DNA of 64,000 nucleotides from positions 8,063 to 72,062 of the forward strand of contig JAPLWH010000014.1 in NCBI GenBank assembly GCA_026396715.1. Reading direction: 5' to 3'. The notes beneath the pieces are model-generated. The model did no database searches, had not been told where the DNA came from, and worked only from the letters and a program-made list of their open reading frames with translations. A program made the translations under genes and the position numbers. The stretch's first letter is position 1, and each line of letters opens with the position of its first letter. Positions 1 through 64,000 of this stretch are shown here, piece after piece. The DNA is from Candidatus Kaiserbacteria bacterium (GTDB taxonomy: Bacteria; Patescibacteriota; Minisyncoccia; Phycocordibacterales; Phycocordibacteraceae).

Positions 1-1
1 G

Positions 2-1213
2 TATGGCTTCCCTGCTCGGAAACTCATCGTCATCGGTATTACCGGCACCAAAGGAAAGTCGACGACCGCCGATATGCTTTTCGGAATCCTGCGCGAAGCG
101 GGATACACGACCGCCCTTCTCTCTACTATTCGTTTTGCGATCGGAGATGATTCAGAACCGAATCTCTACAAGATGTCCCTCCCAGGACGCGGCTTCGCAC
201 AAGCGTTCATGCACCGGGCGCTTCGGGCCGGTTGTACGCACCTTATTATCGAACTAACCTCCGAGAGCGTCCTGCAATACCGACATCTATTCCTCGACCT
301 CGACGCGCTCATCGTGACCAATATCCAACGCGAGCACATTGAGAGCCATGGCTCCTTCGAGAACTATGTCGCGGCGAAACGTGCGATTGTTGCTACGCTC
401 GCTCGCTCGCCAAAGCGCGAGACGATACTTGTGACCAATGAAGACATCCCTGAGAGTCGCGCATTCCTCTCCGCACACGTCTCACGCGCAATCGGCTTCA
501 GCGCAACAGAAATCGAACGACTGCATACGGATGATCGGAGTGCCGATTTTGAATACGCACAGACACACATCTCTCTTCCTCTACCAGGATCTTTCAATGC
601 ACTGAATGCACTCGCGACGCTAAAACTTTGCGAAGCATTCCGCATTCCGCTGTCTACCGCGGCGACTGCGCTCGCGACACTTCCCGTTGTGCGCGGCCGC
701 GTCGAACACATCGATGCGGGGCAGAATTTCCTCGTCGTCGTCGACTATGCGCACACCCCGGACTCGCTCCAAGCGCTCTACGATGCTTTCCCTGCGAAAC
801 GCAAAATCTGCGTCCTCGGGAACACCGGCGGCGGGCGCGACACATGGAAACGTCCGTTGATGGGTCGCATCGCGGATGAAGCGTGCGAGAAAGTCATTCT
901 CACAAATGAAGACCCCTACGATGAAGACCCACGCACAATCGTCGACGCGATGGTGCGCAACATGAAGCACGAGCCTGAAATCATCATGGACCGCCGTGAG
1001 GCTATTCGCGCGGCTCTGCAACTTGCTCTGAGCTTATCGAAGGACGCGCAACCCCTCGACTCTGCTCGGGGTGCCGGAAATAAGGACGTTGCTGTTCTTA
1101 TTTCCGGGAAAGGCACTGACCCATTCATCATGGGCGCGCACGGTACGAAAACACCATGGAGCGATGCGCGCGTCGCCCGCGAAGAACTCGAACGACTTCT
1201 CACTAAAGTTTGA
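2..1213 (+). CDS. murE: Mur ligase, UDP-N-acetylmuramoyl-tripeptide ligase (MurE-like); 5' end lies outside the window
   Basis: The frame is open from the window edge. It has the P-loop GITGTKGKSTT and a DYAHTPDSL motif typical of MurE-type Mur ligases. Confidence 0.75.
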   Translation, partial: YGFPARKLIVIGITGTKGKSTTADMLFGILREAGYTTALLSTIRFAIGDDSEPNLYKMSLPGRGFAQAFMHRALRAGCTHLIIELTSESVLQYRHLFLDLDALIVTNIQREHIESHGSFENYVAAKRAIVATLARSPKRETILVTNEDIPESRAFLSAHVSRAIGFSATEIERLHTDDRSADFEYAQTHISLPLPGSFNALNALATLKLCEAFRIPLSTAATALATLPVVRGRVEHIDAGQNFLVVVDYAHTPDSLQALYDAFPAKRKICVLGNTGGGRDTWKRPLMGRIADEACEKVILTNEDPYDEDPRTIVDAMVRNMKHEPEIIMDRREAIRAALQLALSLSKDAQPLDSARGAGNKDVAVLISGKGTDPFIMGAHGTKTPWSDARVAREELERLLTKV

Positions 1214-1225
1214 TACTATACCCCC

Positions 1226-2179
1226 ATGAGTGATATGCATGACGCGTGGTTTTTCGTAGGTATCTTCGTCTTTATCTTTCTCCTATGGATCGCGACTGGC
1301 GGCCCCCTGCACCCCATCGCCTTTACCGGCCCAAAACTTGCCTCGCCGGGAGTACTTGGCGGCGGAACCTATCTCTCGCTTCCGCGGTCGCCTTATGGCG
1401 TCGGCGGCACGAATATCTCACTTCCCGGATCATCGAGCGGCGGCGGCGCTTTAGACACGGAAGCTTCCCTCCCCATCTTGAGCGGCGCGAGCTTCGGCGC
1501 ACCATCACTCTATCGTTCGATCATTAGAATGAATCACTCTATCTCTGGCGCAAGCTCCAATGATCCAGGGAACGAATACCTGGAAATCTCCGTATCCCAG
1601 AACGCCGGCATGCCCGTCAATCTTTCGGAGTGGTCGCTCAGAAGCGACGCAACCGGCAGCTCGGTGAATATCCCGAAAGGGACCGAAGTGCCGACCTCCG
1701 GCGTCGTAAATGCAAAAGAGAGCATTGTACTTGCACCGGGAGACCGAGCAATCATCATTTCCGGACAATCCCCTATCGGAGCCTCTTTCCGAGAAAATAA
1801 ATGCATCGGTTATTTCAGCACCTTCCAGAAATTCTATCCATCCCTGCCGCAGAACTGTCCACTGCCCACAAATGAACTTACTTCGTTCTATGGCGCCAGC
1901 TATATCCACGACACTGCCTGCATCGAAAGTGTTGATAAAATCTCGCGCTGCCAAGTCATGCTCTCACCGCCCGCCAACGTTTCAAATACCTGTCAAAACT
2001 TTATGGTGAAATATCTCAATTACAACGGATGCGTCGAAGCCCACCGCAAAGACGCCGATTTCCTCGGCAACACTTGGCGCATCTACCTCGGTCGCACGAA
2101 CTCGATGTGGCGCTCGAAATACGAAGTTGTGAAGCTACTCGACGTAAACGGAAAAACGGTCGACGCATTCAGCTACTAG
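1226..2179 (+). CDS. membrane-anchored/secreted hypothetical protein with lamin-tail-like (LTD) segment and Cys-rich C-terminus
   Basis: N-terminal TM helix (FFVGIFVFIFLLWIA). The segment NEYLEISVSQN...VNLSEWSLRS resembles LTD domains. The C-terminus is rich in cysteines. Confidence 0.45.
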   Translation: MSDMHDAWFFVGIFVFIFLLWIATGGPLHPIAFTGPKLASPGVLGGGTYLSLPRSPYGVGGTNISLPGSSSGGGALDTEASLPILSGASFGAPSLYRSIIRMNHSISGASSNDPGNEYLEISVSQNAGMPVNLSEWSLRSDATGSSVNIPKGTEVPTSGVVNAKESIVLAPGDRAIIISGQSPIGASFRENKCIGYFSTFQKFYPSLPQNCPLPTNELTSFYGASYIHDTACIESVDKISRCQVMLSPPANVSNTCQNFMVKYLNYNGCVEAHRKDADFLGNTWRIYLGRTNSMWRSKYEVVKLLDVNGKTVDAFSY

Positions 2180-3009
2180 CTTTTAAAAGATTTAATAGCT
2201 TGCTTGAGCAGTTCTCTTTTTTCTATATGTTTCTTCCATCGGCTGTTTGAGCGATTCCCGTTCATGTATACACCCGATGAAAAATTTATTTCCTGCTCAA
2301 ATCGCATCAGGTTTTCTTTTCCCACGATCACTACTTCATTTGGCTTTACCACGTGCGAATCGATACATACCTCGACGAGGATGGCTCGAATGAGTTTGAG
2401 AATACCGACATCTTTCTGGTAGCCGCGTATACTCCTTCTATTTTCCTCAGGTCGATAATCGATACAACCTTCATCATCGAAAAATGCCCGCAGGAACTCG
2501 CGCTTGCAGTCGAGCGACATACTCCTAACGAGTCGTAACAATTCTTTTGACTTCGTATGCAGGTAAGAGCTCAACGCTACATTGTTATAAGTGATACGTG
2601 ATACTCCGGTCATTTTATTGTAATATCGGCTCGGCTCGAAGTCATACCACTCATGCATGAGCTGTTCGACCCGCTCGATGAGTGCCGTACTTCGATTATT
2701 ATAGGCACATCTGGTGCGAGCAATCTCTCCATCGAAGAGCAGGTGTGCAATAAGAAGCACTGAATCGACGGACCATTCGTCGAAGGTCTTGAACGCACGC
2801 GCACTCTTCCCTTTCCGAGCAAGTGCGAATTTTCTTATTCGTTCTCCGGAAGCAGCTTTATATTGCCGCACACGTTCTTTGCTCAAAGGAATGTCTTTGA
2901 TGTGCGTGTGAATAGAACTTTTTGCTCTGCCGGTCGCCTTCATAATTTCAATAATGCTGTAACCCTCCTTTCGCAAGGCTATACATTGCTCTTTGAAAGA
3001 AGTTTTCAT
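2176..3009 (-). CDS. HTH + LAGLIDADG-type homing-endonuclease-like protein (paralog 1)
   Basis: N-terminal HTH (YSIIEIMKATGRAKSSIH). Two LAGLIDADG-like motifs (HLLFDGEI, FLRAFFDDEGCI). The start codon lies 2 nt after the tRNA-Lys 3' end on the same strand. Confidence 0.6.
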   Translation of the reverse strand: MKTSFKEQCIALRKEGYSIIEIMKATGRAKSSIHTHIKDIPLSKERVRQYKAASGERIRKFALARKGKSARAFKTFDEWSVDSVLLIAHLLFDGEIARTRCAYNNRSTALIERVEQLMHEWYDFEPSRYYNKMTGVSRITYNNVALSSYLHTKSKELLRLVRSMSLDCKREFLRAFFDDEGCIDYRPEENRRSIRGYQKDVGILKLIRAILVEVCIDSHVVKPNEVVIVGKENLMRFEQEINFSSGVYMNGNRSNSRWKKHIEKRELLKQAIKSFKS

Positions 3010-3010
3010 G

Positions 3011-3084
3011 TGCGCCCGGATGGATTTGAACCATCGACCAACGGATTAAAAGTCCGATGCTCTACCAGGCTGAGCTACGGGCGC
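3011..3084 (-). tRNA. tRNA-Lys (anticodon UUU)
   Basis: Cloverleaf GCGCCCG/CGGGCGC acceptor, anticodon loop CUUUUAA, T-loop TTCAAAT. No encoded CCA. Confidence 0.85.
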
Positions 3085-3257
3085 GTAGTGAGGTGGAACA
3101 AAACAAGTCTGCTTGATTTTGTTCCCGCCGAACGAGCGGCCGTATGGATTACCATACGGGCGCGTAGTGAAACCCTACCATCTCTCACTTATTCCGACGA
3201 CTCCCTTTAGATACTACCATACGCAGGTTCGTAAATCTGCCGGGCGCACTGATATAC

Positions 3258-3291
3258 AAAAAGGCCATGTCCTCGGACATGGCCTTTTTCT
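3258..3291. terminator. bidirectional Rho-independent terminator hairpin
   Basis: aaaaaggccatgtcc-tcg-gacatggccttttt: a perfect 15-bp stem flanked by an A-tract and a T-tract. Confidence 0.7.
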
Positions 3292-3300
3292 TTGCTGTTC

Positions 3301-3714
3301 TTACCTAGAAAGATTGGCGACAGTAGCCGTCTGTCTATAAACGAGATACTTGCGCGCGCGAGGATCGTCTACCACCTTCGCGATTTCTTCAGAAGAAAAA
3401 AGTTGCGGCGCTTGGACGCTGAGTCGCACGCTTTCTTCCACAAACTCCCGCCAGCCGGGCGAACCGGGCGCGAAGAGGTCTCTAATCGTGCGATACAGAG
3501 CATCGGCCCACTCTGGGCGAGATGCCGCGCAAACGAGAATTCTAGCCATCGATAAACGATGCGACTGGTGCCGGACGAACGCTCGCATGATTTGCCTCGC
3601 CTTCTTGAGCGTAGGGATGTTCTCGAGGCATTTTGCCGCACCTTCATTCGAGAGAGCTACGGAAAGGACAGCCTCCACATCTTTCCCCAAAGCTGCATGC
3701 CGCGCGTACCTCAT
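3301..3714 (-). CDS. hypothetical protein
   Basis: 137-aa ORF with GGAGG 6 nt upstream of the ATG. The terminator lies downstream. No recognisable domain. Confidence 0.45.
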   Translation of the reverse strand: MRYARHAALGKDVEAVLSVALSNEGAAKCLENIPTLKKARQIMRAFVRHQSHRLSMARILVCAASRPEWADALYRTIRDLFAPGSPGWREFVEESVRLSVQAPQLFSSEEIAKVVDDPRARKYLVYRQTATVANLSR

Positions 3715-3819
3715 TGAGAACCTCCTGCGGCGCTGCCGCTTCAGTGGTAGACTGCGCGCGTCGCTTATGCAACCGCGCCTGCTTCCGACTAGATGATAGC
3801 AGAATACGACCCTCGCGCG

Positions 3820-4584
3820 TTATAGGTCCACCACCAACGGCGCATGGTCTGAAACCTCATCAGGCAACACTTTGAAATCCTTTACCTGCACCCCTTTCGT
3901 CACAAACACATAGTCCGCATATTTCTCGGACTTCGTATAAAATGAAGTGCGCGTAGAGAGTACTCCATATTCTTTTATCAAATTTCTTAAACCCGCTCTT
4001 TCAAATAGCTTCACACTCTCTGTATCGGGCAATAAATTGAAATCGCCGCATAGCACGTACTCCCCATCGAGTTTCGACGTAAACTCAAGAATGTTTTTCG
4101 ACTGCTGAATCCGCTCTTCGGTATCTGTCTTACCTTTCCCGTTCCAGAGACCATGGAAATTTATAACCGTCAGCGGCTTCGTAGCCGTGGCAATCGTCAC
4201 ATATTGAATGGATCTGGCATGATCGCCTATATCGATTTCTGAACTATACCCTTTCTGTTTGTACACAAAAAACTCTCCCTCTGTACTGACTTGGAATTCT
4301 TTTCGTACCAGCATCAACAGACCATAATTTTCCCCGAGAAGCGGTCGAAAAAATGTCGCATGATTGGGCAAGACGGCAGAAATCTCTCGTAAAGCGTATA
4401 CCATAGTCTGTTCATTATTCAGTACGACGCCACCCGCGAGACATCCCTCAAGGTAAGGATAGGGTTCAGCCCATATTTCCTGCAAGCAAAAGATATCCGT
4501 CGTATCTGCGTACTTTTTAAAAAAATCCAGGAGCTTCTCCTTCCCCGCTCGCCCGCCCCAGGTGTTGAGAGAAATAATTCGCAT
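3820..4584 (-). CDS. endonuclease/exonuclease/phosphatase (EEP) family protein
   Basis: Motifs CLQEI, LCGDFNLLPDT and C-terminal SDHAPLVVDL. Start taken at the internal MRIISLNTWGG. Confidence 0.7.
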   Translation of the reverse strand: MRIISLNTWGGRAGKEKLLDFFKKYADTTDIFCLQEIWAEPYPYLEGCLAGGVVLNNEQTMVYALREISAVLPNHATFFRPLLGENYGLLMLVRKEFQVSTEGEFFVYKQKGYSSEIDIGDHARSIQYVTIATATKPLTVINFHGLWNGKGKTDTEERIQQSKNILEFTSKLDGEYVLCGDFNLLPDTESVKLFERAGLRNLIKEYGVLSTRTSFYTKSEKYADYVFVTKGVQVKDFKVLPDEVSDHAPLVVDL

Positions 4585-4594
4585 AGCAAAAATG

Positions 4595-5287
4595 CTAGAT
4601 CGAGAGCGCGAAGCGCTCGAGGGAGAGCGAGAGATCCGCGTTCCCGCGACGAGCATTCTGCAGGAGCTCGATGAGTGCGAGCGATAATCGTCGCGATTCT
4701 CTCGGCTGCCACGCCCGACTTCCCTTAGCCATCAGGTCGCGCGCTTTCCAATGCAAAAGCCCGTGAAGCATTTCGGGAGCATCGCCAGCTATAAGCGCGC
4801 GGTTGATCTCGAGCCAGAGTTTTTCACGCGAACGCGTTTCGAGCGCATTTGCCAGATTCCCATTGAAGCCGCGCGCGGCTGTGCGCACGGTCGAAATGTC
4901 GAACCGATACTCGACCTTCGCTTTCGCCGCAATCTTCTTTGCTTTCGCTGACGCAAGTTTCGGCGCGAGAATGAGAATTGCATTATCGGACGTGGCGAGC
5001 GCATCCAGCGCGTCTTCAAAGACACTGCTCGAAACATCTTTTTCTTCATCCTCGCCCTCATCGCTTACCGCGGGCGTCGCCGGAAGCGGGTCATCGATGA
5101 GCACCAGAAGCCGCGACACAAAAAGCCCCCCTGAAAGCGCCGCGTCCTCAAGCGTCGCTGCGGAAAGTTCTTCGCGCGTCAGGCGCGCATACGCGAGGTT
5201 CGGCTCTTTCGCACGAGCTTTTGCGACCCATTCAAATGCTTTCGTGCGGACTTTTTCAACGTCTGAACCGTAAAAGAAATAAATCAT
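4595..5287 (-). CDS. holA: DNA polymerase III delta subunit-like (HolA-like)
   Basis: N-terminus MIYFFYGSD resembles the HolA N-terminal motif. Its ATG overlaps the polA stop (ATGA). Confidence 0.5.
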   Translation of the reverse strand: MIYFFYGSDVEKVRTKAFEWVAKARAKEPNLAYARLTREELSAATLEDAALSGGLFVSRLLVLIDDPLPATPAVSDEGEDEEKDVSSSVFEDALDALATSDNAILILAPKLASAKAKKIAAKAKVEYRFDISTVRTAARGFNGNLANALETRSREKLWLEINRALIAGDAPEMLHGLLHWKARDLMAKGSRAWQPRESRRLSLALIELLQNARRGNADLSLSLERFALSI

Positions 5288-7698
5288 AGTGAACGCATGG
5301 AACCCCAGTCAGGGCCGGATTTTACCACCGCGAGAATCGGCACATCGTGGGTTGCGGTCGACGACAAGACCGACTCCATGATCTGTTTTATTTTTTCGCC
5401 AAGCGCCGCGATACGTTCGGTGCGAATCTCATAGACGAGTTCGTCGTGCACCTGAAGAAGCAAGTACGCATCCTGGGACGACCCTTCTTTTTCAAGCATC
5501 TCGTCGATACGCACCATCGCAAGCTTGATGATGTCCGCCTGCGTCCCTTGGATCGGTGCATTCACCGCCATACGCTCAGCCTGCGCCCGCACGTACGGCA
5601 ATGACGATTTCATCTCCGGGAACTGGCGGCGTCGCCCGAACAAAGTCTCCGTATAGCCGTGCTTCCTTGCGAAGCCGCGCGTGCTCTCGAGATATTCAGA
5701 AAGCGTCTTGAAGGTCGTGAAATAGTCTTCGAGATACTGATGCGCTTCGGCGGTCGTCGAGCCGAGCTGCCCGCGAAGCGCATTCACACCCATGCCATAG
5801 AGGATGCCAAAGTTGATGACTTTCGCGCGGCGGCGCATCTCGGCGTCGACGGATTCGGGAGCGACATGGAACACTTGCGCGGCGACCTCTCGGTGCACAT
5901 CCCTCCCGCTCCGGAATATGCTACAGAGCTTCTTATCCCCCGAGAGGATCGCCGCGAGACGCAGCTCAATCTGCGAGTAGTCGAGCGCAACGAGCGTAAA
6001 GCCTGCGGGTGCGACGAAGGCGTGACGTATCATCCTGCCCCTCTCAGAATGCAACGGGATATTCTGCAGGTTCGGATTCTGGCTCGACATGCGGCCGGTC
6101 GTCGTACCCGTCTGAAGGAATTGCGCATGCAGACGATGTTCCGCATCGAGGAGTGGCGGAAGATTCTCGATGTACGTCGAGAGCAGCTTCTTTACTTCGC
6201 GATATTCGAGAATGTCATTGATAACCGGATGCATATCGCGAATCTTCTCGAGCTCGCTTTCGCGCGTCGAACGCTGTCCGCCAGCCGTCTTCTTCTGTTT
6301 CTCGGGAATGATTTTCAATTCATCAAAAAGTACTTCTCCGAGCTGTTTAGGAGAGTTCACATTGAACTCGCGTCCCGCGGCGGCGTAGATGCGCTTCTCG
6401 AGCGCTTCGAGCTCAGCGCGATAGGTCGTCGCGAGACCACCAAGCACCTTCGGGTCAATGAGCACGCCGCGTGCCTCCATCTTCCCTATGACCGGTATGA
6501 GTGGTTTCTCGATTTGTGCGTAGACCTCGCGCACCTTGCCCATGGCAGACAATTGTTTTTCAAGCTCCGCGCGCGCCGCGGCGAACGTTCGCTCTTTCGT
6601 GAAAGCGAGGATGTCGTCGAGTGATGGATTCGTAAACTCAGATGAGATGAGCCAAAGCATCACGCCCGCCTCCGCGAGAGCGATCGGGTCGACGTCTTCT
6701 GGAGCAGGTTCAGGCACTGCGACAAAATCAGACGCCGCGCTTGGAAATGAGGTAGCACTCGGGGACGGCGCAAGCACGCTCCGCACGCGATCCTTCAGCG
6801 AACGAAACCCAAACTCGTCGCACATCAAAAATACTTTCGCCAGTTCCGCCGACTCGCGCCACAGACGCTCTGGCAAGACGAATGCAATCGGCGCATCCAG
6901 CCGTATCGTCGCGAGCGATTTCGAAAAGAGCGCCGCCTCCTCATTATCTAAAACAAGCTGCACATACCGCTTTTGAATACCCGCTTCTTTTGCGACCGCC
7001 TCAACACCTTTCTTTTTGAGCGTCTTGTAGATAGCGTCAAGATCTCCGTAATTCTGAATCAGCTTGAGCGCACTCCCTTCGCCGACACCGGGTACTCCCT
7101 GTATGTTATCGGACGGGTCGCCCATGATACCTTTCAAATCTCGAATGAGCGTTGGAGGGAAACCGAATCGCTCCACAACTTTTTCCTCATCATACAAAAT
7201 AGTGTCATTGATACCCTTCTTCAGCGTGAAAACGCGCACGCGCTCGTCGTCGACAAGCTGCAGCATGTCCATATCTCCCGAGGCGATGATGACGTCGATC
7301 CCTTCTTCCCGCAGCTCATGCGCGATAGTGCCGAGCAAGTCGTCTGCCTCGAATCCCTCCCGCTCATACATTGGGATTGAGAACGCCTCGAAGACCTTGC
7401 GCGACTCCTGAATCTGGAGCACGAGCGCATCGTCGGTCTTCCCGCGCGTTCCCTTGTATCCTTCGAACGCTTCGTGGCGAATGGTCGGTTTCGGCAAGTC
7501 AAAGCACGCGGCGATGTAATCGGGCTTCAGGTCGGTGATGATCTTCAGGAGCATCGTGACAAGCCCGTAGAGCGCGCCCGTTGGGGCACCCGTCGGACCG
7601 GTTAATTCTGCCGAGGCGAGCGCATGGTACGCGCGATGGATGATCGCGTGCGTATCCAAAAGCACGATGCGTTTGTTTTTTAAGATTTTTTTACTCAT
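5284..7698 (-). CDS. polA: DNA polymerase I
   Basis: 5'-3' exonuclease N-terminus (RIVLLDTHAIIHRAYHA), 3'-5' exonuclease-like domain, and polymerase motifs (RRRAKVINFGILYG, QVHDELVYE). Start set at MSKKIL. Confidence 0.9.
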   Translation of the reverse strand: MSKKILKNKRIVLLDTHAIIHRAYHALASAELTGPTGAPTGALYGLVTMLLKIITDLKPDYIAACFDLPKPTIRHEAFEGYKGTRGKTDDALVLQIQESRKVFEAFSIPMYEREGFEADDLLGTIAHELREEGIDVIIASGDMDMLQLVDDERVRVFTLKKGINDTILYDEEKVVERFGFPPTLIRDLKGIMGDPSDNIQGVPGVGEGSALKLIQNYGDLDAIYKTLKKKGVEAVAKEAGIQKRYVQLVLDNEEAALFSKSLATIRLDAPIAFVLPERLWRESAELAKVFLMCDEFGFRSLKDRVRSVLAPSPSATSFPSAASDFVAVPEPAPEDVDPIALAEAGVMLWLISSEFTNPSLDDILAFTKERTFAAARAELEKQLSAMGKVREVYAQIEKPLIPVIGKMEARGVLIDPKVLGGLATTYRAELEALEKRIYAAAGREFNVNSPKQLGEVLFDELKIIPEKQKKTAGGQRSTRESELEKIRDMHPVINDILEYREVKKLLSTYIENLPPLLDAEHRLHAQFLQTGTTTGRMSSQNPNLQNIPLHSERGRMIRHAFVAPAGFTLVALDYSQIELRLAAILSGDKKLCSIFRSGRDVHREVAAQVFHVAPESVDAEMRRRAKVINFGILYGMGVNALRGQLGSTTAEAHQYLEDYFTTFKTLSEYLESTRGFARKHGYTETLFGRRRQFPEMKSSLPYVRAQAERMAVNAPIQGTQADIIKLAMVRIDEMLEKEGSSQDAYLLLQVHDELVYEIRTERIAALGEKIKQIMESVLSSTATHDVPILAVVKSGPDWGSMRSL

Positions 7699-8143
7699 AG
7701 GAAATCGTGCGCGAACCGTCCGTATGCGCGACAAAAGAAAGCTTCTTGAACGGCGTCGGGAGTGCGTCCGCAACCTTCTCCGGCCACTCAAGCAAAATGA
7801 GATTCCCTTCGTCTCGCATCAACTCGTCAAAACCGAGCGGCGCAAGATCACCCCCCTTCTCAAGCCGGTACGCATCGATATGAACAAGTCGCGCGAACTT
7901 GGAAGTTGAACTTCCAAGTTCGCGCGACAGCAGGTAGATTTTCTCGAGGACGAATGTCGGGCTCGTGACAATTTCTTCGACACCAAGTGCGCGAGCAACC
8001 GCTTTCGTAAAAGCCGTCTTTCCTGCCCCGAGTTCGCCCGAGAGCGTGATGAGCGTCGCGCCTCGCGACTGCGGCGCGAGCACGCCGACGAAATTTGCCG
8101 CCTCCGCTTCAAGCTCTTCCAGCGTCCGGATTGTTTTCTCCAT
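7691..8143 (-). CDS. tsaE: tRNA threonylcarbamoyladenosine biosynthesis protein TsaE
   Basis: P-loop LSGELGAGKTAFTKAVARALG. About 150 aa from the internal Met. Overlaps the polA start by 8 nt. Confidence 0.75.
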   Translation of the reverse strand: MEKTIRTLEELEAEAANFVGVLAPQSRGATLITLSGELGAGKTAFTKAVARALGVEEIVTSPTFVLEKIYLLSRELGSSTSKFARLVHIDAYRLEKGGDLAPLGFDELMRDEGNLILLEWPEKVADALPTPFKKLSFVAHTDGSRTISYE

Positions 8144-8216
8144 GTAACGCAATTGTACCGCTGAAAAGGAAAAGCCGCTCACCCCTTTCAGGATGAGCGG
8201 CTTTGATAACGAGTGT

Positions 8217-8522
8217 TTACCAAGGGCATGAACCATACGAGCCATACGGACCATACGAACCAGGGAAGGGGTAAAATGGCCAGAACTGATTGGAAGGACA
8301 GGGTTTCCTTTTAGGAGTAGGCGGCGTCGGCACTCGACACACCTTTTCGTTTGTGCTCTCATTTGTCTCCAATTGCGCCGGGAATTCGCAAAAACACTTC
8401 TTTGTCTGGCAGTCCATCGGTATGCGTGCGCGCTTCGGAGGCGCCTCATATTCCGTCGCGCAACCACTCAGCACTAGCAAGACGATGCAACCGAGCAAAG
8501 CAAGCCAATATTCACGTTTCAT
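8217..8522 (-). CDS. small lipoprotein with YGPYGSYGS C-terminal repeat
   Basis: Signal peptide with lipobox LLVLSGC. The C-terminal tail is encoded by a CCATACG-like tandem repeat. Confidence 0.5.
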   Translation of the reverse strand: MKREYWLALLGCIVLLVLSGCATEYEAPPKRARIPMDCQTKKCFCEFPAQLETNESTNEKVCRVPTPPTPKRKPCPSNQFWPFYPFPGSYGPYGSYGSCPW

Positions 8523-8660
8523 ACCCACCTCCCTTCTCTTTAGTAATTTGAATGTCAGCTGATTCTCTGCCAGAGATTATACTACCATTTATACTAAAAT
8601 GTCAAGATATCCCCTCTTCTCGGCTCTCGATGGTAGTATCTACTCTGTTATCATCTCTAC

Positions 8661-10337
8661 ATGGACTTACCTTTTGATATTGAACACGAGACGACGAAGC
8701 TCGCCCAAGTGCGCGAACGCGAAGAAGAGGATCTCGCGCAGATACTTGCGGAGAAATACGATGCGTCCTATGTCGACCTCTCCCTTAAAGAAATAGACAA
8801 CGACGCGCTCCGCATCATTCCTGAGGAACAGGCACGCGCAGCCGAAGCAGCCGCCTTTGCGAAAGCAGCGAAGACGATTTCTCTTGCGATACATAATCCG
8901 AACAACCCGGCACTCGCCACGCTCATCGAAGACCTCGCTACGCGCGGATTTTTAGTACACAAATTTCTTGTCTCGAAGAAAAGCCTTGAGAAAGTACTTG
9001 AACGCTATAAGGACCTCTCGTACGAGACCGTATCGAAAGCGGGCGTCTTCATCGTTACTCCAGAGATTCTGGGAAAAATCATGCGCGATGGCAGCGGTCG
9101 CAAAACGCTCGAACAGGAACTTAATGCCGCAACGACCCTCAAGACGCTTGAACGAGTCTCTCGCATCCTGGAACTTGTCCTCGCGGGCTCTTTCGCTCTT
9201 CGTGCGTCCGACATCCACTTCGAGCCGCGAGAAGAGACAACCTTGCTCCGTCTGCGTATCGACGGACTCCTTTCTGACACCTACTTCTTCGACCCGGCAA
9301 CTTACCACCAACTCAACTCGCGCATCAAGCTTCTCTCGGGCGTGAAATTCAACGTTACCAACCGGGCACAAGATGGCCGCTTCAGCATCGTGAAGGGTGC
9401 GAGCCAAATCGAGATGCGCGTGTCCTTCATTCCCGGCAACTACGGCGAATCCATCGTAATGCGTATTCTTGATCCCGAGTCCACGAAAGTTTCCTACAAA
9501 GAGCTCGGTATTCCTCCAAAACTCCTTGCTCGACTCGAGGCCGAGATTCGCCGACCGAACGGCATGTTGCTAACCACTGGCCCAACAGGATCCGGTAAGA
9601 CGACGACGCTCTACTCCTTCCTCCGCGAGATTCATTCGCCAGAAATCAAGATCATCACGATCGAAGACCCGGTCGAGTATCACCTCGAAGGAATCGTGCA
9701 GACGCAAGTCGAAGGAGAGAAATATACCTTTGCCGAAGGACTTAAATCGATCGTGCGTCAGGACCCCGACATCATCATGGTCGGAGAAATCCGCGACGGC
9801 GAGACGGCCAATATCGCCATCCAAGCGGCGCTCACGGGCCACTTCGTCTTCTCGACACTCCACACGAACAATGCCGCAGGCACCTTCCCGCGCCTCGTCG
9901 ACCTCGGCGCGGACTCCCGCTCATTCGGCTCAGCGGTTACCGTCTCAATGGCGCAGCGCCTCATCCGTAAACTGCATCCAGACAAGAAGAAAGAACGCTC
10001 GCTCACAGATGACGAGAAAAAGATGATTGCAAAAGTATTTGAAACGCTTACCGACAAATCGCTGATTCCAGAAAAAATAGAGACCGTGTGGGAGCCGGCA
10101 CCGACCGATGTCGATGATACGGGCTACAAAGGCCGCGTCGGCTTGTATGAAGCGATCTTCATGGACGATGAGCTCGCAAATTTTGTCCGCGACAATCCGC
10201 CTGAAAATGAAATCGCGAAATTGGCGGCGAAACAGGGCTATCTCACCATGGCGCAAGACGGCATCATTAAAGCCCTAAACGGCGTCACCTCCCTCTCCGA
10301 AGTCGCCGCGACCGTCGATCTCCCGCGAGTCTTTTAA
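8661..10337 (+). CDS. pilB: type IV pilus assembly / type II secretion ATPase PilB/GspE (copy 1)
   Basis: GspII_E N-terminal domain. Walker A TTGPTGSGKTTT. Motif IMVGEIRD. Confidence 0.9.
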   Translation: MDLPFDIEHETTKLAQVREREEEDLAQILAEKYDASYVDLSLKEIDNDALRIIPEEQARAAEAAAFAKAAKTISLAIHNPNNPALATLIEDLATRGFLVHKFLVSKKSLEKVLERYKDLSYETVSKAGVFIVTPEILGKIMRDGSGRKTLEQELNAATTLKTLERVSRILELVLAGSFALRASDIHFEPREETTLLRLRIDGLLSDTYFFDPATYHQLNSRIKLLSGVKFNVTNRAQDGRFSIVKGASQIEMRVSFIPGNYGESIVMRILDPESTKVSYKELGIPPKLLARLEAEIRRPNGMLLTTGPTGSGKTTTLYSFLREIHSPEIKIITIEDPVEYHLEGIVQTQVEGEKYTFAEGLKSIVRQDPDIIMVGEIRDGETANIAIQAALTGHFVFSTLHTNNAAGTFPRLVDLGADSRSFGSAVTVSMAQRLIRKLHPDKKKERSLTDDEKKMIAKVFETLTDKSLIPEKIETVWEPAPTDVDDTGYKGRVGLYEAIFMDDELANFVRDNPPENEIAKLAAKQGYLTMAQDGIIKALNGVTSLSEVAATVDLPRVF

Positions 10338-10380
10338 AGACCTAAAATAAAAAATCATCCCATACCTGTGGATGATTACG

Positions 10381-10481
10381 CTGACCTCTCTTCCCGTCCA
10401 TATGATTACATATGAACACTCGTTCGGCGCAGAACGATATGAGAACTGCTCGCATCGTTCTGACCTCTCTTCCCGTCCATA
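10381..10481. repeat. two 22-nt direct repeats (ctgacctctcttcccgtccata) 79 nt apart in the pilB-ruvB intergenic region
   Basis: Exact copies at about 10381-10402 and 10460-10481. Confidence 0.6.
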
Positions 10482-10751
10482 ATCCTCCAGGCAAAACCCG
10501 CAATTAAGCGGGGTGGGCGAGATACCTGAGGAGTTCCGCAGCGCCAGCACCGAAGTGCCGGACCACAAAGTCCTTGGGAAAACGCCCGAAGCCGTCAAGC
10601 CTTGCCTAGAGGATTATGAAAAGGATCTAAGGAAGTTTGTTATTCTGGAAGAATCACAAACGAACATTTACGTCCTGGCGATGACCTGCTCCCTCTTGGT
10701 CAATACCGTGACGTCAAAACTATGATAATATGCTAGCATCATCTCATTTTT

Positions 10752-11738
10752 ATGTCAACCCCCTCGGACGCCATTCTTCCCCTTATAAAGTCGCTAGATG
10801 CCGCACTGCGCCCCTCCCACTGGGACGAGTATGTCGGGCAAAAACAGGTGAAAGCAAACGTGCGTGTCGCAATCGATGCGGCGAAGAAGCGCGGCAGCAT
10901 GCCGGAACACATCCTCTTCTATGGTCCACCAGGAGTCGGTAAGACGACACTCGCCCACCTCGTCGCCGCAACGCTTGAGTCGCCGCTAAAGAGCACGTCT
11001 GGCGTCGCAATCGAACGCGCGGGCGACCTAGCCGCAGTCCTCACAAACCTCGAACCGAACACCGTCCTCTTCATCGACGAAATCCACCGCCTCTCGCGCA
11101 AGATCGAAGAACTCCTCTATCCGGCACTTGAGTCGGGACACCTCGACATCATCCTCGGGAAAGGTCCCTCGGCACGCACTATTGAACTAGCACTTCCACC
11201 CTTTACGCTCGTCGGTGCGACAACACGTGTTGCCGATCTTTCGGGCCCCCTCCGCTCACGCTTCGGTGGCGGAATCTACCAACTCGATTTTTATAATGAT
11301 GACGACCTGCGGGACATCATCCGTCGCTCGGCAGAGCTGCTAGGTCTCTCGGCACCCGAAGAGGTTATCGAGCGCATTGCTGCGAGAAGTCGCGCAACCC
11401 CCCGCATCGCGAACGCGCTTCTGAAGCGCGTTCGCGACTTTTCCGAAGTGCACGGACGGCCACTCTCCGCGGAGCTCTGCGATGAAGCTTGCGCACTTTT
11501 CGGCATCGATGCCCATGGCCTCACGAAAGATGACCGTCGCTATCTGGAAACACTCCTGCAGGGATTCCGCGGAGGTCCGGCTGGCGTTCGCGCTATCGCG
11601 GCGGCGCTGCATGAAGACCCCGATACAGTCGAGTACGTCTATGAGCCCTACCTCCTCCGCCTCGGCTTCATCGAACGCTCTTCTCGTGGCCGCATACTCA
11701 CCTCAAAAGGTCGCGCTTTTCTGCAAGACGGAGCATAA
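10752..11738 (+). CDS. ruvB: Holliday junction branch migration helicase RuvB
   Basis: Motifs YGPPGVGKTTLAHLVA and LFIDEIHRL. Winged-helix C-terminus. Confidence 0.95.
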   Translation: MSTPSDAILPLIKSLDAALRPSHWDEYVGQKQVKANVRVAIDAAKKRGSMPEHILFYGPPGVGKTTLAHLVAATLESPLKSTSGVAIERAGDLAAVLTNLEPNTVLFIDEIHRLSRKIEELLYPALESGHLDIILGKGPSARTIELALPPFTLVGATTRVADLSGPLRSRFGGGIYQLDFYNDDDLRDIIRRSAELLGLSAPEEVIERIAARSRATPRIANALLKRVRDFSEVHGRPLSAELCDEACALFGIDAHGLTKDDRRYLETLLQGFRGGPAGVRAIAAALHEDPDTVEYVYEPYLLRLGFIERSSRGRILTSKGRAFLQDGA

Positions 11739-11746
11739 TCAAGCCT

Positions 11747-12301
11747 ATGTCAGGACACAGCAAATGGTCCCAGATCAAACGTCAGAAGTCTGTCACTGAC
11801 GCTGCGCGGAGCCGCGTCTTCTCACGCTATGCGCGCCTCGTCACGCTCGAGTCAAAGAAAGCGAACGGACTCCTTTCGGCACCAGGACTTTCCATGGCTA
11901 TCACGCGTGCGAAAGCGGTGAACATGCCGAAAGAAAATATTGAACGTGCGGTCGCGAAAGGAACTTCGAAAGATTCAGGAAATCTCGAACAGGTCGTCTA
12001 TGAAGCCTACGGCCCGGGCGGCGTCGCGATCCTCGTCGATGCGTTTACCGACAACAAGAATAGGACGACGCAAGAGATAAAACATCTGCTCGTACTGCAC
12101 GACGTCGAGCTCGCTGCGCCCGGTGCGGCAAGCTGGGCCTTTACGAAAACCGGCGGCGTTTACGTGCCAAACGAACCACTCATTGACGTCATGGGAGAAG
12201 ATGAAAACAAGCTCGGAGCGATACTCGAAGCGCTTGACGAGCACGCCGATGTGCAACAGGTATTCACGAACGCACGCGGCTATGAGGATACTGGCGATTG
12301 A
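11747..12301 (+). CDS. yebC: YebC/PmpR family protein (short form)
   Basis: N-terminus MSGHSKWSQIKRQK and motif YEAYGPGGVAILV. 184 aa, shorter than the ~240 aa E. coli YebC. Confidence 0.75.
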   Translation: MSGHSKWSQIKRQKSVTDAARSRVFSRYARLVTLESKKANGLLSAPGLSMAITRAKAVNMPKENIERAVAKGTSKDSGNLEQVVYEAYGPGGVAILVDAFTDNKNRTTQEIKHLLVLHDVELAAPGAASWAFTKTGGVYVPNEPLIDVMGEDENKLGAILEALDEHADVQQVFTNARGYEDTGD

Positions 12302-12758
12302 TCCGGGCTACGATCGTCTCGGCATCGCCGTCGTCGAAGGAAATTCGTCGCGACCAGTGCTCATCATGAGCGAATGCGTGCGTCCGGAAAAAGGCACGCG
12401 GGCAGAACGCCTGGCAGACGTCGCGAACGCGATTACGAAAGCGATCAAAGACTACACTCCCGATGTGCTCGCTATCGAGACACTCTTTTTTAGTACCAAT
12501 AAAAAGACCGCACTTGGCGTCGCGGAAGCACGCGGAGCAATCCTCGCCGCCGCAGGCATCGCTTCCCTGCCGGTCATAGAGTGTTCACCGCAGCAAGTGA
12601 AGATTGCTGTTACTGGCCACGGTGGCGCAGACAAAGCCGCTATCGCGAACATGGTTCCACGACTCCTCCTTCTCCCAAAAAAGAAACGTTTTGATGATGA
12701 GCTGGACGCTATCGCCGTTGGCATTACCGCTCTGGCTTTCGGCCTTCCCCCGCACTAA
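12282..12758 (+). CDS. ruvC: crossover junction endodeoxyribonuclease RuvC
   Basis: MRILAIDPGYDRLGIAVVEG with the catalytic Asp/Glu pattern. Overlaps the yebC end by 20 nt. Confidence 0.85.
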   Translation: MRILAIDPGYDRLGIAVVEGNSSRPVLIMSECVRPEKGTRAERLADVANAITKAIKDYTPDVLAIETLFFSTNKKTALGVAEARGAILAAAGIASLPVIECSPQQVKIAVTGHGGADKAAIANMVPRLLLLPKKKRFDDELDAIAVGITALAFGLPPH

Positions 12759-12856
12759 TCCCCACCCGAACGCGAATCGGGACTTGCATGAGGAGAAAAT
12801 TTGTTTAAATATACCCGTTCCCGTGCCGGAATAACTTTTAATTATAATCCTAGCGT

Positions 12857-12955
12857 ATGGACGAAGAAGAACTCATGATTGATGATGGGAATCTGCTCGA
12901 TGAAGAGACCGAAACCCCCGAAGTAGAGACAGAAGAGGAGGAAGAGAATTATTAG
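12857..12955 (+). CDS. candidate mini-ORF encoding a 32-aa extremely acidic peptide (MDEEELMIDDGNLLDEETETPEVETEEEEENY)
   Basis: ATG-initiated frame not in the ORF track (under 60 aa). Followed directly by an 18-bp perfect palindrome. No SD. Confidence 0.2.
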   Translation: MDEEELMIDDGNLLDEETETPEVETEEEEENY

Positions 12956-12958
12956 ACG

Positions 12959-13000
12959 AAATCGCAGCGAGCTCTCAGGTAGGAGAGCTCGCTGCGATTT
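12959..13000. repeat. 18-bp perfect inverted repeat (aaatcgcagcgagctctc / gagagctcgctgcgattt), 6-nt loop
   Basis: Seen directly. Lies upstream of the PBP1A start. Confidence 0.8.
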
Positions 13001-13031
13001 TACGCTCTCGTGAGGGAGTGGCAGTGGTAGT

Positions 13032-15212
13032 ATGTGCACTATGTCTCTCTGGAAACACTACTCTTCCCGACATCCCATCCCTCTCTCAATAGCGCTCGCA
13101 CTCTTTGGTGTCGGATTCCTTATCGGCGGAGGGATTCTCCTTTTGGTCGCCACCACCCCCGTACCAGACATCGCTTCATTCTCCTCCCGACAAATCGATC
13201 AATCGACAAAAATCTATGATCGCACCGGGCAAGTACTGCTCTACGACTACAATAGGGACGCGAAACGCAACGTCGTCCCGCTTGCCTCCATTTCGCCGCA
13301 CACAATACATGCGACTATCGCGATCGAGGACTCTAGTTTTTATGAACATGGCGGCATCCGCTTCACGTCCATCCTTCGGGCGATCCTAATCGATGCACTC
13401 GGCGGTGCGCTCTCGCAGGGTGGCTCGACAATCACGCAGCAAGTCGTAAAAAATGAGCTGCTCACGAATAAAAAAAGTATCACACGCAAGATCAATGAAT
13501 GGATGCTCGCGATCAAGATGGAGCAAGCCTATTCAAAAGATCAGATCCTTGAGACCTACCTCAACAGTATCCCCTACGGCGGAACACTCTACGGCATCGA
13601 GGCTGCCGCGGGAACGTATTTCGGCAAGCCGGCAAAAGATCTCTCACTCGCGCAGGCCGCCTATCTCGCGGCGATGATCCAAGCCCCTTCTTACTACTCC
13701 CCATACGGAGCGCATAAAACCGAACTTGCCGCCCGTAAAGACCTCGTACTCGAGCGAATGCACACACTCGGTTTTATAGATGCTGCGGCGTACGCAGATG
13801 CGCGCGCAGAGACCGTATCCTTCGCACCGACCGGACAAACCTCGATCATCGTTGCGCCGCACTTCGTTTTCTACATCCTCAGCCAGCTCAAAGAAAAGTA
13901 CGGCTCGCCAGCTCTCATGTCGGGGCTGAAGGTCATCACAACGCTCGACGCGGATCTCGAGGTAAAAGCCGAATCAATCATAAATCAGTACGCGCTTGAA
14001 AACGTGAAGAAGTTCAAAGCGACAAATGCTTCGCTCGTCGCGCTCGACCCTCAGAGCGGCCAGATACTGGCGATGGTCGGCTCGCGGAATTTCTTTGATA
14101 AAGAGATTGATGGCCAATACAACGCCACACTCGCTTCGCGACAGCCGGGTTCCGCGATGAAGCCCTTCATCTATGCGCTCGCTCTTTTGCGCGGCTACAC
14201 GCGCGACACGGTTGTGTTCGACGTGCCGACACAGTTCTCAACCGCCTGTCAGCCATCGGACGTCACGAATAACATTCCCCCCTGCTACGCACCGGAAAAT
14301 TACGACGGGAACTTCCGTGGCCCGATGACATTCGAAACCGCGCTCGCGCAGTCGATCAACATCCCCGCTATCAAAGCTCTCTATTTGGTCGGCATACAAA
14401 ATGCTGTCGCATTTGCGAAGTCATTTGGCCTCGCAACGCTCGGCGATCCGAATCAGTACGGCCTCACGCTCGTGCTCGGCGGTGGCGAAGTCCACCTTCT
14501 CGATCTTACTGGCGCGTACGCCACCTTCGCGAATGAGGGCGTAAGAAATACGCCGACCGGCATACTCGAAGTCAGTGATGCAAGCGGTGCTGTTCTCGAC
14601 GGATACACCCCTCAACAATCAAGAGTGCTCCCCGCGACTATCGCAAACGATGTTTCCGCCATGCTCTCCGACGCACCGGCTCGTCTGCCGGAATACCCCC
14701 TCAACTCCCCTCTTTCATTCTCCGGATACGACGTCGCAGTAAAGACTGGTACGACAAACGACACTCGAGACGCATGGATCATCGGCTACACCCCCTCCAT
14801 CGCAATCGGTGTCTGGGCCGGAAACAACGACAACAGCGCCATGGTGAAGTCGGTCGCTGGTTTCATCGCAGCGCCAATGTGGCATGAAGTAATGGCCTAC
14901 GCGCTTTCAAAATACCCAAAGACGTATTTCAATGAGCCGAGCACCATCCTCGGCTCCGTTCCTCAAATGCTGCAAGGAAATTGGCGCATACCAGACCAGA
15001 ACGGATCCTTCACACCTCACAGCTTGCTGTATTGGACGGATAAAAACAGCCCTCAAGGTTCACCTTCTGCAAATCCCGCCGTAGATCCTCAATTCGCGTA
15101 TTGGGAGTATGGTATTGCGGCTTGGTATGCGAGCCATCCAGAACTTTTCTCAAATCCCCAGATATTCGTCCCTATCTCTTTTACTCAACCAGAACCGACA
15201 CTCCCTCTGTAG
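13032..15212 (+). CDS. mrcA: bifunctional penicillin-binding protein 1A (transglycosylase/transpeptidase)
   Basis: GT51 motifs (IEDSSFYEHGGI, GGSTITQQ). Transpeptidase motifs SAMKP (SxxK) and KTGTT. N-terminal TM anchor. Confidence 0.9.
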   Translation: MCTMSLWKHYSSRHPIPLSIALALFGVGFLIGGGILLLVATTPVPDIASFSSRQIDQSTKIYDRTGQVLLYDYNRDAKRNVVPLASISPHTIHATIAIEDSSFYEHGGIRFTSILRAILIDALGGALSQGGSTITQQVVKNELLTNKKSITRKINEWMLAIKMEQAYSKDQILETYLNSIPYGGTLYGIEAAAGTYFGKPAKDLSLAQAAYLAAMIQAPSYYSPYGAHKTELAARKDLVLERMHTLGFIDAAAYADARAETVSFAPTGQTSIIVAPHFVFYILSQLKEKYGSPALMSGLKVITTLDADLEVKAESIINQYALENVKKFKATNASLVALDPQSGQILAMVGSRNFFDKEIDGQYNATLASRQPGSAMKPFIYALALLRGYTRDTVVFDVPTQFSTACQPSDVTNNIPPCYAPENYDGNFRGPMTFETALAQSINIPAIKALYLVGIQNAVAFAKSFGLATLGDPNQYGLTLVLGGGEVHLLDLTGAYATFANEGVRNTPTGILEVSDASGAVLDGYTPQQSRVLPATIANDVSAMLSDAPARLPEYPLNSPLSFSGYDVAVKTGTTNDTRDAWIIGYTPSIAIGVWAGNNDNSAMVKSVAGFIAAPMWHEVMAYALSKYPKTYFNEPSTILGSVPQMLQGNWRIPDQNGSFTPHSLLYWTDKNSPQGSPSANPAVDPQFAYWEYGIAAWYASHPELFSNPQIFVPISFTQPEPTLPL

Positions 15213-15214
15213 GG

Positions 15215-16315
15215 CTACTGATTCATCGGAGAGACGAGATAGAGGAGTGAAGTGTCACCGACACCTTTTATAATGAGCGGGCGCCCTATCCCTGCAGCAA
15301 CCAGCGAGAGACTCTCGGATGAGGTTAGTGCCAACACTGCTGAAAGATACCTATGATTAAAAGAAAGCTCGAGGGCACTCCCTGTTATCTGCGCATTCAG
15401 CGCTTCTACTGATTCTCCAACGTCTGCATTTCGCGCAAAGAGAGAGAACGTATTTTTCTTAGGATCAAAACTCATACGTACTTTTTGAAAAGAATCAGAA
15501 AAGATTGTTGTTCTCTTTAAAGCACTTTCAAAATCCTTCCTGAGCACAACCGCCTCTACGATTGATTCTTTCGGTATGATCTGCCGATAGTCAGGATATA
15601 CCGCATTGGTGAGACGAGAGACCACCATTCCCATATCGCCAACAAAGGCACACTGATGCTCATCAAATGACATGATGATGTCGTTATCCGGCAGTGCTTG
15701 CGCTATATCAAGCGCGTTTTTCGCCGGAATAAGGAATTTCCCTTGAGTCCCCTTATTTGTCAGAGGAATTTTTTTCTCCGCGAGTCTGAAAGAATCCGTC
15801 GCAACCGCCGTCATTACTCCCCCTTCAATAGAAAGATAGATACTCGCTAATTCAGGACGGACTGTTGAGGAAGATGCGCAGGAGGCGATGGAAGTAAATA
15901 AAGAACGGAGAAGAACTCCAGGAAGCACGATTCTATTTTTAGGGTTTTCAGGAAACGGTATAGATGGAAAATCTTCATAAGGAATCGTCTTTATAGAACT
16001 TTTACTATTTCCACTTATTATGGAAATAGTATCGCCCGTATGTTCAATAGTTATTTTTCCTTCTTGAGTAAAAGAGCCGGCAATTTGTTGTAATATCGTC
16101 GCCGGAATAGCAACAACTCCTTTTGTTATACACACTCCTTCAATTTTAAGATCAATACCTGTCTCAAGATTTGTTGCGCGCATCTTTATACCCTCATCCC
16201 CTGCAATAATAAGTATTGAGGAAAGTGCTGGCAGCGTCGCACTCTTTCTTTCAGCAAATCGAGCGACCGTATGCACAGCCTCTGAGAATTTCTTTTTTTC
16301 TATGGAAATAATCAT
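15215..16315 (-). CDS. dnaN: DNA polymerase III beta sliding clamp
   Basis: 366 aa with three-domain clamp organisation. Located downstream of dnaA. Confidence 0.9.
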   Translation of the reverse strand: MIISIEKKKFSEAVHTVARFAERKSATLPALSSILIIAGDEGIKMRATNLETGIDLKIEGVCITKGVVAIPATILQQIAGSFTQEGKITIEHTGDTISIISGNSKSSIKTIPYEDFPSIPFPENPKNRIVLPGVLLRSLFTSIASCASSSTVRPELASIYLSIEGGVMTAVATDSFRLAEKKIPLTNKGTQGKFLIPAKNALDIAQALPDNDIIMSFDEHQCAFVGDMGMVVSRLTNAVYPDYRQIIPKESIVEAVVLRKDFESALKRTTIFSDSFQKVRMSFDPKKNTFSLFARNADVGESVEALNAQITGSALELSFNHRYLSAVLALTSSESLSLVAAGIGRPLIIKGVGDTSLLYLVSPMNQ

Positions 16316-16520
16316 ACGATTCTTATTAGGGCTGTTGATAAGTGGATAAATAAGAAATACGCTTTAGGTGCGCGGTATTTAGCGCTGAGTATTTTACGTA
16401 AGGTGTTAATAGGTACTGGGTAGATGTCATACAAGAAGGGTGCGAATATTTTGAATCTCTTGTAAGAGGTCACTATCCACAAGCATTTCTCGCTTTATCT
16501 TCTCACAGGAGTGGATAACT
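16316..16520. promoter_or_regulatory. candidate replication origin (oriC): AT-rich dnaA-dnaN spacer with DnaA-box-like 9-mers
   Basis: agtggataa (16341-49), ctatccaca (16473-81) and gtggataac (16511-19) match TTATCCACA with at most 1 mismatch. The spacer is AT-rich. It sits in the classic dnaA/dnaN position. Confidence 0.5.
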
Positions 16521-17776
16521 GTCGTGTGATCACGGCCACCGAGTTTTGTGCCGATCGTTGGGTAGGATATATGAAAATCCTCACGGAGGATATACATGAT
16601 GATCTGACGCGGGCGGACCACTTCCCTACGGCGGGTCTTCTCATAAATACTTTCCTCATCAATACCGTAGAATTCAGCCACTTTATCGACGACATTTTTC
16701 ACGGAAATATTTTTCTGGGGGCGGCTAAATGAGCGAAGGGATTGGCGTACTTCCGCGATATCCGGCGCGAGACCCTTCACTTGTGCCTGACAGATGATGC
16801 TATTTACCATACCTTCCAATTCCCGTATGGAGCCATTCATAGAGGTTGCGACGTATTCAATCACCTCATTCGAGAGTAATACGCCGTGAGAGGCCGCCTT
16901 CTTGCGTACAATGGCCATACGAGACTCTGGGTCAGGCTCACCTATGTCCACAGCCATACCACTCGCGAGACGGCCTTTTAGGCGCTCAGCGATATCAGGT
17001 ATGGCTGATGGAGGGCGATCGGAAGAGAAGATGATCTGCTTGTTCGTATCATAGAGTGCATTAAAGAGATGGAAGAGTTCTTCCTGCGTCTTTTCCTTTT
17101 TAGAGAGGAATTGGACGTCATCCATAATAAGGAGGTCGTACTGGCGGTATTTGTCTTTGAAACGGTTTGCGGTTCCCGCCTGCACCGAGTCGGTGTAATC
17201 GACGACGAATTTTTCCGACGTGAGATAGAACACTTTCCGTCCTTGATACTGCTTCTTGTACTGATTGCCGATCGCTTGGATGAGGTGTGTCTTCCCTCGC
17301 CCAGTATCGCCGTAGATGAAGAGTGGATTGTAGGTGATTCCGGGTCGCTCAAGCGCTGCGTGAGCCGCTGCGTAGGCGAGATTATTGAAGGAGCCGATGA
17401 CGAAGGTCTCAAATGTGTAGCGCGGATTTAGATTGTCGCTCTTGTTTATATAGAAATCCTCCAGAGGCAGTTCGAGCGCGCCACGTGTGTTCTTTACCTC
17501 TTTTGGCGCCTTACGATTCTCATCTTTCACGATGAGATACTCGATATTGCGGAATTCATAGGAGACGTCGCGGACAATCTTCAGTAAGAGGGTGTGAAAT
17601 TTCTTGAGATACCAGTCTTTGAAGAATTGGCTCGGGACGCCGACGAACAAAACGCCGTCTTCTATCTTAACGATGAAACTATTGCGGAACCAGGTGTTGA
17701 AATTTGCAGGAGAAATGGAAAGTTCGACTTGCGTAAGCATGTACTCCCATAACTCCTTCGGATCCCCTTTGTTCAT
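16427..17776 (-). CDS. dnaA: chromosomal replication initiator DnaA
   Basis: AAA+ motifs (FIYGDTGRGKTHL, LLIMDDVQFL) and the C-terminal DnaA-box binding domain. Start at MNKGDPKELW. Confidence 0.95.
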   Translation of the reverse strand: MNKGDPKELWEYMLTQVELSISPANFNTWFRNSFIVKIEDGVLFVGVPSQFFKDWYLKKFHTLLLKIVRDVSYEFRNIEYLIVKDENRKAPKEVKNTRGALELPLEDFYINKSDNLNPRYTFETFVIGSFNNLAYAAAHAALERPGITYNPLFIYGDTGRGKTHLIQAIGNQYKKQYQGRKVFYLTSEKFVVDYTDSVQAGTANRFKDKYRQYDLLIMDDVQFLSKKEKTQEELFHLFNALYDTNKQIIFSSDRPPSAIPDIAERLKGRLASGMAVDIGEPDPESRMAIVRKKAASHGVLLSNEVIEYVATSMNGSIRELEGMVNSIICQAQVKGLAPDIAEVRQSLRSFSRPQKNISVKNVVDKVAEFYGIDEESIYEKTRRREVVRPRQIIMYILREDFHISYPTIGTKLGGRDHTTVIHSCEKIKREMLVDSDLLQEIQNIRTLLV

Positions 17777-17875
17777 GGTGCTTTGGAGTATACGCTTCTT
17801 CCGCAGACAAGGCACTCTGGCGTTTCGGGGAGAACCTGTTAGTATCATGTGCACAACCTAATTTGTTGACTTCCT

Positions 17876-18013
17876 ATGTCCAAACGAACCTACCAGCCGA
17901 AGAAACGTAAGCGTGCAACAACGCACGGTTTCCTCGTGCGCTCGAAAACGAGCTCCGGCCGCAAGATTTTGCAGGGTCGTCGTCGTATCGGTCGCGCAAG
18001 CCTCTCGGTTTAA
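17876..18013 (+). CDS. rpmH: 50S ribosomal protein L34
   Basis: [45 protein letters not shown]. Not in the ORF track because it is under 60 aa. Confidence 0.85.
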
Positions 18014-18018
18014 TCTCC

Positions 18019-18330
18019 GTGTTCCCGCAAAGAGAGCGGCTTCCTCGTGCGAAGTTCCCCGCGGCGCTCTCAAGCGGCCGGCGACTCTCCTCGGTGAACT
18101 TCTCCGTCGTCCTTCCTAAAGAGGCTCACGGCTACGCGGTTATCGTGTCTAAAAAGGTCGCGCGCCTCTCGGTTACCCGGCATCTTATAAAGCGACGGGT
18201 GCTTGTGACACTGCGCGCCCTCGCTCCCCGGCCTCCCGCACTTATCGTTTTCCCAAAAGCACCCGTCAGCAAGATGTCGGTGCAGGATATCAAGGCGGAA
18301 CTCGCGGTCCTTCTTTCTAAAATTCGGTAG
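18019..18330 (+). CDS. rnpA: ribonuclease P protein component
   Basis: Basic ~100-aa protein directly downstream of rpmH, with the RnpA-like FP.RERL N-terminus. Confidence 0.7.
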   Translation: MFPQRERLPRAKFPAALSSGRRLSSVNFSVVLPKEAHGYAVIVSKKVARLSVTRHLIKRRVLVTLRALAPRPPALIVFPKAPVSKMSVQDIKAELAVLLSKIR

Positions 18331-18347
18331 TAGCGTAGAATGGCTTT

Positions 18348-19067
18348 GTGATATCAACTTTCTTCCACGCAGTTTTTTATAATCCGATTTACAACGCGCT
18401 CGTCGCGCTCGTCGCGCTCGTGCCCGGTTCCGACGTGGGCATCGCCGTCGTCCTCCTTACTATCGTCATTCGGCTCGTCCTACTCCCCTTCTCGCTCTCG
18501 GCGGCGCGCACCCAGCTTGCGATGAAGACTCTGGAACCGAAGCTCAAAGAGCTGAAAGAGAAATACAAGGATGACAAAGAGAAAGAGGCTCTTGAAACAC
18601 TCGCGCTCTATCGTGAAGAAAAGGTTAATCCATTTGCGAGTATCCTTACGGTTTTCATCCAGATCCCGGTGCTCCTCGCGCTTTACTGGGTCTTCCTCTA
18701 TGAACCGCTTTCCGTGATAAATACGGCGCGGCTGTACGGTTTTACGCCTGTGCCGAGCGCCGTCTCCTTTGAATTCCTCGGACTCATCCTCATCACGGGC
18801 AAGAGTCTCGTGCTTGCGATACTGGCCGGCCTGACCCAATTCCTCCAGGCGCACATGGCACTTTCAGGGACGATGAAGCCTTCGACGGGCGGCGGCATGC
18901 AGGGAGATTTCCAGAAAGTGATGGGCATGCAGCTGAAATACGTCTTCCCGTTCATCATCGGGACCATCTCCTATACGGCTTCAAGCGCCATCGCGCTGTA
19001 TTTCATCACGACGAACCTCGCGGGAGCCCTGCAGGAGTGGTATGTGCGCCGCTCAGTGCTTTCGTAA
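18348..19067 (+). CDS. yidC: membrane protein insertase YidC (short form)
   Basis: Multi-TM protein with the YidC/Oxa1 core (KLKELKEKYKDDKEK...). Part of the rpmH-rnpA-yidC synteny. Confidence 0.85.
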   Translation: MISTFFHAVFYNPIYNALVALVALVPGSDVGIAVVLLTIVIRLVLLPFSLSAARTQLAMKTLEPKLKELKEKYKDDKEKEALETLALYREEKVNPFASILTVFIQIPVLLALYWVFLYEPLSVINTARLYGFTPVPSAVSFEFLGLILITGKSLVLAILAGLTQFLQAHMALSGTMKPSTGGGMQGDFQKVMGMQLKYVFPFIIGTISYTASSAIALYFITTNLAGALQEWYVRRSVLS

Positions 19068-19070
19068 CGC

Positions 19071-20270
19071 TTAGAGTCGATACGACCAGAGTGATCCGTC
19101 GTTCTTGTTAACGAAGACGAGCACGGTGCCTGCTGGATTGATCGCGAGCGCGGTCGCGTCGAGAGATTCTTTTGCTTCTAGCGGGAAATCGAGTACTAGC
19201 TGCGCGTAGCGGTCCGCGACCTGTATCTTCCAGAGGCGGTCATTGAAAGAAAGTGCTCCCTGGTACCAGTCGTCGGGGTAGCGAGCCTCAAGAGGCGGAT
19301 TCATGGGGACGCCGCAGTAGATGGCAGATTCGTCGGCTGCCCATACGCACTTATCGGCAATCGTAGCTATCGGGAGCGGGATGGTCGCGCCGGTTACAGT
19401 GTTTACCAATTCCATGTGCATCGCCTCATCGAGGACAGAACTGACGAGTACCCACTTCCCTGACGGGCTTGCAAGGGCTGCGAGGCCGTTTTCCGGTCCG
19501 GCGATGCGGGAGAACCGCCCAGCACTGTCGACGAGGAAAGCGTCTCCAGGAAGCTTCGCTGAAGGTTTTGTGAACGCGAGGTACTGATTCTTTCCCGCAA
19601 AGGAGACGTGCGCTGCAGAAAGAGGTGTTGAGAAGATCGTCGAGGAATGCGTCCCATCCGTGTGCGAGAGCGACGCGATGGAGCCGTTTACGCCCGAAGC
19701 GAGCGAGAGTACGCTCGTCGAGGCAGTCGCCAGGTCAGAGATGTTTTGCGATAGGAAGAAACCGTTCGTGCCATTTGCACGCAGTGCGTAGGTGTTGATG
19801 GTGGAAAAGTCGGCGCCCGACAGATAGCGTACGAAAGCGATCGATGCGTCGGGAAGCCATGCGGCTGTCTGAATGCCGGGGAGAGTCTTATTTGATGTGC
19901 GCATGAGTGTCGAAGCCGCCACTTTGTAGGAAAAGATATTGCCGCTTTGCCGCTCGATGTAGCTGACGGTAACTTCCGGCGAGGAGCTTGCGTTCGGTGC
20001 TTTGGTATCGACAACGACTTCGCCCGGCACGACCGGTCCGGCGCTTATCTTCACGAGTCGTGCAGAGACTGAGGTCGGCGAACCTGTGGCCGAGCTCGGC
20101 GCAGGAGTTTCTTCGGTAATCGGTGTCGGACTCTCCCCCGCTATCGGTAAGCCACCGCCATTATCGGGAGTTACGGTAACGGTAGTCGCCGAAAAGAAAT
20201 AAAAATAGACAGCCACTCCGACTCCGAGGAGGACGAGGATGATGCTGGTGATGATAAGTGTGCGTCGCAT
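19071..20270 (-). CDS. membrane-anchored hypothetical protein with large extracytoplasmic domain
   Basis: N-terminal TM helix (LIITSIILVLLGVGVAVYFYFF). First gene of the T4SS-like cluster. Confidence 0.45.
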   Translation of the reverse strand: MRRTLIITSIILVLLGVGVAVYFYFFSATTVTVTPDNGGGLPIAGESPTPITEETPAPSSATGSPTSVSARLVKISAGPVVPGEVVVDTKAPNASSSPEVTVSYIERQSGNIFSYKVAASTLMRTSNKTLPGIQTAAWLPDASIAFVRYLSGADFSTINTYALRANGTNGFFLSQNISDLATASTSVLSLASGVNGSIASLSHTDGTHSSTIFSTPLSAAHVSFAGKNQYLAFTKPSAKLPGDAFLVDSAGRFSRIAGPENGLAALASPSGKWVLVSSVLDEAMHMELVNTVTGATIPLPIATIADKCVWAADESAIYCGVPMNPPLEARYPDDWYQGALSFNDRLWKIQVADRYAQLVLDFPLEAKESLDATALAINPAGTVLVFVNKNDGSLWSYRL

Positions 20271-20272
20271 AA

Positions 20273-20953
20273 TTAGAATGAAATGCTCTGGGTCGTGCCG
20301 ACACATTTGATAGCGAGAGCCAAACCTTGGCTACACCCGCTTCCGCCAAGGAGTCCGCCAAGGATTTTTTTCCCATTCGGAATGATTTGATTATTCGAGT
20401 TGATACAATAGGTTTGCCCACTGATACCTCCATCGTTCTTGCAAGATGTTATTGCGGCGTCACAGTTTCCGTCATCTGAACACGTGTACAGTTTAAACGC
20501 TGATCCGTTACTGGATGTGGCGTCAGCCACTGGCTTTGGTGTCCCGTAATTTACTGCCGGTGCAGTCAGATCAAGCTCTGGGAGACTCAAGGAGAGGTTC
20601 AGGATGCTTGGATTGATGATGGAGAAGACGAGTACTGGCGAGAGGACAAGAATGAGTCCGCCGATGGCATTGTAAATCCTCTCCTTGGCATTGCTTTTTG
20701 AAGAGACGCTGTCTTGGGTCGAGTACTCGAGTCCGCCCCAGATAATCTCGATGATGGCGAGTATCGCGGCGAGGCCGATGAGATATTTGTAGAGATTATT
20801 GAAAAACTCAGCGAGGTTTCCCGAGGTCGCGGCGCCCCCTTCAGTAAGACCCGGGATGGGTGCGAGCGGTACAAAGTCTTGAGCGGCGAAAACATGCGGC
20901 ACGAGTCCGATAAAGAGGAAGAATATAGACGACAGTAGTATTTTTTTCATCAT
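20273..20953 (-). CDS. VirB2/TrbC-like pilin candidate with Cys-rich C-terminal extension
   Basis: Signal peptide followed by two hydrophobic helices (LIGLAAILAIIEIIWGG, IGGLILVLSPVLVFSII), as in T4SS pilins. C-terminal tail has 8 Cys. Start at MMKKILL. Confidence 0.4.
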   Translation of the reverse strand: MMKKILLSSIFFLFIGLVPHVFAAQDFVPLAPIPGLTEGGAATSGNLAEFFNNLYKYLIGLAAILAIIEIIWGGLEYSTQDSVSSKSNAKERIYNAIGGLILVLSPVLVFSIINPSILNLSLSLPELDLTAPAVNYGTPKPVADATSSNGSAFKLYTCSDDGNCDAAITSCKNDGGISGQTYCINSNNQIIPNGKKILGGLLGGSGCSQGLALAIKCVGTTQSISF

Positions 20954-21033
20954 CCCGTTAGAAATGGAATTGGGGTGCTGCCGTTGCGGCATAGTTTTGG
21001 TATTCATAAATTGTTTTGAATTTCTAACGGGAC
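20954..21033. repeat. palindromic element copy a (cccgttagaaat ... atttctaacggg)
   Basis: 12-13-nt terminal inverted repeats around an 55-nt variable core. The proximal half abuts the ATG of the pilin-like gene. Confidence 0.7.
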
Positions 21034-22026
21034 TCATAGGCCGAAGAGGTTAAAGCTTTTCGCTGCGCCGAAAGAGAGAGTGAGATTAGTATTTGCGGTC
21101 GTGGAGTTGCCAGTCGAGGCGGTAACCGAGAGCGACGCCGTCCCTTCCCCATTTCCCGACGGTCGGAGCGTTATGGTGCTGCCCGTTTGAGCCGATTCTC
21201 CGTTTAAGAACCATTGGAGAAGTGGTGAGCCACTAGTTGTCGGTAAGGAGAATGGTGCGGCAAACAACGACGCCTCAGCGCCGGTAATAGCGTATTGCTC
21301 GGGGAGTGCATGGTCGAAGAGGATGCCGAGCAGCGCATCGTTCTGGTAAATACGGAGGGAAGGTTCTTCCGCAGCAAGCGAGAGCGACGCGCCACCGACG
21401 AGACTTCCATTGGGGCTCGTGACCGCGACGGAGACCGAGCGTGCGCGGTACTGGAGCGGCGACGCGACCAAGATTGCCGTCCGCCCGATGCCCGAGGAAT
21501 TTGCGATCTGTCGGTCGTCGACCGACCATGCGTATGAGAGCGTATTGGGCGCGAGCGTCTTCCCTCGCGCATCTTGGAAGTTCGCCATCGCAACGACGCG
21601 CACGCTCCCCTGGAGTGGTATCAAGGGCTTACCAAGGTAGAGCGACGGTGCCGAAGAGATCGGCTCAGCGACAAGTACGACGTCTTGCGGCTGGATGAAT
21701 ATCGACTGGACATAGGGCACACCATTTGAAGAAATCGTTACTTTTACGTTTGTGACACTTCCTGCTTTCCCGAGCGGGATGCTGAGGGGCTGTACAGCAC
21801 CTCGGTAGAATTCTTTTCCGGCGAGTGCGACGGTCATGACGGCATTGGCAAGATCGAGAGTATTTGAGAGGAGAGAGATCGTCGCCTGTCCGTATGGTGT
21901 CGGGTATTGTGGGCGCGCCGAGACCGTAAAGGATGCGCTGTCGGCGCCGCTCCCGAGGGATTGCGCGTCGGCAGTCGACGGCAGGAGCGCGAGAATGAAA
22001 AAAGCAGCGAAGAGATAGGAACTCAT
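21034..22026 (-). CDS. secreted hypothetical protein
   Basis: Signal peptide (FAAFFILALLPSTADA). No recognisable domain. Confidence 0.45.
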   Translation of the reverse strand: MSSYLFAAFFILALLPSTADAQSLGSGADSASFTVSARPQYPTPYGQATISLLSNTLDLANAVMTVALAGKEFYRGAVQPLSIPLGKAGSVTNVKVTISSNGVPYVQSIFIQPQDVVLVAEPISSAPSLYLGKPLIPLQGSVRVVAMANFQDARGKTLAPNTLSYAWSVDDRQIANSSGIGRTAILVASPLQYRARSVSVAVTSPNGSLVGGASLSLAAEEPSLRIYQNDALLGILFDHALPEQYAITGAEASLFAAPFSLPTTSGSPLLQWFLNGESAQTGSTITLRPSGNGEGTASLSVTASTGNSTTANTNLTLSFGAAKSFNLFGL

Positions 22027-22055
22027 GCTCCTAGTATATAGCCTTTCTGGAATAC

Positions 22056-22820
22056 TTATGCCGCTTTGCGCAGTTCGTCGGGGATATTTTTTCCTCGCGA
22101 CGTCTTCCCTGCCCGCTCCGAAGGGAAACGCAAGACACTCGCTGGTGTGCCGGTAGATTCCTCACCCTCTTCCCCTCCCTCCTCCATCTCCATCACTTCT
22201 TGTTGTTGAGCGGCGTTCGCCGGAACTTCTTGGAACTGTCTCATTTCAGCGGCGCGTTGCTGGCGTTCTTGAATCTCCGCAGCAGCATTCTCCGAATGAT
22301 ATTTTTTCAAGGTCTTTTCGTCGTTTTTGATTTGCGTGCGATACATCCTTAGTACTGTAGCGGTAAGTGCCGGCAGCGAACCGAGAATGGGAACTTCGCT
22401 GAGGATAAGACTCCCTCCGAACCAAAGGATGTTTTCTTCGAACAGGCGCGCATTTGTTCCCAGTATCCAAAGAACGATTGTGAGCCACCCCATGAGTCCG
22501 AGTGCCATAGCCAAAATGATGCCAAATGTCGCGAAGAGTGGTGAGCCGAGGGATCCTGCTGCTGCGGCTGCTGATCCGCAAAACATGCCGGCGACTTTTA
22601 CTGCAGTCGCGCCACCGCCAACCACTGCGGCCGCTTTCGCGGTGCAATAGACCGCGGCGAAGGATGGGCCGAAAAACCAAAATTGCTCGCTTATGAATCG
22701 GAGGATATCAAAGACGATTGCGACCGCGAGAACGGGCGTCGCCTTCGTCCATGTCATCGCCTCGGGCGGCTTACTGATTCTTCGTGAGGGCATGGCGGTC
22801 CTTCTCCTGTTTGATAGCAA
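22056..22820 (-). CDS. polytopic membrane protein (possible VirB6/TrbL-like channel component)
   Basis: Four to five TM helices and a charged C-terminal tail. Located directly downstream of VirB4. Confidence 0.4.
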   Translation of the reverse strand: MLSNRRRTAMPSRRISKPPEAMTWTKATPVLAVAIVFDILRFISEQFWFFGPSFAAVYCTAKAAAVVGGGATAVKVAGMFCGSAAAAAGSLGSPLFATFGIILAMALGLMGWLTIVLWILGTNARLFEENILWFGGSLILSEVPILGSLPALTATVLRMYRTQIKNDEKTLKKYHSENAAAEIQERQQRAAEMRQFQEVPANAAQQQEVMEMEEGGEEGEESTGTPASVLRFPSERAGKTSRGKNIPDELRKAA

Positions 22821-24591
22821 GAACCTGTGAAGGGTCGGAAGTAATGATCTGGTCTTCGGTGTAGCTTGCGACGATCTTTATCGCGACGTGTTTGAGTCCC
22901 GCGAAGAAGAGTCCCTCCCCCACCCCCGCTTCGAGCAAGAGATATTTCTCTTCATCGGTCAGGTTGAAGGTCTGTTGCAGGACATCAATCGTTGTCGGCG
23001 ATTGCTTGAGCAATAGTTGTAGCGATGAGTTTGTGAGGATCGGCCGCCCATAGGGACTCTTCAAGAAGTCTTCGACGTCTTGGGTAATGGTACAGACACC
23101 TAGGTAGTATTTACGACCGCGTTTCGCGACGGAGTAAAGGAACGAGGCAGTGTCTTCGCTCTTCATCATCCACCAGGCTTCGTCGATGACGAGTAGGCGC
23201 TTCTTCAGGTCATGGCGCACGGCATTCCAGATGTAGTGCGTGATGATATACATCGCGACCGGCTTCAGCTCGTCTTCCATGTCGCGCACCGAAAAGACGA
23301 CGAATTGCTGCTTGAGGTCTATGTTTGTCGGCTGATTGAGGAATCCTGCCCAGGTACCGCGCGTGTATTTGGAAAGACGCTCGACGAGCGATTCGCTTCC
23401 CTCCATGCCGGAGAGTACCTGTTCGAAGTCGGAGAGCGACGGCGATTCCGCACCGGTAAAATCGGCGTCGCCGGTAATGTCTTTGAGCGCATAGGTCTCG
23501 CTGATGGCGCGGTCGATGATGGCGTCTTCTTCCGGACTCAATCCGGAGAGCATGATGCGGAAGAGTCCGACGAGCGCGATGATGTTGGAACGCAGGATGT
23601 CCTTCGGGTCTTCGTCTTCTTTTACCGGAGGCAGGTCGAACGGGTTGATGTGATGCTCGGAAGAGAGCGATATATGGAATGAGCGTCCGCCCGTCGCTTC
23701 CGCGAGCTGCTCGTATTCGCGCTCGGGATCAATGACGATGATGTCGGTGCCGAACATGAGTGAGCGCAGGAGCTCGAGCTTCGTTGCATAGCTCTTTCCG
23801 GAGCCGGATTTCGCGAAGATGACGGAATTGTAGTTCTCGAGCGAGAAGCGGTCGAAGAGGATGAGGGATGAGTTGTGGCGATTGATGCCGTAGAGGATGC
23901 CGCGATCGCTCGTGAGGTCGAAAGACACGAAAGGAAAGAGCGACGAGAGCGGTGCGGAATCGAGTTTCGAATTGACGAGGAGCTCGTCGGTGCCGAGCGG
24001 GAGGCACGAGCGGAAGCCTTGTTCCTGCTGGAAGAGCGCCGGCTTGGTGTAGACGAGCTTCGCGTCGAGGATGCCGCGGATGTCCCCTTCCGTCTTATCG
24101 ATCTCTTCTTTGGTGTCACCGTAGAGCGCGAGGTAGAGCCCGACGTCAAAAAGTTTTTCCTGAGCTTGCTGCAGATTGTCACGCAACGTTTCGAGATCCT
24201 GGTACGCAGTGTCGAGCAGTGGATCGCGGACGAGTCCTTTCGCTTCACGTTCGCTGATCTGACTCTGAACCTCGGCAACTTTCTTCTGGAAGCCACGGAG
24301 TGCGACCTCGGTCTCTATCGGATGGATGAATATGGAAATATCGAGCACTTTGTCGAGATTGATGACGGGCGAAAACCAACTATCAGAAAGGAATCGTGGG
24401 TATGAAATCGTGTAGAACACCCGGGCAAACTTTTCTCCGAGCTCGATTTCGCGCGAACTTATCTTGAGTGCTGCCGGAGCGATCGTGTCAACAAGGTCCA
24501 GGGAGCCCTGGCGGTAGATATCGGACGGCAGAACCGGGATGATCGCCGGTGCCTCTTCTTTCTTTCGACCAAGGAAATCAAGCAGTGCCAT
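22771..24591 (-). CDS. virB4: VirB4/TraC-family type IV secretion ATPase, ATPase portion
   Basis: Walker A AKSGSGKSYATK, Walker B LLVIDEAWWMM. Homology extends across the full VirB4 C-terminal two thirds. Confidence 0.85.
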   Translation of the reverse strand: MALLDFLGRKKEEAPAIIPVLPSDIYRQGSLDLVDTIAPAALKISSREIELGEKFARVFYTISYPRFLSDSWFSPVINLDKVLDISIFIHPIETEVALRGFQKKVAEVQSQISEREAKGLVRDPLLDTAYQDLETLRDNLQQAQEKLFDVGLYLALYGDTKEEIDKTEGDIRGILDAKLVYTKPALFQQEQGFRSCLPLGTDELLVNSKLDSAPLSSLFPFVSFDLTSDRGILYGINRHNSSLILFDRFSLENYNSVIFAKSGSGKSYATKLELLRSLMFGTDIIVIDPEREYEQLAEATGGRSFHISLSSEHHINPFDLPPVKEDEDPKDILRSNIIALVGLFRIMLSGLSPEEDAIIDRAISETYALKDITGDADFTGAESPSLSDFEQVLSGMEGSESLVERLSKYTRGTWAGFLNQPTNIDLKQQFVVFSVRDMEDELKPVAMYIITHYIWNAVRHDLKKRLLVIDEAWWMMKSEDTASFLYSVAKRGRKYYLGVCTITQDVEDFLKSPYGRPILTNSSLQLLLKQSPTTIDVLQQTFNLTDEEKYLLLEAGVGEGLFFAGLKHVAIKIVASYTEDQIITSDPSQVLAIKQEKDRHALTKNQ

Positions 24592-24592
24592 A

Positions 24593-25258
24593 TTAATTAT
24601 CTAAGCGGATAGGGTTTTCGAGCTCTCCCGGATTGAAAGAGCGATAGAGGAGCTCGATGGCTTCTTCAGTGCCGAGAGGGACTGCGCGGACGCCGGTACC
24701 AGCTAAGCCGCCGATGACGAGCGAAAGACGCTGTTCAAGTTGTGCGCGATCTTCTTCGAAGGAAGTCGCCGCTGCCGCGCTTTTCGCCCCGGCGCTCTCG
24801 CGACGCAGGAAGCCGACGGCGCGCGCGGCGGAGACATGCGGCGCGAACGGTACGACAATATAGAACGACTTGGTCATGATGTTCGCCTGGTCAGTGAAGG
24901 AACGTACGAATTCGATGTATTCGCGCAGCTGTATCCGCATGAGCTCGGTCTTTTGTTCCGGCTCCTTCCCTTCTAGTAAGGCAAGGTACGGGCGCAAATC
25001 CATCTTGCGAGAGTTCACCACGATCTGTATCGAGAAATCGAGCGTGTTGAGGAAATTCTGAAAGCCGAGCGTGATCGCGTGCTGCTCGTCAGCGGATTTA
25101 AGTCCGAAGTTTATGGAAGAACAGAGGAGTACGCCACGGTACCCGCCGTCTTTGAGGATGATCGTACCGTTCCGGATCTCTTTGACCGGAACGAATTGTT
25201 GCGTCGCACCTGCGGGTTTTTCAGTCATATCAGGATTCTTTATGTGGTGTGGTGACAT
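24593..25258 (-). CDS. VirB4 N-terminal domain encoded as a separate ORF
   Basis: FVPVKEIRNGTIILKDGGYRGVLLCSSINF resembles the N-terminus of Gram-positive VirB4 homologs (PrgJ/TcpF). Its stop lies 1 nt before the ATG of the ATPase ORF. Confidence 0.6.
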   Translation of the reverse strand: MSPHHIKNPDMTEKPAGATQQFVPVKEIRNGTIILKDGGYRGVLLCSSINFGLKSADEQHAITLGFQNFLNTLDFSIQIVVNSRKMDLRPYLALLEGKEPEQKTELMRIQLREYIEFVRSFTDQANIMTKSFYIVVPFAPHVSAARAVGFLRRESAGAKSAAAATSFEEDRAQLEQRLSLVIGGLAGTGVRAVPLGTEEAIELLYRSFNPGELENPIRLDN

Positions 25259-25667
25259 CGAGCGACCAAGCGAGATCGGAAAGTCTTCCGCGTGTCAGTC
25301 TCGGGGTGTGGGCGGCTTTTTTGAGCGCTGCTTCTGCTTCCACGGCCGCCGCTGCGGCGGCCGTGACATTCTTTTCCGACTGCATAGGCTCATGGTGCTT
25401 CCAGAGAAAGAGTTTTGCGCCTACGTAGTAATTAAAACCGGCTTCGAGCATTTCGATAAATGATTTTCCGTTTACCCGATAGAATGCGAGCGCCGCTGCG
25501 AACGCTGCAACCGGTAGCGAGAACAAGACGGCGAAGATGAATGAAAAATAAGCAAAGAAGGTGACGCAAAGTCCGGTCGCACCTGCAATGTAAATGAATT
25601 GACGCAGGGTCAGCGGCCCAATGATCTTATCTTCGACCTCGATGAATTGCGGAACGTGGTACTCCAT
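25230..25667 (-). CDS. PrgI-family / VirB3-like small membrane protein
   Basis: N-terminus MEYHVPQFIEVEDKIIGPLTLRQFIY resembles the PrgI-family N-terminal motif and has two TM helices. Lies immediately upstream of VirB4. Confidence 0.5.
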   Translation of the reverse strand: MEYHVPQFIEVEDKIIGPLTLRQFIYIAGATGLCVTFFAYFSFIFAVLFSLPVAAFAAALAFYRVNGKSFIEMLEAGFNYYVGAKLFLWKHHEPMQSEKNVTAAAAAAVEAEAALKKAAHTPRLTRGRLSDLAWSLDVTTPHKES

Positions 25668-25740
25668 TGTCTTCAGTATACCAGTCGCTGCCCCGCACTG
25701 TCGTCACGCACATGTGTAATACAATTTTTGTGGACGTACC

Positions 25741-26001
25741 CTAAGCCCCGCTCCCCTTAATGTCTTTCGATTGAATCGGGCTCTCGATGCCTGGTGACCA
25801 TTTTGCTTGAATCGTGCCGAATTTCTTTTCGTATTCGTCGATTTGATGAGCGAGGCTCTGTACGAGTCGCTTCATGTGCGGTGGCGTGAGCGCGTAGGCT
25901 TGCGCTGTTTCTCCGACGCTCATGATCATGACGAAATTTTCTTCCGAGTGTCCGGCGGCGACATTTTCGCAGAATTGCTTGGGGATTTTATTGAAGTCCA
26001 T
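25741..26001 (-). CDS. small conserved hypothetical protein (86 aa)
   Basis: Only the C-terminal part (MDFNKIPKQF...) of track ORF 25741-26373 is taken. The rest overlaps the M50 protease in another frame. Confidence 0.4.
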   Translation of the reverse strand: MDFNKIPKQFCENVAAGHSEENFVMIMSVGETAQAYALTPPHMKRLVQSLAHQIDEYEKKFGTIQAKWSPGIESPIQSKDIKGSGA

Positions 26002-26008
26002 AGGCGTA

Positions 26009-26644
26009 CTATACCCCACTGCCTGAGACGAGCATAAAGACCCAGGTGACGAAACTGAAAAACGGTCCGGAGAGGATATAGGAGAAGACAATAAGAAAGA
26101 GGACGAGTGAGAGCGCGCCTGCGGTACGGACTTGGTGTTCAAAACGGCCGAGTCCAGTAGCGAGGTGCCACGGAAGCGCGCCGCGCAGCACGGTAAAACC
26201 ATCGAGCGGCGGAAACGGGATGAGATTGAAAAAACCGAGGAAGAGATTGACGAAAGCGATTGTCGCAGCAAGCGAGAGTGCGCTCGCATCAAATCCTGCC
26301 GCCGAGCCGTACCGCACGAGAAGTCCGAAGATGAGCGCGAGAAAGAGGTTGGTCGCGCTGCCGGCGCCCGCAACGAGCATCTCTCCCCATCGCCGATTTT
26401 GCAGATTGTAGGGATTGTAGGGTACCGGTTTCGCCCAGCCGAAGAGTATCGGCGAGTGTGTGAAGACGAGAAGTGCTGGGAGGACGATCGAGCCCATGGG
26501 GTCGATATGTGGGAGCGGATTGAGCGTCAGGCGTCCGGCGAGGCGCGCGGTCGGGTCACCGAGGGAATTGGCCGCGTAGCCGTGGGCGACCTCGTGGGCG
26601 ATAACCGAAAGGATGAGAACGACAAGTGAAAGGAGGGTGTCCAT
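26009..26644 (-). CDS. site-2 protease family (M50) zinc metalloprotease
   Basis: HEVAHG (HExxH), LNPLPHIDP and FNLIPFPPLDG motifs. Multi-TM. Confidence 0.8.
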   Translation of the reverse strand: MDTLLSLVVLILSVIAHEVAHGYAANSLGDPTARLAGRLTLNPLPHIDPMGSIVLPALLVFTHSPILFGWAKPVPYNPYNLQNRRWGEMLVAGAGSATNLFLALIFGLLVRYGSAAGFDASALSLAATIAFVNLFLGFFNLIPFPPLDGFTVLRGALPWHLATGLGRFEHQVRTAGALSLVLFLIVFSYILSGPFFSFVTWVFMLVSGSGV

Positions 26645-26683
26645 GTTTGCTGGTTTCGTATCCTATGCTACCATGCGACAACT

Positions 26684-26926
26684 ATGGCAAGAACCTGCGA
26701 AATTACCGGAAAGAGCACGCAAATTGGCGGTCGGTACTCTAACCGTACCCGCGCGACACAATTTAACCCGACGGGCAAGGTGCGCCGAAAGGCAAATCTC
26801 CAGAAGCGCCGCATTTACGTGCCGGAGCTCAAGAAGACGGTTATCGTCGATATTTCAGTAAAGGGTCTCAAGACCATCAAGAAGAACGGTGCGTTCGCAG
26901 CACTCAAGAAGGCCGGAGCTATCTAG
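26684..26926 (+). CDS. rpmB: 50S ribosomal protein L28
   Basis: MARTCEITGKSTQIGG... with basic composition and L28 length. Confidence 0.85.
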   Translation: MARTCEITGKSTQIGGRYSNRTRATQFNPTGKVRRKANLQKRRIYVPELKKTVIVDISVKGLKTIKKNGAFAALKKAGAI

Positions 26927-27381
26927 TTTTTAATCTTCGTGACGGTTCCTCCGTCCGAGACAAAAACGCCCGCAGGGGCGTTTTTGCGTATCTCGATATC
27001 AATATAGGTATCGGTACCGAAAGTAAGTCGCTGGCTGTGCGTCAGGGATATCTGCCGCGTCACTTGGTAATGACTGAGAACATCTGGCAGTCCGCCGACG
27101 GCGCTGCTTTTCCCGCTGGTAAGCAGTACCACGTCGATTCTCCTTTGCCATGGCGGTAGCTCTTTTCCGAGCGCGCGCAATATGCTCGCATCGGGGCCGG
27201 TGTCGATGAGGATTGTCGCGCCGCTCGGCGTGTGAAATAAGGTCGCGCTACCCTTCCCCACATCGAGCGGCACCGCGGTAAGCACTCGCGGCGCAAGCAG
27301 TACGTGATACACGCTGATATTTCCCACAAGGAGGACGCTAAGAAGGAGGAAGTAAAAACGTCTCGGCAGTTCGCTTTGCAT
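26923..27381 (-). CDS. metallo-beta-lactamase-fold protein corresponding to the ComEC C-terminal domain, encoded separately
   Basis: LDVGKGSATLFHTPSGATILIDTG resembles the ComEC metallo-beta-lactamase region. N-terminal TM helix. Confidence 0.55.
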   Translation of the reverse strand: MQSELPRRFYFLLLSVLLVGNISVYHVLLAPRVLTAVPLDVGKGSATLFHTPSGATILIDTGPDASILRALGKELPPWQRRIDVVLLTSGKSSAVGGLPDVLSHYQVTRQISLTHSQRLTFGTDTYIDIEIRKNAPAGVFVSDGGTVTKIKN

Positions 27382-27398
27382 ATGATAGATTTTATCTC

Positions 27399-28010
27399 AT
27401 GACCTACCCAATCAAAGCATTTAATCTACCTACTCTAAACGGACTTTCAGAAAAACAGATCAAGGTGCATCTCGCGCTTTATGAAGGTTACGTGAAGCAT
27501 GCGAATCTGATCATGGAAAAGCTTGCCGCTGTTCGTGCTGGCACGCTTGAGCTCGATGCGTACATTGTCGCGGAATTGCGCCGCCGTTTCGCTTTTGAGT
27601 TTGACGGTATGCGCATGCATGAGTACTACTTTACGCAATTTGAGGGTGGTTCGGTCCCCTCCTCTGCCGACAGCGCTCTTGCGAAGGCAGTTGCCGAGAA
27701 ATATGGTTCGACTTCGCTCACCACAGGTGGCAGCGGACTTGAAGCACATGTGAAGGAAGTCGCCGGAAGCCGTGGTATCGGCTGGGTCGTCGTCTATGCC
27801 GATCCTTCTGCACAGACGCTTCACGCGGTCTTTGTAAATGATCACGAAGTCGGGCAGCTCTCTGGACTACCGATCATTCTCGCTCTCGACCTTTGGGAGC
27901 ACGCCTTTATGGTGGACTACGTCCCCGCGGAGAAGAAGAATTATATCGAGGCTTTCTTTTCCAATCTCAATTGGAGCGTCGTCGAAAAGCGTTTTGAGGA
28001 AGCGAAATAG
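27399..28010 (+). CDS. sodA: Fe/Mn superoxide dismutase-like protein
   Basis: C-terminal DLWEHAFMVDY (SOD D-x-W-E-H-A-Y-Y-like motif) and SOD-like length. The 3' end overlaps comEC on the opposite strand. Confidence 0.65.
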   Translation: MTYPIKAFNLPTLNGLSEKQIKVHLALYEGYVKHANLIMEKLAAVRAGTLELDAYIVAELRRRFAFEFDGMRMHEYYFTQFEGGSVPSSADSALAKAVAEKYGSTSLTTGGSGLEAHVKEVAGSRGIGWVVVYADPSAQTLHAVFVNDHEVGQLSGLPIILALDLWEHAFMVDYVPAEKKNYIEAFFSNLNWSVVEKRFEEAK

Positions 28011-29461
28011 ATAAGTATCGCGTAAGCGACGAGCACGAGCCAGAATGGAAAGAGCGGAAGCGTAAAAGCTGCGAAAGGAAGCGCGGCTGATTCGTGTGCG
28101 ATAAAGAGCAGTGTCTTGGTGGCGAGATATGCTGGGAATGCGAGCAGGATCCCCAAGAGCGGCGCGATTGAGTGAAAGAGCATTCCTGCGAAACCTGCGA
28201 GCGCGGAGAAACCCATAGCGAGCGGAACGAGCGATATCGTGAGCAGATTTGCTGGTAGTGCGACGAGCGAGAGATTGCCGGTGTCATATAAAAGGAGTGG
28301 AAGGACGGCGACTTGTGCGGCGAGCGTCGTCGCAAGCGCACTTTTCCAAAAGGCATTTTTGATACGCAAGAACGGCTCGATGACAGGAGTAAGCCAGATG
28401 AGTCCTGCGGTTGCCGCAACCGAGAGTCCGAAGCCCGGATCGAAGACGAGATAGAGCGGATTCCACAGAAGCATGAGCAGTACGACGAGGAAAAGGGCAC
28501 GACCGGCGGTGTAGGTGCGCGCGCTCGCGCGCGCATAGAGTGCGATGATTGCCATGAGTGCGGCGCGCAGCGCGGTCGCTGAAGCTCCCGCAATGCCAAC
28601 GAATATGAGAATGGCGCAGGCACCCGCCGCCGCTCGCCATCGCCGTGAGAGTTTCGTGAGGGCGAGCGCACTCATGACCCACTCCGCGACGATCATGACG
28701 TTGTAGCCGGAGAGGACGATGATCTGTACGAGGCCGCTGCGGATGAAGTCATTCTGCAATTCTTTCCCGAGCCCAGACTTCCCTCCTATCACGATGCCGC
28801 CTGCAAGTGAGGTGTAGGGTTCGGGGAGCGTCGCCGTGAGTCCGTCGAGAAACGCATGTTTGATTCGCGCGAGTAGCGCAGGCAGTGAATACCAGGGTGC
28901 TTCTTCAGTGATGCGCAGGTACGCGAAGTTGAGTAGGAAGCGCACTCCGTCGCGCTGGAGGTATTTGTCGTATCGAAAGATTCTTCCATTGTCGTCGGCA
29001 AATGGCTTGGGCACGGCGAGTGTTCCCGATACATATATATGGTCACCTACCGAAACGCTCGGGTGTCGCGGCGCAATGGCGAGCATCGTCGTCGCCACTC
29101 CCCCGCTCTCGATGCGAATCTCCACACGTTGATTCGCGTCGCGCACGTCGGGGTCGGCAACGACGACTCCTTCATAGGAGACGCGATGCTGCAGGTCTCG
29201 CGCGAAAGTATCGGGCAGTGGTGTGTCAGCGATTGATTCGCGCAGCATGCCGAGCGCAACAAATAAACAGAAAGCCGCGCCAAGTGAGTACACAAGGCGC
29301 GGCTTTAAAAATGCTGCTCCCGCAAAAAGCACAAACAGAAGCAGTGCGAACACAGTCGGCGCCAGGCTACTTGTGGTGAGCGAAGTCGAACCAAAAAAGA
29401 AAAGCGAGCGGAGAAATACTCCGCTCGCAAATCCCGAAACGATAGCGATTAAAAATTCCAT
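27941..29461 (-). CDS. comEC: DNA internalisation competence protein ComEC/Rec2 (membrane channel domain)
   Basis: Many TM helices and the competence-domain core (LAGGIVIGGKSGLGKELQNDFIRSGLVQIIVLSGYNV). Confidence 0.8.
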   Translation of the reverse strand: MEFLIAIVSGFASGVFLRSLFFFGSTSLTTSSLAPTVFALLLFVLFAGAAFLKPRLVYSLGAAFCLFVALGMLRESIADTPLPDTFARDLQHRVSYEGVVVADPDVRDANQRVEIRIESGGVATTMLAIAPRHPSVSVGDHIYVSGTLAVPKPFADDNGRIFRYDKYLQRDGVRFLLNFAYLRITEEAPWYSLPALLARIKHAFLDGLTATLPEPYTSLAGGIVIGGKSGLGKELQNDFIRSGLVQIIVLSGYNVMIVAEWVMSALALTKLSRRWRAAAGACAILIFVGIAGASATALRAALMAIIALYARASARTYTAGRALFLVVLLMLLWNPLYLVFDPGFGLSVAATAGLIWLTPVIEPFLRIKNAFWKSALATTLAAQVAVLPLLLYDTGNLSLVALPANLLTISLVPLAMGFSALAGFAGMLFHSIAPLLGILLAFPAYLATKTLLFIAHESAALPFAAFTLPLFPFWLVLVAYAILIYFASSKRFSTTLQLRLEKKASI

Positions 29462-30039
29462 CAGAAGTTAAACATTCTCCATTCAAAGTCCCGTAGAGGT
29501 ACCAACTCTAGTTCTGGGGCAGTTTCTTTTAACAGCGAAACCGCTTTCTCATTCGGCGGCAAATCCGGGCTTTCGTAGTGGCAGATAACCCGCACCGGTA
29601 CGAGACCAAGTCCTTCGCGCACTTTTTCTCCGTCGTGAGAAGGGCCGAGTCGTGCCAACGCGTATGTGCCTGCGGAAGATCCTGCAACCGTCTTCCCCGC
29701 GACGAGTGGTTTTAAATCGGGATATGTGCGCAGGACATCTACGAGCTTGTTCGTACTGCCGCCACCCAAGTAGAGTGCGCCAGACTGTTTGATTTGATCG
29801 AGGAAAGTATCGTGTGTTGCCATAAGAAAACTAAAATTTTTTCCGCCGGACTGATTCCGTATGCGTTCGACATTCTCTTTGAATTTTTCGGAATTGTCCT
29901 GTTCTCGTGATGCGAAATACACTAAAAGAATGGTACTTCCATCGGGTACGTCCCGCACAAGCTCTTTATAAAAAGCCCTGTTTGATTCATTGTCTTTTCG
30001 AGTGAATCCCCCGTGGAGAATATATTTAGTCATCAGCAC
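29461..30039 (-). CDS. peptidase S51 family (dipeptidase E / cyanophycinase-like)
   Basis: LYLGGGSTNKLVDVL ... GSSAGTYAL catalytic serine context. Confidence 0.65.
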   Translation of the reverse strand: MLMTKYILHGGFTRKDNESNRAFYKELVRDVPDGSTILLVYFASREQDNSEKFKENVERIRNQSGGKNFSFLMATHDTFLDQIKQSGALYLGGGSTNKLVDVLRTYPDLKPLVAGKTVAGSSAGTYALARLGPSHDGEKVREGLGLVPVRVICHYESPDLPPNEKAVSLLKETAPELELVPLRDFEWRMFNF

Positions 30040-30064
30040 TATTCTACTTCATAAACGGCGATTG

Positions 30065-30499
30065 TTATGTGGCGCGGTCCATCGCGGCGTTGGCGAGAGC
30101 GTCGGCGTCGGAATTTTCGGCGCGGAAGACGTGCGTGAACGTAACTTTGCCGAATGTTGCCGCGGCCTGCATGAGTCGCGCATACTGCGCCTTCATGACC
30201 GGGTGTTTTATCTTGTAGACGCCGTTCATCTGCTTCACGATGAGTTCGCTATCGAGCTTCACAGCGACAGTGGTCGCTCCCCTCTTTGTTGGCGCGACGA
30301 GTTTTGCGAGCTCTTCAAATGCGAGGATGACTGCTTCGTATTCGGCGAAATTGTTGGTGCGTATTCCGAGAAATTTTGAAACGCTCGCAACAGAATTTCC
30401 AAGCGCATCGCGGATCATCGCCCCGGCCCCAGAGGGGCCAGGATTTCCTCGTGAACCTCCATCTGTATGGATTGTGAAATGAGTCATGCCGCTCATCAT
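30065..30499 (-). CDS. rnhA: ribonuclease HI
   Basis: HTDGGSRGNPGPSGAG and the DEDD-type RNase H fold motifs. Confidence 0.85.
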   Translation of the reverse strand: MMSGMTHFTIHTDGGSRGNPGPSGAGAMIRDALGNSVASVSKFLGIRTNNFAEYEAVILAFEELAKLVAPTKRGATTVAVKLDSELIVKQMNGVYKIKHPVMKAQYARLMQAAATFGKVTFTHVFRAENSDADALANAAMDRAT

Positions 30500-32292
30500 A
30501 TCAATTTGATGTCGAGAAGTCGCAGGCGCACCGGGTTCCCGCGCGAGAAGGTGTCGCGCTCAAGATGCGCGATCAGATTTGCTTGTCCGCCCGCCGTGAG
30601 CTTCTCCGCCGCTCGAGCGATTGATCCTTTTACAAAAAACGTAACCGCTTCGACGGTGCGTCCGGAGCCGTCAGCTGACACGATCTTCAATTTCAAATGC
30701 TCCTCCCCTTTTCCGAAGCGTGAAATCTCTCGCACGATCACTTCGCGCAAAAGGAATACCGGCTTCGCATTTTGCTGGCCAAAAGGTGCGAGCTTCTCAA
30801 TTTTTAAAAGAAATGACGTCGTCGCTTCTTCCGGCGTGATGTGCGCATCGGCGCGCTGCACCAAGCTGTCTTCAGCTGTTTTCCCTTTCAGCATTTTCGT
30901 ATGCGCTTCGACGAGCCGGTCTTCAAGAAAAAATACTTCGGTATCGTGGACGGCGAAACCGCCCGCCGCCGCATGTCCGCCGAATTTGACGAATGCTTTT
31001 TCTGTCGCGCGCATGAGTTCCATAATGTGCGTCCTGCCGCCGCTTCGTACCGATCCTTTCAAACGCATGTTCCCTTCCCTCCCCCATAAAAATACTGGCC
31101 GCTCATATTCATCTGCAATCGTGTTTGCAACAAGTCCGAGAAGTGCGGGTCGCCAGTCAGGATCGCCGAGTGCGATTATGCTGCGCATCTCGCCGCGTTC
31201 TTTGAGTCGCGTGTGTACCGCGCGCGTGATCGCGCCCGCCTGAGCCTTTCGCTCGCGGTTCAACTTCTCCAATTTCTTTGCAAGTTCGTCCGCTTCGTTT
31301 TCATCGGCGGTCGTGAAGAGTTGGAACGCATCGCGCGCATTGCCCATCCGGCTCGCGGCATTTACGCGTGGCGCAATCATGAAGCCGACATCGTCTTCAG
31401 TGATCGAGTGCTGCTCCACCCGCATCCCGCGGCATAATTTTTGAAGCCCGATCCTCGGTGACTTACGCATCACTTTGAGCCCGTAGGTGGCGAGCACACG
31501 GTTCTCACCTGTAAGCGGCACCATGTCGGCGATGGTCGCGAGTCCGACCATATCGAGAAGCCACTTCTCCCACCCGACCGGAACTTTCTCGCGGAGTGTT
31601 GGAGCAACAGCAAGTGTCGCACAGACGAGTTTCCACGCGACACCCGAGCCGCACAAACTACGGAACGGATACGTCTCGTCGGGGCTTGTCCCGTTAGAGG
31701 CGCTCGCCTCCGGCGAGCCAGGCACCTCGGGTGCCTTATCTCTAACGGGACGGGCATTCGGGTTCACGACCGCGAAGGCATCGGGTAATTTTTCTCCCGG
31801 GAGGTGGTGGTCGGTAATGATGACGTCCATGCCGAGCTCTTTCGCACGCGCGACCGGAACGACATCGGTAATGCCCGAGTCGACCGTCACGATGAGCTTC
31901 ACTCCCCTCTTTGCGAGCTGCTCGATGCCGCCGACATTCATGCCGTACCCTTCGTCATGTCGGTGTGGAATATAGTTTTCAAAATCAGCGCCAGCTTTTT
32001 TCAGAAAGTCGTGCAGCAGCACGCCGCCCGGAATGCCGTCGCAGTCGTAGTCGCTCCAAACCGCAATCTTTTCTTTCGCCAGAATCGCAGCAGCAAATCG
32101 TTCGGCTGCTTTGCGCATGTCGACCATCAGGAACGGATCGTGCAGGTGCTCATCGTAAGACGGATTCAAAAACTTTTCCGCTTCTTCTTTCGTCAGGACG
32201 CCACGGCGCACTAAGAGTGCCGCGGTGAGGTCGTCGTGTGCGTCGAGTTCGCCGCGGAGCACCGCATCGAGTGGGTCATGGAGCGGAAACAT
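30496..32292 (-). CDS. recJ: single-stranded-DNA-specific exonuclease RecJ
   Basis: DHH motifs (DYDCDGI, ITDHH) and the DHHA1 region. Confidence 0.9.
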   Translation of the reverse strand: MFPLHDPLDAVLRGELDAHDDLTAALLVRRGVLTKEEAEKFLNPSYDEHLHDPFLMVDMRKAAERFAAAILAKEKIAVWSDYDCDGIPGGVLLHDFLKKAGADFENYIPHRHDEGYGMNVGGIEQLAKRGVKLIVTVDSGITDVVPVARAKELGMDVIITDHHLPGEKLPDAFAVVNPNARPVRDKAPEVPGSPEASASNGTSPDETYPFRSLCGSGVAWKLVCATLAVAPTLREKVPVGWEKWLLDMVGLATIADMVPLTGENRVLATYGLKVMRKSPRIGLQKLCRGMRVEQHSITEDDVGFMIAPRVNAASRMGNARDAFQLFTTADENEADELAKKLEKLNRERKAQAGAITRAVHTRLKERGEMRSIIALGDPDWRPALLGLVANTIADEYERPVFLWGREGNMRLKGSVRSGGRTHIMELMRATEKAFVKFGGHAAAGGFAVHDTEVFFLEDRLVEAHTKMLKGKTAEDSLVQRADAHITPEEATTSFLLKIEKLAPFGQQNAKPVFLLREVIVREISRFGKGEEHLKLKIVSADGSGRTVEAVTFFVKGSIARAAEKLTAGGQANLIAHLERDTFSRGNPVRLRLLDIKLI

Positions 32293-32423
32293 GTGAACGC
32301 TATTGTATACCCCATGAGATAATTTATCCCGCCTTCGCTGTCCATATTCTCCTTGGTCCGATAAGTTATTGCCAGAGGCATCTCGTCTTTAGAAACATCT
32401 ATCTCACGGGGTATACTTCTGAA

Positions 32424-32834
32424 ATGGAAGATACCATTTTTATGAAAATCATCCGGCGCGAAATCCCTGCGGACATCGTGTACGAAGATGCCGAGACCAT
32501 CGCTTTTCTCGATGTGAAACCCGCAGCACCCGGACATACTCTCGTGGTACCCAAGAAGCCGGTACAGAATATTTTCGATGTAGACGATGGCACACTCGTC
32601 GCGGTGATGCGCACCGTGCGGAAGATCGCTCCTGCTGTGCGTAACTCTGTCGGCGCACACGGTGTGCACATCAACTCCAATCACGGCGCGGCGGCGGGCC
32701 AGATTGTTTTTCACCTGCACTTTCACATCATCCCGCGTCACGACAGAAATGAATTCTCTTTTTGGCCGCAGCACGACTCAGCACGGAGTGAGTTCGTCAC
32801 GATCGCCGAAAAAATACGTCAGTTGCTCGGGTGA
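32424..32834 (+). CDS. HIT family (histidine triad) hydrolase
   Basis: HLHFHIIPR histidine triad. Start at MEDTIFMKII. Confidence 0.85.
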   Translation: MEDTIFMKIIRREIPADIVYEDAETIAFLDVKPAAPGHTLVVPKKPVQNIFDVDDGTLVAVMRTVRKIAPAVRNSVGAHGVHINSNHGAAAGQIVFHLHFHIIPRHDRNEFSFWPQHDSARSEFVTIAEKIRQLLG

Positions 32835-33982
32835 GAAGAGATCGCCTTGATGCCTGGGAGAGTTCCTTTCGCGAGAAAGTCGAGCATCGCGCCGCCGCCG
32901 GTGGAGACGAATGAGAAGTGCGGTAAGAGTCCGAGGTTTTCTATCGCAGCGATCGTGTCGCCTCCGCCGATGACCGAGTGCGCACCTGAGGCTGCAACCG
33001 CCCGTGCAAAGGCGTCGGTCGCGTCGATAAATCCGTTTTCATAATTCCCCAAGGGACCGTTCCAGAGAATCGTTTTTGATTTTTGCGCGAGGCTGAAAAG
33101 GAGTGCCGAGGTTCCCGGGCCGTGGTCGAGGATCACTTCATCAGTCCGTACGTCTCCCGCCGTTGCGACACGCGCTCCCGCGCGCTCTGTTGGTGTGCCA
33201 ACAGCAGTTGCCGAGATGACGAGGGAGTCTATGGGTATGACGAGTTTCGGATTTGCTAAGAGTTTTTTGATAGCGTTAGCATCTGCATTTGAAACAAGTG
33301 ATTTCCCCACCTCGTGTCCCGCCACTTTGAGAAAATCATTCGCGAGCGCGCCGCCGACGAAGACATGGTCGTACGTTTTTAGCAGCGTCGTGAGCACGGC
33401 TTCTTTCGTGCTGAATTTCGCTCCGCCGATGACGGCGAGCGAAGGGTGTATGGGCATAAGTGCTCGTGATAATTCGCGGACTTCTTCTTCAAGAAGGAGT
33501 CCAGCATAGCTCGGCAGGAGCTCGGGGACGCCGATGATTGACGCGTGTGCGCGGTGACACGTATCAAAAGAATCCTCAACAAAGATATCGGCGAGCGCGG
33601 CGAGCTCGTGTGCGAACGTGCGATCATTTGCAATCTCCCCTTTGTTTCGTCGTAAGTTTTCGAGCACGAGCACTTGGCCTGGCGCGAGGTTGCGGATTGC
33701 CGCGCGCGCGCGGACGCCGACCGTCTCGCCGAAAAACGAGACACCCAAAAGAAGTTTTCCGAGCGCTCTTGCTACAGGTTCGAGGGTCTCTGTCCCCTGT
33801 TCCCCGAGGTGTCCGATGAGTACGACTTTTGCGCCACGTGCGGCAAGATATTTTATAGTCGGCACGGCGCGGCGTAAGCGATAGTCATTTATGACCTCGC
33901 CGTTTTCAATAGGGACGTTCAGTGCTGCCCGCACGAGTATCGGAATGTTTTCAAATATTTGAATGTCGCGAATGGTGCGCAT
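32819..33982 (-). CDS. pgk: phosphoglycerate kinase
   Basis: PGK N- and C-domain motifs (RVDFNVP-like N-terminus, GGGA...). Confidence 0.9.
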   Translation of the reverse strand: MRTIRDIQIFENIPILVRAALNVPIENGEVINDYRLRRAVPTIKYLAARGAKVVLIGHLGEQGTETLEPVARALGKLLLGVSFFGETVGVRARAAIRNLAPGQVLVLENLRRNKGEIANDRTFAHELAALADIFVEDSFDTCHRAHASIIGVPELLPSYAGLLLEEEVRELSRALMPIHPSLAVIGGAKFSTKEAVLTTLLKTYDHVFVGGALANDFLKVAGHEVGKSLVSNADANAIKKLLANPKLVIPIDSLVISATAVGTPTERAGARVATAGDVRTDEVILDHGPGTSALLFSLAQKSKTILWNGPLGNYENGFIDATDAFARAVAASGAHSVIGGGDTIAAIENLGLLPHFSFVSTGGGAMLDFLAKGTLPGIKAISSHPSN

Positions 33983-34108
33983 CCCGTTAGAAATAGAACA
34001 CGAACATCGCTAGGGAGATGTTGTGACCTATCTGATTAGTGATAATGCAGTTCATGTTCGTAATAATTTTAACAGACGGGTTCGTTATTTCTAACGGGAC
34101 GCATCCCG
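33983..34108. repeat. palindromic element copy b (cccgttagaaat ... atttctaacggg) between tpiA and pgk
   Basis: Terminal inverted repeats as in copies a and c. The proximal half abuts the pgk ATG. A third half-site (catcccgttagg) overlaps the tpiA stop. Confidence 0.7.
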
Positions 34109-34852
34109 TTAGGTAAGCTGCTTCACGAGTGCTGAAAAGGTGAAGGGATCGATCGTCGCGTGCCCAATGAGAAATCCTTCGACGCCGGAGTCCGCCGCAA
34201 GCGCGCGGATATTTCCCGGCTCGACGGAACCGCCGTAGAGAACGAATGAATGGCGCGAACTTTTTCCAGGCAGAAGCTCCGCGAGTACTTTTCGGATGTA
34301 GAGCGTCATCTCCGCAAGGTCATTGGACTCGATTGCGTCAGCGGCGGTTTTCCCGATTGCCCAGAGTGGTTCGTACGCGACGATTACCTGCGAACGTTCT
34401 TTTGCGGTAAGCGGCTCAAGAGCAAGTGTAATTTCTTCGCGCACGTAAGCGAGATAGCGCCCTTCCCCATCGCGCTCATGTTCACCGACGCAGAGGATGG
34501 GGGTGAGGCCATGCGCAAGAGCATGCGCAAGTTTCTCGGCGATGATTGCATTGGTCTCGCCGAGTGCTCGCCGTTCGGAATGTCCGATGATCACATACGT
34601 CGCCCCAGCTGCGGCATACGCCTGCGCGGTTGCTTCACCAGTCTGTGCTCCGCCGGTCGTCGCCGAGACATCTTGCGCAGCGAAAGCAATTTTCGATTTG
34701 TTGTTTGCGGCGAGCACGCCGAGAAAAGGCACGGGCGGCGCGAGCACAATGGTGATGTCGCTTGTGCGAGCGAGTTTTTTACTCGTCGCAAGCAGCGACT
34801 TCGCTTTCCGTATGTCTTCCACGTAGGCCTTCCAGTTTGCAACTATAAGCAT
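34109..34852 (-). CDS. tpiA: triosephosphate isomerase
   Basis: IVANWKAY and IIGHSERR motifs and the TIM barrel signature. Confidence 0.9.
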   Translation of the reverse strand: MLIVANWKAYVEDIRKAKSLLATSKKLARTSDITIVLAPPVPFLGVLAANNKSKIAFAAQDVSATTGGAQTGEATAQAYAAAGATYVIIGHSERRALGETNAIIAEKLAHALAHGLTPILCVGEHERDGEGRYLAYVREEITLALEPLTAKERSQVIVAYEPLWAIGKTAADAIESNDLAEMTLYIRKVLAELLPGKSSRHSFVLYGGSVEPGNIRALAADSGVEGFLIGHATIDPFTFSALVKQLT

Positions 34853-34884
34853 AGGCCCATATGATAGCAGGCTACAGACGCTGG

Positions 34885-36210
34885 TCAGCGAGTAATGGCG
34901 TAGGTGCCTGGGACAAGGCTCCAGCTCCCCCCTGGTCCTGATTCGAATACGGCGCTAGGGAGACCGGTGTCATAGGTGACGTTCGCTGAATTTTCAAGAT
35001 GTATCTTATAGGCGGTAACCTCTTTTAAGGAGACAGTATTTTTAAGCGGGATGAGTCCGTGTGCGGCGTAGGCGACCAGTGCAGAAGCGCTGTTACTCAG
35101 ACTGAATGCTGCCTCCTCTCCTCCCTTCTCCGCACTGTTGTTCTGAGAGATTAAGAAAACGAATGAGCCCGGCGTTCCAGAATTCTGAAACGCGGCGGTA
35201 TTTTGTACGGATATCTCACTGCTCGTGAGACGGTTTGAAGGATTGTCAGCAATAATCGCCACGTTGTTAGCGCCCAAGGACGCAGCCATTTTTACGACTG
35301 AAGAATTTTGAACGGTAATATTGCCCGTGACCCATATATGGCCGTGTATCGTTACCACCGAACGGCCGCTCACTGAAAGATCACAAGGTATCTTTACTGG
35401 CCCGATATCAACGCTTCCCGAAGAAATGGTATAGAGTCCGCTGGTGCAGACGAGCGTACCTCCAGCTGCTGCGGTAGTTTCCCATTCGCTAATCTGTGCA
35501 TCTGAAATCGGGAGCGAGGTCGTCGCCTGGTCGGGACTGTTTGGGTACGAAATGCCGGTCACCGTCGTGTTTGTTTTCGTCGTGGCATAGTATGCATTCT
35601 TATCAATGATCGTTTGTGCACCAGCATTTCCGATCGTGTGCGCGTATACGGAGCTCGTCGCATGGATGCCGTAGACGAGTCCACTCGCACCGGAGGAAAT
35701 GACATCGCCATAGATGTCATTTTGACTGGTGCCGATGACGGATCCACCTGAGAATACATTGCCGATTACTTTCGAACTATTTTCCATAAAGAAGCCGCCA
35801 TTGCCGGACTGGATACCGTAATGAAATGAAACGACTGCGTCATTGATCCCGATAGTCGCACTAACAGTCTTGGTTGCCACCGGGTTTAAGTTGCTGGGTA
35901 CGTACCCCGTCGCGGTGATCCGTTTCGTACTGGAATCGATTGTTGCCACAGTAATCATAAAGACTCCAGGACCAAGCGGTGTATTGACTTGGCCACCATA
36001 CGAAGGGTTTTGGTTTAATTGGTATGATGCTTCGTCGAGCGCCCCTTCGGCGATGGCGAGCGCCTGTGTCGCGGCGACGGTCGTGCGCTCTAATCGGTCA
36101 TAGCTCGTAATATGCCCCACCATTGCGGTTGAAACTGTCGCAAAGATACCGGCAAAAATGAGAGCGAGCAACAGGATATTCCCTTGGGTGTAGCGAGTGA
36201 ATGTTGTCAT
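34885..36210 (-). CDS. large pilus-associated protein with pilin-like N-terminal hydrophobic segment
   Basis: N-terminus TQGNILLLALIFAGIF, then a Thr/Ser/Gly-rich beta-rich domain. Last gene of the pilus operon. Confidence 0.45.
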   Translation of the reverse strand: MTTFTRYTQGNILLLALIFAGIFATVSTAMVGHITSYDRLERTTVAATQALAIAEGALDEASYQLNQNPSYGGQVNTPLGPGVFMITVATIDSSTKRITATGYVPSNLNPVATKTVSATIGINDAVVSFHYGIQSGNGGFFMENSSKVIGNVFSGGSVIGTSQNDIYGDVISSGASGLVYGIHATSSVYAHTIGNAGAQTIIDKNAYYATTKTNTTVTGISYPNSPDQATTSLPISDAQISEWETTAAAGGTLVCTSGLYTISSGSVDIGPVKIPCDLSVSGRSVVTIHGHIWVTGNITVQNSSVVKMAASLGANNVAIIADNPSNRLTSSEISVQNTAAFQNSGTPGSFVFLISQNNSAEKGGEEAAFSLSNSASALVAYAAHGLIPLKNTVSLKEVTAYKIHLENSANVTYDTGLPSAVFESGPGGSWSLVPGTYAITR

Positions 36211-36755
36211 AAATTACGAAGGAAAAGTTTTTCGTGTAAATGCCCCTGCACCGTTTGTTGTTTAAATTGAGCCTGTGTCTGCACGTCGGCAATCACATTC
36301 GTAACGTTGGAGAAAACAGCCTTGTCATAGGTGAAAGAGATGGAATTCAGTGTCGTGCTTAATTGCTTGATACCGGAGGCGCGAGTACTTCCCCCTCCTG
36401 CTTGTGTGAGTTGATAGAGCGTCGTTGAAGATGCGTAAAAGGCGATGTAATCATATTCTCCAGAAATAACATATCCGGCACCATTGATTTTTGGTAACTC
36501 GAGCACGAGTGTCGTCGTTGCGGAAGAATATGTTGTTCCAGAAAAGCTGTGGGAGGCGAGTATCTTATCGGCGGGCAATACCGCTGCTTCAAGAGCGCTC
36601 ATTGCGGTCCCTGCAGAGCCGGCTGTAGACATGAATGCCTGCTGATAGCCATAGGTCGAATTGAAAAGAAGGAAGAGGTTTACGAGCGCAATGAGTGCCC
36701 CGATGCTTATTCCCATGACGAGCACTGTTTCCAGAAGGCTAAATCCGCGTTTCAT
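36207..36755 (-). CDS. type IV prepilin/pseudopilin
   Basis: Prepilin peptidase site MKRGFSLLETVLV (G|FSLLE). Confidence 0.75.
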   Translation of the reverse strand: MKRGFSLLETVLVMGISIGALIALVNLFLLFNSTYGYQQAFMSTAGSAGTAMSALEAAVLPADKILASHSFSGTTYSSATTTLVLELPKINGAGYVISGEYDYIAFYASSTTLYQLTQAGGGSTRASGIKQLSTTLNSISFTYDKAVFSNVTNVIADVQTQAQFKQQTVQGHLHEKLFLRNL

Positions 36756-37141
36756 TTTAGTCCGGAGTTTTGCGTAATAAGCGTCGTGATTGCTGTCGAT
36801 CGAGTGCTGGAGCTGGCACCTCTCCAGGTCACGCTAGCGGTGACTTGTTTCGTTTTTGCATTAAAGGCAGTAATTGCAATGGAGGCAGAACTTGAGGCGA
36901 GCGATCCTAATAGGGTGTCAGTAAATGGGCCGCTCAAAGGGAGTGCGTCATACCCGAGTGCACGGAGCGTCTCGATCTCGCTCCGTGCAATCTTAAGTGC
37001 GAGGTCTTGATCGCGAACCTCTCTGCCATTGGCAGGGATGCGCGCGAGGAACGAGCTGGTAGCAACGATCATGACCCCGATAATGGCGATAGCTATCGTG
37101 ATTTCAATCAGTGAAAATCCGCGTTTTGGATAAGAGAACAT
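36752..37141 (-). CDS. type IV prepilin/pseudopilin
   Basis: MFSYPKRGFSLIEITIAIAIIG prepilin leader plus hydrophobic helix. Confidence 0.75.
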   Translation of the reverse strand: MFSYPKRGFSLIEITIAIAIIGVMIVATSSFLARIPANGREVRDQDLALKIARSEIETLRALGYDALPLSGPFTDTLLGSLASSSASIAITAFNAKTKQVTASVTWRGASSSTRSTAITTLITQNSGLK

Positions 37142-37142
37142 G

Positions 37143-38360
37143 TTAAATTGCTGACGACAGTTGGTAAATCGGTGCAATCATCGAGACGGCAAATACGCCA
37201 ACGACGGCACCAATGAGGAGCATCAGAACCGGCTCAATGATGGTCGAAAGGTCTTTTGTTTTTTCGCCGACATCTGCTTCGTAAAACTCTGCGATCTGTT
37301 TCAACATTTCAGCGACCTTGCCGGTCTCCTCCCCCACCATGAGCATTTCACTCATAAGGATTGGGTAAAGATTCTTATGGTTGGCGAATGATGCGGAAAG
37401 CATCTCGCCCTTCCGTACATGCTCTTCCGCTTCCTTGATAACTTTCATGAATGCGTCTGCATGCACGACCTCTTTCGTTATGGAAAGAGCCTCAAGCACG
37501 GGAACTCCTGCAGAGAGGAGTGAGGAGAGTGTTCGCGCTGCGCGCGCGGTATACGTTTCGCGCACGAGCTCGCCTATAATAGGTAGATGCAATGCAACCG
37601 TGAGTACGATCGAGCTTCCAAATTTTGATTTGATGAAGAGGATTCCTCCCGTAACAAGAAATGCGAGCGCGAGAAGTACGGTTGCAACATTCGTTACCAT
37701 GAAGTTCGACAAGGCTACGATGATTCGTGTTGCAAGGGGTACTTGTACGCCGAGGGATGTGAATGTGCTGGTCAGGGTTGGTACGACGTAGAGCAACATC
37801 AGGATTCCGACGATGACAACCGCAGTGATGACGATTGCGGGGTAAATCATTGCGCCTTTAATCTTGCGTATAAGCTCTTCCGAGCGCTCCATCTGAAGTG
37901 CGACGACAGTTAGAGAATCAGGAAGTGACCCGGATTCTTCGCCTGCTCGCACCATCGCGACGAAGATGTCAGGGAAGACTCTCGGGTAAGCGGCGAGCCC
38001 TTCGTGAAATGCGGAGCCTTTTTTCACTGATTCAGAGAGACCAGCGACAATTTCTTTCAGGTGCTTATTACCCGATTGACGTTCGATGACCGAGAGTGCA
38101 CGCGAAAGCGAAAGCCCGGCGGAAAGCATCGCGGAGAGGTTCTTTGCCGTGCGGACAATCTCCATACGTTTTATCCCTGTGCCAATCGATATATTAAAGC
38201 GAGAAAATCTGCCGAGTGAGAATCCGTGCAACTCTTTGAGTTCGATAACGAACCCTCCCTCATTTCTTACTTGACTATAGACGTCGAAGCGCGAAGCTGC
38301 GCTGATGACCCGCACTTCGTTCGGAGTTCCTTCCTTTCGTACGGTAATGCGGAATTCCAT
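37143..38360 (-). CDS. pilC: type IV pilus platform protein PilC/GspF
   Basis: Two GspF repeats (GLAAYPRVFPDIFVAMVRAGEESGSL) and three TM helices. Confidence 0.85.
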   Translation of the reverse strand: MEFRITVRKEGTPNEVRVISAASRFDVYSQVRNEGGFVIELKELHGFSLGRFSRFNISIGTGIKRMEIVRTAKNLSAMLSAGLSLSRALSVIERQSGNKHLKEIVAGLSESVKKGSAFHEGLAAYPRVFPDIFVAMVRAGEESGSLPDSLTVVALQMERSEELIRKIKGAMIYPAIVITAVVIVGILMLLYVVPTLTSTFTSLGVQVPLATRIIVALSNFMVTNVATVLLALAFLVTGGILFIKSKFGSSIVLTVALHLPIIGELVRETYTARAARTLSSLLSAGVPVLEALSITKEVVHADAFMKVIKEAEEHVRKGEMLSASFANHKNLYPILMSEMLMVGEETGKVAEMLKQIAEFYEADVGEKTKDLSTIIEPVLMLLIGAVVGVFAVSMIAPIYQLSSAI

Positions 38361-38361
38361 A

Positions 38362-40110
38362 CTATTCGGAGACTGCGCGAAGGACTTCTTCGAGACTTGT
38401 GATGCCGTGAGCAGCTTTGTAGAGACCATCTTCGAACATTGTCAGCATGCCCTCTTTCTTCGCTTGCGTCTCAAGTGCGTCGGTCGTGCCCGAGCGAAGC
38501 ATGATGTCGCGGAGGGTAGGTGAAATGGCGAGTACTTCATGAATGCCGATACGACTCTTGTAACCATCTTCGCATTCGGCTGACGGATGAGGTCGATAGA
38601 AAGGAACACTATCAAGTGTGGAGTCTTCTTGAATAAGTTTTTCATCTTTGAGAGCTTTGAATGCGCTAGCGAACTGCTCTTCGCTAGCAATCTTCAGTCG
38701 TGCAGCACGGTCGAGGGTATAGGAATCTTTCGGTTCGCAGAGCCGACGAACGAGACGCTGTCCCACGATGACGCGTATCGTAGAGGCGAGAAGGAATGGC
38801 TCGACGCCCATGTCGATGAGGCGCGGAATAGCTCCAGCCGCGCTGTTGGTGTGAATGGTTGAAAGTACTAAGTGACCAGTGAGCGCCGCATTGATCGCGA
38901 GCGACGCGGTCTCGCTGTCACGGATTTCGCCGACCATGATGATGTCGGGATCCTGACGCACGAGCGAGCGCAAGCCATTTGCGAAGGTAAAGCCTATCTG
39001 CGGATTTACCTGTGTCTGATTGACGCGCTTCATCTGGTATTCAATCGGGTCTTCTACTGTTGAGATGTTTACGTCCGGCTGATTCAGGATGTCGAGCATT
39101 GTGTACAGCGTTGTTGTCTTACCGGATCCCGTCGGGCCTGAGATAAGAATGATGCCGGTCGTCTGTTTCAGGGCATGATGGATGCGTTCCATATTTTCTC
39201 CGTGGAGCCCAAGCGCATCCAGCGTGAATCCCTCGCCAGTCTCGCGCAAAAGACGCATGACGGTCTTCTCGCCGAAGAAGGTCGGGAGTATCGAGACGCG
39301 GAAGGATACTTGATCGGCTTCGGTCTCCATCTTGAATCGTCCGTCTTGCGGAAGACGCTTCTCGTCGAGTTTCAGGTTAGAGAGCACTTTGATGCGTGCG
39401 ACGATTCCTGCTGCGGCAGGTTTCGGCAGTGTCATCGCGTCGTGCAGGATGCCATCGATGCGATAGCGGACGAGCACTTCTTTTTCCATGGGTTCGATAT
39501 GGATGTCAGAAGCGCCCTGCACGATAGCGTGCCGTAGGAGCGTATCGACGATACGCACGATTGGCAGATCCTCAGCCATTTTTTTCAAGTCCTCGCCTGA
39601 AAGATCTTTGTTGTTGTCCGCGACAGCACTGATCTTCCCTGCTTCGGTTGAGATAATGTCGCCGAATTCGTCTTTGAGCGATTTCTGGTACTGCAGGAGC
39701 GCGAACTTAATGCTCTCAGTGTCGGTCAGTCGTGGCAATATCTTTAGGCTCGTCTTCTTGCGCACTGAATCAATGGACGCAAGGTCGTTTACATCGAGCA
39801 TTGCCACTTCAAGCGAGTCCCCTTCTTTTTTGAAGGCGATGATGTTGTGCGTGCGTGCGATTGGTTCCGGTATGAGCGCGAGCACATCGGCGGCTACGCG
39901 ATTGTCTTTTAAGTTTACGAAAGGAATGCCGAGGACGTATGCTTGGATGCGGCGCAAGGCGTCTTCGGTCAATGAGCCGCGTGAGACGAGCATGTCGCCG
40001 AGCGGCTGTCCGCGCTTCGTGGCTTCAGCAGCGGCAGCATCGATCTCCTTCTTGGCGACAAGGCCCGAGTCGATGATGAATTCTTTCAGCTCCCCTTCCG
40101 AAACGTGCAT
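38362..40110 (-). CDS. pilB: type IV pilus assembly ATPase PilB/GspE (copy 2)
   Basis: Walker A ISGPTGSGKTTTLYT, motif IMVGEIRD, GspII_E N-domain. Confidence 0.9.
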   Translation of the reverse strand: MHVSEGELKEFIIDSGLVAKKEIDAAAAEATKRGQPLGDMLVSRGSLTEDALRRIQAYVLGIPFVNLKDNRVAADVLALIPEPIARTHNIIAFKKEGDSLEVAMLDVNDLASIDSVRKKTSLKILPRLTDTESIKFALLQYQKSLKDEFGDIISTEAGKISAVADNNKDLSGEDLKKMAEDLPIVRIVDTLLRHAIVQGASDIHIEPMEKEVLVRYRIDGILHDAMTLPKPAAAGIVARIKVLSNLKLDEKRLPQDGRFKMETEADQVSFRVSILPTFFGEKTVMRLLRETGEGFTLDALGLHGENMERIHHALKQTTGIILISGPTGSGKTTTLYTMLDILNQPDVNISTVEDPIEYQMKRVNQTQVNPQIGFTFANGLRSLVRQDPDIIMVGEIRDSETASLAINAALTGHLVLSTIHTNSAAGAIPRLIDMGVEPFLLASTIRVIVGQRLVRRLCEPKDSYTLDRAARLKIASEEQFASAFKALKDEKLIQEDSTLDSVPFYRPHPSAECEDGYKSRIGIHEVLAISPTLRDIMLRSGTTDALETQAKKEGMLTMFEDGLYKAAHGITSLEEVLRAVSE

Positions 40111-40211
40111 ATAGAAATAGTATAGCGCGTCCCGCCATAGGCGTGACGCGCTTTTCACACATTCTTTAATTTGAATTAAGTCACAGAAGAGGTAATGTTA
40201 AGAAACTCTTT

Positions 40212-41273
40212 ATGCTCGGAGATGAACAACAATACGAATTGTATTGGAAAATAACCCTAGAATACTCTGATTTTTTTGGGGAAAAATTTCGAACGTGTCT
40301 TGCAGTTATCGTTGCGTTCATTGACGAGCAAAAAGATATTCCATTTTCTTCGGAAAAATACGAAGCGCTCCAGAAGCGAGTCGAAGGAGTGTTTCCAAAA
40401 GCCGACTCCGCATCCACTCGGAAAAGTATAAATCAGTACGTCAAATTAGGATTTATTCTTCCCGAATTGATTTTCTATCATCCAGCAACTAAAGCCTTTT
40501 TGCATGAAACTAGTCTGGGGAAGAAAAAAGCCCTGCTCTCTAAAATCATCTACTCGGATTCTAGCTTTGACCGATCGGTCACGAATCAGTCCGATAAAAA
40601 AGAGATAAACTTCCTGATCAAAACGCTGCAGAAGGTCGGGACTCTATCGAAAGACGGCGTTCTTGCGCTCATGACCGTAGACGTAAGTGCAGTTCCTAAC
40701 GGGTTTTTGGATCGAGCTGGTCTAGAAGAACGTCGTCGTCTTGTTGATGCAATCAATTTCGGGGAAAGAAAATACAATCAACTGAGTTATCTTTGGTCGC
40801 TCTTAAAACAACTCGATGGCTTAGTGGTACAAGACGATACCATTTCTCTGCAGGTAGACATGGCGGTCGTCGGGGATGAAGTAGATGATCTTCCGAAGAA
40901 GCGGGATCCGTATCTGCACCAGATATACAAAAATCAGCTCAAAGTAGAGTCGAATGATCAATTTGGCAGCATCGCATGTATGCTAGAGAAGCTTGCATAC
41001 CCATCTCTAGTCGCTAGTCACATCAAGCCGTTCAGCATTTCCTCGGAAGTGGAGGCTTATGACGTAAACAACGGATTGCTTTTAAGTAAAAATATGGACT
41101 TTCTGTTCGATCAGGGATACATTTCCTTTTTGTCGGATGGCTCGATACTCATTTCAGAACGGTTACATATCGGCGTAAGAGAATATCTGAAACCATTCAC
41201 TCTTGGTAAGACATTTCTTGCGGAGGCACGACTTGCATATCTCGAATATCATCGAGCACATGTGTTTTCTTGA
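40212..41273 (+). CDS. HNH-family nuclease, candidate restriction endonuclease of the adjacent methyltransferases
   Basis: C-terminal ASHIKP...NGLLLS...FDQGYISF matches the HNH restriction-endonuclease fold. Low-GC gene next to two DNA MTases. Confidence 0.5.
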   Translation: MLGDEQQYELYWKITLEYSDFFGEKFRTCLAVIVAFIDEQKDIPFSSEKYEALQKRVEGVFPKADSASTRKSINQYVKLGFILPELIFYHPATKAFLHETSLGKKKALLSKIIYSDSSFDRSVTNQSDKKEINFLIKTLQKVGTLSKDGVLALMTVDVSAVPNGFLDRAGLEERRRLVDAINFGERKYNQLSYLWSLLKQLDGLVVQDDTISLQVDMAVVGDEVDDLPKKRDPYLHQIYKNQLKVESNDQFGSIACMLEKLAYPSLVASHIKPFSISSEVEAYDVNNGLLLSKNMDFLFDQGYISFLSDGSILISERLHIGVREYLKPFTLGKTFLAEARLAYLEYHRAHVFS

Positions 41274-42276
41274 GATTTTTCACGACAAAGAGATACTCCG
41301 TATTCCTATCCTTGTTCTCCTTGCCTGTTACCTTGTAGCGATGGGGTTTTTCAATAATCTCTATAGAACTCGCATATTTTGAAAGCAATGTATACAGCTC
41401 TTCTTTGCTTGGGAAGGAAGAGTTGTTATAGCTCATAACCCAATATTTGTATGAGGTAAGGTTCGCAAATAATCTGTCGAAGAGTTCTAGGGCAGACTTT
41501 CGATTTACGAAATTGTTTTTGAATGGCTTTAATTTCTTCGATTCTATGTATTCGTCTAACGCGCCATAAAATCCGAAATAATTATTCATCGTGCCTGAAT
41601 ACGGGGGGTCGAGATATATCACGTCTGCCTGTACCGTTCCGAGTAGATCAAAAATATCCCTGTTGTACACACGGTTATCCTTTCCGTTGTCAAAGACCGC
41701 TTGATTATATGCGGTTAGATTTGCGAGCACATGCTCTCGGAATGAAAGATTGTGATATGCGCGTTTTCTCCCATACGTTTTATAGCTGTGAACTTCATCG
41801 CGAAGCTTTTTTATCGTATTCCAATCAATAGTAAATCTGGAGTACGGCATTTTTCGTATCATGGCGCGCCGGAGTAAGCTCAGTGCCAATGCTTTTTTAT
41901 ACGTCGAGCCGAGTTTCTCCACATTTTTCCGGTATCGATCAAGCTCCATGCATTCATTGGGAAAAAAATAAACATTCGCGTAGTTTTTATACATAAAACC
42001 TTTTACTGGTTTCCCCGCGAAGAGGATAGTCAGGTCTGATTCTTCCAAGGTTTCCCGCTTATTTTCTATAAGCGCAGTAGCCAACTGAGCATTAATTTTC
42101 AGAATGTCGTTGCTGATGACGCGCATCCCTCTTTTTTTCGCTTCGTATCCGACGGAACTGCTTCCGGCGAAAGCGTCGAATACGGACTCTGCAGCTATCG
42201 GGAATAGATCGCAAATCCAAGAAGCAAGCTTTTCTTTATTCCCGATGAAGTTTATTTTTGGAGGTTTATTTTTCAT
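41197..42276 (-). CDS. N6-adenine DNA methyltransferase, D12/Dam class
   Basis: Motif I FAGSSSVG and motif IV DPPY (VIYLDPPYSG). Confidence 0.8.
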   Translation of the reverse strand: MKNKPPKINFIGNKEKLASWICDLFPIAAESVFDAFAGSSSVGYEAKKRGMRVISNDILKINAQLATALIENKRETLEESDLTILFAGKPVKGFMYKNYANVYFFPNECMELDRYRKNVEKLGSTYKKALALSLLRRAMIRKMPYSRFTIDWNTIKKLRDEVHSYKTYGRKRAYHNLSFREHVLANLTAYNQAVFDNGKDNRVYNRDIFDLLGTVQADVIYLDPPYSGTMNNYFGFYGALDEYIESKKLKPFKNNFVNRKSALELFDRLFANLTSYKYWVMSYNNSSFPSKEELYTLLSKYASSIEIIEKPHRYKVTGKENKDRNTEYLFVVKNLKKTHVLDDIRDMQVVPPQEMSYQE

Positions 42277-43300
42277 TGCGAATTACTTTCTTCAGTCTCT
42301 GGGCAATCATTTTTGCGAGTAGGGGAGGTACTGCGTTTCCGACCTGTTGCTGCTGAGAAATCTTTGAACCGGTAAACACAAATGAGTCGGGAAATGATTG
42401 AATGCGAGCCAGTTCGCGGACGGTCAGCGCTCTATTTTGCGAGTAATGAAATATCTTCCGCATGTCTCCGGTAACGCATACGGAGGGCTCAGTACTAGTA
42501 TAACGAATGTATTTTCTACTATCCCCGGTTAGCGGTCTGAGCGGAAGAGGAATTTGAGACCGGTCTCCTCCGTCTTTTACATACGCCATTTTTTTGAGCA
42601 TCTGAGGCGTATGTCTCATGGCTTCATGATTGGGGATAACTGAAGAAGCTCCTACTTCCAGGGTCGGAAGGTCATGTATCGCATCCCAAACGGTTTTGAT
42701 GCGGTTCGTTTTCTCCTTTGAGAATGCAAAAGGTAGATCAGATTTAGTGCCGACGAAAATAACTCGTCTTCTGGATTGCGGTACGTCATACTCTGCTGCG
42801 TTTAAGATCGTACAAGAGACGGTGTACCCAAGGTTTGAAAAGCACTCGATTATTTCGGCGCGCGTCTGACCTTTGTTGTGGCTGTACAGGCGAGCGACGT
42901 TTTCCATAACGAAGTATTCCGGCTCTATTATTTTTATCACACGAGCAAATTCGCGGAATAAACGATTACGAGGATCAGCTATAAATTTCCGACCGATGCT
43001 GCCAGCCATGCTAAAGCCCTGACAGGGCGGACCTCCTATGACGACATCCACGTGTTGTTTTTTCAGTATTTTCTTTATTTCTTTTGCGTCTATCTTTGAA
43101 ATGTCAGATTGGATAAGTGTATGATTAGGGAAATTAGCGCGATACGTTTTACAAAAGTTCGGCTCGTTGTCTAAGGAGAAAATATTTTTGAACCCGGCTT
43201 TTTCAAATCCGAGCGCTAAGCCGCCGGCACCGCAGAAAAGATCAATATAGGTCAGATCTGCTTGTTTTTTCTGAGCCATACTATTGCCTGAGTATAGCAA
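42266..43300 (-). CDS. dcm: C-5 cytosine-specific DNA methyltransferase
   Basis: Motif I LFCGAGGLALGF, motif IV GGPPCQGFS, ENV motif. Confidence 0.9.
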   Translation of the reverse strand: MLYSGNSMAQKKQADLTYIDLFCGAGGLALGFEKAGFKNIFSLDNEPNFCKTYRANFPNHTLIQSDISKIDAKEIKKILKKQHVDVVIGGPPCQGFSMAGSIGRKFIADPRNRLFREFARVIKIIEPEYFVMENVARLYSHNKGQTRAEIIECFSNLGYTVSCTILNAAEYDVPQSRRRVIFVGTKSDLPFAFSKEKTNRIKTVWDAIHDLPTLEVGASSVIPNHEAMRHTPQMLKKMAYVKDGGDRSQIPLPLRPLTGDSRKYIRYTSTEPSVCVTGDMRKIFHYSQNRALTVRELARIQSFPDSFVFTGSKISQQQQVGNAVPPLLAKMIAQRLKKVIRNEK

Positions 43301-43340
43301 AATTTGGTCGTAACGACTTAATTAAGTCTGAACTGATTTC

Positions 43341-43368
43341 TTGACGCGCAGAACGCATCTGGTATACT
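43341..43368 (+). promoter_or_regulatory. sigma70-like promoter for nusA (TTGACG-16 nt-TATACT)
   Basis: Near-consensus -35 and -10 elements with a 16-nt spacer. A GC hairpin plus T-run follows in the leader. Confidence 0.5.
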
Positions 43369-43433
43369 TTGTTTTATCTGGAAGGTCCGCGACGCGGACT
43401 TTCTTATTAAAAAGTGCGACATACATATTCCAT

Positions 43434-44801
43434 ATGATTGATTTAAAGACTATCAATGCGGTGCTCGGGGAGTTCGAGGATCGCGGCATCAGCCGCGCGA
43501 CGATGATTGACGCTATCGAGAGCGCGATGGCGACCGCCTACAAGCGCGAATACGGAAAGCGCGGCCAGGTCATACGCGCCAAGCTCGACCTCAATTCCGG
43601 CACGATCGCTTTTGAACAAGTAAAGACCGTCGTCGATGACACGACGGTGCGCTTCCCTGCGCCCGATGAGGTCATTCCCGAGGAGCAGCAGCATCATGCG
43701 CACCCGTTCCACGCGGAGGAAGAGCACCTCGCCGAGGGCGAATTGCCTCGTTTTGATTCCGAAAAGCACATCCTCATCGACGATGCGAAGCGCATGAAGC
43801 GCGGTGTCGCCGTGGGCGAGGACATCATCTTCCCGCTCGAGCCGCAGGACGATTTCGGCCGTATTGCGGCGCAGACTGCCAAGCAGGTGGTCATCCAGAA
43901 GGTGCGCGAGGCCGAGAAGCTCTCGATGATGGAGGAGTTCGGCGAGAAGAAGGGTCAGATCGTCGGCGGCATTGTGCAGCGCATGGAACGCGGCGCGATC
44001 TTTGTCGACCTCGGCCGCACGACCGGCATCATCCCGTACGAGGAGCAGATTCCGGGCGAGCGTTATCGCATGGGCGAGCGCATCCGCGCGTATCTTTACG
44101 CGGTGGACGAAGGTTTCCGCGGCGTCTATTTGCGCCTTTCCCGCGCGCATCCGCAGTTCGTCGTGCGACTTTTCGAGCTTGAAGCACCGGAGCTCGCTTC
44201 GGGCGCTATCGAGATTAAGGCACTTGCACGCGAGCCGGGCAGCCGCACCAAGATCGCACTCGCGTCGCGCGATGCTCATATCGATCCGGTCGGTTCCCTC
44301 GTCGGTCAGCGCGGTGTGCGCGTCTCGACCGTCATGAGCGAGCTCGGCGGCGAACGCATCGACATCATCGAGTGGAATGCCGACGCGAAGGAATTCGTGA
44401 AAGAGGCCCTCTCCCCTGCGACCCCGACCGAAGTTGTGCTGAATGAAGTTGATCATCGCGCGACGGTTACCGTCGCCGAGGACGAACAGTCGCTCGCTAT
44501 CGGCCGTGGCGGTCAGAACGTGCGTCTTGCCGCGAAACTTACGGGCTGGAACATCGACATCATATCGACGGGAGGTGCTGAAGTGGCGGAATCAAACGGC
44601 GAATCAGTCGCGGTCGCAGCAACCGAAGAGGATCCCGCTGAAGCGGCAGGCGTAATGCCGACCGAGAGCGTCGAGATCATTACCGATGAAGCGCCGCAAG
44701 TTACCGGCCTTCCGGCTGAAGAGGAATTGGCTTCCCTTCCTGCGAGCGATGAGACCGTCGCTGACAAAGAAGAGGATCGCGACAAAGCGAAAGACGAGTA
44801 A
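43434..44801 (+). CDS. nusA: transcription termination/antitermination factor NusA
   Basis: NusA N-domain (MIDLKTINAVLGEFEDRGISR), S1 and KH domains, acidic C-terminal tail. Confidence 0.9.
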   Translation: MIDLKTINAVLGEFEDRGISRATMIDAIESAMATAYKREYGKRGQVIRAKLDLNSGTIAFEQVKTVVDDTTVRFPAPDEVIPEEQQHHAHPFHAEEEHLAEGELPRFDSEKHILIDDAKRMKRGVAVGEDIIFPLEPQDDFGRIAAQTAKQVVIQKVREAEKLSMMEEFGEKKGQIVGGIVQRMERGAIFVDLGRTTGIIPYEEQIPGERYRMGERIRAYLYAVDEGFRGVYLRLSRAHPQFVVRLFELEAPELASGAIEIKALAREPGSRTKIALASRDAHIDPVGSLVGQRGVRVSTVMSELGGERIDIIEWNADAKEFVKEALSPATPTEVVLNEVDHRATVTVAEDEQSLAIGRGGQNVRLAAKLTGWNIDIISTGGAEVAESNGESVAVAATEEDPAEAAGVMPTESVEIITDEAPQVTGLPAEEELASLPASDETVADKEEDRDKAKDE

Positions 44802-44828
44802 ATCGCCGATGCTGTATAATCGATTCAT

Positions 44829-44910
44829 ATGAATCCCGTTAGAAATACCGAAATGAGCGGGAGGAAATGCACGAGAATTATCCTCGTTTACTAAACTAAT
44901 TTCTAACGGG
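44829..44910. repeat. palindromic element copy c (cccgttagaaat ... atttctaacggg) upstream of ppa
   Basis: The terminal inverted repeats end exactly at the ppa ATG. Confidence 0.7.
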
Positions 44911-45429
44911 ATGAATCTATTACACGATATCGATCCGGGTACGAAGGAGGAGATGAATGTCATCATCGAGATACCAAAAGGGTCGCACAATAAATACGAG
45001 ATCGACAAGAAGACCGGCGTCATCAAGCTCGATCGAGTCATGCACAGCGCGCAGGACTACCCTTTTGACTATGGCTTTGTGCCACAGACGCTTTGGGACG
45101 ATGGCGACGCGCTCGATGTCGTCGTGCTGACCACGTACCCGCTCGCGCCAGGCATCCTTGTTCCGGCAAGGCCGATCGGCATCATGCACATGACCGATGG
45201 TGGCGAGGCGGACGAGAAGATAATCGCGGTCGCCTCTGGCGACCCGCGGTACGCTCTCGTAAAAGATATTGCTGACGCGAATCAGCACGTACTCAAAGAG
45301 ATTTCCCACTTCTTCGCGACCTATAAGCAGATTCAGAAGAAAGAGGTCAACGTGGGTAACTTCGAAGGTCGCGCGGCGGCACTCGCGGCATTCGAACGGT
45401 CACGGAAGCTGTATGAGGATGCAAAATGA
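44911..45429 (+). CDS. ppa: inorganic pyrophosphatase
   Basis: Family I PPase motifs (DHILIDD-like, DYPFDYGFVPQT). Confidence 0.9.
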   Translation: MNLLHDIDPGTKEEMNVIIEIPKGSHNKYEIDKKTGVIKLDRVMHSAQDYPFDYGFVPQTLWDDGDALDVVVLTTYPLAPGILVPARPIGIMHMTDGGEADEKIIAVASGDPRYALVKDIADANQHVLKEISHFFATYKQIQKKEVNVGNFEGRAAALAAFERSRKLYEDAK

Positions 45430-45430
45430 T

Positions 45431-45625
45431 ATGAACGACGAAAAACTTCTGCCACCTGGAGAAATGCCGCAGCCCGGAGTGCCGTCGCCGAAAGCTCAGT
45501 CCTGGGGCGCGCTTATCTCGATCGGCGTCATCGTGCTTATGGTCGTTGTCGGAGCCTTCTATGCATGGGGCAAGAGAGTTTCTGAGACGAACATTCCCGC
45601 CGATGCGCTGATCACTTCTCAATAA
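45431..45625 (+). CDS. small single-TM membrane protein (64 aa)
   Basis: MNDEKLLPPGEMPQPG... followed by a hydrophobic helix. Starts 2 nt after the ppa stop. Confidence 0.35.
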   Translation: MNDEKLLPPGEMPQPGVPSPKAQSWGALISIGVIVLMVVVGAFYAWGKRVSETNIPADALITSQ

Positions 45626-45637
45626 TATAAAATACCC

Positions 45638-46249
45638 ATGCTATCTATGAAAATGAACACCAAAACCCGTGCCTCCATGCTTGTTCCGATGGTCATTGAA
45701 AAGAGTCAGTTCGGTGAGCGCGCGTACGACATCTACTCGCGTCTCCTCAAGGAGCGCATCGTGTTCCTTAGCGGCCCGATTGACGACGATACAGCAAATC
45801 TCGTCATCGCACAGCTGCTTTTCCTCGAAGCGGAAGATCCAAAAAAGGACATCTCGCTCTATATCAATTCCCCGGGCGGTTCCGTCACGGCGACGCTCGC
45901 GATGGTAGATACGATGAATCACGTGAAGCCAAATGTCTCGACCGTATGTGTCGGCATGGCAGCTTCCGGCGCGGCAATCCTCCTCTCTGCTGGGGAAAAA
46001 GGAAAGCGTTTCGCACTTCCGCATGCGGAAGTGATGATTCATCAGCCACACGGCGGTGCCGAGGGTCAGGCCACCGACATCGAGATTACGGCGAAGCAGA
46101 TCTTGAAGCTCCGCGCGGTGCTGAACAAAATTCTTTCGAAGAATACCGGACAGCTGCTCGCGAAGATTGAGAAAGACGTCGAGCGCGACTTCTTCATGAC
46201 TGCCGACGAAGCGAAGAAATACGGCCTCGTCGACAAGGTGTACGGCTAG
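45638..46249 (+). CDS. clpP: ATP-dependent Clp protease proteolytic subunit
   Basis: Catalytic Ser context ([11 protein letters not shown]), His, and length. Confidence 0.9.
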
Positions 46250-46266
46250 TCCGGGCATGAATGCAT

Positions 46267-46303
46267 GACGAAACGCGCCGGCGAAGCCGGCGCGTTTCGT
46301 TTT
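46267..46303. terminator. 34-nt palindromic hairpin (gacgaaacgcgccggc-gaa-gccggcgcgtttcgt) followed by a T-run; left bracket of the GHKL gene
   Basis: 16-bp perfect stem. Acts as the clpP terminator. A near-identical copy lies at 47313-47346. Confidence 0.7.
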
Positions 46304-46315
46304 AACCGAGATCTT

Positions 46316-47398
46316 TTATTTACCGACTCTTTCAACCATAAATCGGACTGCTTCGTCCATGTTTATCGGTTGAATTTCAATATTCGGATGCTTTTCTTTA
46401 AAGACCCTAAAAACCTCATCAGCAAATGCTTGTCCGATTGTCGGCACCTTGTCGAAATCAAGAATTATAGATTCGAATTTATCCAGCCCTTCGAGAATGC
46501 GCCGTGCTTGGGATCTAGATACATGTACCCCATCACCAGAAGCATACAGCTTCACTTTTATCTCAGTTTTGTTAAATGCGAATTCTGTACCGACACTGAA
46601 TTTTCTGAAGATGGCGCTGAGATGTCGTGTTGAATTGACATCAATAGAAAATCTTACCCATGTGCCTCTTTTCAGAGCTGGGAGAGTCTTATAGAACACC
46701 TCGTGCGTCTTATTGTTAATTGTTAAAACATATCCATAACTTTCAAGTGTAAACACATCAGCCGCTTTTGATGTAAAAAAAATACCTTGACCAGAATGAG
46801 ATTTCGGCATGGTGGTGGTCTTCCCTTTCAGCAAGTCCTGCATGGCTTCTAACTCAGTCTTCAATCCCTTTTCTTTCATAATATTGCGGAAAACCCCAAT
46901 CCCAAAGTCGTTGACGATGAAGTGCAATTTTCGGTTTTGAACCGATACTTCAACTTCTACGTATTTTGATTGCGAATGTTCAATTGCATTGTTAAGAATT
47001 TCGGAGAACGCATAATTAAGAATACTTCTGACATTCTCGGAAAGGCGTTTAACTGGAGGATATTGGTTTTGAATATCTTCATAAATTTCGTGCTCTTGCA
47101 GACCATTGTTTTTTAATCGTTTAGAAATCCGTACAGGGAATGCCCCAACTTCGTCGGCTGACTCTGGCAATAGATAGTAAGCTCTGTTCGTTGAACCAAC
47201 CTTGACCAGTTTATCCTTGAATACAAGATCGTTGACCAAGATAACGGCATACTGCCTCGAGATTCCGAATGAAATTGTCGATAGTAAACCGCATATAAGG
47301 TTATTCCAGCGTGACGAAACGCGCCGGCTTCGCCGGCGCGTTTCGTTTGTGTTAGAGTCAGCCCGTACCGCAAGACCGCCCGCCCGACTCGACTGCAC
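46316..47398 (-). CDS. GHKL-type ATPase/kinase-like domain fused to a C-terminal STAS-like (DUF4325-like) domain
   Basis: N-box ILNNAIEHS and G1 box DFGIGV of the HATPase_c fold. C-terminal region resembles anti-sigma-antagonist STAS domains. N-terminal extent uncertain (the track uses a GTG start inside the palindrome). Confidence 0.55.
   Translation of the reverse strand: MQSSRAGGLAVRADSNTNETRRRSRRVSSRWNNLICGLLSTISFGISRQYAVILVNDLVFKDKLVKVGSTNRAYYLLPESADEVGAFPVRISKRLKNNGLQEHEIYEDIQNQYPPVKRLSENVRSILNYAFSEILNNAIEHSQSKYVEVEVSVQNRKLHFIVNDFGIGVFRNIMKEKGLKTELEAMQDLLKGKTTTMPKSHSGQGIFFTSKAADVFTLESYGYVLTINNKTHEVFYKTLPALKRGTWVRFSIDVNSTRHLSAIFRKFSVGTEFAFNKTEIKVKLYASGDGVHVSRSQARRILEGLDKFESIILDFDKVPTIGQAFADEVFRVFKEKHPNIEIQPINMDEAVRFMVERVGK
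47313..47346. repeat. second copy of the 34-nt palindromic hairpin (loop flipped); right bracket of the GHKL gene
   Basis: Stem identical to 46267-46300. The loop is ttc rather than gaa. Confidence 0.7.
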
Positions 47399-47466
47399 CG
47401 CCGCACCGCCCTTTTTAAGAACCTTATCCTGTTTCGCCTTCGGGAACAGATCTAATTACACGGGCC

Positions 47467-48996
47467 ATGTCACTCAAAATCATATTGATAATGCTTGCGC
47501 TCTCGGGCGTCGGCGGCATCGTGCTCGGCTACGTGCTGCGCGTCCTCATCGGGCTCGCCCAGCGCGGTTCGGTCGAACTCGACATAAAACAGAAGATCCT
47601 GGCCGCCCAGGAACAGGCGACGAAGATCATCGCCGCTGCGGAGTTTCGTGGCGAAGTCATTGAGACCGAGCGTCTGGCACCTGTCGAGGAGCGCGAAGAA
47701 AAAGTGGTCGCACGCGAAGAACGCATTGCGACGCGCGAAGAATTCCTCGATTCCCGCCAACGCGATCTTGATGAGAAGGAAAATGACGTACGTGCCCGTG
47801 AACAAGATGCGGCGCGTGCGAAAGAAGAAACCGAGAAGCTCAAAAACGAGCGCCTGAAAGAGCTTTCAAGGATTTCGAACCTATCTGAAGAGAAAGCTCG
47901 CGGCGAACTTTTTTCTGAGATTGAGCGCGCGTATGAAGAGTCAATCCTGATGCGCCTGCAAAAGCTTGAGGCGCATGGCCGCGAGCGCCTCGAAGACAAG
48001 GCGCGTTCCATCCTCACGAGCACTATTCATCGGCTCGGCAATGCGGTAAATGCGGAGGTCATGTCGCTCTCGGTCACACTCCCCTCGGAAGACATGAAGG
48101 GAAAGATTATCGGTAAAGAAGGGCGCAATATCAAGGCTTTTGAGCGTGCGACGGGTGTCGACGTGATCATCGACGACGCGCCAGATCGTATTACGCTTTC
48201 CTCATTTGATCCTTTGCGCCGCGCCATCGCGAAGATCGCGCTCGAAAAGCTTATTGCCGATGGTCGCATCCAGCCGACGAAGATTGAAGAGGCGGTGGAG
48301 AAGACGCGAGCTGAGGTCGCAGAAATCGTGAAGCAGAAAGGCGAAGCGGCTGCGTACGAAGTGGGCGTCATCGGGCTCGACCCGAAGCTGACTGCCCTTC
48401 TCGGACGTCTCCACTTCCGCACGAGCTATGGGCAGAATGTTCTCACGCACTCCATCGAGATGGCGCATATCGCGGGCATGCTCGCGGTAGAACTCGGTGC
48501 TGATGTCGCGGTGGCCCGCGCAGGCGCGCTTCTGCACGACATCGGCAAAGCGGTTGATCATGAGGTGCAGGGCACGCATGTCGAGATTGGTCGTCGTATT
48601 CTCGAGAAGTTCGGCGCCGACAAGCGGATTGTTCAGGCGATGCAGTCGCATCACGAGGAGTATCCGTATGAAACGCCCGAGTCAGTCATCGTGCAGGTGG
48701 CCGACGCCATCTCTGGCGGCCGCCCGGGAGCGCGGCGTGACACGGTCGATCGCTATCTCGAACGTCTCGGCGACTTGGAGCGCCTGGCAGCCACGTTTGA
48801 AGGCGTGGAGAAGGTCTACGCAATTGCTGCCGGCCGTGAGATACGCGTCTTCGTGAACCCGGGAAAGATTTCCGACATCGCGATGCACACGCTCGCGCGC
48901 GACATCGCGAAACGTATACAGGATGAATTGAAATATCCGGGCGAAATCAAGGTCAACATCATCCGCGAAAACCGCGTCGTCGAATTTGCGCGATAA
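47467..48996 (+). CDS. rny: ribonuclease Y
   Basis: N-terminal TM helix, coiled coil, KH domain (GKIIGKEGRNIKAFE), HD domain (HSIEMAHIAGMLA...LLHDIGK). Confidence 0.9.
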   Translation: MSLKIILIMLALSGVGGIVLGYVLRVLIGLAQRGSVELDIKQKILAAQEQATKIIAAAEFRGEVIETERLAPVEEREEKVVAREERIATREEFLDSRQRDLDEKENDVRAREQDAARAKEETEKLKNERLKELSRISNLSEEKARGELFSEIERAYEESILMRLQKLEAHGRERLEDKARSILTSTIHRLGNAVNAEVMSLSVTLPSEDMKGKIIGKEGRNIKAFERATGVDVIIDDAPDRITLSSFDPLRRAIAKIALEKLIADGRIQPTKIEEAVEKTRAEVAEIVKQKGEAAAYEVGVIGLDPKLTALLGRLHFRTSYGQNVLTHSIEMAHIAGMLAVELGADVAVARAGALLHDIGKAVDHEVQGTHVEIGRRILEKFGADKRIVQAMQSHHEEYPYETPESVIVQVADAISGGRPGARRDTVDRYLERLGDLERLAATFEGVEKVYAIAAGREIRVFVNPGKISDIAMHTLARDIAKRIQDELKYPGEIKVNIIRENRVVEFAR

Positions 48997-49104
48997 AAAT
49001 CGCGCTTGCCACCGTAAGTGAAGCTTTCTCGTCATACTCGCGAGGAAATACCTAAGTCCGATTGAGGATGTTATTATTGTTGCATTATTCGCCTTTGATA
49101 ATTT

Positions 49105-49359
49105 ATGCAAAAGTATAGTACTTACGCAGAAGTCCCGTGGTATCGGAAAAGTTCCACAAACTCTCTGTTTATTTTAATAAGCATATTTTTCCCACCCCTC
49201 ATCGGGCTTGTGTGTATTCTGCTGATAACAGGAAAAATTTATTTCAACAAACTTGATGTTCAAGGCAACCTAAAAACATGGTCTGTAGCAAATAAGGTTG
49301 TCGCTTTTGTATTTCTTTTTGTACAGCTTACTTTCCTTGCTTTCAGATATTTATTCTAA
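49105..49359 (+). CDS. small two-TM membrane protein in an AT-rich segment
   Basis: 84 aa, hydrophobic. Local GC is about 35% against about 57% in the surroundings. A long hairpin follows at 49373-49413. Confidence 0.4.
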   Translation: MQKYSTYAEVPWYRKSSTNSLFILISIFFPPLIGLVCILLITGKIYFNKLDVQGNLKTWSVANKVVAFVFLFVQLTFLAFRYLF

Positions 49360-49430
49360 TCCCAACTTACCTCAACGCGGGAACACCGAGGTCTGACTTC
49401 GGCGTTCCCGCGTTCGTTTGGTAGTAATAA

Positions 49431-49462
49431 AAAACCACCAAAGAATCTTTGGTGGTGCGGTC
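49431..49462 (-). terminator. Rho-independent terminator of the sigma-r4-like gene
   Basis: ccaccaaag-aatc-tttggtgg stem followed by a T-run on the minus strand. Confidence 0.6.
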
Positions 49463-49499
49463 GAAGGGCAATCCGCGAAGCCCTGTGGCGCATGCGATG

Positions 49500-49802
49500 T
49501 CACGGTCGTTTTTCGAAATACGGCAGGAGCTGCCTCTTTCCGCCGAACTTCGCCAAATGAGACATACCCATCCTTAGGCTTCTGTGCACCGCGTTAGGAG
49601 TAACTTCCCATTCTTCTGCAAGCTCGCGTGGAGTCTTTCCGTCTAAGTATACTCCGATAAAGGCGGCTTTCTGCGCGCGCGGCATTTCCTCAAAAAGCAC
49701 CCTCAGAAGCTTTCGGAGCTCCATCTGTTCCAGCTTCTCGTCTGGCAGCATGGCGTTGTCGATCGCTTCGTTTCTGGTCGAAGCCAATAACGACTTCTTC
49801 AT
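49500..49802 (-). CDS. stand-alone sigma-70 region 4-like HTH protein (100 aa)
   Basis: MPRAQKAAFIGVYLDGKTPRELAEEWEVTPNAVHRSLRMGMSHL fits the sigma70_r4_2 pattern. SD AGGAAGGGG upstream. Confidence 0.55.
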   Translation of the reverse strand: MKKSLLASTRNEAIDNAMLPDEKLEQMELRKLLRVLFEEMPRAQKAAFIGVYLDGKTPRELAEEWEVTPNAVHRSLRMGMSHLAKFGGKRQLLPYFEKRP

Positions 49803-49827
49803 GGGATTCCCCTTCCTGTCTTGTTTG

Positions 49828-49920
49828 ATTGAAAGAACAATTGGGATAGAAACTATCCCACCAAAACTTTCAAACGAGTTGAAGACTTTGGTAGGAGCCG
49901 AAGCAGGGTGCTTCGGCTTC
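49828..49920. repeat. family 1A structured repeat, copy 1 (three hairpins + TGTTCTTTCAAT tail on the minus strand)
   Basis: About 90% identical to copies at 51108-51203 and 53316-53405 and to a partial copy at 51985-52042. Hairpin loops vary while stems are conserved. Confidence 0.8.
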
Positions 49921-49929
49921 GAAGTATTT

Positions 49930-50172
49930 TCATGGTTCTTTCGCCTCCTCTTTTTGCTGTTCTCTTGCGATTACAGCGGATATGGATTTATGTCGGAAGT
50001 ATTCGCGAATGCCAAATTCCAACGCACATGGCTGGCAGATCATGGCGGGTTGGTTATTCGCGAACTGGCCGGTTTTTTTCATCCTGTCAGCAATTTCTTT
50101 TTGTCCGCAGGCCCAGCACTCGTGAAGTTCCGGGGCACCCACTGCTGCATCGACACTGGTGTTGCTGCTCAT
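49930..50172 (-). CDS. small Zn-ribbon protein
   Basis: CWAC...CQPC (two CxxC pairs). SD GGAGGTG 7 nt upstream of the ATG. Confidence 0.5.
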   Translation of the reverse strand: MSSNTSVDAAVGAPELHECWACGQKEIADRMKKTGQFANNQPAMICQPCALEFGIREYFRHKSISAVIAREQQKEEAKEP

Positions 50173-50187
50173 GAGAGACACCTCCAA

Positions 50188-50604
50188 TCAAAAGATTTTC
50201 CCGATTCTCACTGGATTCTTACTCGCCGCCACTACTATTTCCCCGCTCATTCGCTCCAGAGCCATGTCGATCCCAAGTATTCTTGAGACCTCTTCCTTTT
50301 GTGTCCTGTAACAACAACAAGAACAAGAAAGAAGTATCGGACGTGTCCCGAGATGAAAGAGGCCTTCAACTAATGGGCGAATTGTACGCGCGAACGCTTT
50401 TGGTTCAACTAGTGAATACCTGCTTATTTCCCAGTCGTCACGGCCAGTAAATAGGAAGGCAAAAACGAAGGAATTGCGCTCGATTCTCCATTCCTGGGTA
50501 AGTAGTGTCGCTGCCTTGAATTTAGAGAGATTGAGAAATTTTTCTCGAGCAATTTGCACAGCATACTTTGGGTATCTGTTTTTTTCTGGTATCCTCGGAT
50601 ACAT
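50188..50604 (-). CDS. hypothetical Cys-rich protein (138 aa)
   Basis: Contains SCSCCCY. SD GGAGGAATT. Preceded by hairpin + tgttctttcaa module 1D at 50624-50660. Confidence 0.45.
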   Translation of the reverse strand: MYPRIPEKNRYPKYAVQIAREKFLNLSKFKAATLLTQEWRIERNSFVFAFLFTGRDDWEISRYSLVEPKAFARTIRPLVEGLFHLGTRPILLSCSCCCYRTQKEEVSRILGIDMALERMSGEIVVAASKNPVRIGKIF

Positions 50605-50825
50605 AATTCCTCCGTATATTTTTTGTTGAAAGAACATTCGAGCGACTAATTTCGCTCTTCTGAAAAACCATAACGGCTATAGTTTCTTAGAAGAACGGAG
50701 GAGGTGCATAGAGATTAAATCTCGTACACCTCCCCCTTGAAGGTGGAGTTCTAGAAGAATCGGATGATAGCAATCCTTCTCTCCTTGGCGTTTTTGACTG
50801 GACTGCTTTAGGCTTCCTTCAAAGC

Positions 50826-51089
50826 CTAGCGGAGCTTGTCAGATTCCGCTACCAGTAAGTCGTTGGCATCGGGGAAAACCATTCCATTCTCGATTCTGTA
50901 CATCTTACCGGGGTTTCTATATCTGAGTACCTCTTCCTTATTGGCGATGAACGCTGGCACAGATTTGAACCGGACGCACATCTTTTCTACGAACTCCGTA
51001 AGTGGCACAGGGCTGTCGTTTTTGAAAATGATTTTAGCAATGTAATGCTGAACACCACTATCATCTAGATTCGTGACAAGATACTGCAT
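50826..51089 (-). CDS. hypothetical protein (88 aa)
   Basis: Start MQYLVTNLDD with SD GGAGGTG. Track ORF 50826-51266 is over-extended through the repeat. Confidence 0.45.
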   Translation of the reverse strand: MQYLVTNLDDSGVQHYIAKIIFKNDSPVPLTEFVEKMCVRFKSVPAFIANKEEVLRYRNPGKMYRIENGMVFPDANDLLVAESDKLR

Positions 51090-51107
51090 GGAGCACCTCC
51101 TTATTTC

Positions 51108-51203
51108 GATTGAAAGAACATTTGGGATAGAAACTATCCCACCAAAACTTTCAAACGAGTTGAAAACTTTGGTGGGAGCCGAAGCGGTGTTTTGCTTCGG
51201 CTG
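51108..51203. repeat. family 1A structured repeat, copy 2
   Basis: See copy 1. Confidence 0.8.
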
Positions 51204-51216
51204 GATAAGGTAGGCG

Positions 51217-51549
51217 CTACCACACGGTAGCGAGCGGGAAGAATGCCGCCGGGCGTGGCACCGCACCCCTCCTCTCGGTCAGAATCCCCGCGAGAAAAGC
51301 TTTGGCGATCGCCTCGGCAATGCTGCCTCGGATATCAGCCTCGGCGACCCACGTGATATCAGGAAACTTTCCGATAATCATCACGTTTCTCACTTGCTCG
51401 GGAAAAATTCCGAGAGTCGAGAACATATCCCGAATTGTCTGTCCCGGGAGGACCACAATTGGATCATTGTCTTTCTCGAGTTCGACGACAACGACACTTG
51501 CAGTTCCATCAACTCCGTCCAGAAATTCGTTCAATTCCTTTTCTCTCAT
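51217..51549 (-). CDS. hypothetical protein (110 aa)
   Basis: Start MREKELNEF with SD AAGGTG. Preceded by family 1B leader copy 1. Confidence 0.45.
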   Translation of the reverse strand: MREKELNEFLDGVDGTASVVVVELEKDNDPIVVLPGQTIRDMFSTLGIFPEQVRNVMIIGKFPDITWVAEADIRGSIAEAIAKAFLAGILTERRGAVPRPAAFFPLATVW

Positions 51550-51568
51550 GGCGCACCTTCTTTCTTTA

Positions 51569-51738
51569 GTTAAAAGAACATAAGCGGCACAATTACCGCT
51601 TTCTTGAAGAAATCATTGCTGACGTCCTCGAGAAAACGGCGGAGCGGGAATGTCTATATGACACCCATTGCTCCGCCATCCCGCGCCTCATCGACATGGG
51701 CGTCGAGCTCCCCGGAACTTCCTCGGGGTATTACGCCT
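51569..51738. repeat. family 1B repeat, copy 1 (about 170 nt)
   Basis: About 90% identical to 52927-53127 over the shared part. Contains the aagcgg-N8-ccgctt hairpin plus the TGTTCTTTCAA tail on the minus strand. Confidence 0.75.
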
Positions 51739-51984
51739 ATTTTTACGACCTAGGATGGTCGGACGATTCACGGCAAGAACTTTTTTCGTAGATAGCGCCA
51801 TGCTGGCGCTATCTACGCGCTGGAGAAACGCCTGCACTGAATATCAGTGCGCTATTGTCTTGCGATCGACAATACTTTCTATCAAGTGATCCGTGTAGAA
51901 AAGATCTTCCGTCAGGAAATCTTTTCTTTCACAGCCCATTTTTGACAGTCTCATAAATTTAATTATGTGACGGCGTATCTCCCG

Positions 51985-52042
51985 CCAAAACTTTCAAACG
52001 AGTTGAAAACTTTGGTAGGAGCCGAAGCAGGATGCTTCGGCT
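51985..52042. repeat. family 1A repeat, partial copy 3 (hairpins 1-2 only)
   Basis: Identical distal half. Proximal hairpin 3 and the tail are missing. Confidence 0.7.
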
Positions 52043-52056
52043 TAGGGGTAGGTAGA

Positions 52057-52572
52057 TTATGAAGACATGAGGCGACTTAAAAGTCGTCCCCAGTCTTTCG
52101 CTTGCGCCACCGTGGGGTCCCCTTCTTCGAAAGGAGCATGGGCGATCACGAGGCGGGTTTCGTCAATCCGGAAGACTGGCTGACTCCCATCCTCGTGCCA
52201 ATAGGCAGGACAGATGAGATCCAGCGCGGCGGTCAGTGGGCCGGAGTGATGATTAGCATCGGTAATGATACCGACGTATTTCACTCCGCACTGCACCGCC
52301 CGAAGCGCAAGGATGAATCCATACGGGACTTCTCCCTCGCCCACTTGAGAACATGATGCGGTTTTTTCTGCCGGCATGTTGAGATCCAGCAGGGCCGCAT
52401 CGAACGGGACTGATGCGAGATTTTGATATTCACGCGCCGCCCCCTCGTTCCCAAGCAGGAGTTCCGAAGCGATAACGAACGACTTCACGATTGTGACGTC
52501 GTGTTGCTCCGTCAATTGTTTCTTGGCCGCCTCACGATGTTTTTTGTTATCCTCAACGACGAGAATTCTCAC
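52057..52572 (-). CDS. stand-alone response-regulator receiver (REC) domain protein with C-terminal extension
   Basis: MRILVVEDN..., phospho-acceptor context ALLDLNMP, CheY-like spacing. About 60-aa extension. Confidence 0.6.
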   Translation of the reverse strand: MRILVVEDNKKHREAAKKQLTEQHDVTIVKSFVIASELLLGNEGAAREYQNLASVPFDAALLDLNMPAEKTASCSQVGEGEVPYGFILALRAVQCGVKYVGIITDANHHSGPLTAALDLICPAYWHEDGSQPVFRIDETRLVIAHAPFEEGDPTVAQAKDWGRLLSRLMSS

Positions 52573-52907
52573 TTTACCTCTCCTTTATTGACTTGTAGGT
52601 TAAGTGCACTTGCAAACTCCCCAATGAGGAAAGGGAGTCGCAAGTAATTTTGCACATTCGTGGGCTGTCTTGAGAACCCGAAGCCAAAAACTTTCGTGTT
52701 CAGCTCAAGGCTCTCCAGTTTCTCGATGGTCCGTGCGCCGTCCTTAATATCGCAGTTAACCAGAACAAAATCAGGCTTTTCCTGACTCACTTTGGCGACT
52801 GCTTCATATGGCCGCACAGAACTTACCGAAAGGCCACACTGATTGGCAATCATAGAGAAGGGCTTCTCCATGGCACGATTTTCTTCCGTCACAATCATCA
52901 GATTCAT
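52569..52907 (-). CDS. stand-alone receiver (REC)-like domain protein
   Basis: MNLMIVTEEN..., PDFVLVNCDIKDG (acidic pocket). SD GGAGG 8 nt upstream. Confidence 0.5.
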   Translation of the reverse strand: MNLMIVTEENRAMEKPFSMIANQCGLSVSSVRPYEAVAKVSQEKPDFVLVNCDIKDGARTIEKLESLELNTKVFGFGFSRQPTNVQNYLRLPFLIGEFASALNLQVNKGEVK

Positions 52908-52926
52908 TACCATTACCTCCTATTTT

Positions 52927-53127
52927 GATTGAAAGAACATAAGCGGCACAATTACCGCTTTCTTGAAGAAATCATTTCTGACGTCCTCGAGAAAACGGCG
53001 GAGCGGGACTGTCTGTATGACACCCATTGCTCCGTCATCGCGCGCATCCTTCAAGGGATGCCCACACGATCCAGACATGACAGCTTGCTGGTTGAGCCCT
53101 CCGGAACTTCCCCGGAGTATTACGCCT
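52927..53127. repeat. family 1B repeat, copy 2 (about 200 nt)
   Basis: See copy 1. Carries a 45-nt insertion relative to copy 1. Confidence 0.75.
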
Positions 53128-53299
53128 CACTTAACCACTGAGGATAGCGGCTACTATAATTGCCGCAGTCTGGACAGGTACCATCCGTCCGCTCCTCCTT
53201 TGGTACCCAATTGTCCTCGTGGCTGCCGCATTTCTGGCAGTACGGACAATCCACAATTTCAATGTCGCCGTCCTTGTGGGTAATAAATAGTATTGGCAT
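53120..53299 (-). CDS. candidate 59-aa Zn-ribbon protein (MPILFITHKDGDIEIVDCPYCQKCGSHEDNWVPKEERTDGTCPDCGNY...)
   Basis: Two CxxC pairs. SD GGAGGG 6-7 nt upstream. Preceded by family 1A copy 4. Not in the ORF track because it is under 60 aa. Frame derived by hand. Confidence 0.4.
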   Translation of the reverse strand: MPILFITHKDGDIEIVDCPYCQKCGSHEDNWVPKEERTDGTCPDCGNYSSRYPQWLSEA

Positions 53300-53315
53300 A
53301 AACCCTCCTTAATGG

Positions 53316-53405
53316 TTTGAAAGAACAAGTGGGATAGAATCTATCCCACCAAAACTTTCAAACGAGTTGAAAACTTTGGTAGGAGCCGAAGCAGGATGCT
53401 TCGGC
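53316..53405. repeat. family 1A structured repeat, copy 4
   Basis: See copy 1. The hairpin 3 loop differs (aat vs aaa). Confidence 0.8.
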
Positions 53406-53426
53406 TATGTAATTAAGGTAGGAATA

Positions 53427-53912
53427 TCAGATGCGGTATTGTTGCGAAAGCTCTCGACGGAAAAGTTCTTTTTCCGTGAGCTCGCGGCCGAACATGTTTT
53501 TTGTGGTGCATGTACAGTCCGGCTTGAGTTCGTTGGCGGGACGCTTAAACTTTTTAAGCGCGAATTCAAGCATTGCGGTTTTCTCCGCGCCGTTGATCCT
53601 CATCAGGTCGTCAATCAAATCGAACCATCCACACAAAAAACATGGTTCGTGAAGATGTTCATCCCTGACAGTCAATATTGTCTTTGATCGCTCGGTATAG
53701 TTGCTGTTCTCGTTCTCGTTCACGGTAGAAACTACCAAAAACAGCGAGCCAGCATAACGCATGCCATCAGGGAAGATTCCGGAATCGTGGGCGAATACCC
53801 ACCGATTTGCGTACCCTCCACCATCGCCTCTCTCATACCAAAAGAGTGGGCGTTTTTCAATTTGGCCTTTCAGATACTCAAGCCGCTCCAATGTCTGATT
53901 CTTATCCATCAC
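53427..53912 (-). CDS. hypothetical protein (161 aa)
   Basis: SD GGAGGAGG upstream of a GTG/ATG start. No recognisable domain. Preceded by module 1C at 53935-53985. Confidence 0.45.
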   Translation of the reverse strand: MMDKNQTLERLEYLKGQIEKRPLFWYERGDGGGYANRWVFAHDSGIFPDGMRYAGSLFLVVSTVNENENSNYTERSKTILTVRDEHLHEPCFLCGWFDLIDDLMRINGAEKTAMLEFALKKFKRPANELKPDCTCTTKNMFGRELTEKELFRRELSQQYRI

Positions 53913-54232
53913 GTACCTCCTCCTTGTTGGTTTCGATTAATGAAAGAACTTAGGATTGCTTTCACAATCCCTATGCCAAGCGGAAATGGTTGAGGGGTAC
54001 GGCATTATATGCGCCGAATTGTCCCGCTCCAGAGCCACTTCGCGCTCAGCTAGGAATAACGAACTTAACTATTCAAATGTCAGTGATCACAGTTAGGACG
54101 TTCTCCAAACTGATATCGATACAATACCACCGACGGCATTGACAGTACAAAATATTCTTGTCTTTAGAGTATTTATGACAAATAAGGCATATAAAATATG
54201 GATTTTCTTATGTTTATTTATGTCTAAAAAAC

Positions 54233-54262
54233 TTGACAGAAAAGCTGCTTTTGCTACTCTCT
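54233..54262 (+). promoter_or_regulatory. sigma70-like promoter (TTGACA-16 nt-TACTCT) giving a near-leaderless transcript for the TrmB-like gene
   Basis: Consensus -35 and a -10-like element 5-7 nt before the ATG, in an AT-rich intergenic region. Confidence 0.45.
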
Positions 54263-54266
54263 CAGT

Positions 54267-55079
54267 ATGAATACATCAGAAAAGCCTGCGCTGCTTGGGC
54301 TCTCAAAAAAGGAAGAAAAAGTGCTCTCGTCTCTTCAGGACGGCGTCGATACTCCCCTTTCGCTGGCGCGCGCAACCGGCGTGTCGCGTACGGCTATATA
54401 CGCAATACTCGGGAATCTTAAAAAACGCGGTTTGGCGCATACGCGTATCGTCGGCGGGAAGAAGTACTGGAGTCTTGCTCCCGAACGCGAAATCGAGGAA
54501 GTAGTATATGAGGCAAAGCGCGCACTTCTTAAGATTCCGGAGGGGCGCGAAGAAGTGTATGGTCTTTCCGATTCAACCGTTATTATCCACCGCGGGCAGG
54601 ATTCAATACGAAAAGTATTTGGCGAATTGCTCTTCGTGCATAAGAACGAGCGGTTCTACGGCCTTGTAGGCGATAGTGCAGCAGCTAATTGGAACAAAAT
54701 GTTTAGCCTTCAAGAGACAAATCGCTTCAATCGCGCCCTCAAGAGAAATAACATAATCGCTGAGACGATTACTCAAGATGGATTGCTCGAACGACAGGCG
54801 AGGGAGCTGGGAGTCTCGTGGGCTAAAGATTTTGAAGGGCGGACGACGAGGGTAAATGTGATTGATGGCGAGTATTTTGCTCATGGCGCACAGATATTTA
54901 TCTTCAAGCAGTCCATATATCTGATGGCTCTCGGAGAAGATCTGGTCATCGAGATTCGCAACTCGGAAATTCAGAAGATGCTACTTACCTTTTTCAAGTT
55001 TATGCAGGACAATTCGCGCGTGATTGATGCGAACGCACTTTTGCGATCGATTATTGCCGAAATTGAGGACAAAAAATAA
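54267..55079 (+). CDS. TrmB-like winged-helix transcriptional regulator
   Basis: N-terminal wHTH (LSKKEEKVLSSLQDGVDTPLSLARATGVSRTAIYAILGNLKKRGL) typical of TrmB/MarR-like regulators. C-terminal domain unknown. Confidence 0.5.
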   Translation: MNTSEKPALLGLSKKEEKVLSSLQDGVDTPLSLARATGVSRTAIYAILGNLKKRGLAHTRIVGGKKYWSLAPEREIEEVVYEAKRALLKIPEGREEVYGLSDSTVIIHRGQDSIRKVFGELLFVHKNERFYGLVGDSAAANWNKMFSLQETNRFNRALKRNNIIAETITQDGLLERQARELGVSWAKDFEGRTTRVNVIDGEYFAHGAQIFIFKQSIYLMALGEDLVIEIRNSEIQKMLLTFFKFMQDNSRVIDANALLRSIIAEIEDKK

Positions 55080-55217
55080 GTTTGCGCGGTAGAAGTAGTG
55101 ATTTCGCATTGTCCCCGCGGGTCTGTAAAGCCCTATTGCGCAATACGGCGCATTTCCTATACTTTCTTCATACCCACCCCCGAGACAGGTCGTGGGATTA
55201 GCAGCTAGCAGATATTC

Positions 55218-55490
55218 ATGAACAAAGCAGACATAGTCGACAAGGTACACGGCGTTCTCGGATCGACGAAAGCCGATGCTGAGCGCGCTGTCGAAACCGT
55301 TATCGATTCGATTGTTTCCAGTCTTAAGTCGGGGGATGAAGTGTCGATCGCAGGCCTCGGTATTTTCGCGACGAAGGCTCGCCCCGCGCGCCAGGGCAGG
55401 AATCCCCGCACCGGCGAGACGATTCATATCGCAGCAAGCCGCACCGCGAAGTTCCGCGCCGCAAAGGCGTTGAAGGACGCAGTGAAATAA
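55218..55490 (+). CDS. hupA: DNA-binding protein HU
   Basis: MNKADIVDKV... and GFGTF-like arm region (GLGIFATKARPARQGRNPRTGE). Confidence 0.9.
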   Translation: MNKADIVDKVHGVLGSTKADAERAVETVIDSIVSSLKSGDEVSIAGLGIFATKARPARQGRNPRTGETIHIAASRTAKFRAAKALKDAVK

Positions 55491-55498
55491 CTCTTCCG

Positions 55499-55546
55499 TA
55501 AACAAAAACAACGCGGCGCCTTTGGCGCCGCGTTGTTTTTGTTTCA
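55499..55546. terminator. bidirectional Rho-independent terminator
   Basis: aaacaaaaacaacgcggcgcc-tttg-gcgccgcgttgtttttgttt. Confidence 0.75.
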
Positions 55547-55561
55547 AAGCCCTGTCATTTG

Positions 55562-55633
55562 TGCGGGCGGCGGGAGTCGAACCCGCGCTGATTGCTTGGA
55601 AGGCAACCGTCATAGCCGTTAGACCACGCCCGC
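55562..55633 (-). tRNA. tRNA-Gly (anticodon UCC)
   Basis: GCGGGCG acceptor, anticodon loop CUUCCAA, T-loop TTCGACT. Confidence 0.85.
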
Positions 55634-56326
55634 TTTCTCAATTTCCGATAAAATCGCCTCATTCCAGAGCTGGATTTTCCGGAAAAAGACTACTCCATAT
55701 TCTTTTCTCCCTCCACTCTGAACAGTCATTTGTACGGTACCGTAAGGAAGTTTGCGTCGTTTCTTAGCTTTCTTATCAGTGCGACTGTCAATTTGGTGTT
55801 TCTGGAATTGGGATACTGGAATGCTAGTGGTACGGGACCAAAATTGCAAACTTTGCTTCACGTCGCTGTCTGGATAGAGATGTAGGCGAAGTCGTAACTG
55901 TCTCTTCTCCACACCAAGCATTCTAAACCATGCAATGGTGGCTTGGATGATGCGTGGATCTGAATTTATCATACGAACCTGACTATTCGTTTTGCTTCCC
56001 TCCCCAAGATAGAGGCCCAGACCAAACACAAAAAGGTCTCTCCGGCTCATTTTTCCAATGTCTTTGGCGGCTGTTTTTCTGATTTCCTGAATTGATTTTT
56101 GTCGCAGCTCAGCCCGGCGCGCACCGGCTGCGGCCCGTGCTTTCCCAAAGGAATCTATCGTTTCTTTGTTTGGAGCGTACGGTGTTTCCGTGAGCCATCC
56201 GCTCAATGTGCTTTTAGAAAGTCCGGTCTTAGCCGAAATGTACGTATAAGAAAAGCCACTTTTTCGTAATGCCAAAGCTTTTTCTCGAATAGACAGGTTG
56301 TGCATGTGTAGATTATATATCTGCAC
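55619..56326 (-). CDS. HTH + LAGLIDADG-like protein (paralog 2)
   Basis: HTH (YTYISAKTGLSKSTLSGW) and LGLYLGEGSK motif. The 3' end overlaps the tRNA-Gly(UCC) 5' end by about 15 nt. Confidence 0.55.
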   Translation of the reverse strand: MQIYNLHMHNLSIREKALALRKSGFSYTYISAKTGLSKSTLSGWLTETPYAPNKETIDSFGKARAAAGARRAELRQKSIQEIRKTAAKDIGKMSRRDLFVFGLGLYLGEGSKTNSQVRMINSDPRIIQATIAWFRMLGVEKRQLRLRLHLYPDSDVKQSLQFWSRTTSIPVSQFQKHQIDSRTDKKAKKRRKLPYGTVQMTVQSGGRKEYGVVFFRKIQLWNEAILSEIEKAGVV

Positions 56327-56412
56327 AGTATATACAAGCTAGTTCGATATCAACACCTATCGAAACTGACTACAGAGGTGTGCTGTCTTTCAAAACGAAA
56401 GTGCGTTAGCGT

Positions 56413-57546
56413 ATGCGTATGAACCGCTCGACGCCCTATCTCGGCATCATCGCTATGCTCGCGGCTGTCTTTTTTATTGCAATGCTTTCTGATGCGCCGC
56501 CAACCCCGCAGAAGTCGTCTGTCGGGACGACGACACCCATCGTCGTCGTGAGTGAACCAGAGGTCGTTTCTCCATCAAAACCTGAAGCAACAACAACCTC
56601 CCCCGTCGCGAAACCGCCTGCCGTTTCGCATATTGAGAAAACAGTCGCACCAAAGGTTCCCGAGGTAGTGCCAGCGCATCCCGTTACTGCGCCGGTAACG
56701 CCGCCTGCGCCGACCGAGGAGATGTTTGATGCATCCGCGCTCGCTTTGCGCGACGCGCTCGTAAATATCATCTGCTACGCCCCACAAGGCAGCGGCCTAC
56801 ACTCGATAAGTGGCAGCGGTGTCTTCATTGATTCGAAAGGCATCATTTTAACGAATGCGCACATCGCACAGTCTTTCCTTCTCTCTGATCACGGCGTTTT
56901 TTGCGTCGTTCGTTCCGGTAGTCCCGCGAGAGATAAGTACGAGGCGGCGCTTATCCATATCTCGTCGCCCTGGATCAGAGCAAATGCCGCGACACTCACA
57001 CAGGATGCACCGACGGGGAACGGAGAGTATGATTTTGCGCTTTTGGCCGTTACTAAGAGTGTAACGAGCGCACCGCTTCCTTCGCAATTTCCTTTCGTTC
57101 CGCTTGCGCAGACGCCTCCCCTTTCGGGTGCTCCGGTTACAATTGCCTCGTATGGTGCGCAATTCCTTGAGGCAAGCCAGGTTCGTTCGGCACTCTTCCC
57201 CACGATTGTCTTTGGTTCGATAAAGAAGGTGTTCACCTTTGCGACAAACACTGTGGATGTCTTCTCTCTTGGTGGGTCTGCTGCCGCGCAGGAAGGCTCT
57301 TCGGGTGGTGGTATTTCCGACACGACGGGCACACTCATCGGCACCATCACGACGAGCACGGTGACCGGTCCGACCGATACGCGCACGTTGTCCGCTATTA
57401 CCGCATCGTATATCCGCGCTGAGTATGCGAATGAAACTGGGAAAGCTCTCGACCTCCTCCTTGCTGCACCGACCGTTACCTCCATTTCCGGTTTTGTGCC
57501 TCAGATAGCCACGCTCGAAGCGCTTCTCGTGGCTCATCTTCCATAG
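56413..57546 (+). CDS. secreted trypsin-like (S1) serine protease
   Basis: Signal/TM segment, Pro-rich linker, motifs GSGVFIDSKGIILTNAHI and EGSSGGG (GDSGG-like). Confidence 0.65.
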   Translation: MRMNRSTPYLGIIAMLAAVFFIAMLSDAPPTPQKSSVGTTTPIVVVSEPEVVSPSKPEATTTSPVAKPPAVSHIEKTVAPKVPEVVPAHPVTAPVTPPAPTEEMFDASALALRDALVNIICYAPQGSGLHSISGSGVFIDSKGIILTNAHIAQSFLLSDHGVFCVVRSGSPARDKYEAALIHISSPWIRANAATLTQDAPTGNGEYDFALLAVTKSVTSAPLPSQFPFVPLAQTPPLSGAPVTIASYGAQFLEASQVRSALFPTIVFGSIKKVFTFATNTVDVFSLGGSAAAQEGSSGGGISDTTGTLIGTITTSTVTGPTDTRTLSAITASYIRAEYANETGKALDLLLAAPTVTSISGFVPQIATLEALLVAHLP

Positions 57547-57549
57547 TCA

Positions 57550-57620
57550 TCGGGCCGCCGAGAATTGAACTCGGTCTGTCTGCTCCCAAAGCAGATGTAC
57601 TACCGGCATACTCCGGCCCG
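57550..57620 (-). tRNA. tRNA-Pro (anticodon UGG)
   Basis: CGGGCCG/CGGCCCG acceptor, anticodon loop UUUGGGA, T-loop TTCAATT. Position 8 is G, which is atypical. Confidence 0.7.
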
Positions 57621-57640
57621 TTGTTTGCATCGTAACAGAT

Positions 57641-58036
57641 TCAGACGATTTGTGGCAGGTAGCGGACTAATGCCTGCCCGTCCCTGCGCCGTAGCCATAC
57701 GAGACAGCCGTCTACCTGCCAATCCCCCTCCCACTCTTTCTCAAGGACATACCACTCCCCCGTCCGCGCAACCTTCCGTATCTTTGCCTCATGGAGATTT
57801 AGCGATGGGTCATAGTCGTCCCCGGTGTCATCATCGCGCGGGAATTCATCTGCGAGAATCGTCTTCACTTCAATGAAATGCAGAGTGTCCTCTTTCTCCG
57901 CGATGAGGTCGAGCTCACCGGTTTTCCGCGTAATATTGCGGTCACGAATGGAAAATCCATGTCGCTTGAGATACTCGGCTGCAATACTTTCTCCGAGCAT
58001 ACCCACTTCTTTTCTAGTCTTAGAAGAAATGTCCAC
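57641..58036 (-). CDS. yraN: YraN/UPF0102 family endonuclease
   Basis: GESIAAEYLKRHGFSIRDRN...GELDLIAEKEDTLHFIEVKT. Confidence 0.8.
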   Translation of the reverse strand: MDISSKTRKEVGMLGESIAAEYLKRHGFSIRDRNITRKTGELDLIAEKEDTLHFIEVKTILADEFPRDDDTGDDYDPSLNLHEAKIRKVARTGEWYVLEKEWEGDWQVDGCLVWLRRRDGQALVRYLPQIV

Positions 58037-58231
58037 GGCTTTTTAAAATATGGCTTATTCTATCAGTATACTTTAGGACCAGATAAGAATTCACTTAATG
58101 AACAGGTGTCCTTTATCCCCAGTATGAACAGGTTTATCCCCTTATCATACAGAACGAAAAGACATGCAAAAACGGCTCAATCGAGCCGTTTTTGCATGTA
58201 GGAACCATCTTGAAGTCAAATACTGATTTTG

Positions 58232-58302
58232 TGCGGGCAGGGAGAATCGGACTCCCGTCTCGTCCTTGGCAAGGACGCGTTCTACCACTGAACCATGCCC
58301 GC
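58232..58302 (-). tRNA. tRNA-Gly (anticodon GCC)
   Basis: GCGGGCA acceptor, anticodon loop UUGCCAA, T-loop TCCGATT. Confidence 0.85.
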
Positions 58303-58308
58303 AGACCG

Positions 58309-58989
58309 CTACATCTTCGCATAATAAGCTTCATTCATCAATTCCTTGGGTAACAGTTTCAACCATTCGAGCATCTTTACTTTCAAATAAGTGCTTGAAA
58401 TACCAATCATGCACACCCCGTATTTAATTCGGCGTGTTTTATGGCGCCCCACTATGATAGTACTCTTGGTAAATTGCGACAGATTGACGCTTGATTCATG
58501 GGACCAGTATTTCCGGCAGTCTTCATCGCTAAGATCTGGATATATGAGCACGTGCGCCCGTATCTTTTCTTCAGGGATTCTGCAAGCGTTTTTGAGGAAA
58601 AACACGTATAAACGAATTAAGTCAGGGTCGGTATTGGTAATTGCGGTTGAATATTTAGTTAATTTGTCTCCCTCTCCCCAGTAAAGCATCAGGCCAGCGA
58701 TGAAAAGAGGATTGTATTTCATTTCATTAAATTCAACCCTTGCCTCTTCGCGTGCCTCCTCATACACTTTCTTCAAGTGCTGACCTCGTACTCTATTGAG
58801 ATCAATGAGTCTAGTTGTATGCTGGTCTTGAGCTTGAGATGCGAGTCTTTCCTTAATCTGTTTCGACCAATCAACTGTGCTGAACCATCCTGAAAGAGTT
58901 CCTTTGGGTATTTTAAGAGCTTTACGGATCTCCAGATAACTCTTTCCTCTTCGGCGAAGAACGAAAGCTTCTTGCTTATCTTTCCGCAT
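58309..58989 (-). CDS. HTH + LAGLIDADG-like protein (paralog 3)
   Basis: HTH (YLEIRKALKIPKGTLSGW) and AGLMLYWGEGDK motif. Its stop lies 6 nt before the tRNA-Gly(GCC) 5' end. Confidence 0.55.
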   Translation of the reverse strand: MRKDKQEAFVLRRRGKSYLEIRKALKIPKGTLSGWFSTVDWSKQIKERLASQAQDQHTTRLIDLNRVRGQHLKKVYEEAREEARVEFNEMKYNPLFIAGLMLYWGEGDKLTKYSTAITNTDPDLIRLYVFFLKNACRIPEEKIRAHVLIYPDLSDEDCRKYWSHESSVNLSQFTKSTIIVGRHKTRRIKYGVCMIGISSTYLKVKMLEWLKLLPKELMNEAYYAKM

Positions 58990-59050
58990 ACTGAAATTAT
59001 ATACGACGTGAGTTCACTTTTTGGCAGAAACATCTAAAATAGTGGATATC

Positions 59051-59851
59051 TTATTCCCGACGCTTGAAATAGAAGTTCCTTGCAAGCACTTTCTTCAACC
59101 TCTCCGCTTTTTTCGGATTGTTTTCGAGCATGAATCGAATCTTACCGGGCTTCTGACAGATACGTATGATCTCCGGGAGAATGCTCTCTAGACTCTCTTC
59201 TGAAGCGTAAAGCTTATCAATACGTTCAGATATCCCCTTGGCCAGCCGTACTGTGATAATCATGGGACCGAGTATCGTCACATGGTCGGTCCTTCGGAAA
59301 AGCGTTATATCTCTTAGGTCTATTTGCAAATACTCATTCTGGTACGCTTTCTTAAACTCAGTGTCCGCCCGGGAATCCCCTCCTATTGTAAAGAATCCGT
59401 ACCGTTTATCCGAAAAGTGCCGATAATACGCGTCCTCGCTCTGTTTACGAGCCGGTAAATAGGCCCAGAAATTGTGTGGATTGTAGAAAAAGATTTCGCG
59501 AGCTGAAATTGAGTTTTCTAAAGGAAGAGTGACAGTCTTCCAGAACGCGTCCAAGTGCTCTACTGACACAAATGTGTACACGGCCCGCTCATTACTTGAA
59601 AGAAGTGGCGCTGGCGTGGTGCTAAGTATCTCAGAAACACTTTTTGCCCATTCATGATCAATCATAATCTGCTTCCCTACTTTCAGAAGCACTCCTGCGT
59701 CGATGAGTTTATGAACTGTCTTATACACCGCCCTCAATGACAAATGCTCATCTTTGACGAGCTCCGTATGGAGAGACTTAATGGTCATCCGAGTGCCGGC
59801 GGCTAATTCGACAGTTCGATCCTCGACGCTCTTTAAGGCGCTGAATAGCAT
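59051..59851 (-). CDS. hypothetical HTH-containing protein
   Basis: N-terminal wHTH-like segment (MTIKSLHTELVKDEHLSLRAVYKTVHKLIDAG). AT-rich divergent promoter region upstream. Confidence 0.4.
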   Translation of the reverse strand: MLFSALKSVEDRTVELAAGTRMTIKSLHTELVKDEHLSLRAVYKTVHKLIDAGVLLKVGKQIMIDHEWAKSVSEILSTTPAPLLSSNERAVYTFVSVEHLDAFWKTVTLPLENSISAREIFFYNPHNFWAYLPARKQSEDAYYRHFSDKRYGFFTIGGDSRADTEFKKAYQNEYLQIDLRDITLFRRTDHVTILGPMIITVRLAKGISERIDKLYASEESLESILPEIIRICQKPGKIRFMLENNPKKAERLKKVLARNFYFKRRE

Positions 59852-59978
59852 TGGTATAAATTAGCATTTTTGAATAAAAAGTTCAAATAAATATAAAAAT
59901 AACTATGTTTTATTTACTACAAAATATATTTTTAATATATTGCCACTGGAGCAAACAATTAACAAAGGAGGCTGTATT

Positions 59979-60185
59979 ATGCCGCCAAGCGGATTCAGTA
60001 AGAAGACAGTGGAAGGACTTCTCACATTCGTGAAAGGCAATTACGAGGATTTACAGGAGGAAGTTCGGTCTGGAAAGCATTTGAGTGTTGAAGCCGCGAT
60101 TGATTATGAGATCGCGCAGCTTGGGAAAGCTCTCGAAAAGTTGCATATCAACAAAGAAGGCGGCATTGTCGAGAAGACTGCGTAA
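59979..60185 (+). CDS. small hypothetical protein (68 aa)
   Basis: SD AAAGGAGG 8 nt upstream. Followed by a terminator. Confidence 0.45.
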   Translation: MPPSGFSKKTVEGLLTFVKGNYEDLQEEVRSGKHLSVEAAIDYEIAQLGKALEKLHINKEGGIVEKTA

Positions 60186-60203
60186 CGTGCGCTAAAGGGC
60201 GGC

Positions 60204-60232
60204 CACCGGCCGCCCTTTCATTAACTCGATTG
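60204..60232 (+). terminator. Rho-independent terminator
   Basis: aaagggcggcc-accg-gccgcccttt followed by catt. Confidence 0.65.
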
Positions 60233-60245
60233 TGCCCCGACCAGG
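60225..60245. repeat. 21-nt duplicate of the tRNA-Arg 3' end plus flank (ctcgattgtgccccgaccagg)
   Basis: Second copy at 60393-60413 is the genuine tRNA 3' end. Spacing is about 146 nt. Confidence 0.7.
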
Positions 60246-60399
60246 TCCGCGATTACGCTTCTCGATCCTTACAGGATCAGTACACCTTGCGGATTTTCTG
60301 TTCGCATAAGAATGCTCCATAAAATGCTCGCAAGGTCTTCGAATCCCGTCCGCACGTCTCCCAGACGTGCTTCGGGACACGTCCTCGCTGACTCGATTG

Positions 60400-60471
60400 T
60401 GCCCCGACCAGGATTCGAACCTGGAACGACTGCTTCGAAGGCAGTAATGATATCCATTTCACCATCGGGGC
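60400..60471 (-). tRNA. tRNA-Arg (anticodon UCG)
   Basis: GCCCCGA/TCGGGGC acceptor, anticodon loop CUUCGAA, T-loop TTCGAAT. Confidence 0.8.
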
Positions 60472-60642
60472 GAAGAGAGGAAACAAGAGCCCGTCCTCGG
60501 GTTCTTGCTCTCCGAACGAACCCTGATATCGAGTCTGTGAAGATATCGGGGCGTATTTGCATAGTACTACCAAGCGAGCTGGGACACGAGTAGTTGTGCT
60601 ACGACTAAGCAAATAAGGAGCGCAGCGACTATATTTGCTGAA

Positions 60643-62130
60643 GTGCCCGTGTGGTACGATTTGGAAATGGTCTATCGTATCCCCAGTGAAGTATCGGTAG
60701 TCTCAAATAGCCTGCGAAAAGCAGGATTTGAAGCGTATCTTGTCGGGGGCTGCGTGCGCGATCTCATTATTGGGCGCGAGCCAAAGGATTGGGATATAAC
60801 GACGAACGCGACACCGACGCAGATCCAGGCTATATTTCCTGACTCTTTCTATGAAAATGACTACGGAACCGTCGGCGTGAAGACGGGTTCTGAGGATGCT
60901 CGGCTCGCTATCGTTGAGATAACCCCCTACCGCACCGAATCTGCGTATTCCGACAAGCGTCGGCCAGACAAAGTGGAGTTCGGTACTTCCCTGCTCGAAG
61001 ATCTCGCACGCCGCGACTTTACGATCAACGCTATTGCCCTCGACGACGCTCAAGGACATCTGGTTGACCCGTATGACGGTCAAAAGGACATAAAGGACAA
61101 AGTGGTGCGGGCGGTTGGTAACGCCTCTGAGCGCTTCAATGAGGACGCTCTGCGCATGCTTCGTGCCGTTCGCTTAATCGCCGAGCTCGGTTTCGGCATA
61201 GATAGCAATACAGCATCGGCGATAAGCGAAAATAGCAAGCATTTAAGCCATGTTTCACGTGAAAGGGTGCGAGATGAGCTCATAAGAATACTGAATTCAA
61301 AACAGCCGATGAGTGCCCTGGTTCTCTCTCAACAGCTCGGTATTCTTGAGTTTATCGTTCCAGACCTCATTCGTGGCATCGGTGTCGAACAGAATCAAGC
61401 GCATTCATACGACGTTTTCGGACACAATCTCCGCACGATGCAGCATGCGGCTGATAAGGACTGGGGTTTTGATATCCGTCTCGCTGGCCTCTATCACGAC
61501 ATAGCCAAGCCGGAGACTCGTCGCTGGGTCGAAGAAAAGAAAGACTGGAGCTTCCATGGGCATGAGGTTGTTGGTTCACGTGTAACAAAAAAGGCGCTTG
61601 AAGACCTCCATTTCCCACGCGAAACGATAGATAAAGTCGTTAAGCTGGTGCGTTGGCACATGTTCTTCTCTGATCCTGAGCAAATTACCCTCTCTGCAGT
61701 GCGCAGGATGATCAAGAACGTCGGCGAGGAGAATATAGTGGACTTACTCAATCTTCGCATCTGCGACCGCATAGGGACCGGCAGGCCGAAGGAGCAGCCT
61801 TTTCGTTTTCGCAAATACAAAGCCATGGTTGATCAGGCGCTTCGTGACCCAATTTCAGTAGGAATGCTCAAAACAGACGGAAAACACATCATGGAAATGT
61901 TCCACGTGAACCCAGGACCGAAGCTCGGATGGGCACTGAATGCACTTTTGGAGGAGATTCTTGATGATTCCGCTAAGAATACGGAAGAATATCTCGACAA
62001 ACGCACCGAAGAACTTCTCAAAATGCCTGAAGATGAGCTACGAAAGCTGGGAGAATCCGGGAAAAAGAAGAGGGAAGCGGCAGAAGATGAGGAAATAAAG
62101 CATATAATGGAGAAACACCACGTCTGTTAA
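60643..62130 (+). CDS. cca: CCA-adding tRNA nucleotidyltransferase / poly(A) polymerase family with HD domain
   Basis: PolA head domain (GGCVRDLIIGREPKDWDITT). HD domain (LYHDIAK...HGHE). Confidence 0.85.
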   Translation: MPVWYDLEMVYRIPSEVSVVSNSLRKAGFEAYLVGGCVRDLIIGREPKDWDITTNATPTQIQAIFPDSFYENDYGTVGVKTGSEDARLAIVEITPYRTESAYSDKRRPDKVEFGTSLLEDLARRDFTINAIALDDAQGHLVDPYDGQKDIKDKVVRAVGNASERFNEDALRMLRAVRLIAELGFGIDSNTASAISENSKHLSHVSRERVRDELIRILNSKQPMSALVLSQQLGILEFIVPDLIRGIGVEQNQAHSYDVFGHNLRTMQHAADKDWGFDIRLAGLYHDIAKPETRRWVEEKKDWSFHGHEVVGSRVTKKALEDLHFPRETIDKVVKLVRWHMFFSDPEQITLSAVRRMIKNVGEENIVDLLNLRICDRIGTGRPKEQPFRFRKYKAMVDQALRDPISVGMLKTDGKHIMEMFHVNPGPKLGWALNALLEEILDDSAKNTEEYLDKRTEELLKMPEDELRKLGESGKKKREAAEDEEIKHIMEKHHVC

Positions 62131-62202
62131 AGCGTCTCACTTCGTCGAGGCAGTGTTCCACGTGAACCATAAATGAGCTTTGGGTAAGTATAGAAACAAG
62201 AA

Positions 62203-62283
62203 AACCGCCCTGGGCGGTTGGAGGCAAAAAGGAGCTGGGGCGTTGATGGGGCTTCCAACCAGAGAATATGAGGGCGGTTTTGT
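62203..62283. terminator. nested hairpins forming convergent terminators for cca (+) and xth (-)
   Basis: aaccgccc-tg-ggcggtt followed by a T-run on the minus strand. aaaaccgccct...agggcggttttgtttt on the plus strand. Confidence 0.55.
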
Positions 62284-62482
62284 TTTGCATACTGACGCTT
62301 TCACGTGGAACACCTTACCGAATGGCTTGTGTTGCGGATCGCCGCAGCGTGGGCAGGGTACCTGTTAGGCGCATTGATGCCGATAACTGATATTGGACAG
62401 AGCTGGAAAGAACTTCTCGTCTTTTGCTATCCTATTCTAGTAAAGGACAATGTAAAGGACATGCCTGTGGACAACGTGTCCT

Positions 62483-63250
62483 TTAAGAAATAGTTATGGA
62501 AAGAGGGCAGTGGTCGGAACCGTAGATCTCAGGGTGTATCTCTGCTTTCTTGAGGTTCTTTGCGAGTTCACTTGCGACGAAGAAATAGTCGAGACGCCAG
62601 CCGACGTTTCGGTCGCGAGAACGGGTCTTCATATCCCAGTACGTATACGCTTCTTTCGTGTTTGGATGGAGCTGACGGAATGAGTCTAGGTATCCGGCAC
62701 TTATGACTTCATCGATCCAGGCGCGTTCTTCAGGTAAAAAGCCTGTATTTCCCTCGTTTTCTTTCGGTCGGGCGAGGTCTATCGCTTCGTGGGCAGTGTT
62801 CACGTCCCCACAGAATATGACGGGTTTTTGCTTACGAAGTTTTTCGACAAATGAAAGAAAAGCATCGTAAAAACGTAGTTTGTAATCGAGCCGTTCGGGA
62901 CCCTGCCCACCATTGGGGAAGTACGCATTGATGAGCCAGAAGTCATCATATTCTGCGCCGATGAGCCGTCCTTCCTGGTCGAATTCCGGTATGCCCATGC
63001 CATAGATGACTTTCAATGGCTCGATTTTTGAATAGATCGCGACACCGCTGTAGCCTTTGCGCACTTGGCAGGAGGAGAAAAATGATGAAAAGCCAGCAGG
63101 GGAGAGCATCGCCTCCGATACCTGTTCGGGATTCGCTTTTGTCTCCTGGAGGCAGAAAATATCGGGCTTCGTGCCTTTCAAAAAAGATTCCCAATAACCA
63201 TCCTTGGCGAGCGAGCGCAGCCCATTCACATTCCAAGAGACTATCTTCAT
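62483..63250 (-). CDS. xth: exodeoxyribonuclease III
   Basis: MKIVSWNVNGLR, CLQETK, and the EEP catalytic motifs (GDFN, SDHCP). Confidence 0.9.
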   Translation of the reverse strand: MKIVSWNVNGLRSLAKDGYWESFLKGTKPDIFCLQETKANPEQVSEAMLSPAGFSSFFSSCQVRKGYSGVAIYSKIEPLKVIYGMGIPEFDQEGRLIGAEYDDFWLINAYFPNGGQGPERLDYKLRFYDAFLSFVEKLRKQKPVIFCGDVNTAHEAIDLARPKENEGNTGFLPEERAWIDEVISAGYLDSFRQLHPNTKEAYTYWDMKTRSRDRNVGWRLDYFFVASELAKNLKKAEIHPEIYGSDHCPLSITIS

Positions 63251-63368
63251 GGGGAAACTATAACAGACGCTTGACAGTGCGCTCGGGGCTATTGACTTTA
63301 CATCAAGTTGCTGTAGTATTAGCTATAGATTGCCCATTTTCATTCAATCTTAGGAAAGGAGAATAATC

Positions 63369-63584
63369 GTGCCAGAAATAATTCTGACGCCTGTAAAACT
63401 CATTGGGATTGTGAAAGATGTATACGAAGAAATAAACAGTTACCGAAGCAAAGGAGAAGAGTTTGTTTTGAGAATGATTCAGAGCCGGTTTACTGAGGTA
63501 TTAGGAAAGTTTACTCAAGATCAGATAGACAAAACTCTGTCTGAAATGGATACTTCGCAGTTGTATATATCAAAACAGTTGTAA
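63369..63584 (+). CDS. small hypothetical protein (71 aa, GTG start)
   Basis: SD AGGAAAGGAGAA upstream. Terminator ggtccggcaaa-cttt-gccggacc + T6 downstream (63630-63657). Confidence 0.4.
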   Translation: MPEIILTPVKLIGIVKDVYEEINSYRSKGEEFVLRMIQSRFTEVLGKFTQDQIDKTLSEMDTSQLYISKQL

Positions 63585-63684
63585 TCGTTTAGACCAAGGG
63601 TATAAACGAGACGTAAGTGGGGCTTGGGTCCGGCAAACTTTGCCGGACCTGTTTTTTATGCAAAATTCATATCGAATGACTCAG

Positions 63685-64000
63685 CTATTCTCGGCCTTTT
63701 CCGTGGAATTTCTTATGAATCTCGCGGAGGTGCGAGTCGGTAATATGCGTATAAATCTGGGTAGTATTGATGGAAGCGTGACCGAGGAGCTGCTGGACGG
63801 AACGGATGTCAGCGCCATTGTTGAGAAGGTCTGTAGCGAAGACGTGGCGAAGGATGTGCGGCGTGACTTTTTTCGTGATGCCGGCTTTTTTTGCACAGGT
63901 CTCGATGAGTCGTTCGACGGAGCGAGGCGTGAGGCGCGCGGGAATCGCTTTACTGCGCGGAACATTTACGAAAAGTGCTTCCGCCATGTCCTTGCGGGCC
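63685..64000 (-). CDS. tyrosine recombinase (XerC/XerD-type), C-terminal catalytic part; N-terminus beyond window end
   Basis: HILRHVFATDLL...LLGHASINTTQIYTH contains the R..HxxR..Y catalytic signature. Confidence 0.75.
   Translation of the reverse strand, partial: ARKDMAEALFVNVPRSKAIPARLTPRSVERLIETCAKKAGITKKVTPHILRHVFATDLLNNGADIRSVQQLLGHASINTTQIYTHITDSHLREIHKKFHGKGRE

Follow-up and report, generated by a model that had tools for sequence, protein, structure and literature searches.

The closest described system is that of the Ssn nucleases with their NTS/SRM hairpin repeats. Ssn nucleases bind a hairpin in single-stranded DNA and cut a few nucleotides upstream, within a variable flank; in Neisseria NTS/Ssn modulates transformation, Rickettsia is among the SRM-rich genera, and the authors (Chenal et al., Nat Commun 2025) note an IS-like gene architecture (PMC11893778). 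The main text of that paper does not contain the terms 'duplication', 'start codon' or 'Patescibacteria' (PMC11893778). Bacterial MITEs (Correia/NEMIS, ERIC, RUP, Nezha) are also short, non-coding, multi-copy elements bounded by terminal inverted repeats (TIRs) and flanked by target-site duplications (TSDs), and their RNA hairpins are sometimes co-transcribed with neighbouring genes; the known ones are restricted to a lineage, share an interior, derive from DDE IS elements and use intergenic targets such as TA (PMC10969869). Start codons are not mentioned in that 2024 review (PMC10969869). A third comparison is offered by the Rickettsia palindromic elements (RPE), which lie in frame in unrelated protein-coding genes and add a peptide (Ogata et al. 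2000, as summarised in PMC10969869).

The palindromes described here were found in a 64-kb window of Kaiserbacteria DNA, and are copies of one small mobile-element family bounded by TIRs, which is common in ultra-small (CPR) bacteria and present in a few other phyla. Within the window CCCGTTAGAAAT has six exact matches, paired as three inverted repeats (copies a, b and c, Table 1), while the 8-mer CCCGTTAG is present 10 times (0.97 expected), a count reached in 0 of 100 shuffles. In gene orientation the ATG of a T4SS-pilin-like gene (PF18895, copy a), of pgk (copy b) or of ppa (copy c) comes immediately after ATTTCTAACGGG, as an initial annotation of this DNA had recognised. Its three palindromes stand, but the repeat is a perfect 13 nt that includes a terminal T...A (T-CCCGTTAGARAT; ends TCCCGTTAGARAT...ATYTCTAACGGGA), which gives the element boundaries of Table 1. 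The cores, proposed to be non-conserved and 55-93 nt long, are indeed mutually unrelated, with spacers between the 12-mers of 54, 92 and 52 nt for copies a, b and c. A fourth, variant copy (d) in a recJ-like ORF had escaped the annotation; with it, element lengths in the window range from 62 to 118 nt. The half-site that had been counted as a third one of copy b does overlap the tpiA stop codon, but is mostly native tpiA-pgk junction, as the relative L128 has ACCTAACGATGCG at its empty site.

Table 1. Features of the elements in the 64-kb window (TSD sequences in gene orientation).
Feature	Position	Strand	Remark
12-mer pair, copy a	20954-20965/21020-21031		exact match
12-mer pair, copy b	33983-33994/34087-34098		exact match
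12-mer pair, copy c	44835-44846/44899-44910		exact match
Copy a, 80-nt TIR element at start codon of T4SS-pilin-like gene	20953..21032	-	arms 20953-20965 and 21020-21032
Copy a, gene-proximal TSD (TGAT)	20949..20952	-	3/4 positions match other TSD copy
Copy a, old start codon and upstream TSD (ATGAG)	21033..21037	-	
Copy b, 118-nt TIR element, tpiA-pgk junction	33982..34099	-	rebuilt pgk ATG 33980-33982
Copy b, gene-proximal TSD (TGCG)	33978..33981	-	
Copy b, old pgk start codon and upstream TSD (ATGCG)	34100..34104	-	
Copy b, internal mini-ORF MFVFYF*	33987..34007	-	ends at TIR TAA, 4 nt before pgk ATG
TIR-like half-site CCCGTTAGG (CCTAACGGG in gene orientation)	34105..34113	-	overlaps tpiA stop codon 34109-34111
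Copy c, 78-nt TIR element, nusA-ppa junction	44834..44911	+	terminal A (44911) is A of ppa ATG
Native leaderless promoter context kept upstream of copy c	44815..44833	+	
Copy c, uORF from old ppa start through element (MNPVRNTEMSGRKCTRIILVY*)	44829..44894	+	stop ends 16 nt before rebuilt ATG
Copy c, downstream TSD (TGAA)	44912..44915	+	
Copy d, 62-nt variant within recJ-like ORF, in frame	31689..31750	-	TCCCGTTAGAG...CTCTAACGGGA

Each element is flanked by 4-nt direct repeats, which in gene orientation read TGAA/TGAA at copy c, TGCG/TGCG at copy b and TGAG/TGAT at copy a. The generality of this duplication was assessed in two database scans, the second an independent metagenome scan with a TIR variant, which pooled to 271 distinct copies. 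An exact 4-nt repeat flanked 101/146 copies in the first scan, compared with 0-2/146 in shifted controls, and 78/118 in the metagenome scan, compared with 1 in its control. The 181 exact TSDs among the pooled 271 copies were mostly TGAA (85), TGGA (28), TTGA (16), TAAA (14) and TGAG (13). That two thirds of copies have perfect TSDs points to recent movement. The family occupies more than 200 loci in Patescibacteria and on contigs assigned to Planctomycetota, Omnitrophota and others; for some contigs, placement in a phylum outside CPR comes from bin labels and gene content.

As the initial annotation had suggested, the regions upstream of pgk and ppa were compared with those of related genomes, and presence/absence polymorphism was seen at both. 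The pgk site carries the element in the window and in L123 and L126 but lacks it in L124, L125 and L128, and the ppa site is empty in L126. Across L123-L128, the duplicated bases occur just once at the empty sites of pgk, ppa, recJ and a DUF3467 gene. At recJ, filled and empty sites are patchy, and the RecJ tree has at least four clean, nested losses, which show that departure of the element can be scarless.

These observations bear directly on two functions first offered for the palindromes, a pair of operator half-sites for a DNA-looping regulator or a terminator/attenuator hairpin cassette. Palindromic halves at variable spacing next to gene starts would suit either, as would the stable hairpins predicted for the copies in the window (a long stem in copy a, z = -4.3; two internal hairpins in copy d). 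Neither accounts for the 4-bp duplications, the empty orthologous sites, the in-frame copies in recJ and other genes, or the carriage of the element by hundreds of unrelated genes across phyla. In addition, no U-tract follows the stem at copies a, b or c, and there was no match to an Rfam family: Rfam 15 covariance models gave only tRNAs at gathering score in the window, and a search around copy a gave nothing credible at E <= 10. Both functions were therefore set aside as very improbable. A MITE-like insertion with a preference for start codons, which had been listed beside them, finds strong support in the TSD statistics, the empty orthologous sites and the formation of an ATG at about 74% of the pooled copies (200/271).

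At start codons the insertion target is A|TGRA and the TSD is TGRA. The upstream junction therefore keeps the old ATG together with its native promoter or Shine-Dalgarno (SD) sequence, and at the downstream junction the terminal A of the element and the duplicated TG rebuild an ATG. At copy a, TGAT and the terminal A give the rebuilt ATG at 20951-20953, and the preceding gene (ORF 21034-22026) ends in a TGA that overlaps the old start as ATGA. The upstream junction of copy c retains a TATAAT (44815-44820), an 8-nt spacer and the old ATG (44829-44831), with the TSD TGAA at 44830-44833. An ATG is formed at 114/146 copies in the first scan, and 96 copies adjoin an ATG-initiated ORF of at least 70 codons.

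Such locations could be produced by a purely selfish MITE, with the A|TGRA motif and purifying selection placing it at start codons, and with the leader ORF and stop-restart geometry described below as by-products. The flank logo does have a real sequence preference, start codons at insertion sites differing from ordinary ones only at +4 (A/G 93%) and +5 (A 84%, never C or T). Survivors away from starts, besides the in-frame intragenic copies, lie at boundaries that the duplication preserves (TAAA at stop codons, TTGA at -35 boxes), and intergenic DNA is minimal in these genomes. The target motif and purifying selection could be large contributors to the enrichment. However, once the elements are removed, predicted starts make up only 251/740 non-genic ATGRA sites (an expectation built on crude gene calls), and real starts account for about 90% of ATG-type insertions, whereas the occurrence of the motif outside genes would give at most 34%. 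The same bias is seen on Planctomycetota-type contigs (6/8 loci).

Nor does a selfish MITE predict the reading frames of the cores. In the frame of the old ATG, 38/75 cores are free of stops, compared with 14 and 14 in the other two frames. Flipped elements gave 26/16/23 by frame and dinucleotide shuffles 17.9 ± 3.4, with 38 reached in 0/500, and the depletion was replicated in the metagenome scan (22/36, compared with 11.7 ± 2.5). The elements are also strongly non-random in their orientation relative to the gene, an internal CGGGA motif occurring 30 times in gene orientation and 2 times in reverse, and an SD-like motif ahead of the 3' TIR 17 and 0 times. On this evidence we consider it unlikely that a selfish MITE is the full explanation.

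We favour instead a role for translation from the old ATG. The leader ORFs end at the TAA of the TIR (-4) in 24 cases, at an ATGA overlap in 7 and by in-frame read-through in 7. An ORF at 20273-21037 runs from the old ATG in frame across copy a into the pilin gene (MSPVRNSKQFMNTKTMPQRQHPNSISNG-MMKK...), and at copy b the old pgk ATG opens an 11-codon uORF (34104 to 34069, MRPVRNNEPVC*). The element would be rendered harmless by translation from the old ATG, in the frame ATG-NNT-CCC-GTT-AGA, and each of the three frames in which the right TIR can be left would pass the ribosome to the rebuilt ATG, by a TTC-TAA stop 4 nt upstream, by a TGA overlapping ATGA, or in frame through TCT-AAC-GGG-ATG. 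A translating ribosome would open the terminal stem and re-initiate at the rebuilt ATG, and expression would then still depend on the original initiation signals of the gene. We think it rather more probable than otherwise that the elements are tolerated in this way, as built-in translational-coupling adaptors. Against this, equilibrium folding leaves the terminal stem closed whichever the orientation, an open leader ORF is present in only about half of start-codon copies, and the stop of the main uORF of copy b is 85 nt upstream of pgk. The earlier suggestion that the element could stand in for a leader was partly right: the host organism is largely leaderless, and the inserted element becomes a leader, apparently translated from the old start codon.

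The proposed geometry resembles termination-reinitiation at operon junctions, with a stop 4 nt before the next start or overlapping it (ATGA), except that stop, spacer and the A of the next ATG all belong to the end of a mobile element, and it is the element that takes the place of the upstream 'gene'. Native junctions of the window are built alike: an ATGA lies ahead of the pilin gene, and TAA-N4-ATG joins tpiA to pgk.

Copies inside genes also keep the reading frame. Copy d adds 22 codons to recJ and encodes PVRDKAPEVPGSPEASASNG. At recJ and at least 12 other genes, the length of the intragenic copy plus 4 is always divisible by 3 and the copy is always open, giving a peptide of the form PVR...SNG. 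This recalls RPE, which also insert in frame; RPE, compared here by description only, are 100-150 bp with a conserved interior, and insertion at start codons has not been described for them. Removal of the element from the RNA, or ribosome bypass of the kind known from T4 gene 60 and the mitochondrial 'byps', in which the duplicated codons would serve for take-off and landing, is suggested by the direct repeats that flank the hairpin, an arrangement that byps reportedly share (Lang et al. 2014). Since intragenic copies keep the frame and are stop-free, removal is unnecessary, and we found no gene that is intact only after the element is removed. The flanks are direct repeats and not complementary, so that an intron-like bulge-helix-bulge is impossible. 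This explanation is the least probable of those considered.

A different possibility is that the elements have become domesticated, with the stem serving as a protein-binding site or a host RNA structure in translation initiation, mRNA stability or the processing of ssDNA in transformation or conjugation (the last as put forward for NTS/Ssn in Neisseria), and mobility only its origin. Orthologous copies have identical TIRs (13/13) while their cores (65%) and flanks (62-77%) have diverged, and an 83-nt copy is 100% identical in two diverged genomes whose aligned flanks carry scattered differences. A purely selfish element would not predict this conservation, which hints at some additional function. 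In the recJ copy compensatory changes keep the hairpins (helix 2: 4/6 pairs; 98% of cells paired), although templated mutation in quasi-palindromes can produce such double changes as well. A precedent would be the modulation of transformation by NTS/Ssn (PMC11893778). On the other hand, the targets are unrelated housekeeping genes, lineages such as L124 and L125 do without any copy at these loci and show no visible compensation, and the perfect TSDs speak for recent movement. Domestication as the principal account thus seems doubtful to us, and the mobile element remains our preferred reading.

A candidate for its mobilising protein comes from longer elements with the same ends. TIR-flanked elements of 276-278 nt were found at L174, L219, L132, L170, L249-257 and L258-261, with a TIR identical to that of copy d (TCCCGTTAGAGAT). 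The only ORF found between these TIRs is a GIY-YIG gene, bracketed by both arms at six or more distinct sites, co-oriented with the host gene and ending in the TIR stop. It encodes a single-domain protein of 84 aa (84-86 aa; Pfam GIY-YIG PF01541, residues 3-69, E = 1e-17), whose nearest PDB entries are the UPF0213 proteins 1ZG2 and 1YWL. There are at least 1137 homologues, the best 120 of which are 82-96% identical (110 of 84 aa, 5 of 83 aa and 5 of 92 aa). Homologues in other places have perfect inverted repeats too, different ones of their own, a pattern expected of a nuclease that co-evolves with its ends. The 64-kb window contains no GIY-YIG gene. Short copies at L049, L054, L060 and L076 can be aligned with the 278-nt element at both of its ends, and we take some short copies to be internal-deletion derivatives of it, although similarity to its interior extends beyond the ends in only 8/164 short-copy cores. 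By analogy with Ssn, the GIY-YIG nuclease may act in trans on the hairpin ends of short copies; that these are non-autonomous relatives of the ~278-nt elements has, in our estimate, an even chance.

Ssn is also a single-domain GIY-YIG protein (~90 aa), its gene is bracketed by a hairpin repeat that is also multi-copy near genes, the ends here begin TCCCG...CGGGA like the NTS palindrome (ATTCCCGCG...CGCGGGAAT), and a cut a few nucleotides upstream would fit cuts at the edge of the short duplication. Ssn genes, however, lie between two complete short hairpins, whereas here two arms of one long hairpin enclose the gene or a variable core, and the published SRM motif HGTCWY..RNCYNB has 0 matches in the window copies, the GIY elements and minimal hairpins. 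The 4-bp TSD, the empty sites, the start-codon insertion and the leader ORF are new relative to Ssn/NTS, for which CPR hosts are not reported either. REP/BIME-RAYT and IS200/IS605 likewise spread hairpin repeats through a small hairpin-recognising ssDNA nuclease whose gene is flanked by them, but their enzymes are HUH Y1, they make no TSD and they are species-specific.

Alternatively, a conventional DDE transposase of the IS1380/piggyBac kind, encoded elsewhere, could mobilise the elements, with the GIY-YIG ORF as cargo or as a homing gene using the element as a vehicle. These systems share the 4-bp duplication with its T...A bias, ends starting CCC (of the CCC...TAGAA type) and scarless loss; the L016-type TIRs (CCCGTTAGAAAGAT) appear to resemble the piggyBac end, CCCTAGAAAGATA. 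GIY-YIG nucleases are hydrolytic and are not known to act as strand-transferases or transposition catalysts, so the ORF could indeed be cargo. Yet the target is TGRA, with TTAA at 0/181 exact TSDs, and an extra T/A separates the duplication from CCC. In ~1.7 Mb of loci no DDE ORF was found between or near the TIRs and no long TIR pair enclosed a transposase-sized ORF, while the GIY-YIG gene is itself the sole ORF between TIRs, and its homologues have perfect inverted repeats of their own. A DDE transposase is accordingly judged improbable. Integron attC sites (5' RYYYAAC, 3' GTTRRRY, no duplication) were rejected, as the order is reversed here (GTTAGAA first, TTCTAAC last) and a TSD is present.

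The copies are thus MITE-like in being short and TIR-bounded, with no transposase-sized ORF, a TSD of fixed length, presence/absence polymorphism and a longer coding element with the same ends. They depart from known MITEs in that they keep only their ends, span phyla, enter the start codon and have a GIY-YIG-coding relative. We conclude that they are mobile TIR elements found mainly at start codons. The whole account, with a leader translated from the old ATG and with GIY-YIG-coding relatives of the short copies, we regard as probable. More tentatively, and at somewhat less than even chances, they may belong to a previously unrecognised prokaryotic transposon of ~280 bp, whose sole gene, an 84-aa GIY-YIG nuclease, mobilises its own hairpin ends, these ends doubling as a universal translational adaptor. 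If so, the element and its deletion derivatives would inhabit start codons across phyla without silencing the genes and would exit without a scar, and an Ssn-like enzyme would be the mobilising protein of a new kind of transposon.

The 12-mer CCCGTTAGAAAT occurred exactly six times in the window, forming the three inverted pairs that had been described in the initial annotation. In gene orientation the distal arm of each pair ran directly, as claimed there, into an ATG, that of pgk, ppa or a T4SS-pilin-like gene (PF18895). The 8-mer CCCGTTAG was found 10 times against an expectation of 0.97, a count that none of 100 shuffles reached. With the terminal T...A included, the terminal inverted repeat (TIR) is 13 nt long, while the cores between the TIRs of the window copies are mutually unrelated. 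A further copy, with variant TIRs, lies within a recJ-like ORF. All four window copies folded into long-stem hairpins (z −4.2 to −7.2), and an Rfam search at gathering and permissive thresholds gave no family matching the element.

The family was then followed beyond the window by scanning one genome per species with the pattern TCCCGTTAGAA-N40-70-TTCTAACGGGA, which gave at least 120 loci. Among the loci listed, Patescibacteria were the source of most matches; the rest were on contigs whose labels included Planctomycetota, Omnitrophota and WOR-3, and the genes adjoining some such copies (Tat-signal sulfatase, HisA, CysE) are consistent with a host outside the CPR. Just beyond the T...A ends, 101 of the 146 copies listed had an exact direct repeat of 4 nt, compared with 0–2 in shifted controls. 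This repeat is a target-site duplication (TSD). The result was replicated independently when metagenomes were scanned for the AGAG TIR variant (exact TSD in 78/118, versus 1). The two scans together held 271 distinct copies among the matches listed, 181 of them with an exact duplication: TGAA/TTCA 85, TGGA/TCCA 28, TTGA/TCAA 16, TAAA/TTTA 14 and TGAG/CTCA 13. TTAA was never used (0/181 exact), arguing against a piggyBac-like element, and an integron attC reading was rejected because the core sites do not follow the attC order. TIR variants that go with the nucleases are CCCGTTAGA, CCCTGTTAAAT, TCCCACACATAAC and CCCRTGAGATA; TCCCGTTAGAAATCAGATTTCTAACGGGA is an example of a mini-element with a TIR hairpin. 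Some copies are nested or in tandem, one element being inserted into, or right beside, the end of another, which suggests that resident element junctions are themselves preferred targets. Minimal 29-nt versions also occur, and suggest that the ends alone may be enough for mobility. At one locus (L145) a TIR pair surrounds a tRNA-Thr gene, which may reflect cargo capture or insertion around a tRNA.

Syntenic relatives were obtained via homologues of RecJ, the window RecJ being 100% identical to the protein of a Candidatus Kaiserbacteria MAG. A comparison of the pgk and ppa regions in relatives, put forward in the initial annotation as a check, revealed presence/absence polymorphism at both sites. 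The empty ppa region of L126, TAA-gg-TATACT-ggcgagt-ATGAAC, is a leaderless promoter with only one ATGAA. Together with the TSD and the copies inside genes, the empty sites led us to reject the operator-pair, DNA-looping and terminator models that had also been considered. In a neighbour-joining tree of recJ the filled state was basal and the empty state was nested at least four times, indicating repeated scarless loss at this site. RecJ of three homologues (P0014, P0023 and P0095 in alignment A2) carries further short, lineage-specific in-frame insertions at other positions, for example HQNSFGAGRARE, LPAGRQGIG, PALSGVEG and QPSPRLWPAA, some of which may be additional hairpin elements.

Association with start codons extended well beyond the window. 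The terminal A completed an ATG in 114 of the 146 copies listed, 96 of which abutted an ATG-initiated ORF of at least 70 codons, and in the pooled scans an ATG was formed by 200 of the 271 copies listed. The upstream junction retains the old ATG in its native context, often with a TAnnnT box 6–9 nt upstream (leaderless) and sometimes with an SD; genes of the window organism are mostly leaderless. Insertion sites differed from ordinary start codons of the same loci only at +4 (A/G 93%) and +5 (A 84%, G 16%), and the target is therefore approximately A|TGRA. After in-silico removal of the elements, crude gene calls placed a predicted start at only 251 of the 740 ATGRA sites that lay outside genes, whereas real starts underlay about 90% of ATG-type insertions. 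Motif preference alone is thus insufficient to explain the location, and either targeting or selection is a possible cause. TTGA copies sit at −35 boxes, where TTGACA is rebuilt and the boundary preserved by the duplication. TAAA copies are probably on stop codons; the one looked at, in locus L027, occupies the loop of an inverted repeat resembling a terminator. Copies inserted in frame within genes encode PVR...SNG, and for every one the length plus 4 is divisible by 3.

If translation begins at the old ATG, the frame would be ATG-NNT-CCC-GTT-AGA, by which the TAG of the left TIR would be avoided. Cores were stop-free in this frame in 38 of 75 cases, compared with 14 in each of the other two frames and 26/16/23 in flipped elements. 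Dinucleotide-preserving shuffles gave 17.9 ± 3.4, with 38 attained in none of 500. The upstream ORF (uORF) thus opened stopped in 24 cases on the TAA of the right TIR (TTC-TAA-CGGG-ATG), 4 nt before the ATG rebuilt from the terminal A and the duplicated TG; the remaining exits were a TGA overlapping as ATGA (7) and in-frame read-through (7). The commonest element length, 78 nt, places the TAA in frame. The whole pattern was replicated in the metagenome set (open cores in 22/36 versus 11.7 ± 2.5). From these stop positions, a ribosome leaving the right TIR in any of its three exit frames would be brought to the rebuilt ATG. We propose termination–reinitiation coupling, in which the translating ribosome would open the terminal stem and restart at the rebuilt ATG. 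Judged from sequence, the host gene would then be expressed via coupling and its dependence on its original initiation signals kept. In its simple form, coupling fits no more than about half of the copies at start codons. An element-borne promoter was rejected, since TATAAT-like boxes had no orientation bias (15 versus 10 and 31 versus 22). No gene requiring RNA-level removal or ribosomal bypass was found. A structured-RNA core was likewise rejected, start-codon cores being AT-rich and unstructured (median z ~0); structure was confined to GC-rich intragenic-type cores and had no strand asymmetry.

Orthologous copies had TIRs identical at 13/13 positions, with 65% identity in cores and 62–77% in flanks. 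An 83-nt copy was 100% identical in two Saccharibacteria loci (L049 and L064), with scattered differences in the aligned flanks; the idea that the core had taken up the native promoter was considered for this pair, but the alignment was unconvincing. Hairpins of the recJ copy were kept by compensatory changes (4/6 pairs in helix 2; 98% of cells paired). If the element were purely selfish, its resident copies should decay, and on that view the conservation is unexpected. It may reflect a constraint at the level of the host or linked to the enzyme, or else templated mutation within quasi-palindromes.

The elements are polar. An internal CGGGA, 15–35 nt from the 5′ end, was present in 30 of 103 copies in gene orientation versus 2 in reverse, and an SD-like motif preceded the 3′ TIR in 17 copies versus 0 in reverse. 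A role of CGGGA in a decoy hairpin that frees the AUG was rejected (equilibrium unpaired probability 0.33 natural, 0.31 flipped); the motif is better accounted for as a remnant of the nuclease codons TAC-ACG-GGA-TAT (YTGY). This nuclease is encoded by elements of 276–278 nt, which is what the more widely spaced TIR pairs of the fetched loci proved to be; each has a single ORF, for an 84–86-aa single-domain GIY-YIG protein (Pfam E = 1e-17; nearest solved relatives UPF0213 proteins 1ZG2 and 1YWL). These elements, too, occupy start codons and are flanked by a 4-bp duplication, for example TACAAT-N6-ATGGA|TCCCGTTAGAGAT...CTC-TAA-CGGGA|TGGA, and their ORF runs in the direction of the host gene, with its stop codon supplied by the TIR. 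The family has at least 1137 homologues in several CPR classes; the best 120 of these were 82–96% identical and 110 were exactly 84 aa. More distant homologues are flanked by other perfect inverted repeats, CCCTGTTAAAT and TCCCACACATAACTTATG. Four short copies aligned with both ends of the 278-nt element, as expected of internal-deletion derivatives, and only 8 of 164 cores had interior similarity to it. The 64-kb window has no GIY-YIG gene. No transposase was seen among its ORFs (10 scanned against Pfam, the others listed and read by eye), and in the fetched loci TIRs 0.3–6 kb apart enclosed neither a long autonomous element nor a DDE transposase. That the GIY-YIG protein itself acts as transposase is a possibility, and the more novel reading.

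The closest known system is Ssn/NTS (Chenal et al. 2025, PMC11893778), in which 94-aa single-domain GIY-YIG nucleases bind the hairpin repeat NTS/SRM in single-stranded DNA and cleave the strand upstream of the hairpin, a few nucleotides away. Ssn genes are bracketed by this repeat, and the authors remarked on the IS-like architecture. The SRM search motif of that paper had no match in our elements, and none of the terms 'duplication', 'start codon' and 'Patescibacteria' appears in its main text. Start codons are also absent from a 2024 review of prokaryotic MITEs (PMC10969869), which does treat the in-frame RPEs of Rickettsia. The literature, searched both by motif and by concept, yielded no account of the element. 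From comparison with these two papers, we file the elements as a new variant among MITE/Ssn-type hairpin repeats.

The window holds other candidate mobile features. Three paralogous HTH-containing ORFs each adjoin a tRNA gene and may be free-standing homing-endonuclease-like genes, one having a LAGLIDADG_3 domain. A low-GC island is probably an acquired restriction–modification module; none of its genes is at the same place in relatives L126 and L128.

Coordinates of the elements and other features (L, database loci; L123–L128, relatives' loci)
Feature	Location	Strand	Description
Copy a	20953-21032	-	Pilin-like gene; from old ATG, in-frame fusion; old ATG overlaps upstream gene's TGA as ATGA
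Copy b	33982-34099	-	pgk; TSD TGCG; main uORF stops early, 6-codon mini-ORF ends on TIR TAA; filled in window, L123, L126 (orthologous copies 116-118 nt); empty in L124 (TAAGC-ATGCGCAG), L125 (TAAACCT-ATGCGCACC), L128 (ACCTAACG-ATGCGT)
Copy c	44834-44911	+	ppa; uORF ends 16 nt before ppa; filled in window, empty in L126
Copy d	31689-31750		TIRs TCCCGTTAGAG...CTCTAACGGGA; in frame in recJ-like ORF; 62+4 nt = 22 codons; filled in 9/16 aligned homologues, empty in 7/16
recJ–HIT element	32305-32416 (element ~32311-32410)		Related inverted repeat between recJ and divergent HIT gene; ends CCCRTGAGATA (compare CCCGTTAGAGATA); flanking 6-nt direct repeat GTATAC; present in window and L123; missing, with single GTATAC, from L124, L125, L126
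HTH ORF	2176-3009	-	Adjoins tRNA-Lys 3010-3084
HTH ORF	55619-56326	-	Adjoins tRNA-Gly 55561-55633
HTH ORF	58309-58989	-	Adjoins tRNA-Gly 58231-58302
Low-GC island	40212-43300		GC 0.42 vs ~0.54; between T2SS ATPase gene and nusA; HNH_2 endonuclease ORF, two ORFs with DNA-methyltransferase motifs (DPPY; GGPPCQGFS)
Hairpin pair	46268-46300, 47314-47346		Identical 33-nt perfect hairpins, ACGAAACGCGCCGGC-N3-GCCGGCGCGTTTCGT, ~1 kb apart, bracketing ORF 46316-47398
83-nt copy	L049 3930-4012; L064 3491-3573		Two Saccharibacteria
Nested/tandem copies	L013 4620-4789; L032 1965-2134; L115 1619-1796		Also L013 and L063 junctions
29-nt versions	L123 14039-14067; L128 ~11655-11685		CCCCGTTAGAAATCAGATTTCTAACGGGG, ends C...G, in frame; one in comEC with duplication CTTG; degenerate one in recJ, peptide SPIRNQISNGA
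tRNA-Thr TIR pair	L145 6482-6724		243 nt, TCCCGTTAGAG-CCGCC...GGCGG-CTCTAACGGGA; also holds apparent second, split tRNA; acceptor stem abuts TIRs

A local palindrome has become a general phenomenon: a mobile hairpin sits within the start codon of hundreds of genes in CPR bacteria and of some in genomes of the Planctomycetota type. Gene calling is affected, through N-terminal extensions and small ORFs (leader or 'GIY-YIG') that immediately precede real genes, and through 20-residue insertions within conserved proteins. The element would be a natural, portable stop–restart cassette for both leaderless and SD-led genes. Ssn-type GIY-YIG nucleases gain a testable link to transposition through the 4-bp duplication, scarless loss and defined ends. 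The findings also suggest how selfish DNA survives where genomes are most streamlined and intergenic space is almost absent.

Follow-up and report, generated by a model that had tools for sequence, protein, structure and literature searches.

Restriction-modification (R-M) units have been described as inserting with variable target duplications of more than 30 bp, which overlap the 3' ends of genes, the inserts being low in GC and without mobility genes (Furuta, Abe and Kobayashi 2010, Nucleic Acids Res, PMC2853133). For the insertion of R-M units with long target duplication that paper cites Nobusato et al. 2000, to which we refer here as it is cited there. The criteria applied were an insert absent from an alignable relative, a repeat longer than 30 bp, no mobile element and a size below 20 kb, and R-M genes as the cargo (PMC2853133). 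The locus considered here lies between clpP and rny in the window, by which we mean the whole 64-kb stretch of DNA analysed, from a contig of a Candidatus Kaiserbacteria (CPR) bacterium that comes from a metagenome assembly and was seen in one sample. The same window also encodes a type IV pilus/T2SS ATPase.

Two other kinds of system resemble parts of this locus. The attC site of integrons has an inverse core RYYYAAC and a core GTTRRRY on an imperfect stem with extrahelical bases, and is served by an intI/attI platform. SpoIIAB and RsbW are anti-sigma serine kinases that work by partner switching with the STAS antagonists SpoIIAA and RsbV, binding a sigma factor and phosphorylating the STAS partner on a serine located at a helix N-terminus.

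In the window, a gene of a winged helix-turn-helix (wHTH)-GHKL-STAS family lies on the minus strand between two plus-strand host genes, and a copy of the same hairpin stands on either side of it. The features are listed below in window coordinates; L numbers denote loci of related genomes.

45638-46249, plus strand: clpP (ATP-dependent Clp protease proteolytic subunit), the left host flank; an ORF with 93% identity to the L001 gene, which matches Pfam CLP_protease.
46263-46302, no strand: left copy of the 40-nt target duplication, containing the putative clpP terminator hairpin (46268-46300; a perfect stem of 15 bp with an added G.U pair and the loop GAA, followed by UUU); it stands between the convergent clpP and cassette ORF, at the place of the single hairpin in the closest relatives' empty sites.
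46303-46315, minus strand: 3' untranslated tail of the cassette, 13 nt from the stop codon to the left repeat.
46316-47272, minus strand: 5'-truncated ORF of the wHTH-GHKL-STAS (DUF4325) family, approximately family residues 25-342; annotated by NCBI as 46316-47239, a 307-aa protein with a TTG start.
47273-47308, minus strand: remnant of the distal upstream region of the cassette, with a degenerate distal operator (ATTGT..TAAAC), from alignment with L001, L004 and L002.
47309-47348, no strand: right copy of the 40-nt target duplication, with the hairpin at 47314-47346 (loop TTC), from empty-site alignment with L069 and L014; the ancestral position, immediately 5' of the putative rny promoter.
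47350-47358, plus strand: putative extended -10 box of rny (TGTTAGAGT), a call based on the motif that follows the hairpin in the closest relatives.
47359-47466, plus strand: rny 5' leader, with a small stem-loop (47429-47449) that has compensatory changes in relatives in a by-eye comparison.
47467-48996, plus strand: rny (RNase Y), the right host flank; the L001 orthologue matches Pfam RNase_Y_N/KH/HD.

The insert of 1006 nt contains one ORF, whose domain matches are only HATPase_c_2 and DUF4325, and no transposase, integrase or other mobile element was found within it, at a size well below 20 kb. The ORF has a GC content of 0.40 and a GC3 of 0.39, against 0.55-0.58 and 0.67-0.69 in clpP and rny.

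The left palindrome reads ACGAAACGCGCCGGC-GAA-GCCGGCGCGTTTCGT and the right one has the same arms around the loop TTC, such that the two, of 33 nt each and with arms 1013 nt apart, are 100% complementary to each other. This agrees with the original prediction of matching palindromic hairpins with an inverted loop on both sides of the gene. RNA folding gives each a 16-bp stem including a G.U closing pair, with dG values of -32.6 and -35.3 kcal/mol and z-scores of -6.2 and -7.2 (0 of 200 shuffles as stable). The search for further copies that the prediction had called for found only these two in the 64-kb window (up to 3 mismatches; 0.00 expected by chance), and a scan of a metagenome collection for the exact hairpin returned 0 matches, with neither a second sample of the species nor an empty allele with the same hairpin. 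When the two copies are read as direct repeats, identity extends past the palindrome by 5 nt on the left (GCATG / GCGTG) and 2 nt on the right (TT), giving a 40-nt direct repeat with 36 of 40 positions identical, and the inverted loop accounts for three of the four mismatches. Hairpin-loop flips are known to occur, their product being a loop exactly reverse-complementary between copies, and the GAA and TTC loops stand in just this relation.

The hairpin is probably the host's own clpP intrinsic terminator, to judge from its position and form, and it is a duplicated target rather than a dedicated recombination site. It lies 18 nt past the clpP stop, folds with a dG of about -32 kcal/mol, and has UUU(U) after the stem and a U-rich 3' arm; at the orthologous position of relatives the hairpin structure is kept while the sequence has changed. 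A terminator consensus scan (at least 5 U in the 8 nt after the stem) called neither hairpin, since some of the U-tract is taken up by the stem itself, and Rfam at a permissive threshold gave only sub-gathering matches to sRNA models via their terminator hairpins. The GC-rich 15-16-bp stem, 3-nt loop and U-rich 3' side resemble those of Rho-independent terminators that serve convergent genes; unlike such terminators, the right copy now follows no gene end.

Comparison with related genomes indicates what the locus looked like without the gene. Among 75 distinct related clpP-rny loci, 42 are empty (spacer of at most 320 nt), and 35 of these 42 spacers have a clear terminator hairpin within the first 130 nt, in a lineage-specific sequence. 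The nearest relative of the window, L069, has a single hairpin and no insert; both L069 and L014 align with the window over the end of clpP, a single hairpin, and the putative promoter and leader of rny, and in the closest relatives the lone hairpin of the empty site precedes TGnTAnAGT. Ten empty sites, for the most part at an rny identity of at least 83%, have the more general motif TGnTAn[AC]nT directly 3' of the hairpin. The gene is an insertion between the putative terminator and the putative rny promoter, accompanied by duplication of about 40 bp of the host terminator, and the check proposed with the original prediction, for one hairpin and no insert at this junction in related genomes, came out in its favour. 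The same architecture is found in L001, from another study, where the right hairpin copy has diverged. However, the gene does not always come with a duplicated hairpin at this locus: L004 has the left hairpin only, L002 and L003 have the right hairpin only, and in L088 what is left on the right side is a weak remnant of 7 bp.

The window copy is not the intact 1.1-kb gene that the original prediction took it for. The ORF listing gives a minus-strand open frame between the hairpins at 46316-47398, of which homology to the family starts at family residue ~25, the frame further upstream crossing the right hairpin into the antisense rny leader. Alignment with L001, L004 and L002 reveals an internal deletion of about 175 bp with its junction at about 47272/47273, to which the copy has lost its promoter, its proximal operator and codons 1-24. 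Between this deletion and the right repeat stand 36 nt that can be aligned with the distal upstream region of L001. No promoter-like site was found 5' of the truncated ORF, and the GHKL motifs NNAIEH, DFGIG and HSGQGIFF are intact in it. The window copy is probably a dead or crippled gene.

The protein combines an N-terminal wHTH, an SpoIIAB-like GHKL part and a STAS-like part. The call of an RsbW/SpoIIAB-type GHKL domain with a STAS-like DUF4325 domain, made originally from the letters alone, holds in Pfam above the cut-offs (DUF4325 at E 4e-15 and 55.6 bits, cut-off 23; HATPase_c_2 at E 6e-8 and 33.2 bits, cut-off 27.4) and in structure comparison. The AF2 model has a pLDDT of 85, and its top Foldseek matches in the PDB are SpoIIAB structures (1til, 1l0o and 1tid; TM 0.65-0.72 normalised to the target). 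The separate model of the C-terminal domain (pLDDT 88) has STAS domains as 9 of its 10 top Foldseek matches, among them prestin STAS domain, RsbS, stressosome and YchM entries, at weak E-values of 1e-2 to 1e-1 and TM of 0.46-0.62. Across 80 homologues, eight residues of the N, G1 and G2 boxes do not vary (E115, N118, N119, D146, G148, G150, G185 and G187). The winged helix-turn-helix ahead of these domains and the operator/promoter module described below were overlooked in the original prediction.

The GHKL fold, the invariant box residues and the STAS-like C-terminus are shared with the SpoIIAB/RsbW and SpoIIAA/RsbV pairs, but in the cassette protein both parts follow a DNA-binding winged helix on a single chain, and its sequence is only marginally similar to that of SpoIIAB (E 0.5 in a PDB sequence search that found nothing significant). 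In a manual alignment the phosphorylated serine position of SpoIIAA corresponds to the invariant G304-Q305, whereas the invariant serines lie elsewhere (S276-R-S278). NCBIfam returned only sub-threshold histidine-kinase ATP-lid matches and PHROGs only a family of unknown function. No conserved sigma factor partner was seen, a sigma gene adjoining the cassette in L175 only. That the architecture recurs as a poorly characterised family (DUF4325) proved right, and the family is large: the homologue search returned more than 7000 sequences, with relatives on 57 viral contigs, and in the literature DUF4325 is named in three papers, none of them a functional study. The suggestion of a self-contained switch or a stress or defence sensor remains conjecture; PADLOC gave no match for the protein, and the SpoIIAA serine position appears to be the Gly-Gln. 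The protein may regulate its own expression and may act as an ATP-dependent switch.

The cassette recurs at other sites. An intact copy of about 1.2 kb comprises two operator-like boxes of the TTTACAAT type (sequences TTTACAAT and TTGACAAT), a TTGACA-17-TAnAAT promoter and a 342-codon ORF, and this promoter module is conserved in L001, L004, L006, L088, L089, L092 and L174-L180, with a protein identity of 76-92%. At least six genomic contexts are represented, including at least five sites other than that of the window. Flanking direct repeats of 25-63 nt are present in 6 of 13 cassette loci (0 of 200 shuffles), each being a local host sequence, and absent from the other seven. They duplicate the clpP terminator in the window and L001, the 3' end of xth in L092 (63 nt) and L174 (52 nt), and the 3' end of an xerC-like gene in L176 (52 nt), with a further repeat of 25 nt in L175; those at the xth and xerC-like sites are non-hairpin sequence. 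At the other loci the downstream repeat begins 2-26 nt past the cassette stop. Of the 23 cargos of other kinds at the clpP-rny hot spot, not one has comparable flanking repeats. The window and L001 each have one copy of the xth target, and L092 has a third, donor-like xth remnant, which a simple one-step model leaves unexplained. A metagenome scan with the 18-nt promoter core gave 27 matches, of which only that in L092 accompanied the gene, the rest being about what chance would give for an 18-mer there.

The idea that the cassette was inserted by recombination at the hairpin, as the original prediction had it, deserves separate consideration, since a hairpin at each border of an insert with one gene, and a single hairpin where the closest relatives are empty, are what a dedicated recombination site (attC-like, dif/Xer-like, or used by an HUH or tyrosine recombinase) would leave behind, and XerC-like recombinase genes lie close to the cassette in L006, L176 and L177. 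Movement by site-specific recombination is nevertheless very unlikely: the hairpin differs from lineage to lineage as the local clpP terminator, there is no third copy in the window and none in the metagenome collection, the cassette is elsewhere bordered by duplicated coding sequence without hairpins, the repeats vary in length from 25 to 63 nt, and the insert has no recombinase. The stem ends ACGAAAC / GTTTCGT also misfit the integron cores RYYYAAC / GTTRRRY. Integron cassettes resemble the locus in being single ORFs bracketed by palindromes and varying in presence among relatives, but the palindrome here is host-derived and without attC core sites or extrahelical bases, and the cassette has its own promoter, belongs to no array, adjoins no intI and has other copies without border palindromes. 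An integron attC identity was rejected on the absent cores, the perfect stem and the occurrence of the hairpin as host terminator in empty sites. The same 33-nt arms, fully complementary across the 1013 nt between them, might alternatively allow the 1-kb segment to invert as a DNA switch, which we regard as barely credible: all five cassette copies at the locus share one orientation, there is no invertase within the segment or next to it, the window gene has no promoter left to switch, and with a palindromic repeat the inverted reading hangs on the 3-nt loop, the flanks extending only in direct orientation. An assembly artefact, in which filled and empty alleles collapsed at the palindrome to create the second hairpin, the deletion or both, could be suspected of a MAG contig seen once, more so as contigs of relatives break at or near the spacer (L008 begins inside rny, and L088 ends at the 3' end of the cassette). 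Yet unique sequence flanks both junctions, the 33-nt palindrome is shorter than a read, L001 has the same architecture with a diverged right copy in another study, and the 36 nt next to the deletion align to L001 as those of a real locus should, which makes such an artefact highly improbable.

A stronger, though still unlikely, competitor is that the gene is an old, vertically inherited resident which most relatives have lost, the second hairpin having arisen later by local duplication or gene conversion, with no need for a special mechanism of insertion. A terminator or insulator on both sides of an antisense gene would be useful and so give a selective reason, two direct repeats permit easy and precise loss, and the gene has one locus and orientation in the window, L001, L003, L004 and L088. 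Between the window and L001 its dS of 1.35 matches those of clpP (1.07) and rny (1.42). On a rough NJ tree of one protein, Rny, the cassette-bearing genomes are nonetheless scattered over four separate places among empty ones, which would demand many independent precise losses; the GC3 of the cassette is still 0.38-0.39 in hosts of 0.6-0.8 despite a dS above 1; and near-identical cassettes stand at other loci with host-sequence duplications of their own. Insertion with long target duplication, followed by decay of the window copy, is the best explanation overall and one we hold to be probable, at some cost either way in its dating. If the insertion took place in the common ancestor of the window and L001, as the similar dS of the insert and its flanks might suggest, identical hairpins need gene conversion as an added assumption. 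If the insertion is recent, the site, orientation and junctions that it has in common with L001 call for repeated targeting, or for a transfer through homology of the flanks; at its 3' end, clpP of the window resembles that of L001 no more closely than it does elsewhere in the gene, which gives no sign of a recent co-transfer of flanks with the cassette.

Under insertion with long target duplication, both hairpins would be copies of one host element, the clpP terminator, which ancestrally stood alone between the clpP stop and the rny -10 box. A low-GC cassette of about 1.2 kb would have entered between this terminator and the rny promoter, duplicating about 40 bp of target, such that the left copy could end both convergent transcripts (clpP and cassette) and the right copy would stay before the rny promoter. 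With neither a recombinase nor fixed ends of its own, the cassette might be lost precisely through recombination between the flanking repeats. The window copy would then have decayed by the ~175-bp deletion. The identity of the hairpins, despite a dS of about 1.1-1.4 to the nearest cassette-bearing relative, may reflect recent gene conversion or recent re-insertion, and the inverted 3-nt loop a hairpin-loop flip. Of this account, the data show that a gene was inserted, that target sequence was duplicated here and at other sites, that the window copy was shortened, and which domains it encodes; the terminator and promoter roles, the gene conversion, the mechanism of insertion, and the autoregulation and ATP switch proposed for the protein are inferred. 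Two other routes to the duplication were considered and set aside: a cruciform-resolution model yields no duplication, and a Campbell-type single crossover should leave two xth remnants in L092, where there are three, and depends on homology between distant donors, which hairpins specific to one lineage would not supply.

Since the cassette lacks a recombinase and fixed ends and occupies several sites with duplications of 25-63 bp, it behaves like the R-M units of the Kobayashi group. Like them it is small, low in GC, without transposase or integrase and missing from close alignable relatives, it is flanked by variable repeats of more than 30 bp of a single-copy target, often at a gene 3' end, and it recurs at different sites with different duplications, in hosts likely to take up DNA. 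Judged by the criteria of Furuta and colleagues (PMC2853133), the window insert has an empty relative, a repeat longer than 30 bp and no mobile element, while its cargo is a wHTH-GHKL-STAS gene in place of an R-M system; we accordingly class it with these insertions, as one that differs in cargo. Unlike the R-M units, the cassette is a single gene of this type in a CPR bacterium, and the target in the window is a terminator hairpin whose copies are identical save for the inverted loop.

In annotation, the window copy is best marked as a probable pseudogene, and the right hairpin as a clpP terminator copy that has been displaced. A bolder reading, speculative and in our judgement to be doubted, is that the cassette is an autonomous selfish element of CPR bacteria and phages which drives, or takes advantage of, its own insertion with long target duplication, as proposed for R-M units, and that its protein (DNA-binding, with an ATP-driven GHKL clamp) might take part in a DNA transaction or in post-segregational or defence behaviour. 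If this were true, terminator hairpins and gene 3' ends would be preferred entries, and the repeats would allow precise excision and re-invasion. The filled, empty and decayed alleles at clpP-rny and xth would offer sequence-defined events for the entry and exit of recombinase-free units in streamlined genomes, and the pattern flags the DUF4325 wHTH-GHKL-STAS family as mobile and probably conflict-related. If the pattern holds, long-target-duplication insertion would not be confined to R-M systems or to proteobacteria, and a single regulatory/ATPase gene would be moved around tiny CPR genomes by way of terminators and gene 3' ends, which are left undamaged.

Between clpP (45638-46249, plus strand) and rny (47467-48996, plus strand) lies a low-GC gene, the decayed copy of a mobile cassette that has no recombinase; the putative clpP terminator has been duplicated over a long stretch and now flanks it on both sides. 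The two palindromes reported in the original prediction to bracket this minus-strand gene are present as described, each of 33 nt and 100% complementary to the other over that length.

46268-46300: left palindrome, 33 nt, perfect 15-bp stem, 3-nt loop GAA
47314-47346: right palindrome, 33 nt, perfect 15-bp stem, 3-nt loop TTC
46263-46302 and 47309-47348: direct repeat, 40 nt in each copy, extending the palindrome identity

A search allowing up to three mismatches finds only these two palindrome copies in the 64 kb, both at the cassette borders (shuffled sequences give none), and their RNA folds on both strands into a 15-16-bp stem (-30 to -35 kcal/mol, z-scores -5.5 to -7.2). Read as direct repeats, the copies remain alike past the palindrome, leftward for 5 nt (GCATG / GCGTG) and rightward for 2 nt, whereas read as inverted repeats their identity ends at the palindrome limits. 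The pair is therefore a direct duplication with a flipped loop, and the inverted 3-nt loop is the type of change expected from a flip within the hairpin. An invertible segment was rejected as the meaning of the inverted loop, given one orientation in all five copies at clpP-rny and the absence of an invertase.

A scan of RNase Y relatives with one genome per species returned 80 loci which, together with loci reached via the cassette protein, gave 75 distinct measurable clpP-rny junctions. The spacer is at most 320 nt long in 42 of the 75 (35 of these 42 have a clear hairpin within the first 130 nt), 321-500 nt in seven, and above 500 nt in 26, whose cargo is unrelated (such as the GIY-YIG gene of locus L017). 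The junction is an insertion hot spot in Kaiserbacteria-like genomes. The DUF4325 gene occurs there only in the window and in the related loci L001 (identical to L018), L002/L003, L004/L005 and L088. Each lineage has its own sequence for the clpP-rny hairpin, with the pairing preserved, and in the closest relatives TGnTAnAGTC, which resembles an extended -10 box, comes directly after it, ahead of the conserved rny leader. The left flank of the window, one hairpin and the right flank together reproduce the empty sites of two relatives, L069 and L014, which carry a single hairpin and no cassette. This classical empty-site test shows an insertion in which about 40 bp of target, here the putative clpP terminator, were duplicated. 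The gene had been proposed to be an insert, and the related junctions bear this out.

Cargo at the hot spot measures 0.5-2.4 kb (loci including L010, L017, L019, L023, L026, L031, L034, L051, L063, L067 and L073). In L019 we read the spacer ORF as a putative IS30-like transposase, and the cargo is bracketed by two similar hairpins (spacer positions 274-310 and 1616-1648). The rny leader (window 47350-47466 and equivalents in L009-L069) is conserved among close relatives, in the order TGnTAnAGTC box, C-rich stretch, TTTTTAGAAC, short stem-loop and TAAnnAAACGGGC before the start codon. The stem-loop varies in sequence but keeps its pairing (window 47429-47449, CTGTTTCGCCTTCGGGAACAG; L001, CCCGCCCC..GGGACGGGG). 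A search of Rfam gave no match to this leader, which is possibly a regulatory 5' UTR of RNase Y.

The insert between the repeats comprises 1006 nt with a GC content of 0.40 and a GC3 of 0.39, against a GC3 of 0.67-0.69 in the neighbouring clpP and rny. At NCBI the exact window protein (307 aa, from a Candidatus Kaiserbacteria MAG) bears the name 'DUF4325 domain-containing protein', and its ORF matches DUF4325 (E 4e-15) and HATPase_c_2 (E 6e-8) above the Pfam cut-offs. The domains first proposed were therefore correct as far as they went, but the N-terminal winged helix-turn-helix of the family was overlooked. This occupies the first ~60 residues of the full-length homologues (341-346 aa), and is supported by weak Pfam matches to a DIP2311-like C-terminal domain, AbiEi_4 and MarR_2 and by three helices and a beta-hairpin in an AlphaFold model. 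The truncation of the gene was overlooked as well. In the window frame family homology begins only at residue ~25, and the upstream part crosses the right hairpin into the antisense rny leader. DNA alignment with three intact loci places an internal deletion of ~175 bp with its junction near 47272/47273, and the 36 nt remaining before the right repeat (47273-47308) can still be aligned to the distal part of the L001 upstream region. The GHKL and STAS parts remain uninterrupted. The copy is probably dead, to judge from its sequence, because codons 1-24 are gone together with the proximal TTTACAAT box and the TTGACA-17-TAnAAT promoter, all lost in the deletion, and no promoter-like site was found upstream of the remnant ORF on the minus strand.

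Other low-GC islands lie nearby. Downstream of rny, an 86-nt direct repeat (49824-49909, 51105-51190 and 51948-52033; the later copies 93% and 72% identical to the first; spacing 1281 and 843 nt) delimits small ORF modules, including a 100-aa Sigma70_r4_2 protein (49500-49802, minus strand). Every copy contains the hairpin TCCCACCAAAACTTTCAA-acgag-TTGAARACTTTGGTRGGA, followed in the first and third by a second, AGCCGAAGCA-ggg-TGCTTCGGCT. A further one, immediately upstream of nusA, probably represents an R-M island, and L001 has different small genes at its position, including a GIY-YIG ORF.

40212-41273, plus strand: HNH_2 endonuclease-like ORF
41197-42276, minus strand: D12-class N6-adenine methyltransferase
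42266-43300, minus strand: C5-cytosine methyltransferase

Cassette proteins 70-92% identical are found at other sites in related genomes, always preceded by the same module, in which two TTTACAAT boxes accompany a TTGACAAT -35. These cassettes lie after xth (L006, L092, L174), divergent from xth (L177), against the 3' end of a xerC-like gene (L176), after a sigma-factor operon (L175), near a HIT gene (L089) and in two further contexts (L179, L180). For 13 cassette loci, the 450 nt upstream were aligned against the 350 nt downstream with 200 shuffles as control, and direct repeats far above chance (0/200 shuffles) were found in six.

Direct repeats flanking the cassette (locus, length, duplicated sequence)
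Window: 40 nt, clpP terminator
L001: 29-41 nt, clpP terminator
L092: 63 nt, last codons of xth
L174: 52 nt, last codons of xth
L176: 52 nt, 3' end of xerC-like gene
L175: 25 nt, local sequence

In each of the six pairs one copy still serves as functional host sequence and its partner is a remnant in decay; the window and L001 each have a single copy of the xth target. The same test found no flanking repeats above control around 23 other cargos at the clpP-rny hot spot. Since varied host sequences are repeated around the cassette and none around these cargos, long, variable duplications of whichever sequence was hit are, on this comparison, a property of this cassette. The window hairpin is simply the sequence that was hit, and the role of recombination site first assigned to it is wrong: elsewhere the cassette is flanked by xth or xerC-like 3' ends, and even at clpP-rny the duplicated hairpin is inconstant. 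There, the right copy of L001 has diverged (79% identity, dG only -12 kcal/mol), the right hairpin is missing from L004 and the left one from L002/L003, where the right one lies behind an extra gene, and L088 has a 7-bp remnant on the right side.

Three copies of the xth 3' end surround the L092 cassette (902-964, 2107-2137 and 2138-2200): one is the functional end, one a duplicate that has decayed and follows the cassette, and one a 30-nt remnant beside the cassette promoter. Because this third remnant is similar to the xth ends seen in other genomes, L006 and L174, it suggests that the cassette may have travelled with a piece of its previous host's flank. The upstream xerC-like remnant of L176 (47-99) is nearer to the L177 xerC end (5018-5110) than to its own functional copy (1221-1272), at about 88% versus 77% identity by eye, a second hint of donor-derived flanks. 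In the window, the empty counterpart of the xth site used in L006, L092 and L174 is the spacer 62131-62482, between convergent xth (62483-63250, minus strand) and an upstream ORF (60643-62130, plus strand), which is probably the CCA-adding enzyme by synteny with L001. This spacer has one terminator-like hairpin (about 62204-62228, CCAACCGCCC-aggg-GGGCGGTTTT).

The window and L001 differ by a dS of 1.35 in the cassette gene, 1.07 in clpP and 1.42 in rny, so the cassette copies are as diverged as their hosts, and the cassette-repeat junctions lie at equivalent positions. The two window hairpins are identical to each other, while orthologous hairpins differ among all lineages. Either the window copies were recently homogenised by gene conversion, or the insertion is younger than it appears. 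In L001 the right hairpin has the 'ACT' insertion of its own left copy yet a window-like 3' half, which has the look of a conversion that was only partial. A rough NJ tree of RNase Y places the genomes with the cassette at four separate points among empty ones, the sister of the window being the empty L069, and cassette GC3 stays near 0.39 in hosts of GC3 0.6-0.8. Given this scattered placement and GC3, repeated gain and precise loss fits better than quiet vertical descent.

The AlphaFold model of P0002, an intact orthologue (80-sequence alignment, mean pLDDT 85, pTM 0.78), consists of a winged helix, followed by a GHKL domain and a C-terminal alpha/beta domain. The best PDB matches of the GHKL domain are the anti-sigma kinase SpoIIAB (1til, 1l0o, 1tid; target-normalised TM 0.65-0.72), and those of the C-terminal domain modelled alone (pLDDT 88) are STAS domains (prestin, RsbS, stressosome, YchM), weakly at E ~1e-2. 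ATP-binding residues are invariant across the 80 homologues, and the phospho-serine position of SpoIIAA is occupied by an invariant Gly-Gln (manual alignment). An SRSQARR motif is invariant at another place in the protein. As a working model, we infer that the protein is most likely an autoregulator whose winged helix would bind three TTKACAAT boxes overlapping its own -35, while the fused STAS-like domain, by docking onto the GHKL lid in an ATP-dependent manner, would gate the binding of DNA or a partner. A PADLOC search with the protein gave no match, and no functional study of the DUF4325 family was found in the literature. Distant relatives (31-45% identity) occur on 57 IMG/VR viral contigs (L117-L173), often, judging from the sequences, between a ~180-aa protein, which we read as a putative sigma-r4-like late regulator, and candidate terminase small and large subunit genes. 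The position between late regulator and terminase genes is a typical moron position in prophages. Occurrence on viral contigs fits a mobile accessory or conflict gene.

The term 'insertion with long target duplication' was used by Furuta, Abe and Kobayashi 2010 (PMC2853133), following Nobusato et al. 2000, for R-M gene units without mobility genes, often of low GC and missing from the sister genome, mostly in naturally competent bacteria. Their flanking repeats are direct, longer than 30 bp and variable in length, with one copy in the empty genome and often overlapping a gene 3' end; the proposed life cycle comprises invasion, amplification and release through the repeats (PMC2853133). The window insertion shares every one of these structural features, but its cargo is not R-M and its host is a CPR bacterium. 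Because only the R-M cargo sets it apart structurally, we class it with the long-target-duplication insertions, with a different cargo and in a CPR host. Its interest lies mainly in the recurrence of this signature around the same cassette at several CPR genome sites.

Follow-up and report, generated by a model that had tools for sequence, protein, structure and literature searches.

By its sequence, the segment from 48993 to 55080 of the 64-kb window analyzed here is an island that was acquired horizontally and lies at the extreme 3' end of rny in a member of Candidatus Kaiserbacteria (CPR/Patescibacteria). We favor, with a probability of about one half, the reading that the island is one acquired operon in which each cistron would be furnished with an rrn-type boxB-boxA Nus-factor site, carried in a modular leader RNA. 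BoxA is the signal by which rRNA operons and phage lambda keep RNA polymerase from stopping.

An acquired island between rny and hup

The island, about 6.09 kb long, sits between rny and hup (Table 1). These genes are adjacent without an insert in three close relatives, L026, L027, and L028, whose RNase Y is 96%, 90%, and 89% identical, respectively, to the copy in the window. L026 aligned to window positions 48900 to 48998 and 55081 to 55300, the two matches overlapping by 14 nt in L026, and the ancestral sequence picks up again at 55081. Both ends of the island carry a 12-nt direct repeat, the duplicated sequence being TTTGCGCG(A/G)TA(A/G). The junction TTTGCG(A)GATAAAAA recurs in L005, a second genome that carries an island, where the island end meets rny at the same place. 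The GC content of the block was 47.4%, against 52.1%. The insertion relative to three close relatives, the short flanking direct repeat, and the deviating GC content thus support the proposal of the initial annotation that the block behaves as a single unit of foreign origin. Its extent, previously given as 49000 to 54270, is larger, its limits being the stop codons of rny and the TrmB-like gene.

Table 1. Coordinates of the island features within the window
Feature	Position	Strand	Remarks
Left direct repeat, TTTGCGCGATAA	48985..48996	+	Gives rny its last codons and stop codon
Hydrophobic ORF, 84 aa	49105..49359	+	AT-rich left end of insert; no SD, no family match
Predicted operon end	49374..49456	-	Canonical intrinsic terminator ACCACCAAAGATTCTTTGGTGGT then TTTTTAT (49456-49434); second hairpin, 20 bp (49414-49374)
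g9, stand-alone sigma-70 region-4 HTH protein, 100 aa	49500..49802	-	Pfam Sigma70_r4_2
1A copy 5' of g9	49820..49918	-	P1, P2, P3, boxA-like tail 49829-49839
g8, CxxC...CxxC protein, 80 aa	49930..50172	-	SD 15 nt past g7 stop codon
g7, Cys-rich protein, no assigned function, 138 aa	50188..50604	-	
g7 leader, 220 nt	50605..50825	-	Hairpin GAGCGA-AATTAG-TCGCTC (50657-50640), boxA-like TGTTCTTTCAA (50636-50626)
g6, no assigned function, 87 aa	50826..51089	-	
1A copy 5' of g6	51101..51199	-	BoxA-like at 51110-51120
g5, no assigned function, 110 aa	51217..51549	-	
1B copy 5' of g5	51565..51790	-	BoxA-like TGTTCTTTTAA at 51570-51580
Truncated 1A, P1 and P2 only	51975..52042 (about)	-	Just past g4 stop codon
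g4, predicted receiver-fold protein, 171 aa	52057..52572	-	GTG start overlaps g3 stop codon (GTGA)
g3, degenerate receiver-like protein, 112-114 aa	52569..52913	-	Probable start ATG at 52907
1B copy 5' of g3	52924..53145	-	BoxA-like 52929-52939; 5' end overlaps g2 3' end
g2, zinc-ribbon protein (CxxC...CxxC), 59 aa	53120..53299	-	
1A copy 5' of g2	53308..53406	-	BoxA-like at 53317-53327
g1, no assigned function, first operon gene, 160-161 aa	53427..53912	-	
Divergent intergenic region, g1/TrmB-like gene	53913..54266	.	Presumed operon promoter site
g1 leader	53941..53971	-	Hairpin GGGATTG-TGAAAG-CAATCC(T), AA, boxA-like GTTCTTTCA
TrmB-like winged-helix protein, 270 aa	54267..55079	+	Inside insert; stop codon abuts right repeat
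Right direct repeat, TTTGCGCGGTAG	55081..55092	+	Ancestral rny 3' end, then ancestral rny-hup spacer

Nine small genes in a putative operon

All credible genes between 49500 and 53912 are short (59 to 171 aa) and lie on the minus strand, as described earlier, but there are nine of them rather than eleven. The two extra ORFs, at 52920-53078 and 51688-51837, fall within copies of the 1B leader, and the frame of the former hits a stop codon in other 1B copies (CATACAG versus CATATAG). The nine genes form seven translation units (g1, g2, g3-g4, g5, g6, g7-g8, and g9), with g4 and g8 translationally coupled to g3 and g7, respectively.

The assignment of g9 as a stand-alone sigma-70 region-4 protein was confirmed by its match to the Pfam family (E=4.8e-8, 33 bits, above the Pfam cut-off); ECF sigma models were matched in their C-terminal part only. 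The CxxC...CxxC motifs of g2 and g8 agree with the two zinc ribbons reported before. Of two supposed stand-alone receiver proteins, g4 is modeled with a receiver fold, and g3 is receiver-like but degenerate.

A strong Shine-Dalgarno (SD) core (GGAGG, AGGAG, or GAGGT) precedes seven of the nine genes, not every gene as first thought, with weaker sequences ahead of g5 (AGAAGG) and g9 (GGAAGGGG). For comparison, we scanned candidate starts within the first 40 codons of 44 ORFs of at least 200 aa from the rest of the window. The core was present at any candidate start in 3 ORFs and at the first ATG in only 1, consistent with the claim that host genes lack an SD.

The lack of recognizable internal promoters or terminators suggests a single minus-strand operon. 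Its promoter is presumed to lie in the divergent intergenic region, where candidate promoters were found at 54009-54004 (TATAAT) and 54181-54154 (TTGTCA-16-AAGAAT). No sigma-70-like hexamer pairs were detected within the leader modules.

Two families of structured leader RNA

The repeat modules are, within the window, confined to the island. A 30-nt core of 1A occurs four times versus 0 expected. Four genes had been credited with a 1A leader; three complete copies precede g2, g6, and g9, and the fourth copy is truncated, with about 400 nt of different noncoding sequence after it. The two copies of 1B, upstream of g5 and g3, stand as annotated. Neither family is represented in Rfam. Between the window and L001/L013, the leaders are 90 to 96% identical, and the adjacent coding sequences are 76 to 83% identical.

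Both 1A and 1B are structured RNAs of the sense strand. Compensatory changes were found in 7 of 51 base pairs of 1B, compared with 2.3 ± 1.2 in shuffles (1 of 500 was as high), and in 1 of 24 pairs of 1A, which is too conserved for more. Across the helices of the two families, eight G.U pairs and no A.C pair are invariant, a bias that places the helices on the sense RNA. The folding energy of 1B was -83.7 kcal/mol for the sense strand and -70.7 kcal/mol for the antisense strand.

A variable hairpin followed by a boxA-like element

Each translation unit is preceded by one copy of a conserved tail, TGTTCTTT(C/T/A)AA, giving seven copies in the island. The tail begins 1 to 5 nt past a hairpin of variable sequence and ends 4 to 18 nt ahead of the SD. 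The hairpin with its conserved tail, noted earlier as preceding each gene, is a real recurring module. A hairpin ends 1 to 5 nt upstream of every tail; g4 and g8, however, have no module of their own. With up to one mismatch, TGTTCTTTCAA occurs six times in the window, always in the island, versus 1.5 occurrences expected per 64 kb. The degenerate motif G[CT]TCTTT[ACT]A occurs seven times in the island, every time in leader position; the remaining 2 x 58 kb contain six occurrences, all outside leaders, and it was never in leader position in 64 kb of relatives' DNA. Across 21 loci, the motif search returned 28 matches, about 24 of which are leader modules. These comprise at least six unrelated hairpin sequences of 6 to 10 bp (-8 to -14 kcal/mol), all of which stop 1 to 5 nt short of GTTCTTT, with the SD 4 to 18 nt later in nearly all cases.

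The tail matches published boxA elements. In the rrn spacers of Taylorella, boxA is TGTTCTTTAACA and boxB is a stem-loop without sequence conservation (PMC2666751); in Legionella, GTTCTTTAAAA leads to approximately 10-fold more transcript (PMC7862264). The consensus is GYTCTTTAANA, with functional boxA elements located 50 nt or less from start codons (PMC5725501). As a point against the boxA reading, the island motif departs at 1 or 2 of 11 positions (C for A at position 8, T for A at position 11) from this gamma-proteobacterial consensus. Neither the window nor the flanks of the contig nor the loci of the relatives contained rRNA genes; GTTCTTTNAA matches boxA by its likeness to published elements of other bacteria, and the host's own boxA may differ.

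In two distant relatives, a boxA-like element lies 3' of a canonical TTGAC(A/G)-N17-TAT(A/T)AT promoter and hence in the 5' UTR. The order in L030 is TTGACA-N17-TATTAT, the hairpin CTCAG-ATATA-CTGAG, CAAA, GTTCATTAAAAC, SD, and ATG; in L029, it is TTGACG-N17-TATAAT, GGTCTTTTA without a hairpin, and SD. The position of these promoters argues that the element is probably an RNA leader element rather than a promoter.

A model for the island

We infer that the nine genes are transcribed as one RNA, from the divergent region between g1 and the TrmB-like gene to the terminator at 49456-49434. In each translation unit, a boxB-like variable hairpin would be followed after 1 to 5 nt by boxA, (T)GTTCTTT(C/T/A)AA, and then by a strong SD. 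As the predicted binding site of the host NusB-NusE(S10) dimer, boxA would allow the Nus complex to be reloaded onto RNA polymerase at every cistron, so that the polymerase may pass the stable intergenic hairpins (P1, P2, and the 1B stems) and withstand Rho. Alternatively, boxA may tune the start of translation, as at suhB. The 1A and 1B families would then be modular leader RNAs, joined to different genes, with the hairpin-boxA unit at their 3' ends. To our knowledge, one boxA normally suffices per operon and seven in 4.5 kb have no precedent, which counts against the boxA reading.

Alternative explanations

The hairpin and tail might instead be bound, on RNA or DNA, by a sequence-specific island or host protein other than NusB/E, which we consider unlikely. 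Such a protein (g2, g8, g9, and the TrmB-like protein would be candidates) would coordinate all cistrons as an N-like antiterminator, a translational repressor, or a roadblock repressor on P2. The island does encode several small proteins of nucleic-acid-binding type, and a TrmB-family gene neighbors an island or a g4 homologue in three contexts (window, L013, and L029); however, the three TrmB-family proteins are remote relatives of one another, and these genomes commonly carry TrmB-like genes. P2 contains an inverted repeat matching at 9 of 11 positions around TTCAA-N5-TTGAA, and TTTCAA/TTGAAA occurs three times in each 1A. As a near palindrome in DNA, P2 could be a protein operator, another point against the Nus/boxA reading. 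On the other hand, the tail corresponds to published boxA sequences, and the G.U bias assigns the helices to the sense RNA. Other versions of the island keep the same leaders but lack g1, g2, g6, g7, and g9, so that only the g3, g4, g5, and g8 families can be a universal island partner. It is less probable still that the hairpins and U-rich tails are weak intrinsic terminators or attenuators ahead of each gene, causing a stepwise drop in expression from g1 to g9 or regulated read-through. A simple terminator scan flagged 19 sites versus 5.8 expected, mostly hairpin-tail units, which also counts against the boxA reading; in 1B, a GC-rich stem is followed by GTTTTCT, and the tail can pair alternatively with the 3' arm of P2. 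Yet the tail is invariant over at least six hairpin classes, without a variable T-run; it begins 1 to 5 nt past the stem with A or G and has at most three consecutive U's, whereas the real terminator of the island has a clean T5 directly past its stem. Terminators placed 10 to 20 nt before every SD, with no later promoter, would silence the operon unless overridden, which leads to antitermination again.

We give slightly less credence to the modules being sites of RNA processing or stabilization, at which RNase III (acting on P2 or the 1B stems) or an RNase Y/E-type enzyme (acting on the AU-rich tail past the hairpin) would release monocistronic mRNAs that have a protective hairpin at each end, 5' and 3'. 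The polycistronic RNA of the phage T7 early region is cut into monocistronic mRNAs with protective hairpins. Long perfect helices between genes (17 bp in P2 and 18 bp in helix 7 of 1B), the position of P1 directly past stop codons, and the retention of only P1 and P2 in the truncated 1A past g4 would suit such cleavage, but the invariant GTTCTTT, its boxA identity, and the boxA-like element in single-gene 5' UTRs of distant relatives would be left unexplained. Processing is, moreover, compatible with the boxA explanation and hence no true alternative. The initial annotation viewed each module as a terminator-promoter junction in which the tail would belong to the promoter, implying nine independent transcription units. 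While the spacing between the conserved block and each start is indeed short and fixed, P1 does come after stop codons, and promoter rules in CPR bacteria are poorly known, this reading appears highly improbable. The modules have no -35/-10 pairs, the expected -35 region is a hairpin without sequence conservation, and P1 lacks a U-tract. What follows the hairpins is a fixed sequence matching boxA rather than a T-run directly past the stem, and in L029 and L030 a boxA-like element sits in the 5' UTR downstream of canonical promoters, with a hairpin ahead of it in L030.

Comparison with known systems

Like integrative genomic islands that target the 3' end of a conserved gene, the island is inserted precisely where rny ends, a short direct repeat restoring the stop codon, and the same site is occupied in a second genome (L005). 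In contrast to such islands, no integrase, transposase, excisionase, or inverted terminal repeats were detected within its 6.1 kb. Integron cassette arrays share with it the short, same-strand, mostly uncharacterized genes between conserved structured repeats, and the junction modules remain constant where gene order and content vary (window versus L013). However, the island has no integrase, R''-L''/L'-R' architecture, or GTTRRRY core of attC, and its modules carry an SD and boxA, stand upstream of genes, and are structured on the sense RNA.

Lambda nut sites also combine boxA and a hairpin on a mobile element to make its operons termination-resistant, as the island would do. In lambda, boxA precedes boxB, each operon has a single site, the hairpin of boxB is conserved, and the N protein is required, whereas the island hairpins differ between cistrons. 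Searches of phage and viral collections gave no matches, and the island contained no hallmark genes, no phage genes, and no N homologue. At suhB and in CRISPR array leaders, a boxA-type motif lies within 50 nt of the start codon or heads a Rho-sensitive transcript, and the boxA of suhB is 6 nt from the SD, a spacing like that in the island. Known elements of this kind are single sites, with 0 to 7 per genome (PMC5725501), whereas seven share this one island, each set within a repeated structured RNA.

The island differs from rrn boxB-boxA in that its elements precede protein-coding cistrons, 4 to 18 nt before a strong SD, and occur as seven copies in 4.5 kb of acquired DNA; no boxC was recognized, and the gap between hairpin and boxA is only 1 to 5 nt. 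In both systems, a nonconserved hairpin comes first in the transcript, followed by (T)G(C/T)TCTTT(A)A, and the elements recur in one transcription unit, in rrn operons in the leader and the spacer.

An insertion between rny and hup

The window is part of a 78-kb contig from a MAG of Candidatus Kaiserbacteria. Three relatives, with RNase Y sequences 96, 90 and 89% identical to that of the window, lack the island, and their HU gene follows rny after 125 to 165 nt. In the window, by comparison, the end of rny is at 48996 and the start of hup at 55218. One of these island-free loci (L026) aligns at 94% identity to window positions 48900-48998 and 55081-55300, the two matches sharing 14 nt in L026. 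The present end of rny, TTTGCGCGATAA at 48985-48996, is repeated as TTTGCGCGGTAG, the old rny end, at 55081-55092, immediately 3' of the stop codon of a TrmB-like gene. The two-part match and the end repeat therefore define an inserted unit of ~6.09 kb, which contains an 84-aa hydrophobic ORF, a nine-gene operon and the TrmB-like gene. The GC content of the island is 47.4%, as opposed to 52.1% in the rest of the window. Both its composition and its absence from the relatives bear out the initial annotation, which had suggested a single, possibly phage- or plasmid-derived unit here, in that the block behaves as one unit of foreign origin.

In L005, a Hainich groundwater contig from a more distant genome, the island ends 20 nt from that genome's own rny stop codon, with an identical junction. 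The version in another MAG (L013/L001) neighbors rplJ-rplL, not rny. Domain searches found no recombinase domain in any island protein, and the island ends are free of terminal inverted repeats. The 3' end of rny is a defined integration site for an element without a recognizable recombinase. An extended att-like similarity between the left island end and the ancestral spacer was not significant (score of 17, equaled or exceeded in 71 of 500 shuffles). The TrmB-like gene was considered as an island hallmark or recombinase and dismissed: its family is widespread in Parcubacteria (56-88% identity), the orthologue in L031 is chromosomal, downstream of hup and without an island, and the HTH is its only recognizable part. 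The HTH is also all that the TrmB proteins of the window and L013 have in common. Taken together, we assign a probability of about 0.9 to the block being an acquired island with modular RNA leaders.

Variable genes occur at two further places nearby. One is the region 3' of hup, a hot spot in Kaiserbacteria relatives (L031 3148-10825; L028 11694-13400), with toxin-antitoxin, NYN, NUDIX, radical SAM and several TrmB-family genes. The other lies between clpP (end at 46249) and rny (start at 47467), at 46263-47348 of the window, where 40-nt GC-rich hairpins that are 90% identical (46263-46302 and 47309-47348) bracket a 360-aa minus-strand ORF with a GHKL-ATPase-like motif (46316-47398). In the island-free relatives L027 and L028, rny directly follows clpP, and L026 has a YafQ-like toxin pair in that spot.

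Elsewhere in the window, some ORFs directly adjoin a tRNA gene of the same strand. The start of a 277-aa LAGLIDADG_3 protein (2176-3009) is 1 nt after tRNA-Lys (3010-3084), a 235-aa HTH protein (55619-56326) ends within tRNA-Gly (55561-55633), and a 155-aa ORF (58309-58776) is located beside another tRNA-Gly (58231-58302). These are possibly tRNA-linked units of the homing-endonuclease type. Cumulative GC skew reaches its minimum at ~16-19 kb, close to the dnaA gene mentioned in the initial annotation, consistent with a replication origin there.

Small genes with strong Shine-Dalgarno sequences

Eleven genes had been claimed for the island. Between 49500 and 53912, the minus strand has nine ORFs whose starts are credible, as listed in the table. 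The two additional ORFs, at 52920-53078 and 51688-51837, sit within repeats of the 1B leader module, and the frame of the former is interrupted by a stop codon in the other 1B copies.

Small genes of the island, with window coordinates
Gene	Position	Strand	Product	Remark
g1	53427-53912	-	161 aa	
g2	53120-53299	-	59 aa	CxxC...CxxC
g3	52569-52907/52913	-	112-114 aa	
g4	52057-52572	-	171 aa	GTG start overlaps g3 stop codon
g5	51217-51549	-	110 aa	
g6	50826-51089	-	87 aa	
g7	50188-50604	-	138 aa	
g8	49930-50172	-	80 aa	15 nt past g7
g9	49500-49802	-	100 aa	

The reported contrast in Shine-Dalgarno (SD) usage is real, since strong cores precede seven of the nine island genes, whereas in the remainder of the window only 3 of 44 long ORFs have one at any candidate start (1 of 44 if only the first ATG is considered). 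Strong SDs, AAAGGAGG and AAAGGAGA, were also seen before two small ORFs without family matches, at 59979-60185 (68 aa) and 63369-63584 (71 aa). These are located in or adjoin low-GC stretches (58-60 kb, GC of 0.42) and may be further acquired genes.

Among the nine proteins, g9 gave the sole significant Pfam match (Sigma70_r4_2, 33 bits), in agreement with its earlier designation as a stand-alone sigma-70 region-4 protein. Weak Pfam matches were obtained to zinc ribbons for g2 and g8 and to Response_reg for g3 and g4. NCBIfam, PHROGs and PADLOC added nothing for the nine proteins: PHROGs matches of island proteins were weak and to unknown or sigma families, and PADLOC yielded no defense-system match except for the HTH of the TrmB-like protein. 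For g4, the Response_reg score was 16 bits, below the cutoff of 30, and its AlphaFold model (pLDDT of 71) matches receiver domains (Foldseek E of 1.5e-4, TM of 0.4-0.55). The model keeps E7-D8 and the aspartate of LLDLNMP, candidates for the acidic pocket and the phospho-acceptor of a receiver; g3 is more degenerate. Close relatives of g4 are rare, with five clusters among 5.8 billion proteins, and a profile search returned 1,056 cluster representatives, suggesting that g4 is a member of a large family of receiver-like proteins that has not been described. Its members share a conserved VPYGFI.AL...TD.NHH core, and many carry CxxC-rich insertions near the C-terminus.

Two repeated structured leaders

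The 30-nt core of the ~95-nt 1A module occurs four times in the window, with none expected, and TGTTCTTTCAA (at most one mismatch) occurs six times, always within the island, compared to 1.5 expected per 64 kb. Four genes had been credited with a 1A leader. Complete copies do precede g2, g6 and g9; the fourth, right after g4, consists of the first two hairpins only. The two copies described for the ~200-nt 1B module are both present. Every 1A and 1B copy is in gene orientation, with its 5' end near a stop codon and its 3' end near an SD, and no copy was found in the other 58 kb of the window or in 64 kb of the relatives' DNA.

The modules have the properties of structured RNA. In their helices, eight G.U pairs are invariant, as opposed to none of the A.C type, a bias that is not expected of a DNA palindrome. 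In 1B, 7 of 51 pairs show compensatory changes, compared with 2.3 ± 1.2 after shuffling (equaled or exceeded once in 500 shuffles) and with 0-3 when the pairing partners were slid; the sense strand folds 13 kcal/mol better than the antisense strand. Conservation of 1A is too high for covariation, and the T-to-C change in helix P2 of the g9 copy, a candidate compensatory change, produces a C.A mismatch. Of the Rfam covariance models, only those for tRNAs reached their gathering scores in the window: the best matches within the island (E of 0.02 to 4.5) were far under these scores, and neither at gathering scores nor at E up to 5 was there anything for 1A or 1B. The two modules are new, well-delimited structured RNA motifs, suited to covariance models.

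Folding predictions raise the possibility of a switch in 1A, in which the conserved tail that precedes the SD would pair with the 3' arm of P2 and CUCCU with the SD. This is the minimum-energy fold of the g2 copy. The g9 copy favors a related fold, which also breaks P2; for the other copies, P2 and P3 form in the minimum-energy structure.

Between g4 and g5, 507 nt (51550-52056) contain no gene. The truncated 1A lies here, together with the second 1B copy and a hairpin of 14 perfect base pairs (51787-51817). The stretch may have been left behind by a cassette since lost, or it may be a small RNA. All 1B copies also contain an invariant seven-codon mini-ORF (ATG ATT TCT TCA AGA AAG CGG TAA, MISSRKR; 52952-52975 and 51593-51616), located 8 nt past a GAGGA and with its stop codon within the loop of the boxB-like hairpin. 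It could be a leader peptide or a coincidence, its invariance precluding a choice.

A boxA-like element before each translation unit

The nine genes form seven translation units (g1, g2, g3-g4, g5, g6, g7-g8 and g9), each preceded by a hairpin and a conserved tail of the form TGTTCTTTNAA; a 20-nt RNA with the GUUCUUU core is AAUGUUCUUUCAAUCGAAAU. GTTCTTT is invariant in all seven island leaders and in nearly all related ones. In six of seven island tails it is followed by (C/T/A)AA (CAT in g1), and in six of seven it is preceded by TG. A search for the motif plus SD in all loci gave 28 matches, ~24 of which are leader modules. Here, GTTCTTT begins 1-5 nt past the end of a 6-10-bp hairpin, and the SD follows 4-18 nt later in nearly all cases. 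The island has seven matches to the pattern G[CT]TCTTT[ACT]A, one for each translation unit, and the rest of the window has six, with a leader at none of the six; none of its matches in 64 kb of the relatives' DNA was in a leader position.

The tail resembles boxA of rRNA operons (rrn form, TGCTCTTTAACAA), agreeing with GYTCTTTAANA at 9-10 of 11 positions, although this consensus is gamma-proteobacterial and may not be that of the host. Gram-positive rrn boxA is TGTTCTTTGAAAA-like. A mycoplasma 16S-23S spacer primer, GTTCTTTGAAAACTGAAT, is consistent with such a boxA and is not termed boxA in its paper. Cores identical to that of the tail have been published as boxA, namely TGTTCTTTAACA in Taylorella rRNA spacers, where boxB is a stem-loop without sequence conservation (PMC2666751), and GTTCTTTAAAA in Legionella, which increases transcript levels ~ten-fold (PMC7862264). 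The consensus GYTCTTTAANA comes from work in which boxA near start codons regulates genes such as suhB (PMC5725501), and boxA also precedes CRISPR arrays in several phyla, its consensus drifting from one lineage to another (PMC7665894). At least six classes of unrelated sequence can be distinguished among the hairpins before the tail; as with rrn boxB, a stem-loop adjoins the boxA-like element, and its structure is conserved while its sequence is not. Neither the window and its contig flanks nor the loci of the relatives contain an rRNA gene. The three island-free relatives (L026, L027 and L028) have the gene for NusA 3 kb upstream of rny.

The tail is always on the gene strand, and its position relative to promoters can be read in distant contexts of the g4 family. 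L030 contains, in order, TTGACA-N17-TATTAT, the hairpin CTCAG-ATATA-CTGAG, CAAA, GTTCATTAAAAC, an SD and ATG, and L029 contains TTGACG-N17-TATAAT, then GGTCTTTTA without a hairpin, then an SD. In these two relatives, the element lies between the promoter hexamers and the SD, i.e., in the 5' UTR. In a third context (L021), GTTCTTTGATAAG is ~90 nt downstream of a TTGACA; a -10 hexamer was not found. By analogy, the island elements would likewise be transcribed. We consider the odds about even that the tails are boxA, that is, putative NusB/NusE sites.

Alternative explanations of the modules

The initial annotation had interpreted the hairpin and tail as a terminator-promoter junction. A simple terminator scan does flag the hairpin-tail units. 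The tails, however, are a fixed sequence with at most three consecutive U's, separated from the stem by 1-5 nt, rather than a T-run; the sole site in the island that fits the definition of an intrinsic terminator is that at the presumed end of the operon, 49456-49434, with a clean T5. Neither does the promoter half of the interpretation hold: no module contains a -35/-10 hexamer pair at 16-18 nt spacing, and the six sigma-70-type matches in the whole island equal the shuffle expectation of 6.5. Translation of the tail as a mini-ORF (ATG/TTG TTC TTT CAA, MFFQ...) is contradicted by g1, L001 and L010, which have AAG, TAG or CAG at the start position, and no SD is found upstream.

Dispersed repeats and cassettes were also considered. 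Unlike a MITE or REP-type family, the module copies are confined to the island, have one orientation and keep a fixed placement from stop codon to SD. An integron would account for an array of cassettes separated by attC sites, but it is at odds with the P2 arms, which do not fit RYYYAAC/GTTRRRY, and with the lack of a recombinase domain among the island proteins. Thus, the modules are neither an integron array, a MITE family, canonical terminators nor promoters.

Related islands

Scans of genomes and metagenomes with the 1A pattern identified one MAG contig and ten Hainich contigs, and look-ups of g4 relatives added further loci. The families of g3, g4, g5 and g8 recur across islands; among the loci compared, g1 and g2 were found in the window only and g6, g7 and g9 only on near-identical contigs. 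Gene order varies among island versions, and 1A was found before at least eight genes that are not related to one another. Leaders of the window and of L001/L013 share 90-96% identity, as opposed to 76-83% for the adjacent coding sequences. At L001 1930-2110, the noncoding region of the island contains G, C and T runs and an N block; this is probably an assembly artifact and therefore unfit for comparisons.

Scans of viral contigs found no match to the cores of 1A and 1B, to a degenerate 1A pattern or to g4 relatives, and tblastn of g1 and g4 against 50,697 phage records was likewise negative. Phage hallmark genes and phage or viral similarity, as expected of a prophage or phage-derived element, were not found for the island.

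Proposed mechanism and comparison with known systems

In the mechanism that we propose, the nine-gene operon would be transcribed from a single promoter in the divergent region between g1 and the TrmB-like gene, with the transcript ending at 49434. The nascent RNA would present a boxB-like hairpin and a boxA at each translation unit. NusB-S10 would bind boxA and, with NusA and NusG, render RNA polymerase resistant to termination, so that it could pass the stable intergenic structures and withstand Rho. Alternatively, the outcome may be a suhB-like effect on translation, which is possible because the tail and SD are 4-18 nt apart.

A more far-reaching and rather unlikely scenario is a portable expression system. 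In it, modular leader RNAs (1A, 1B and others) with a boxB-like hairpin and boxA per cistron would recruit the host Nus machinery at each gene, perhaps with the help of small RNA-binding proteins of the island that target the variable hairpins as N does in lambda. The island would thereby escape the Rho silencing of foreign DNA, strong SDs would impose SD-led translation, and the modules may be recombination joints that shuffle gene cassettes between islands.

To our knowledge, transcription and translation signals of CPR/Patescibacteria are almost unstudied. Should the tails be boxA, this would be the first case known to us of a mobile island giving each cistron an rrn-type antitermination signal and the first indication of how these bacteria express acquired genes. 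It would also connect Nus factors with SD usage and with the Rho-dependent silencing of foreign DNA in a way that can be tested. If they are not, the locus is still a clean strain-specific island with unusually conserved modular leaders, of narrower interest.

The proposed system would work like the rrn and nut antitermination sites and the boxA elements of mRNAs. It differs from them in that the element is repeated before every cistron, within repeated structured leaders that are absent from Rfam. Furthermore, it resides on an acquired island of a CPR bacterium and is accompanied by strong SDs, which this host otherwise barely uses.
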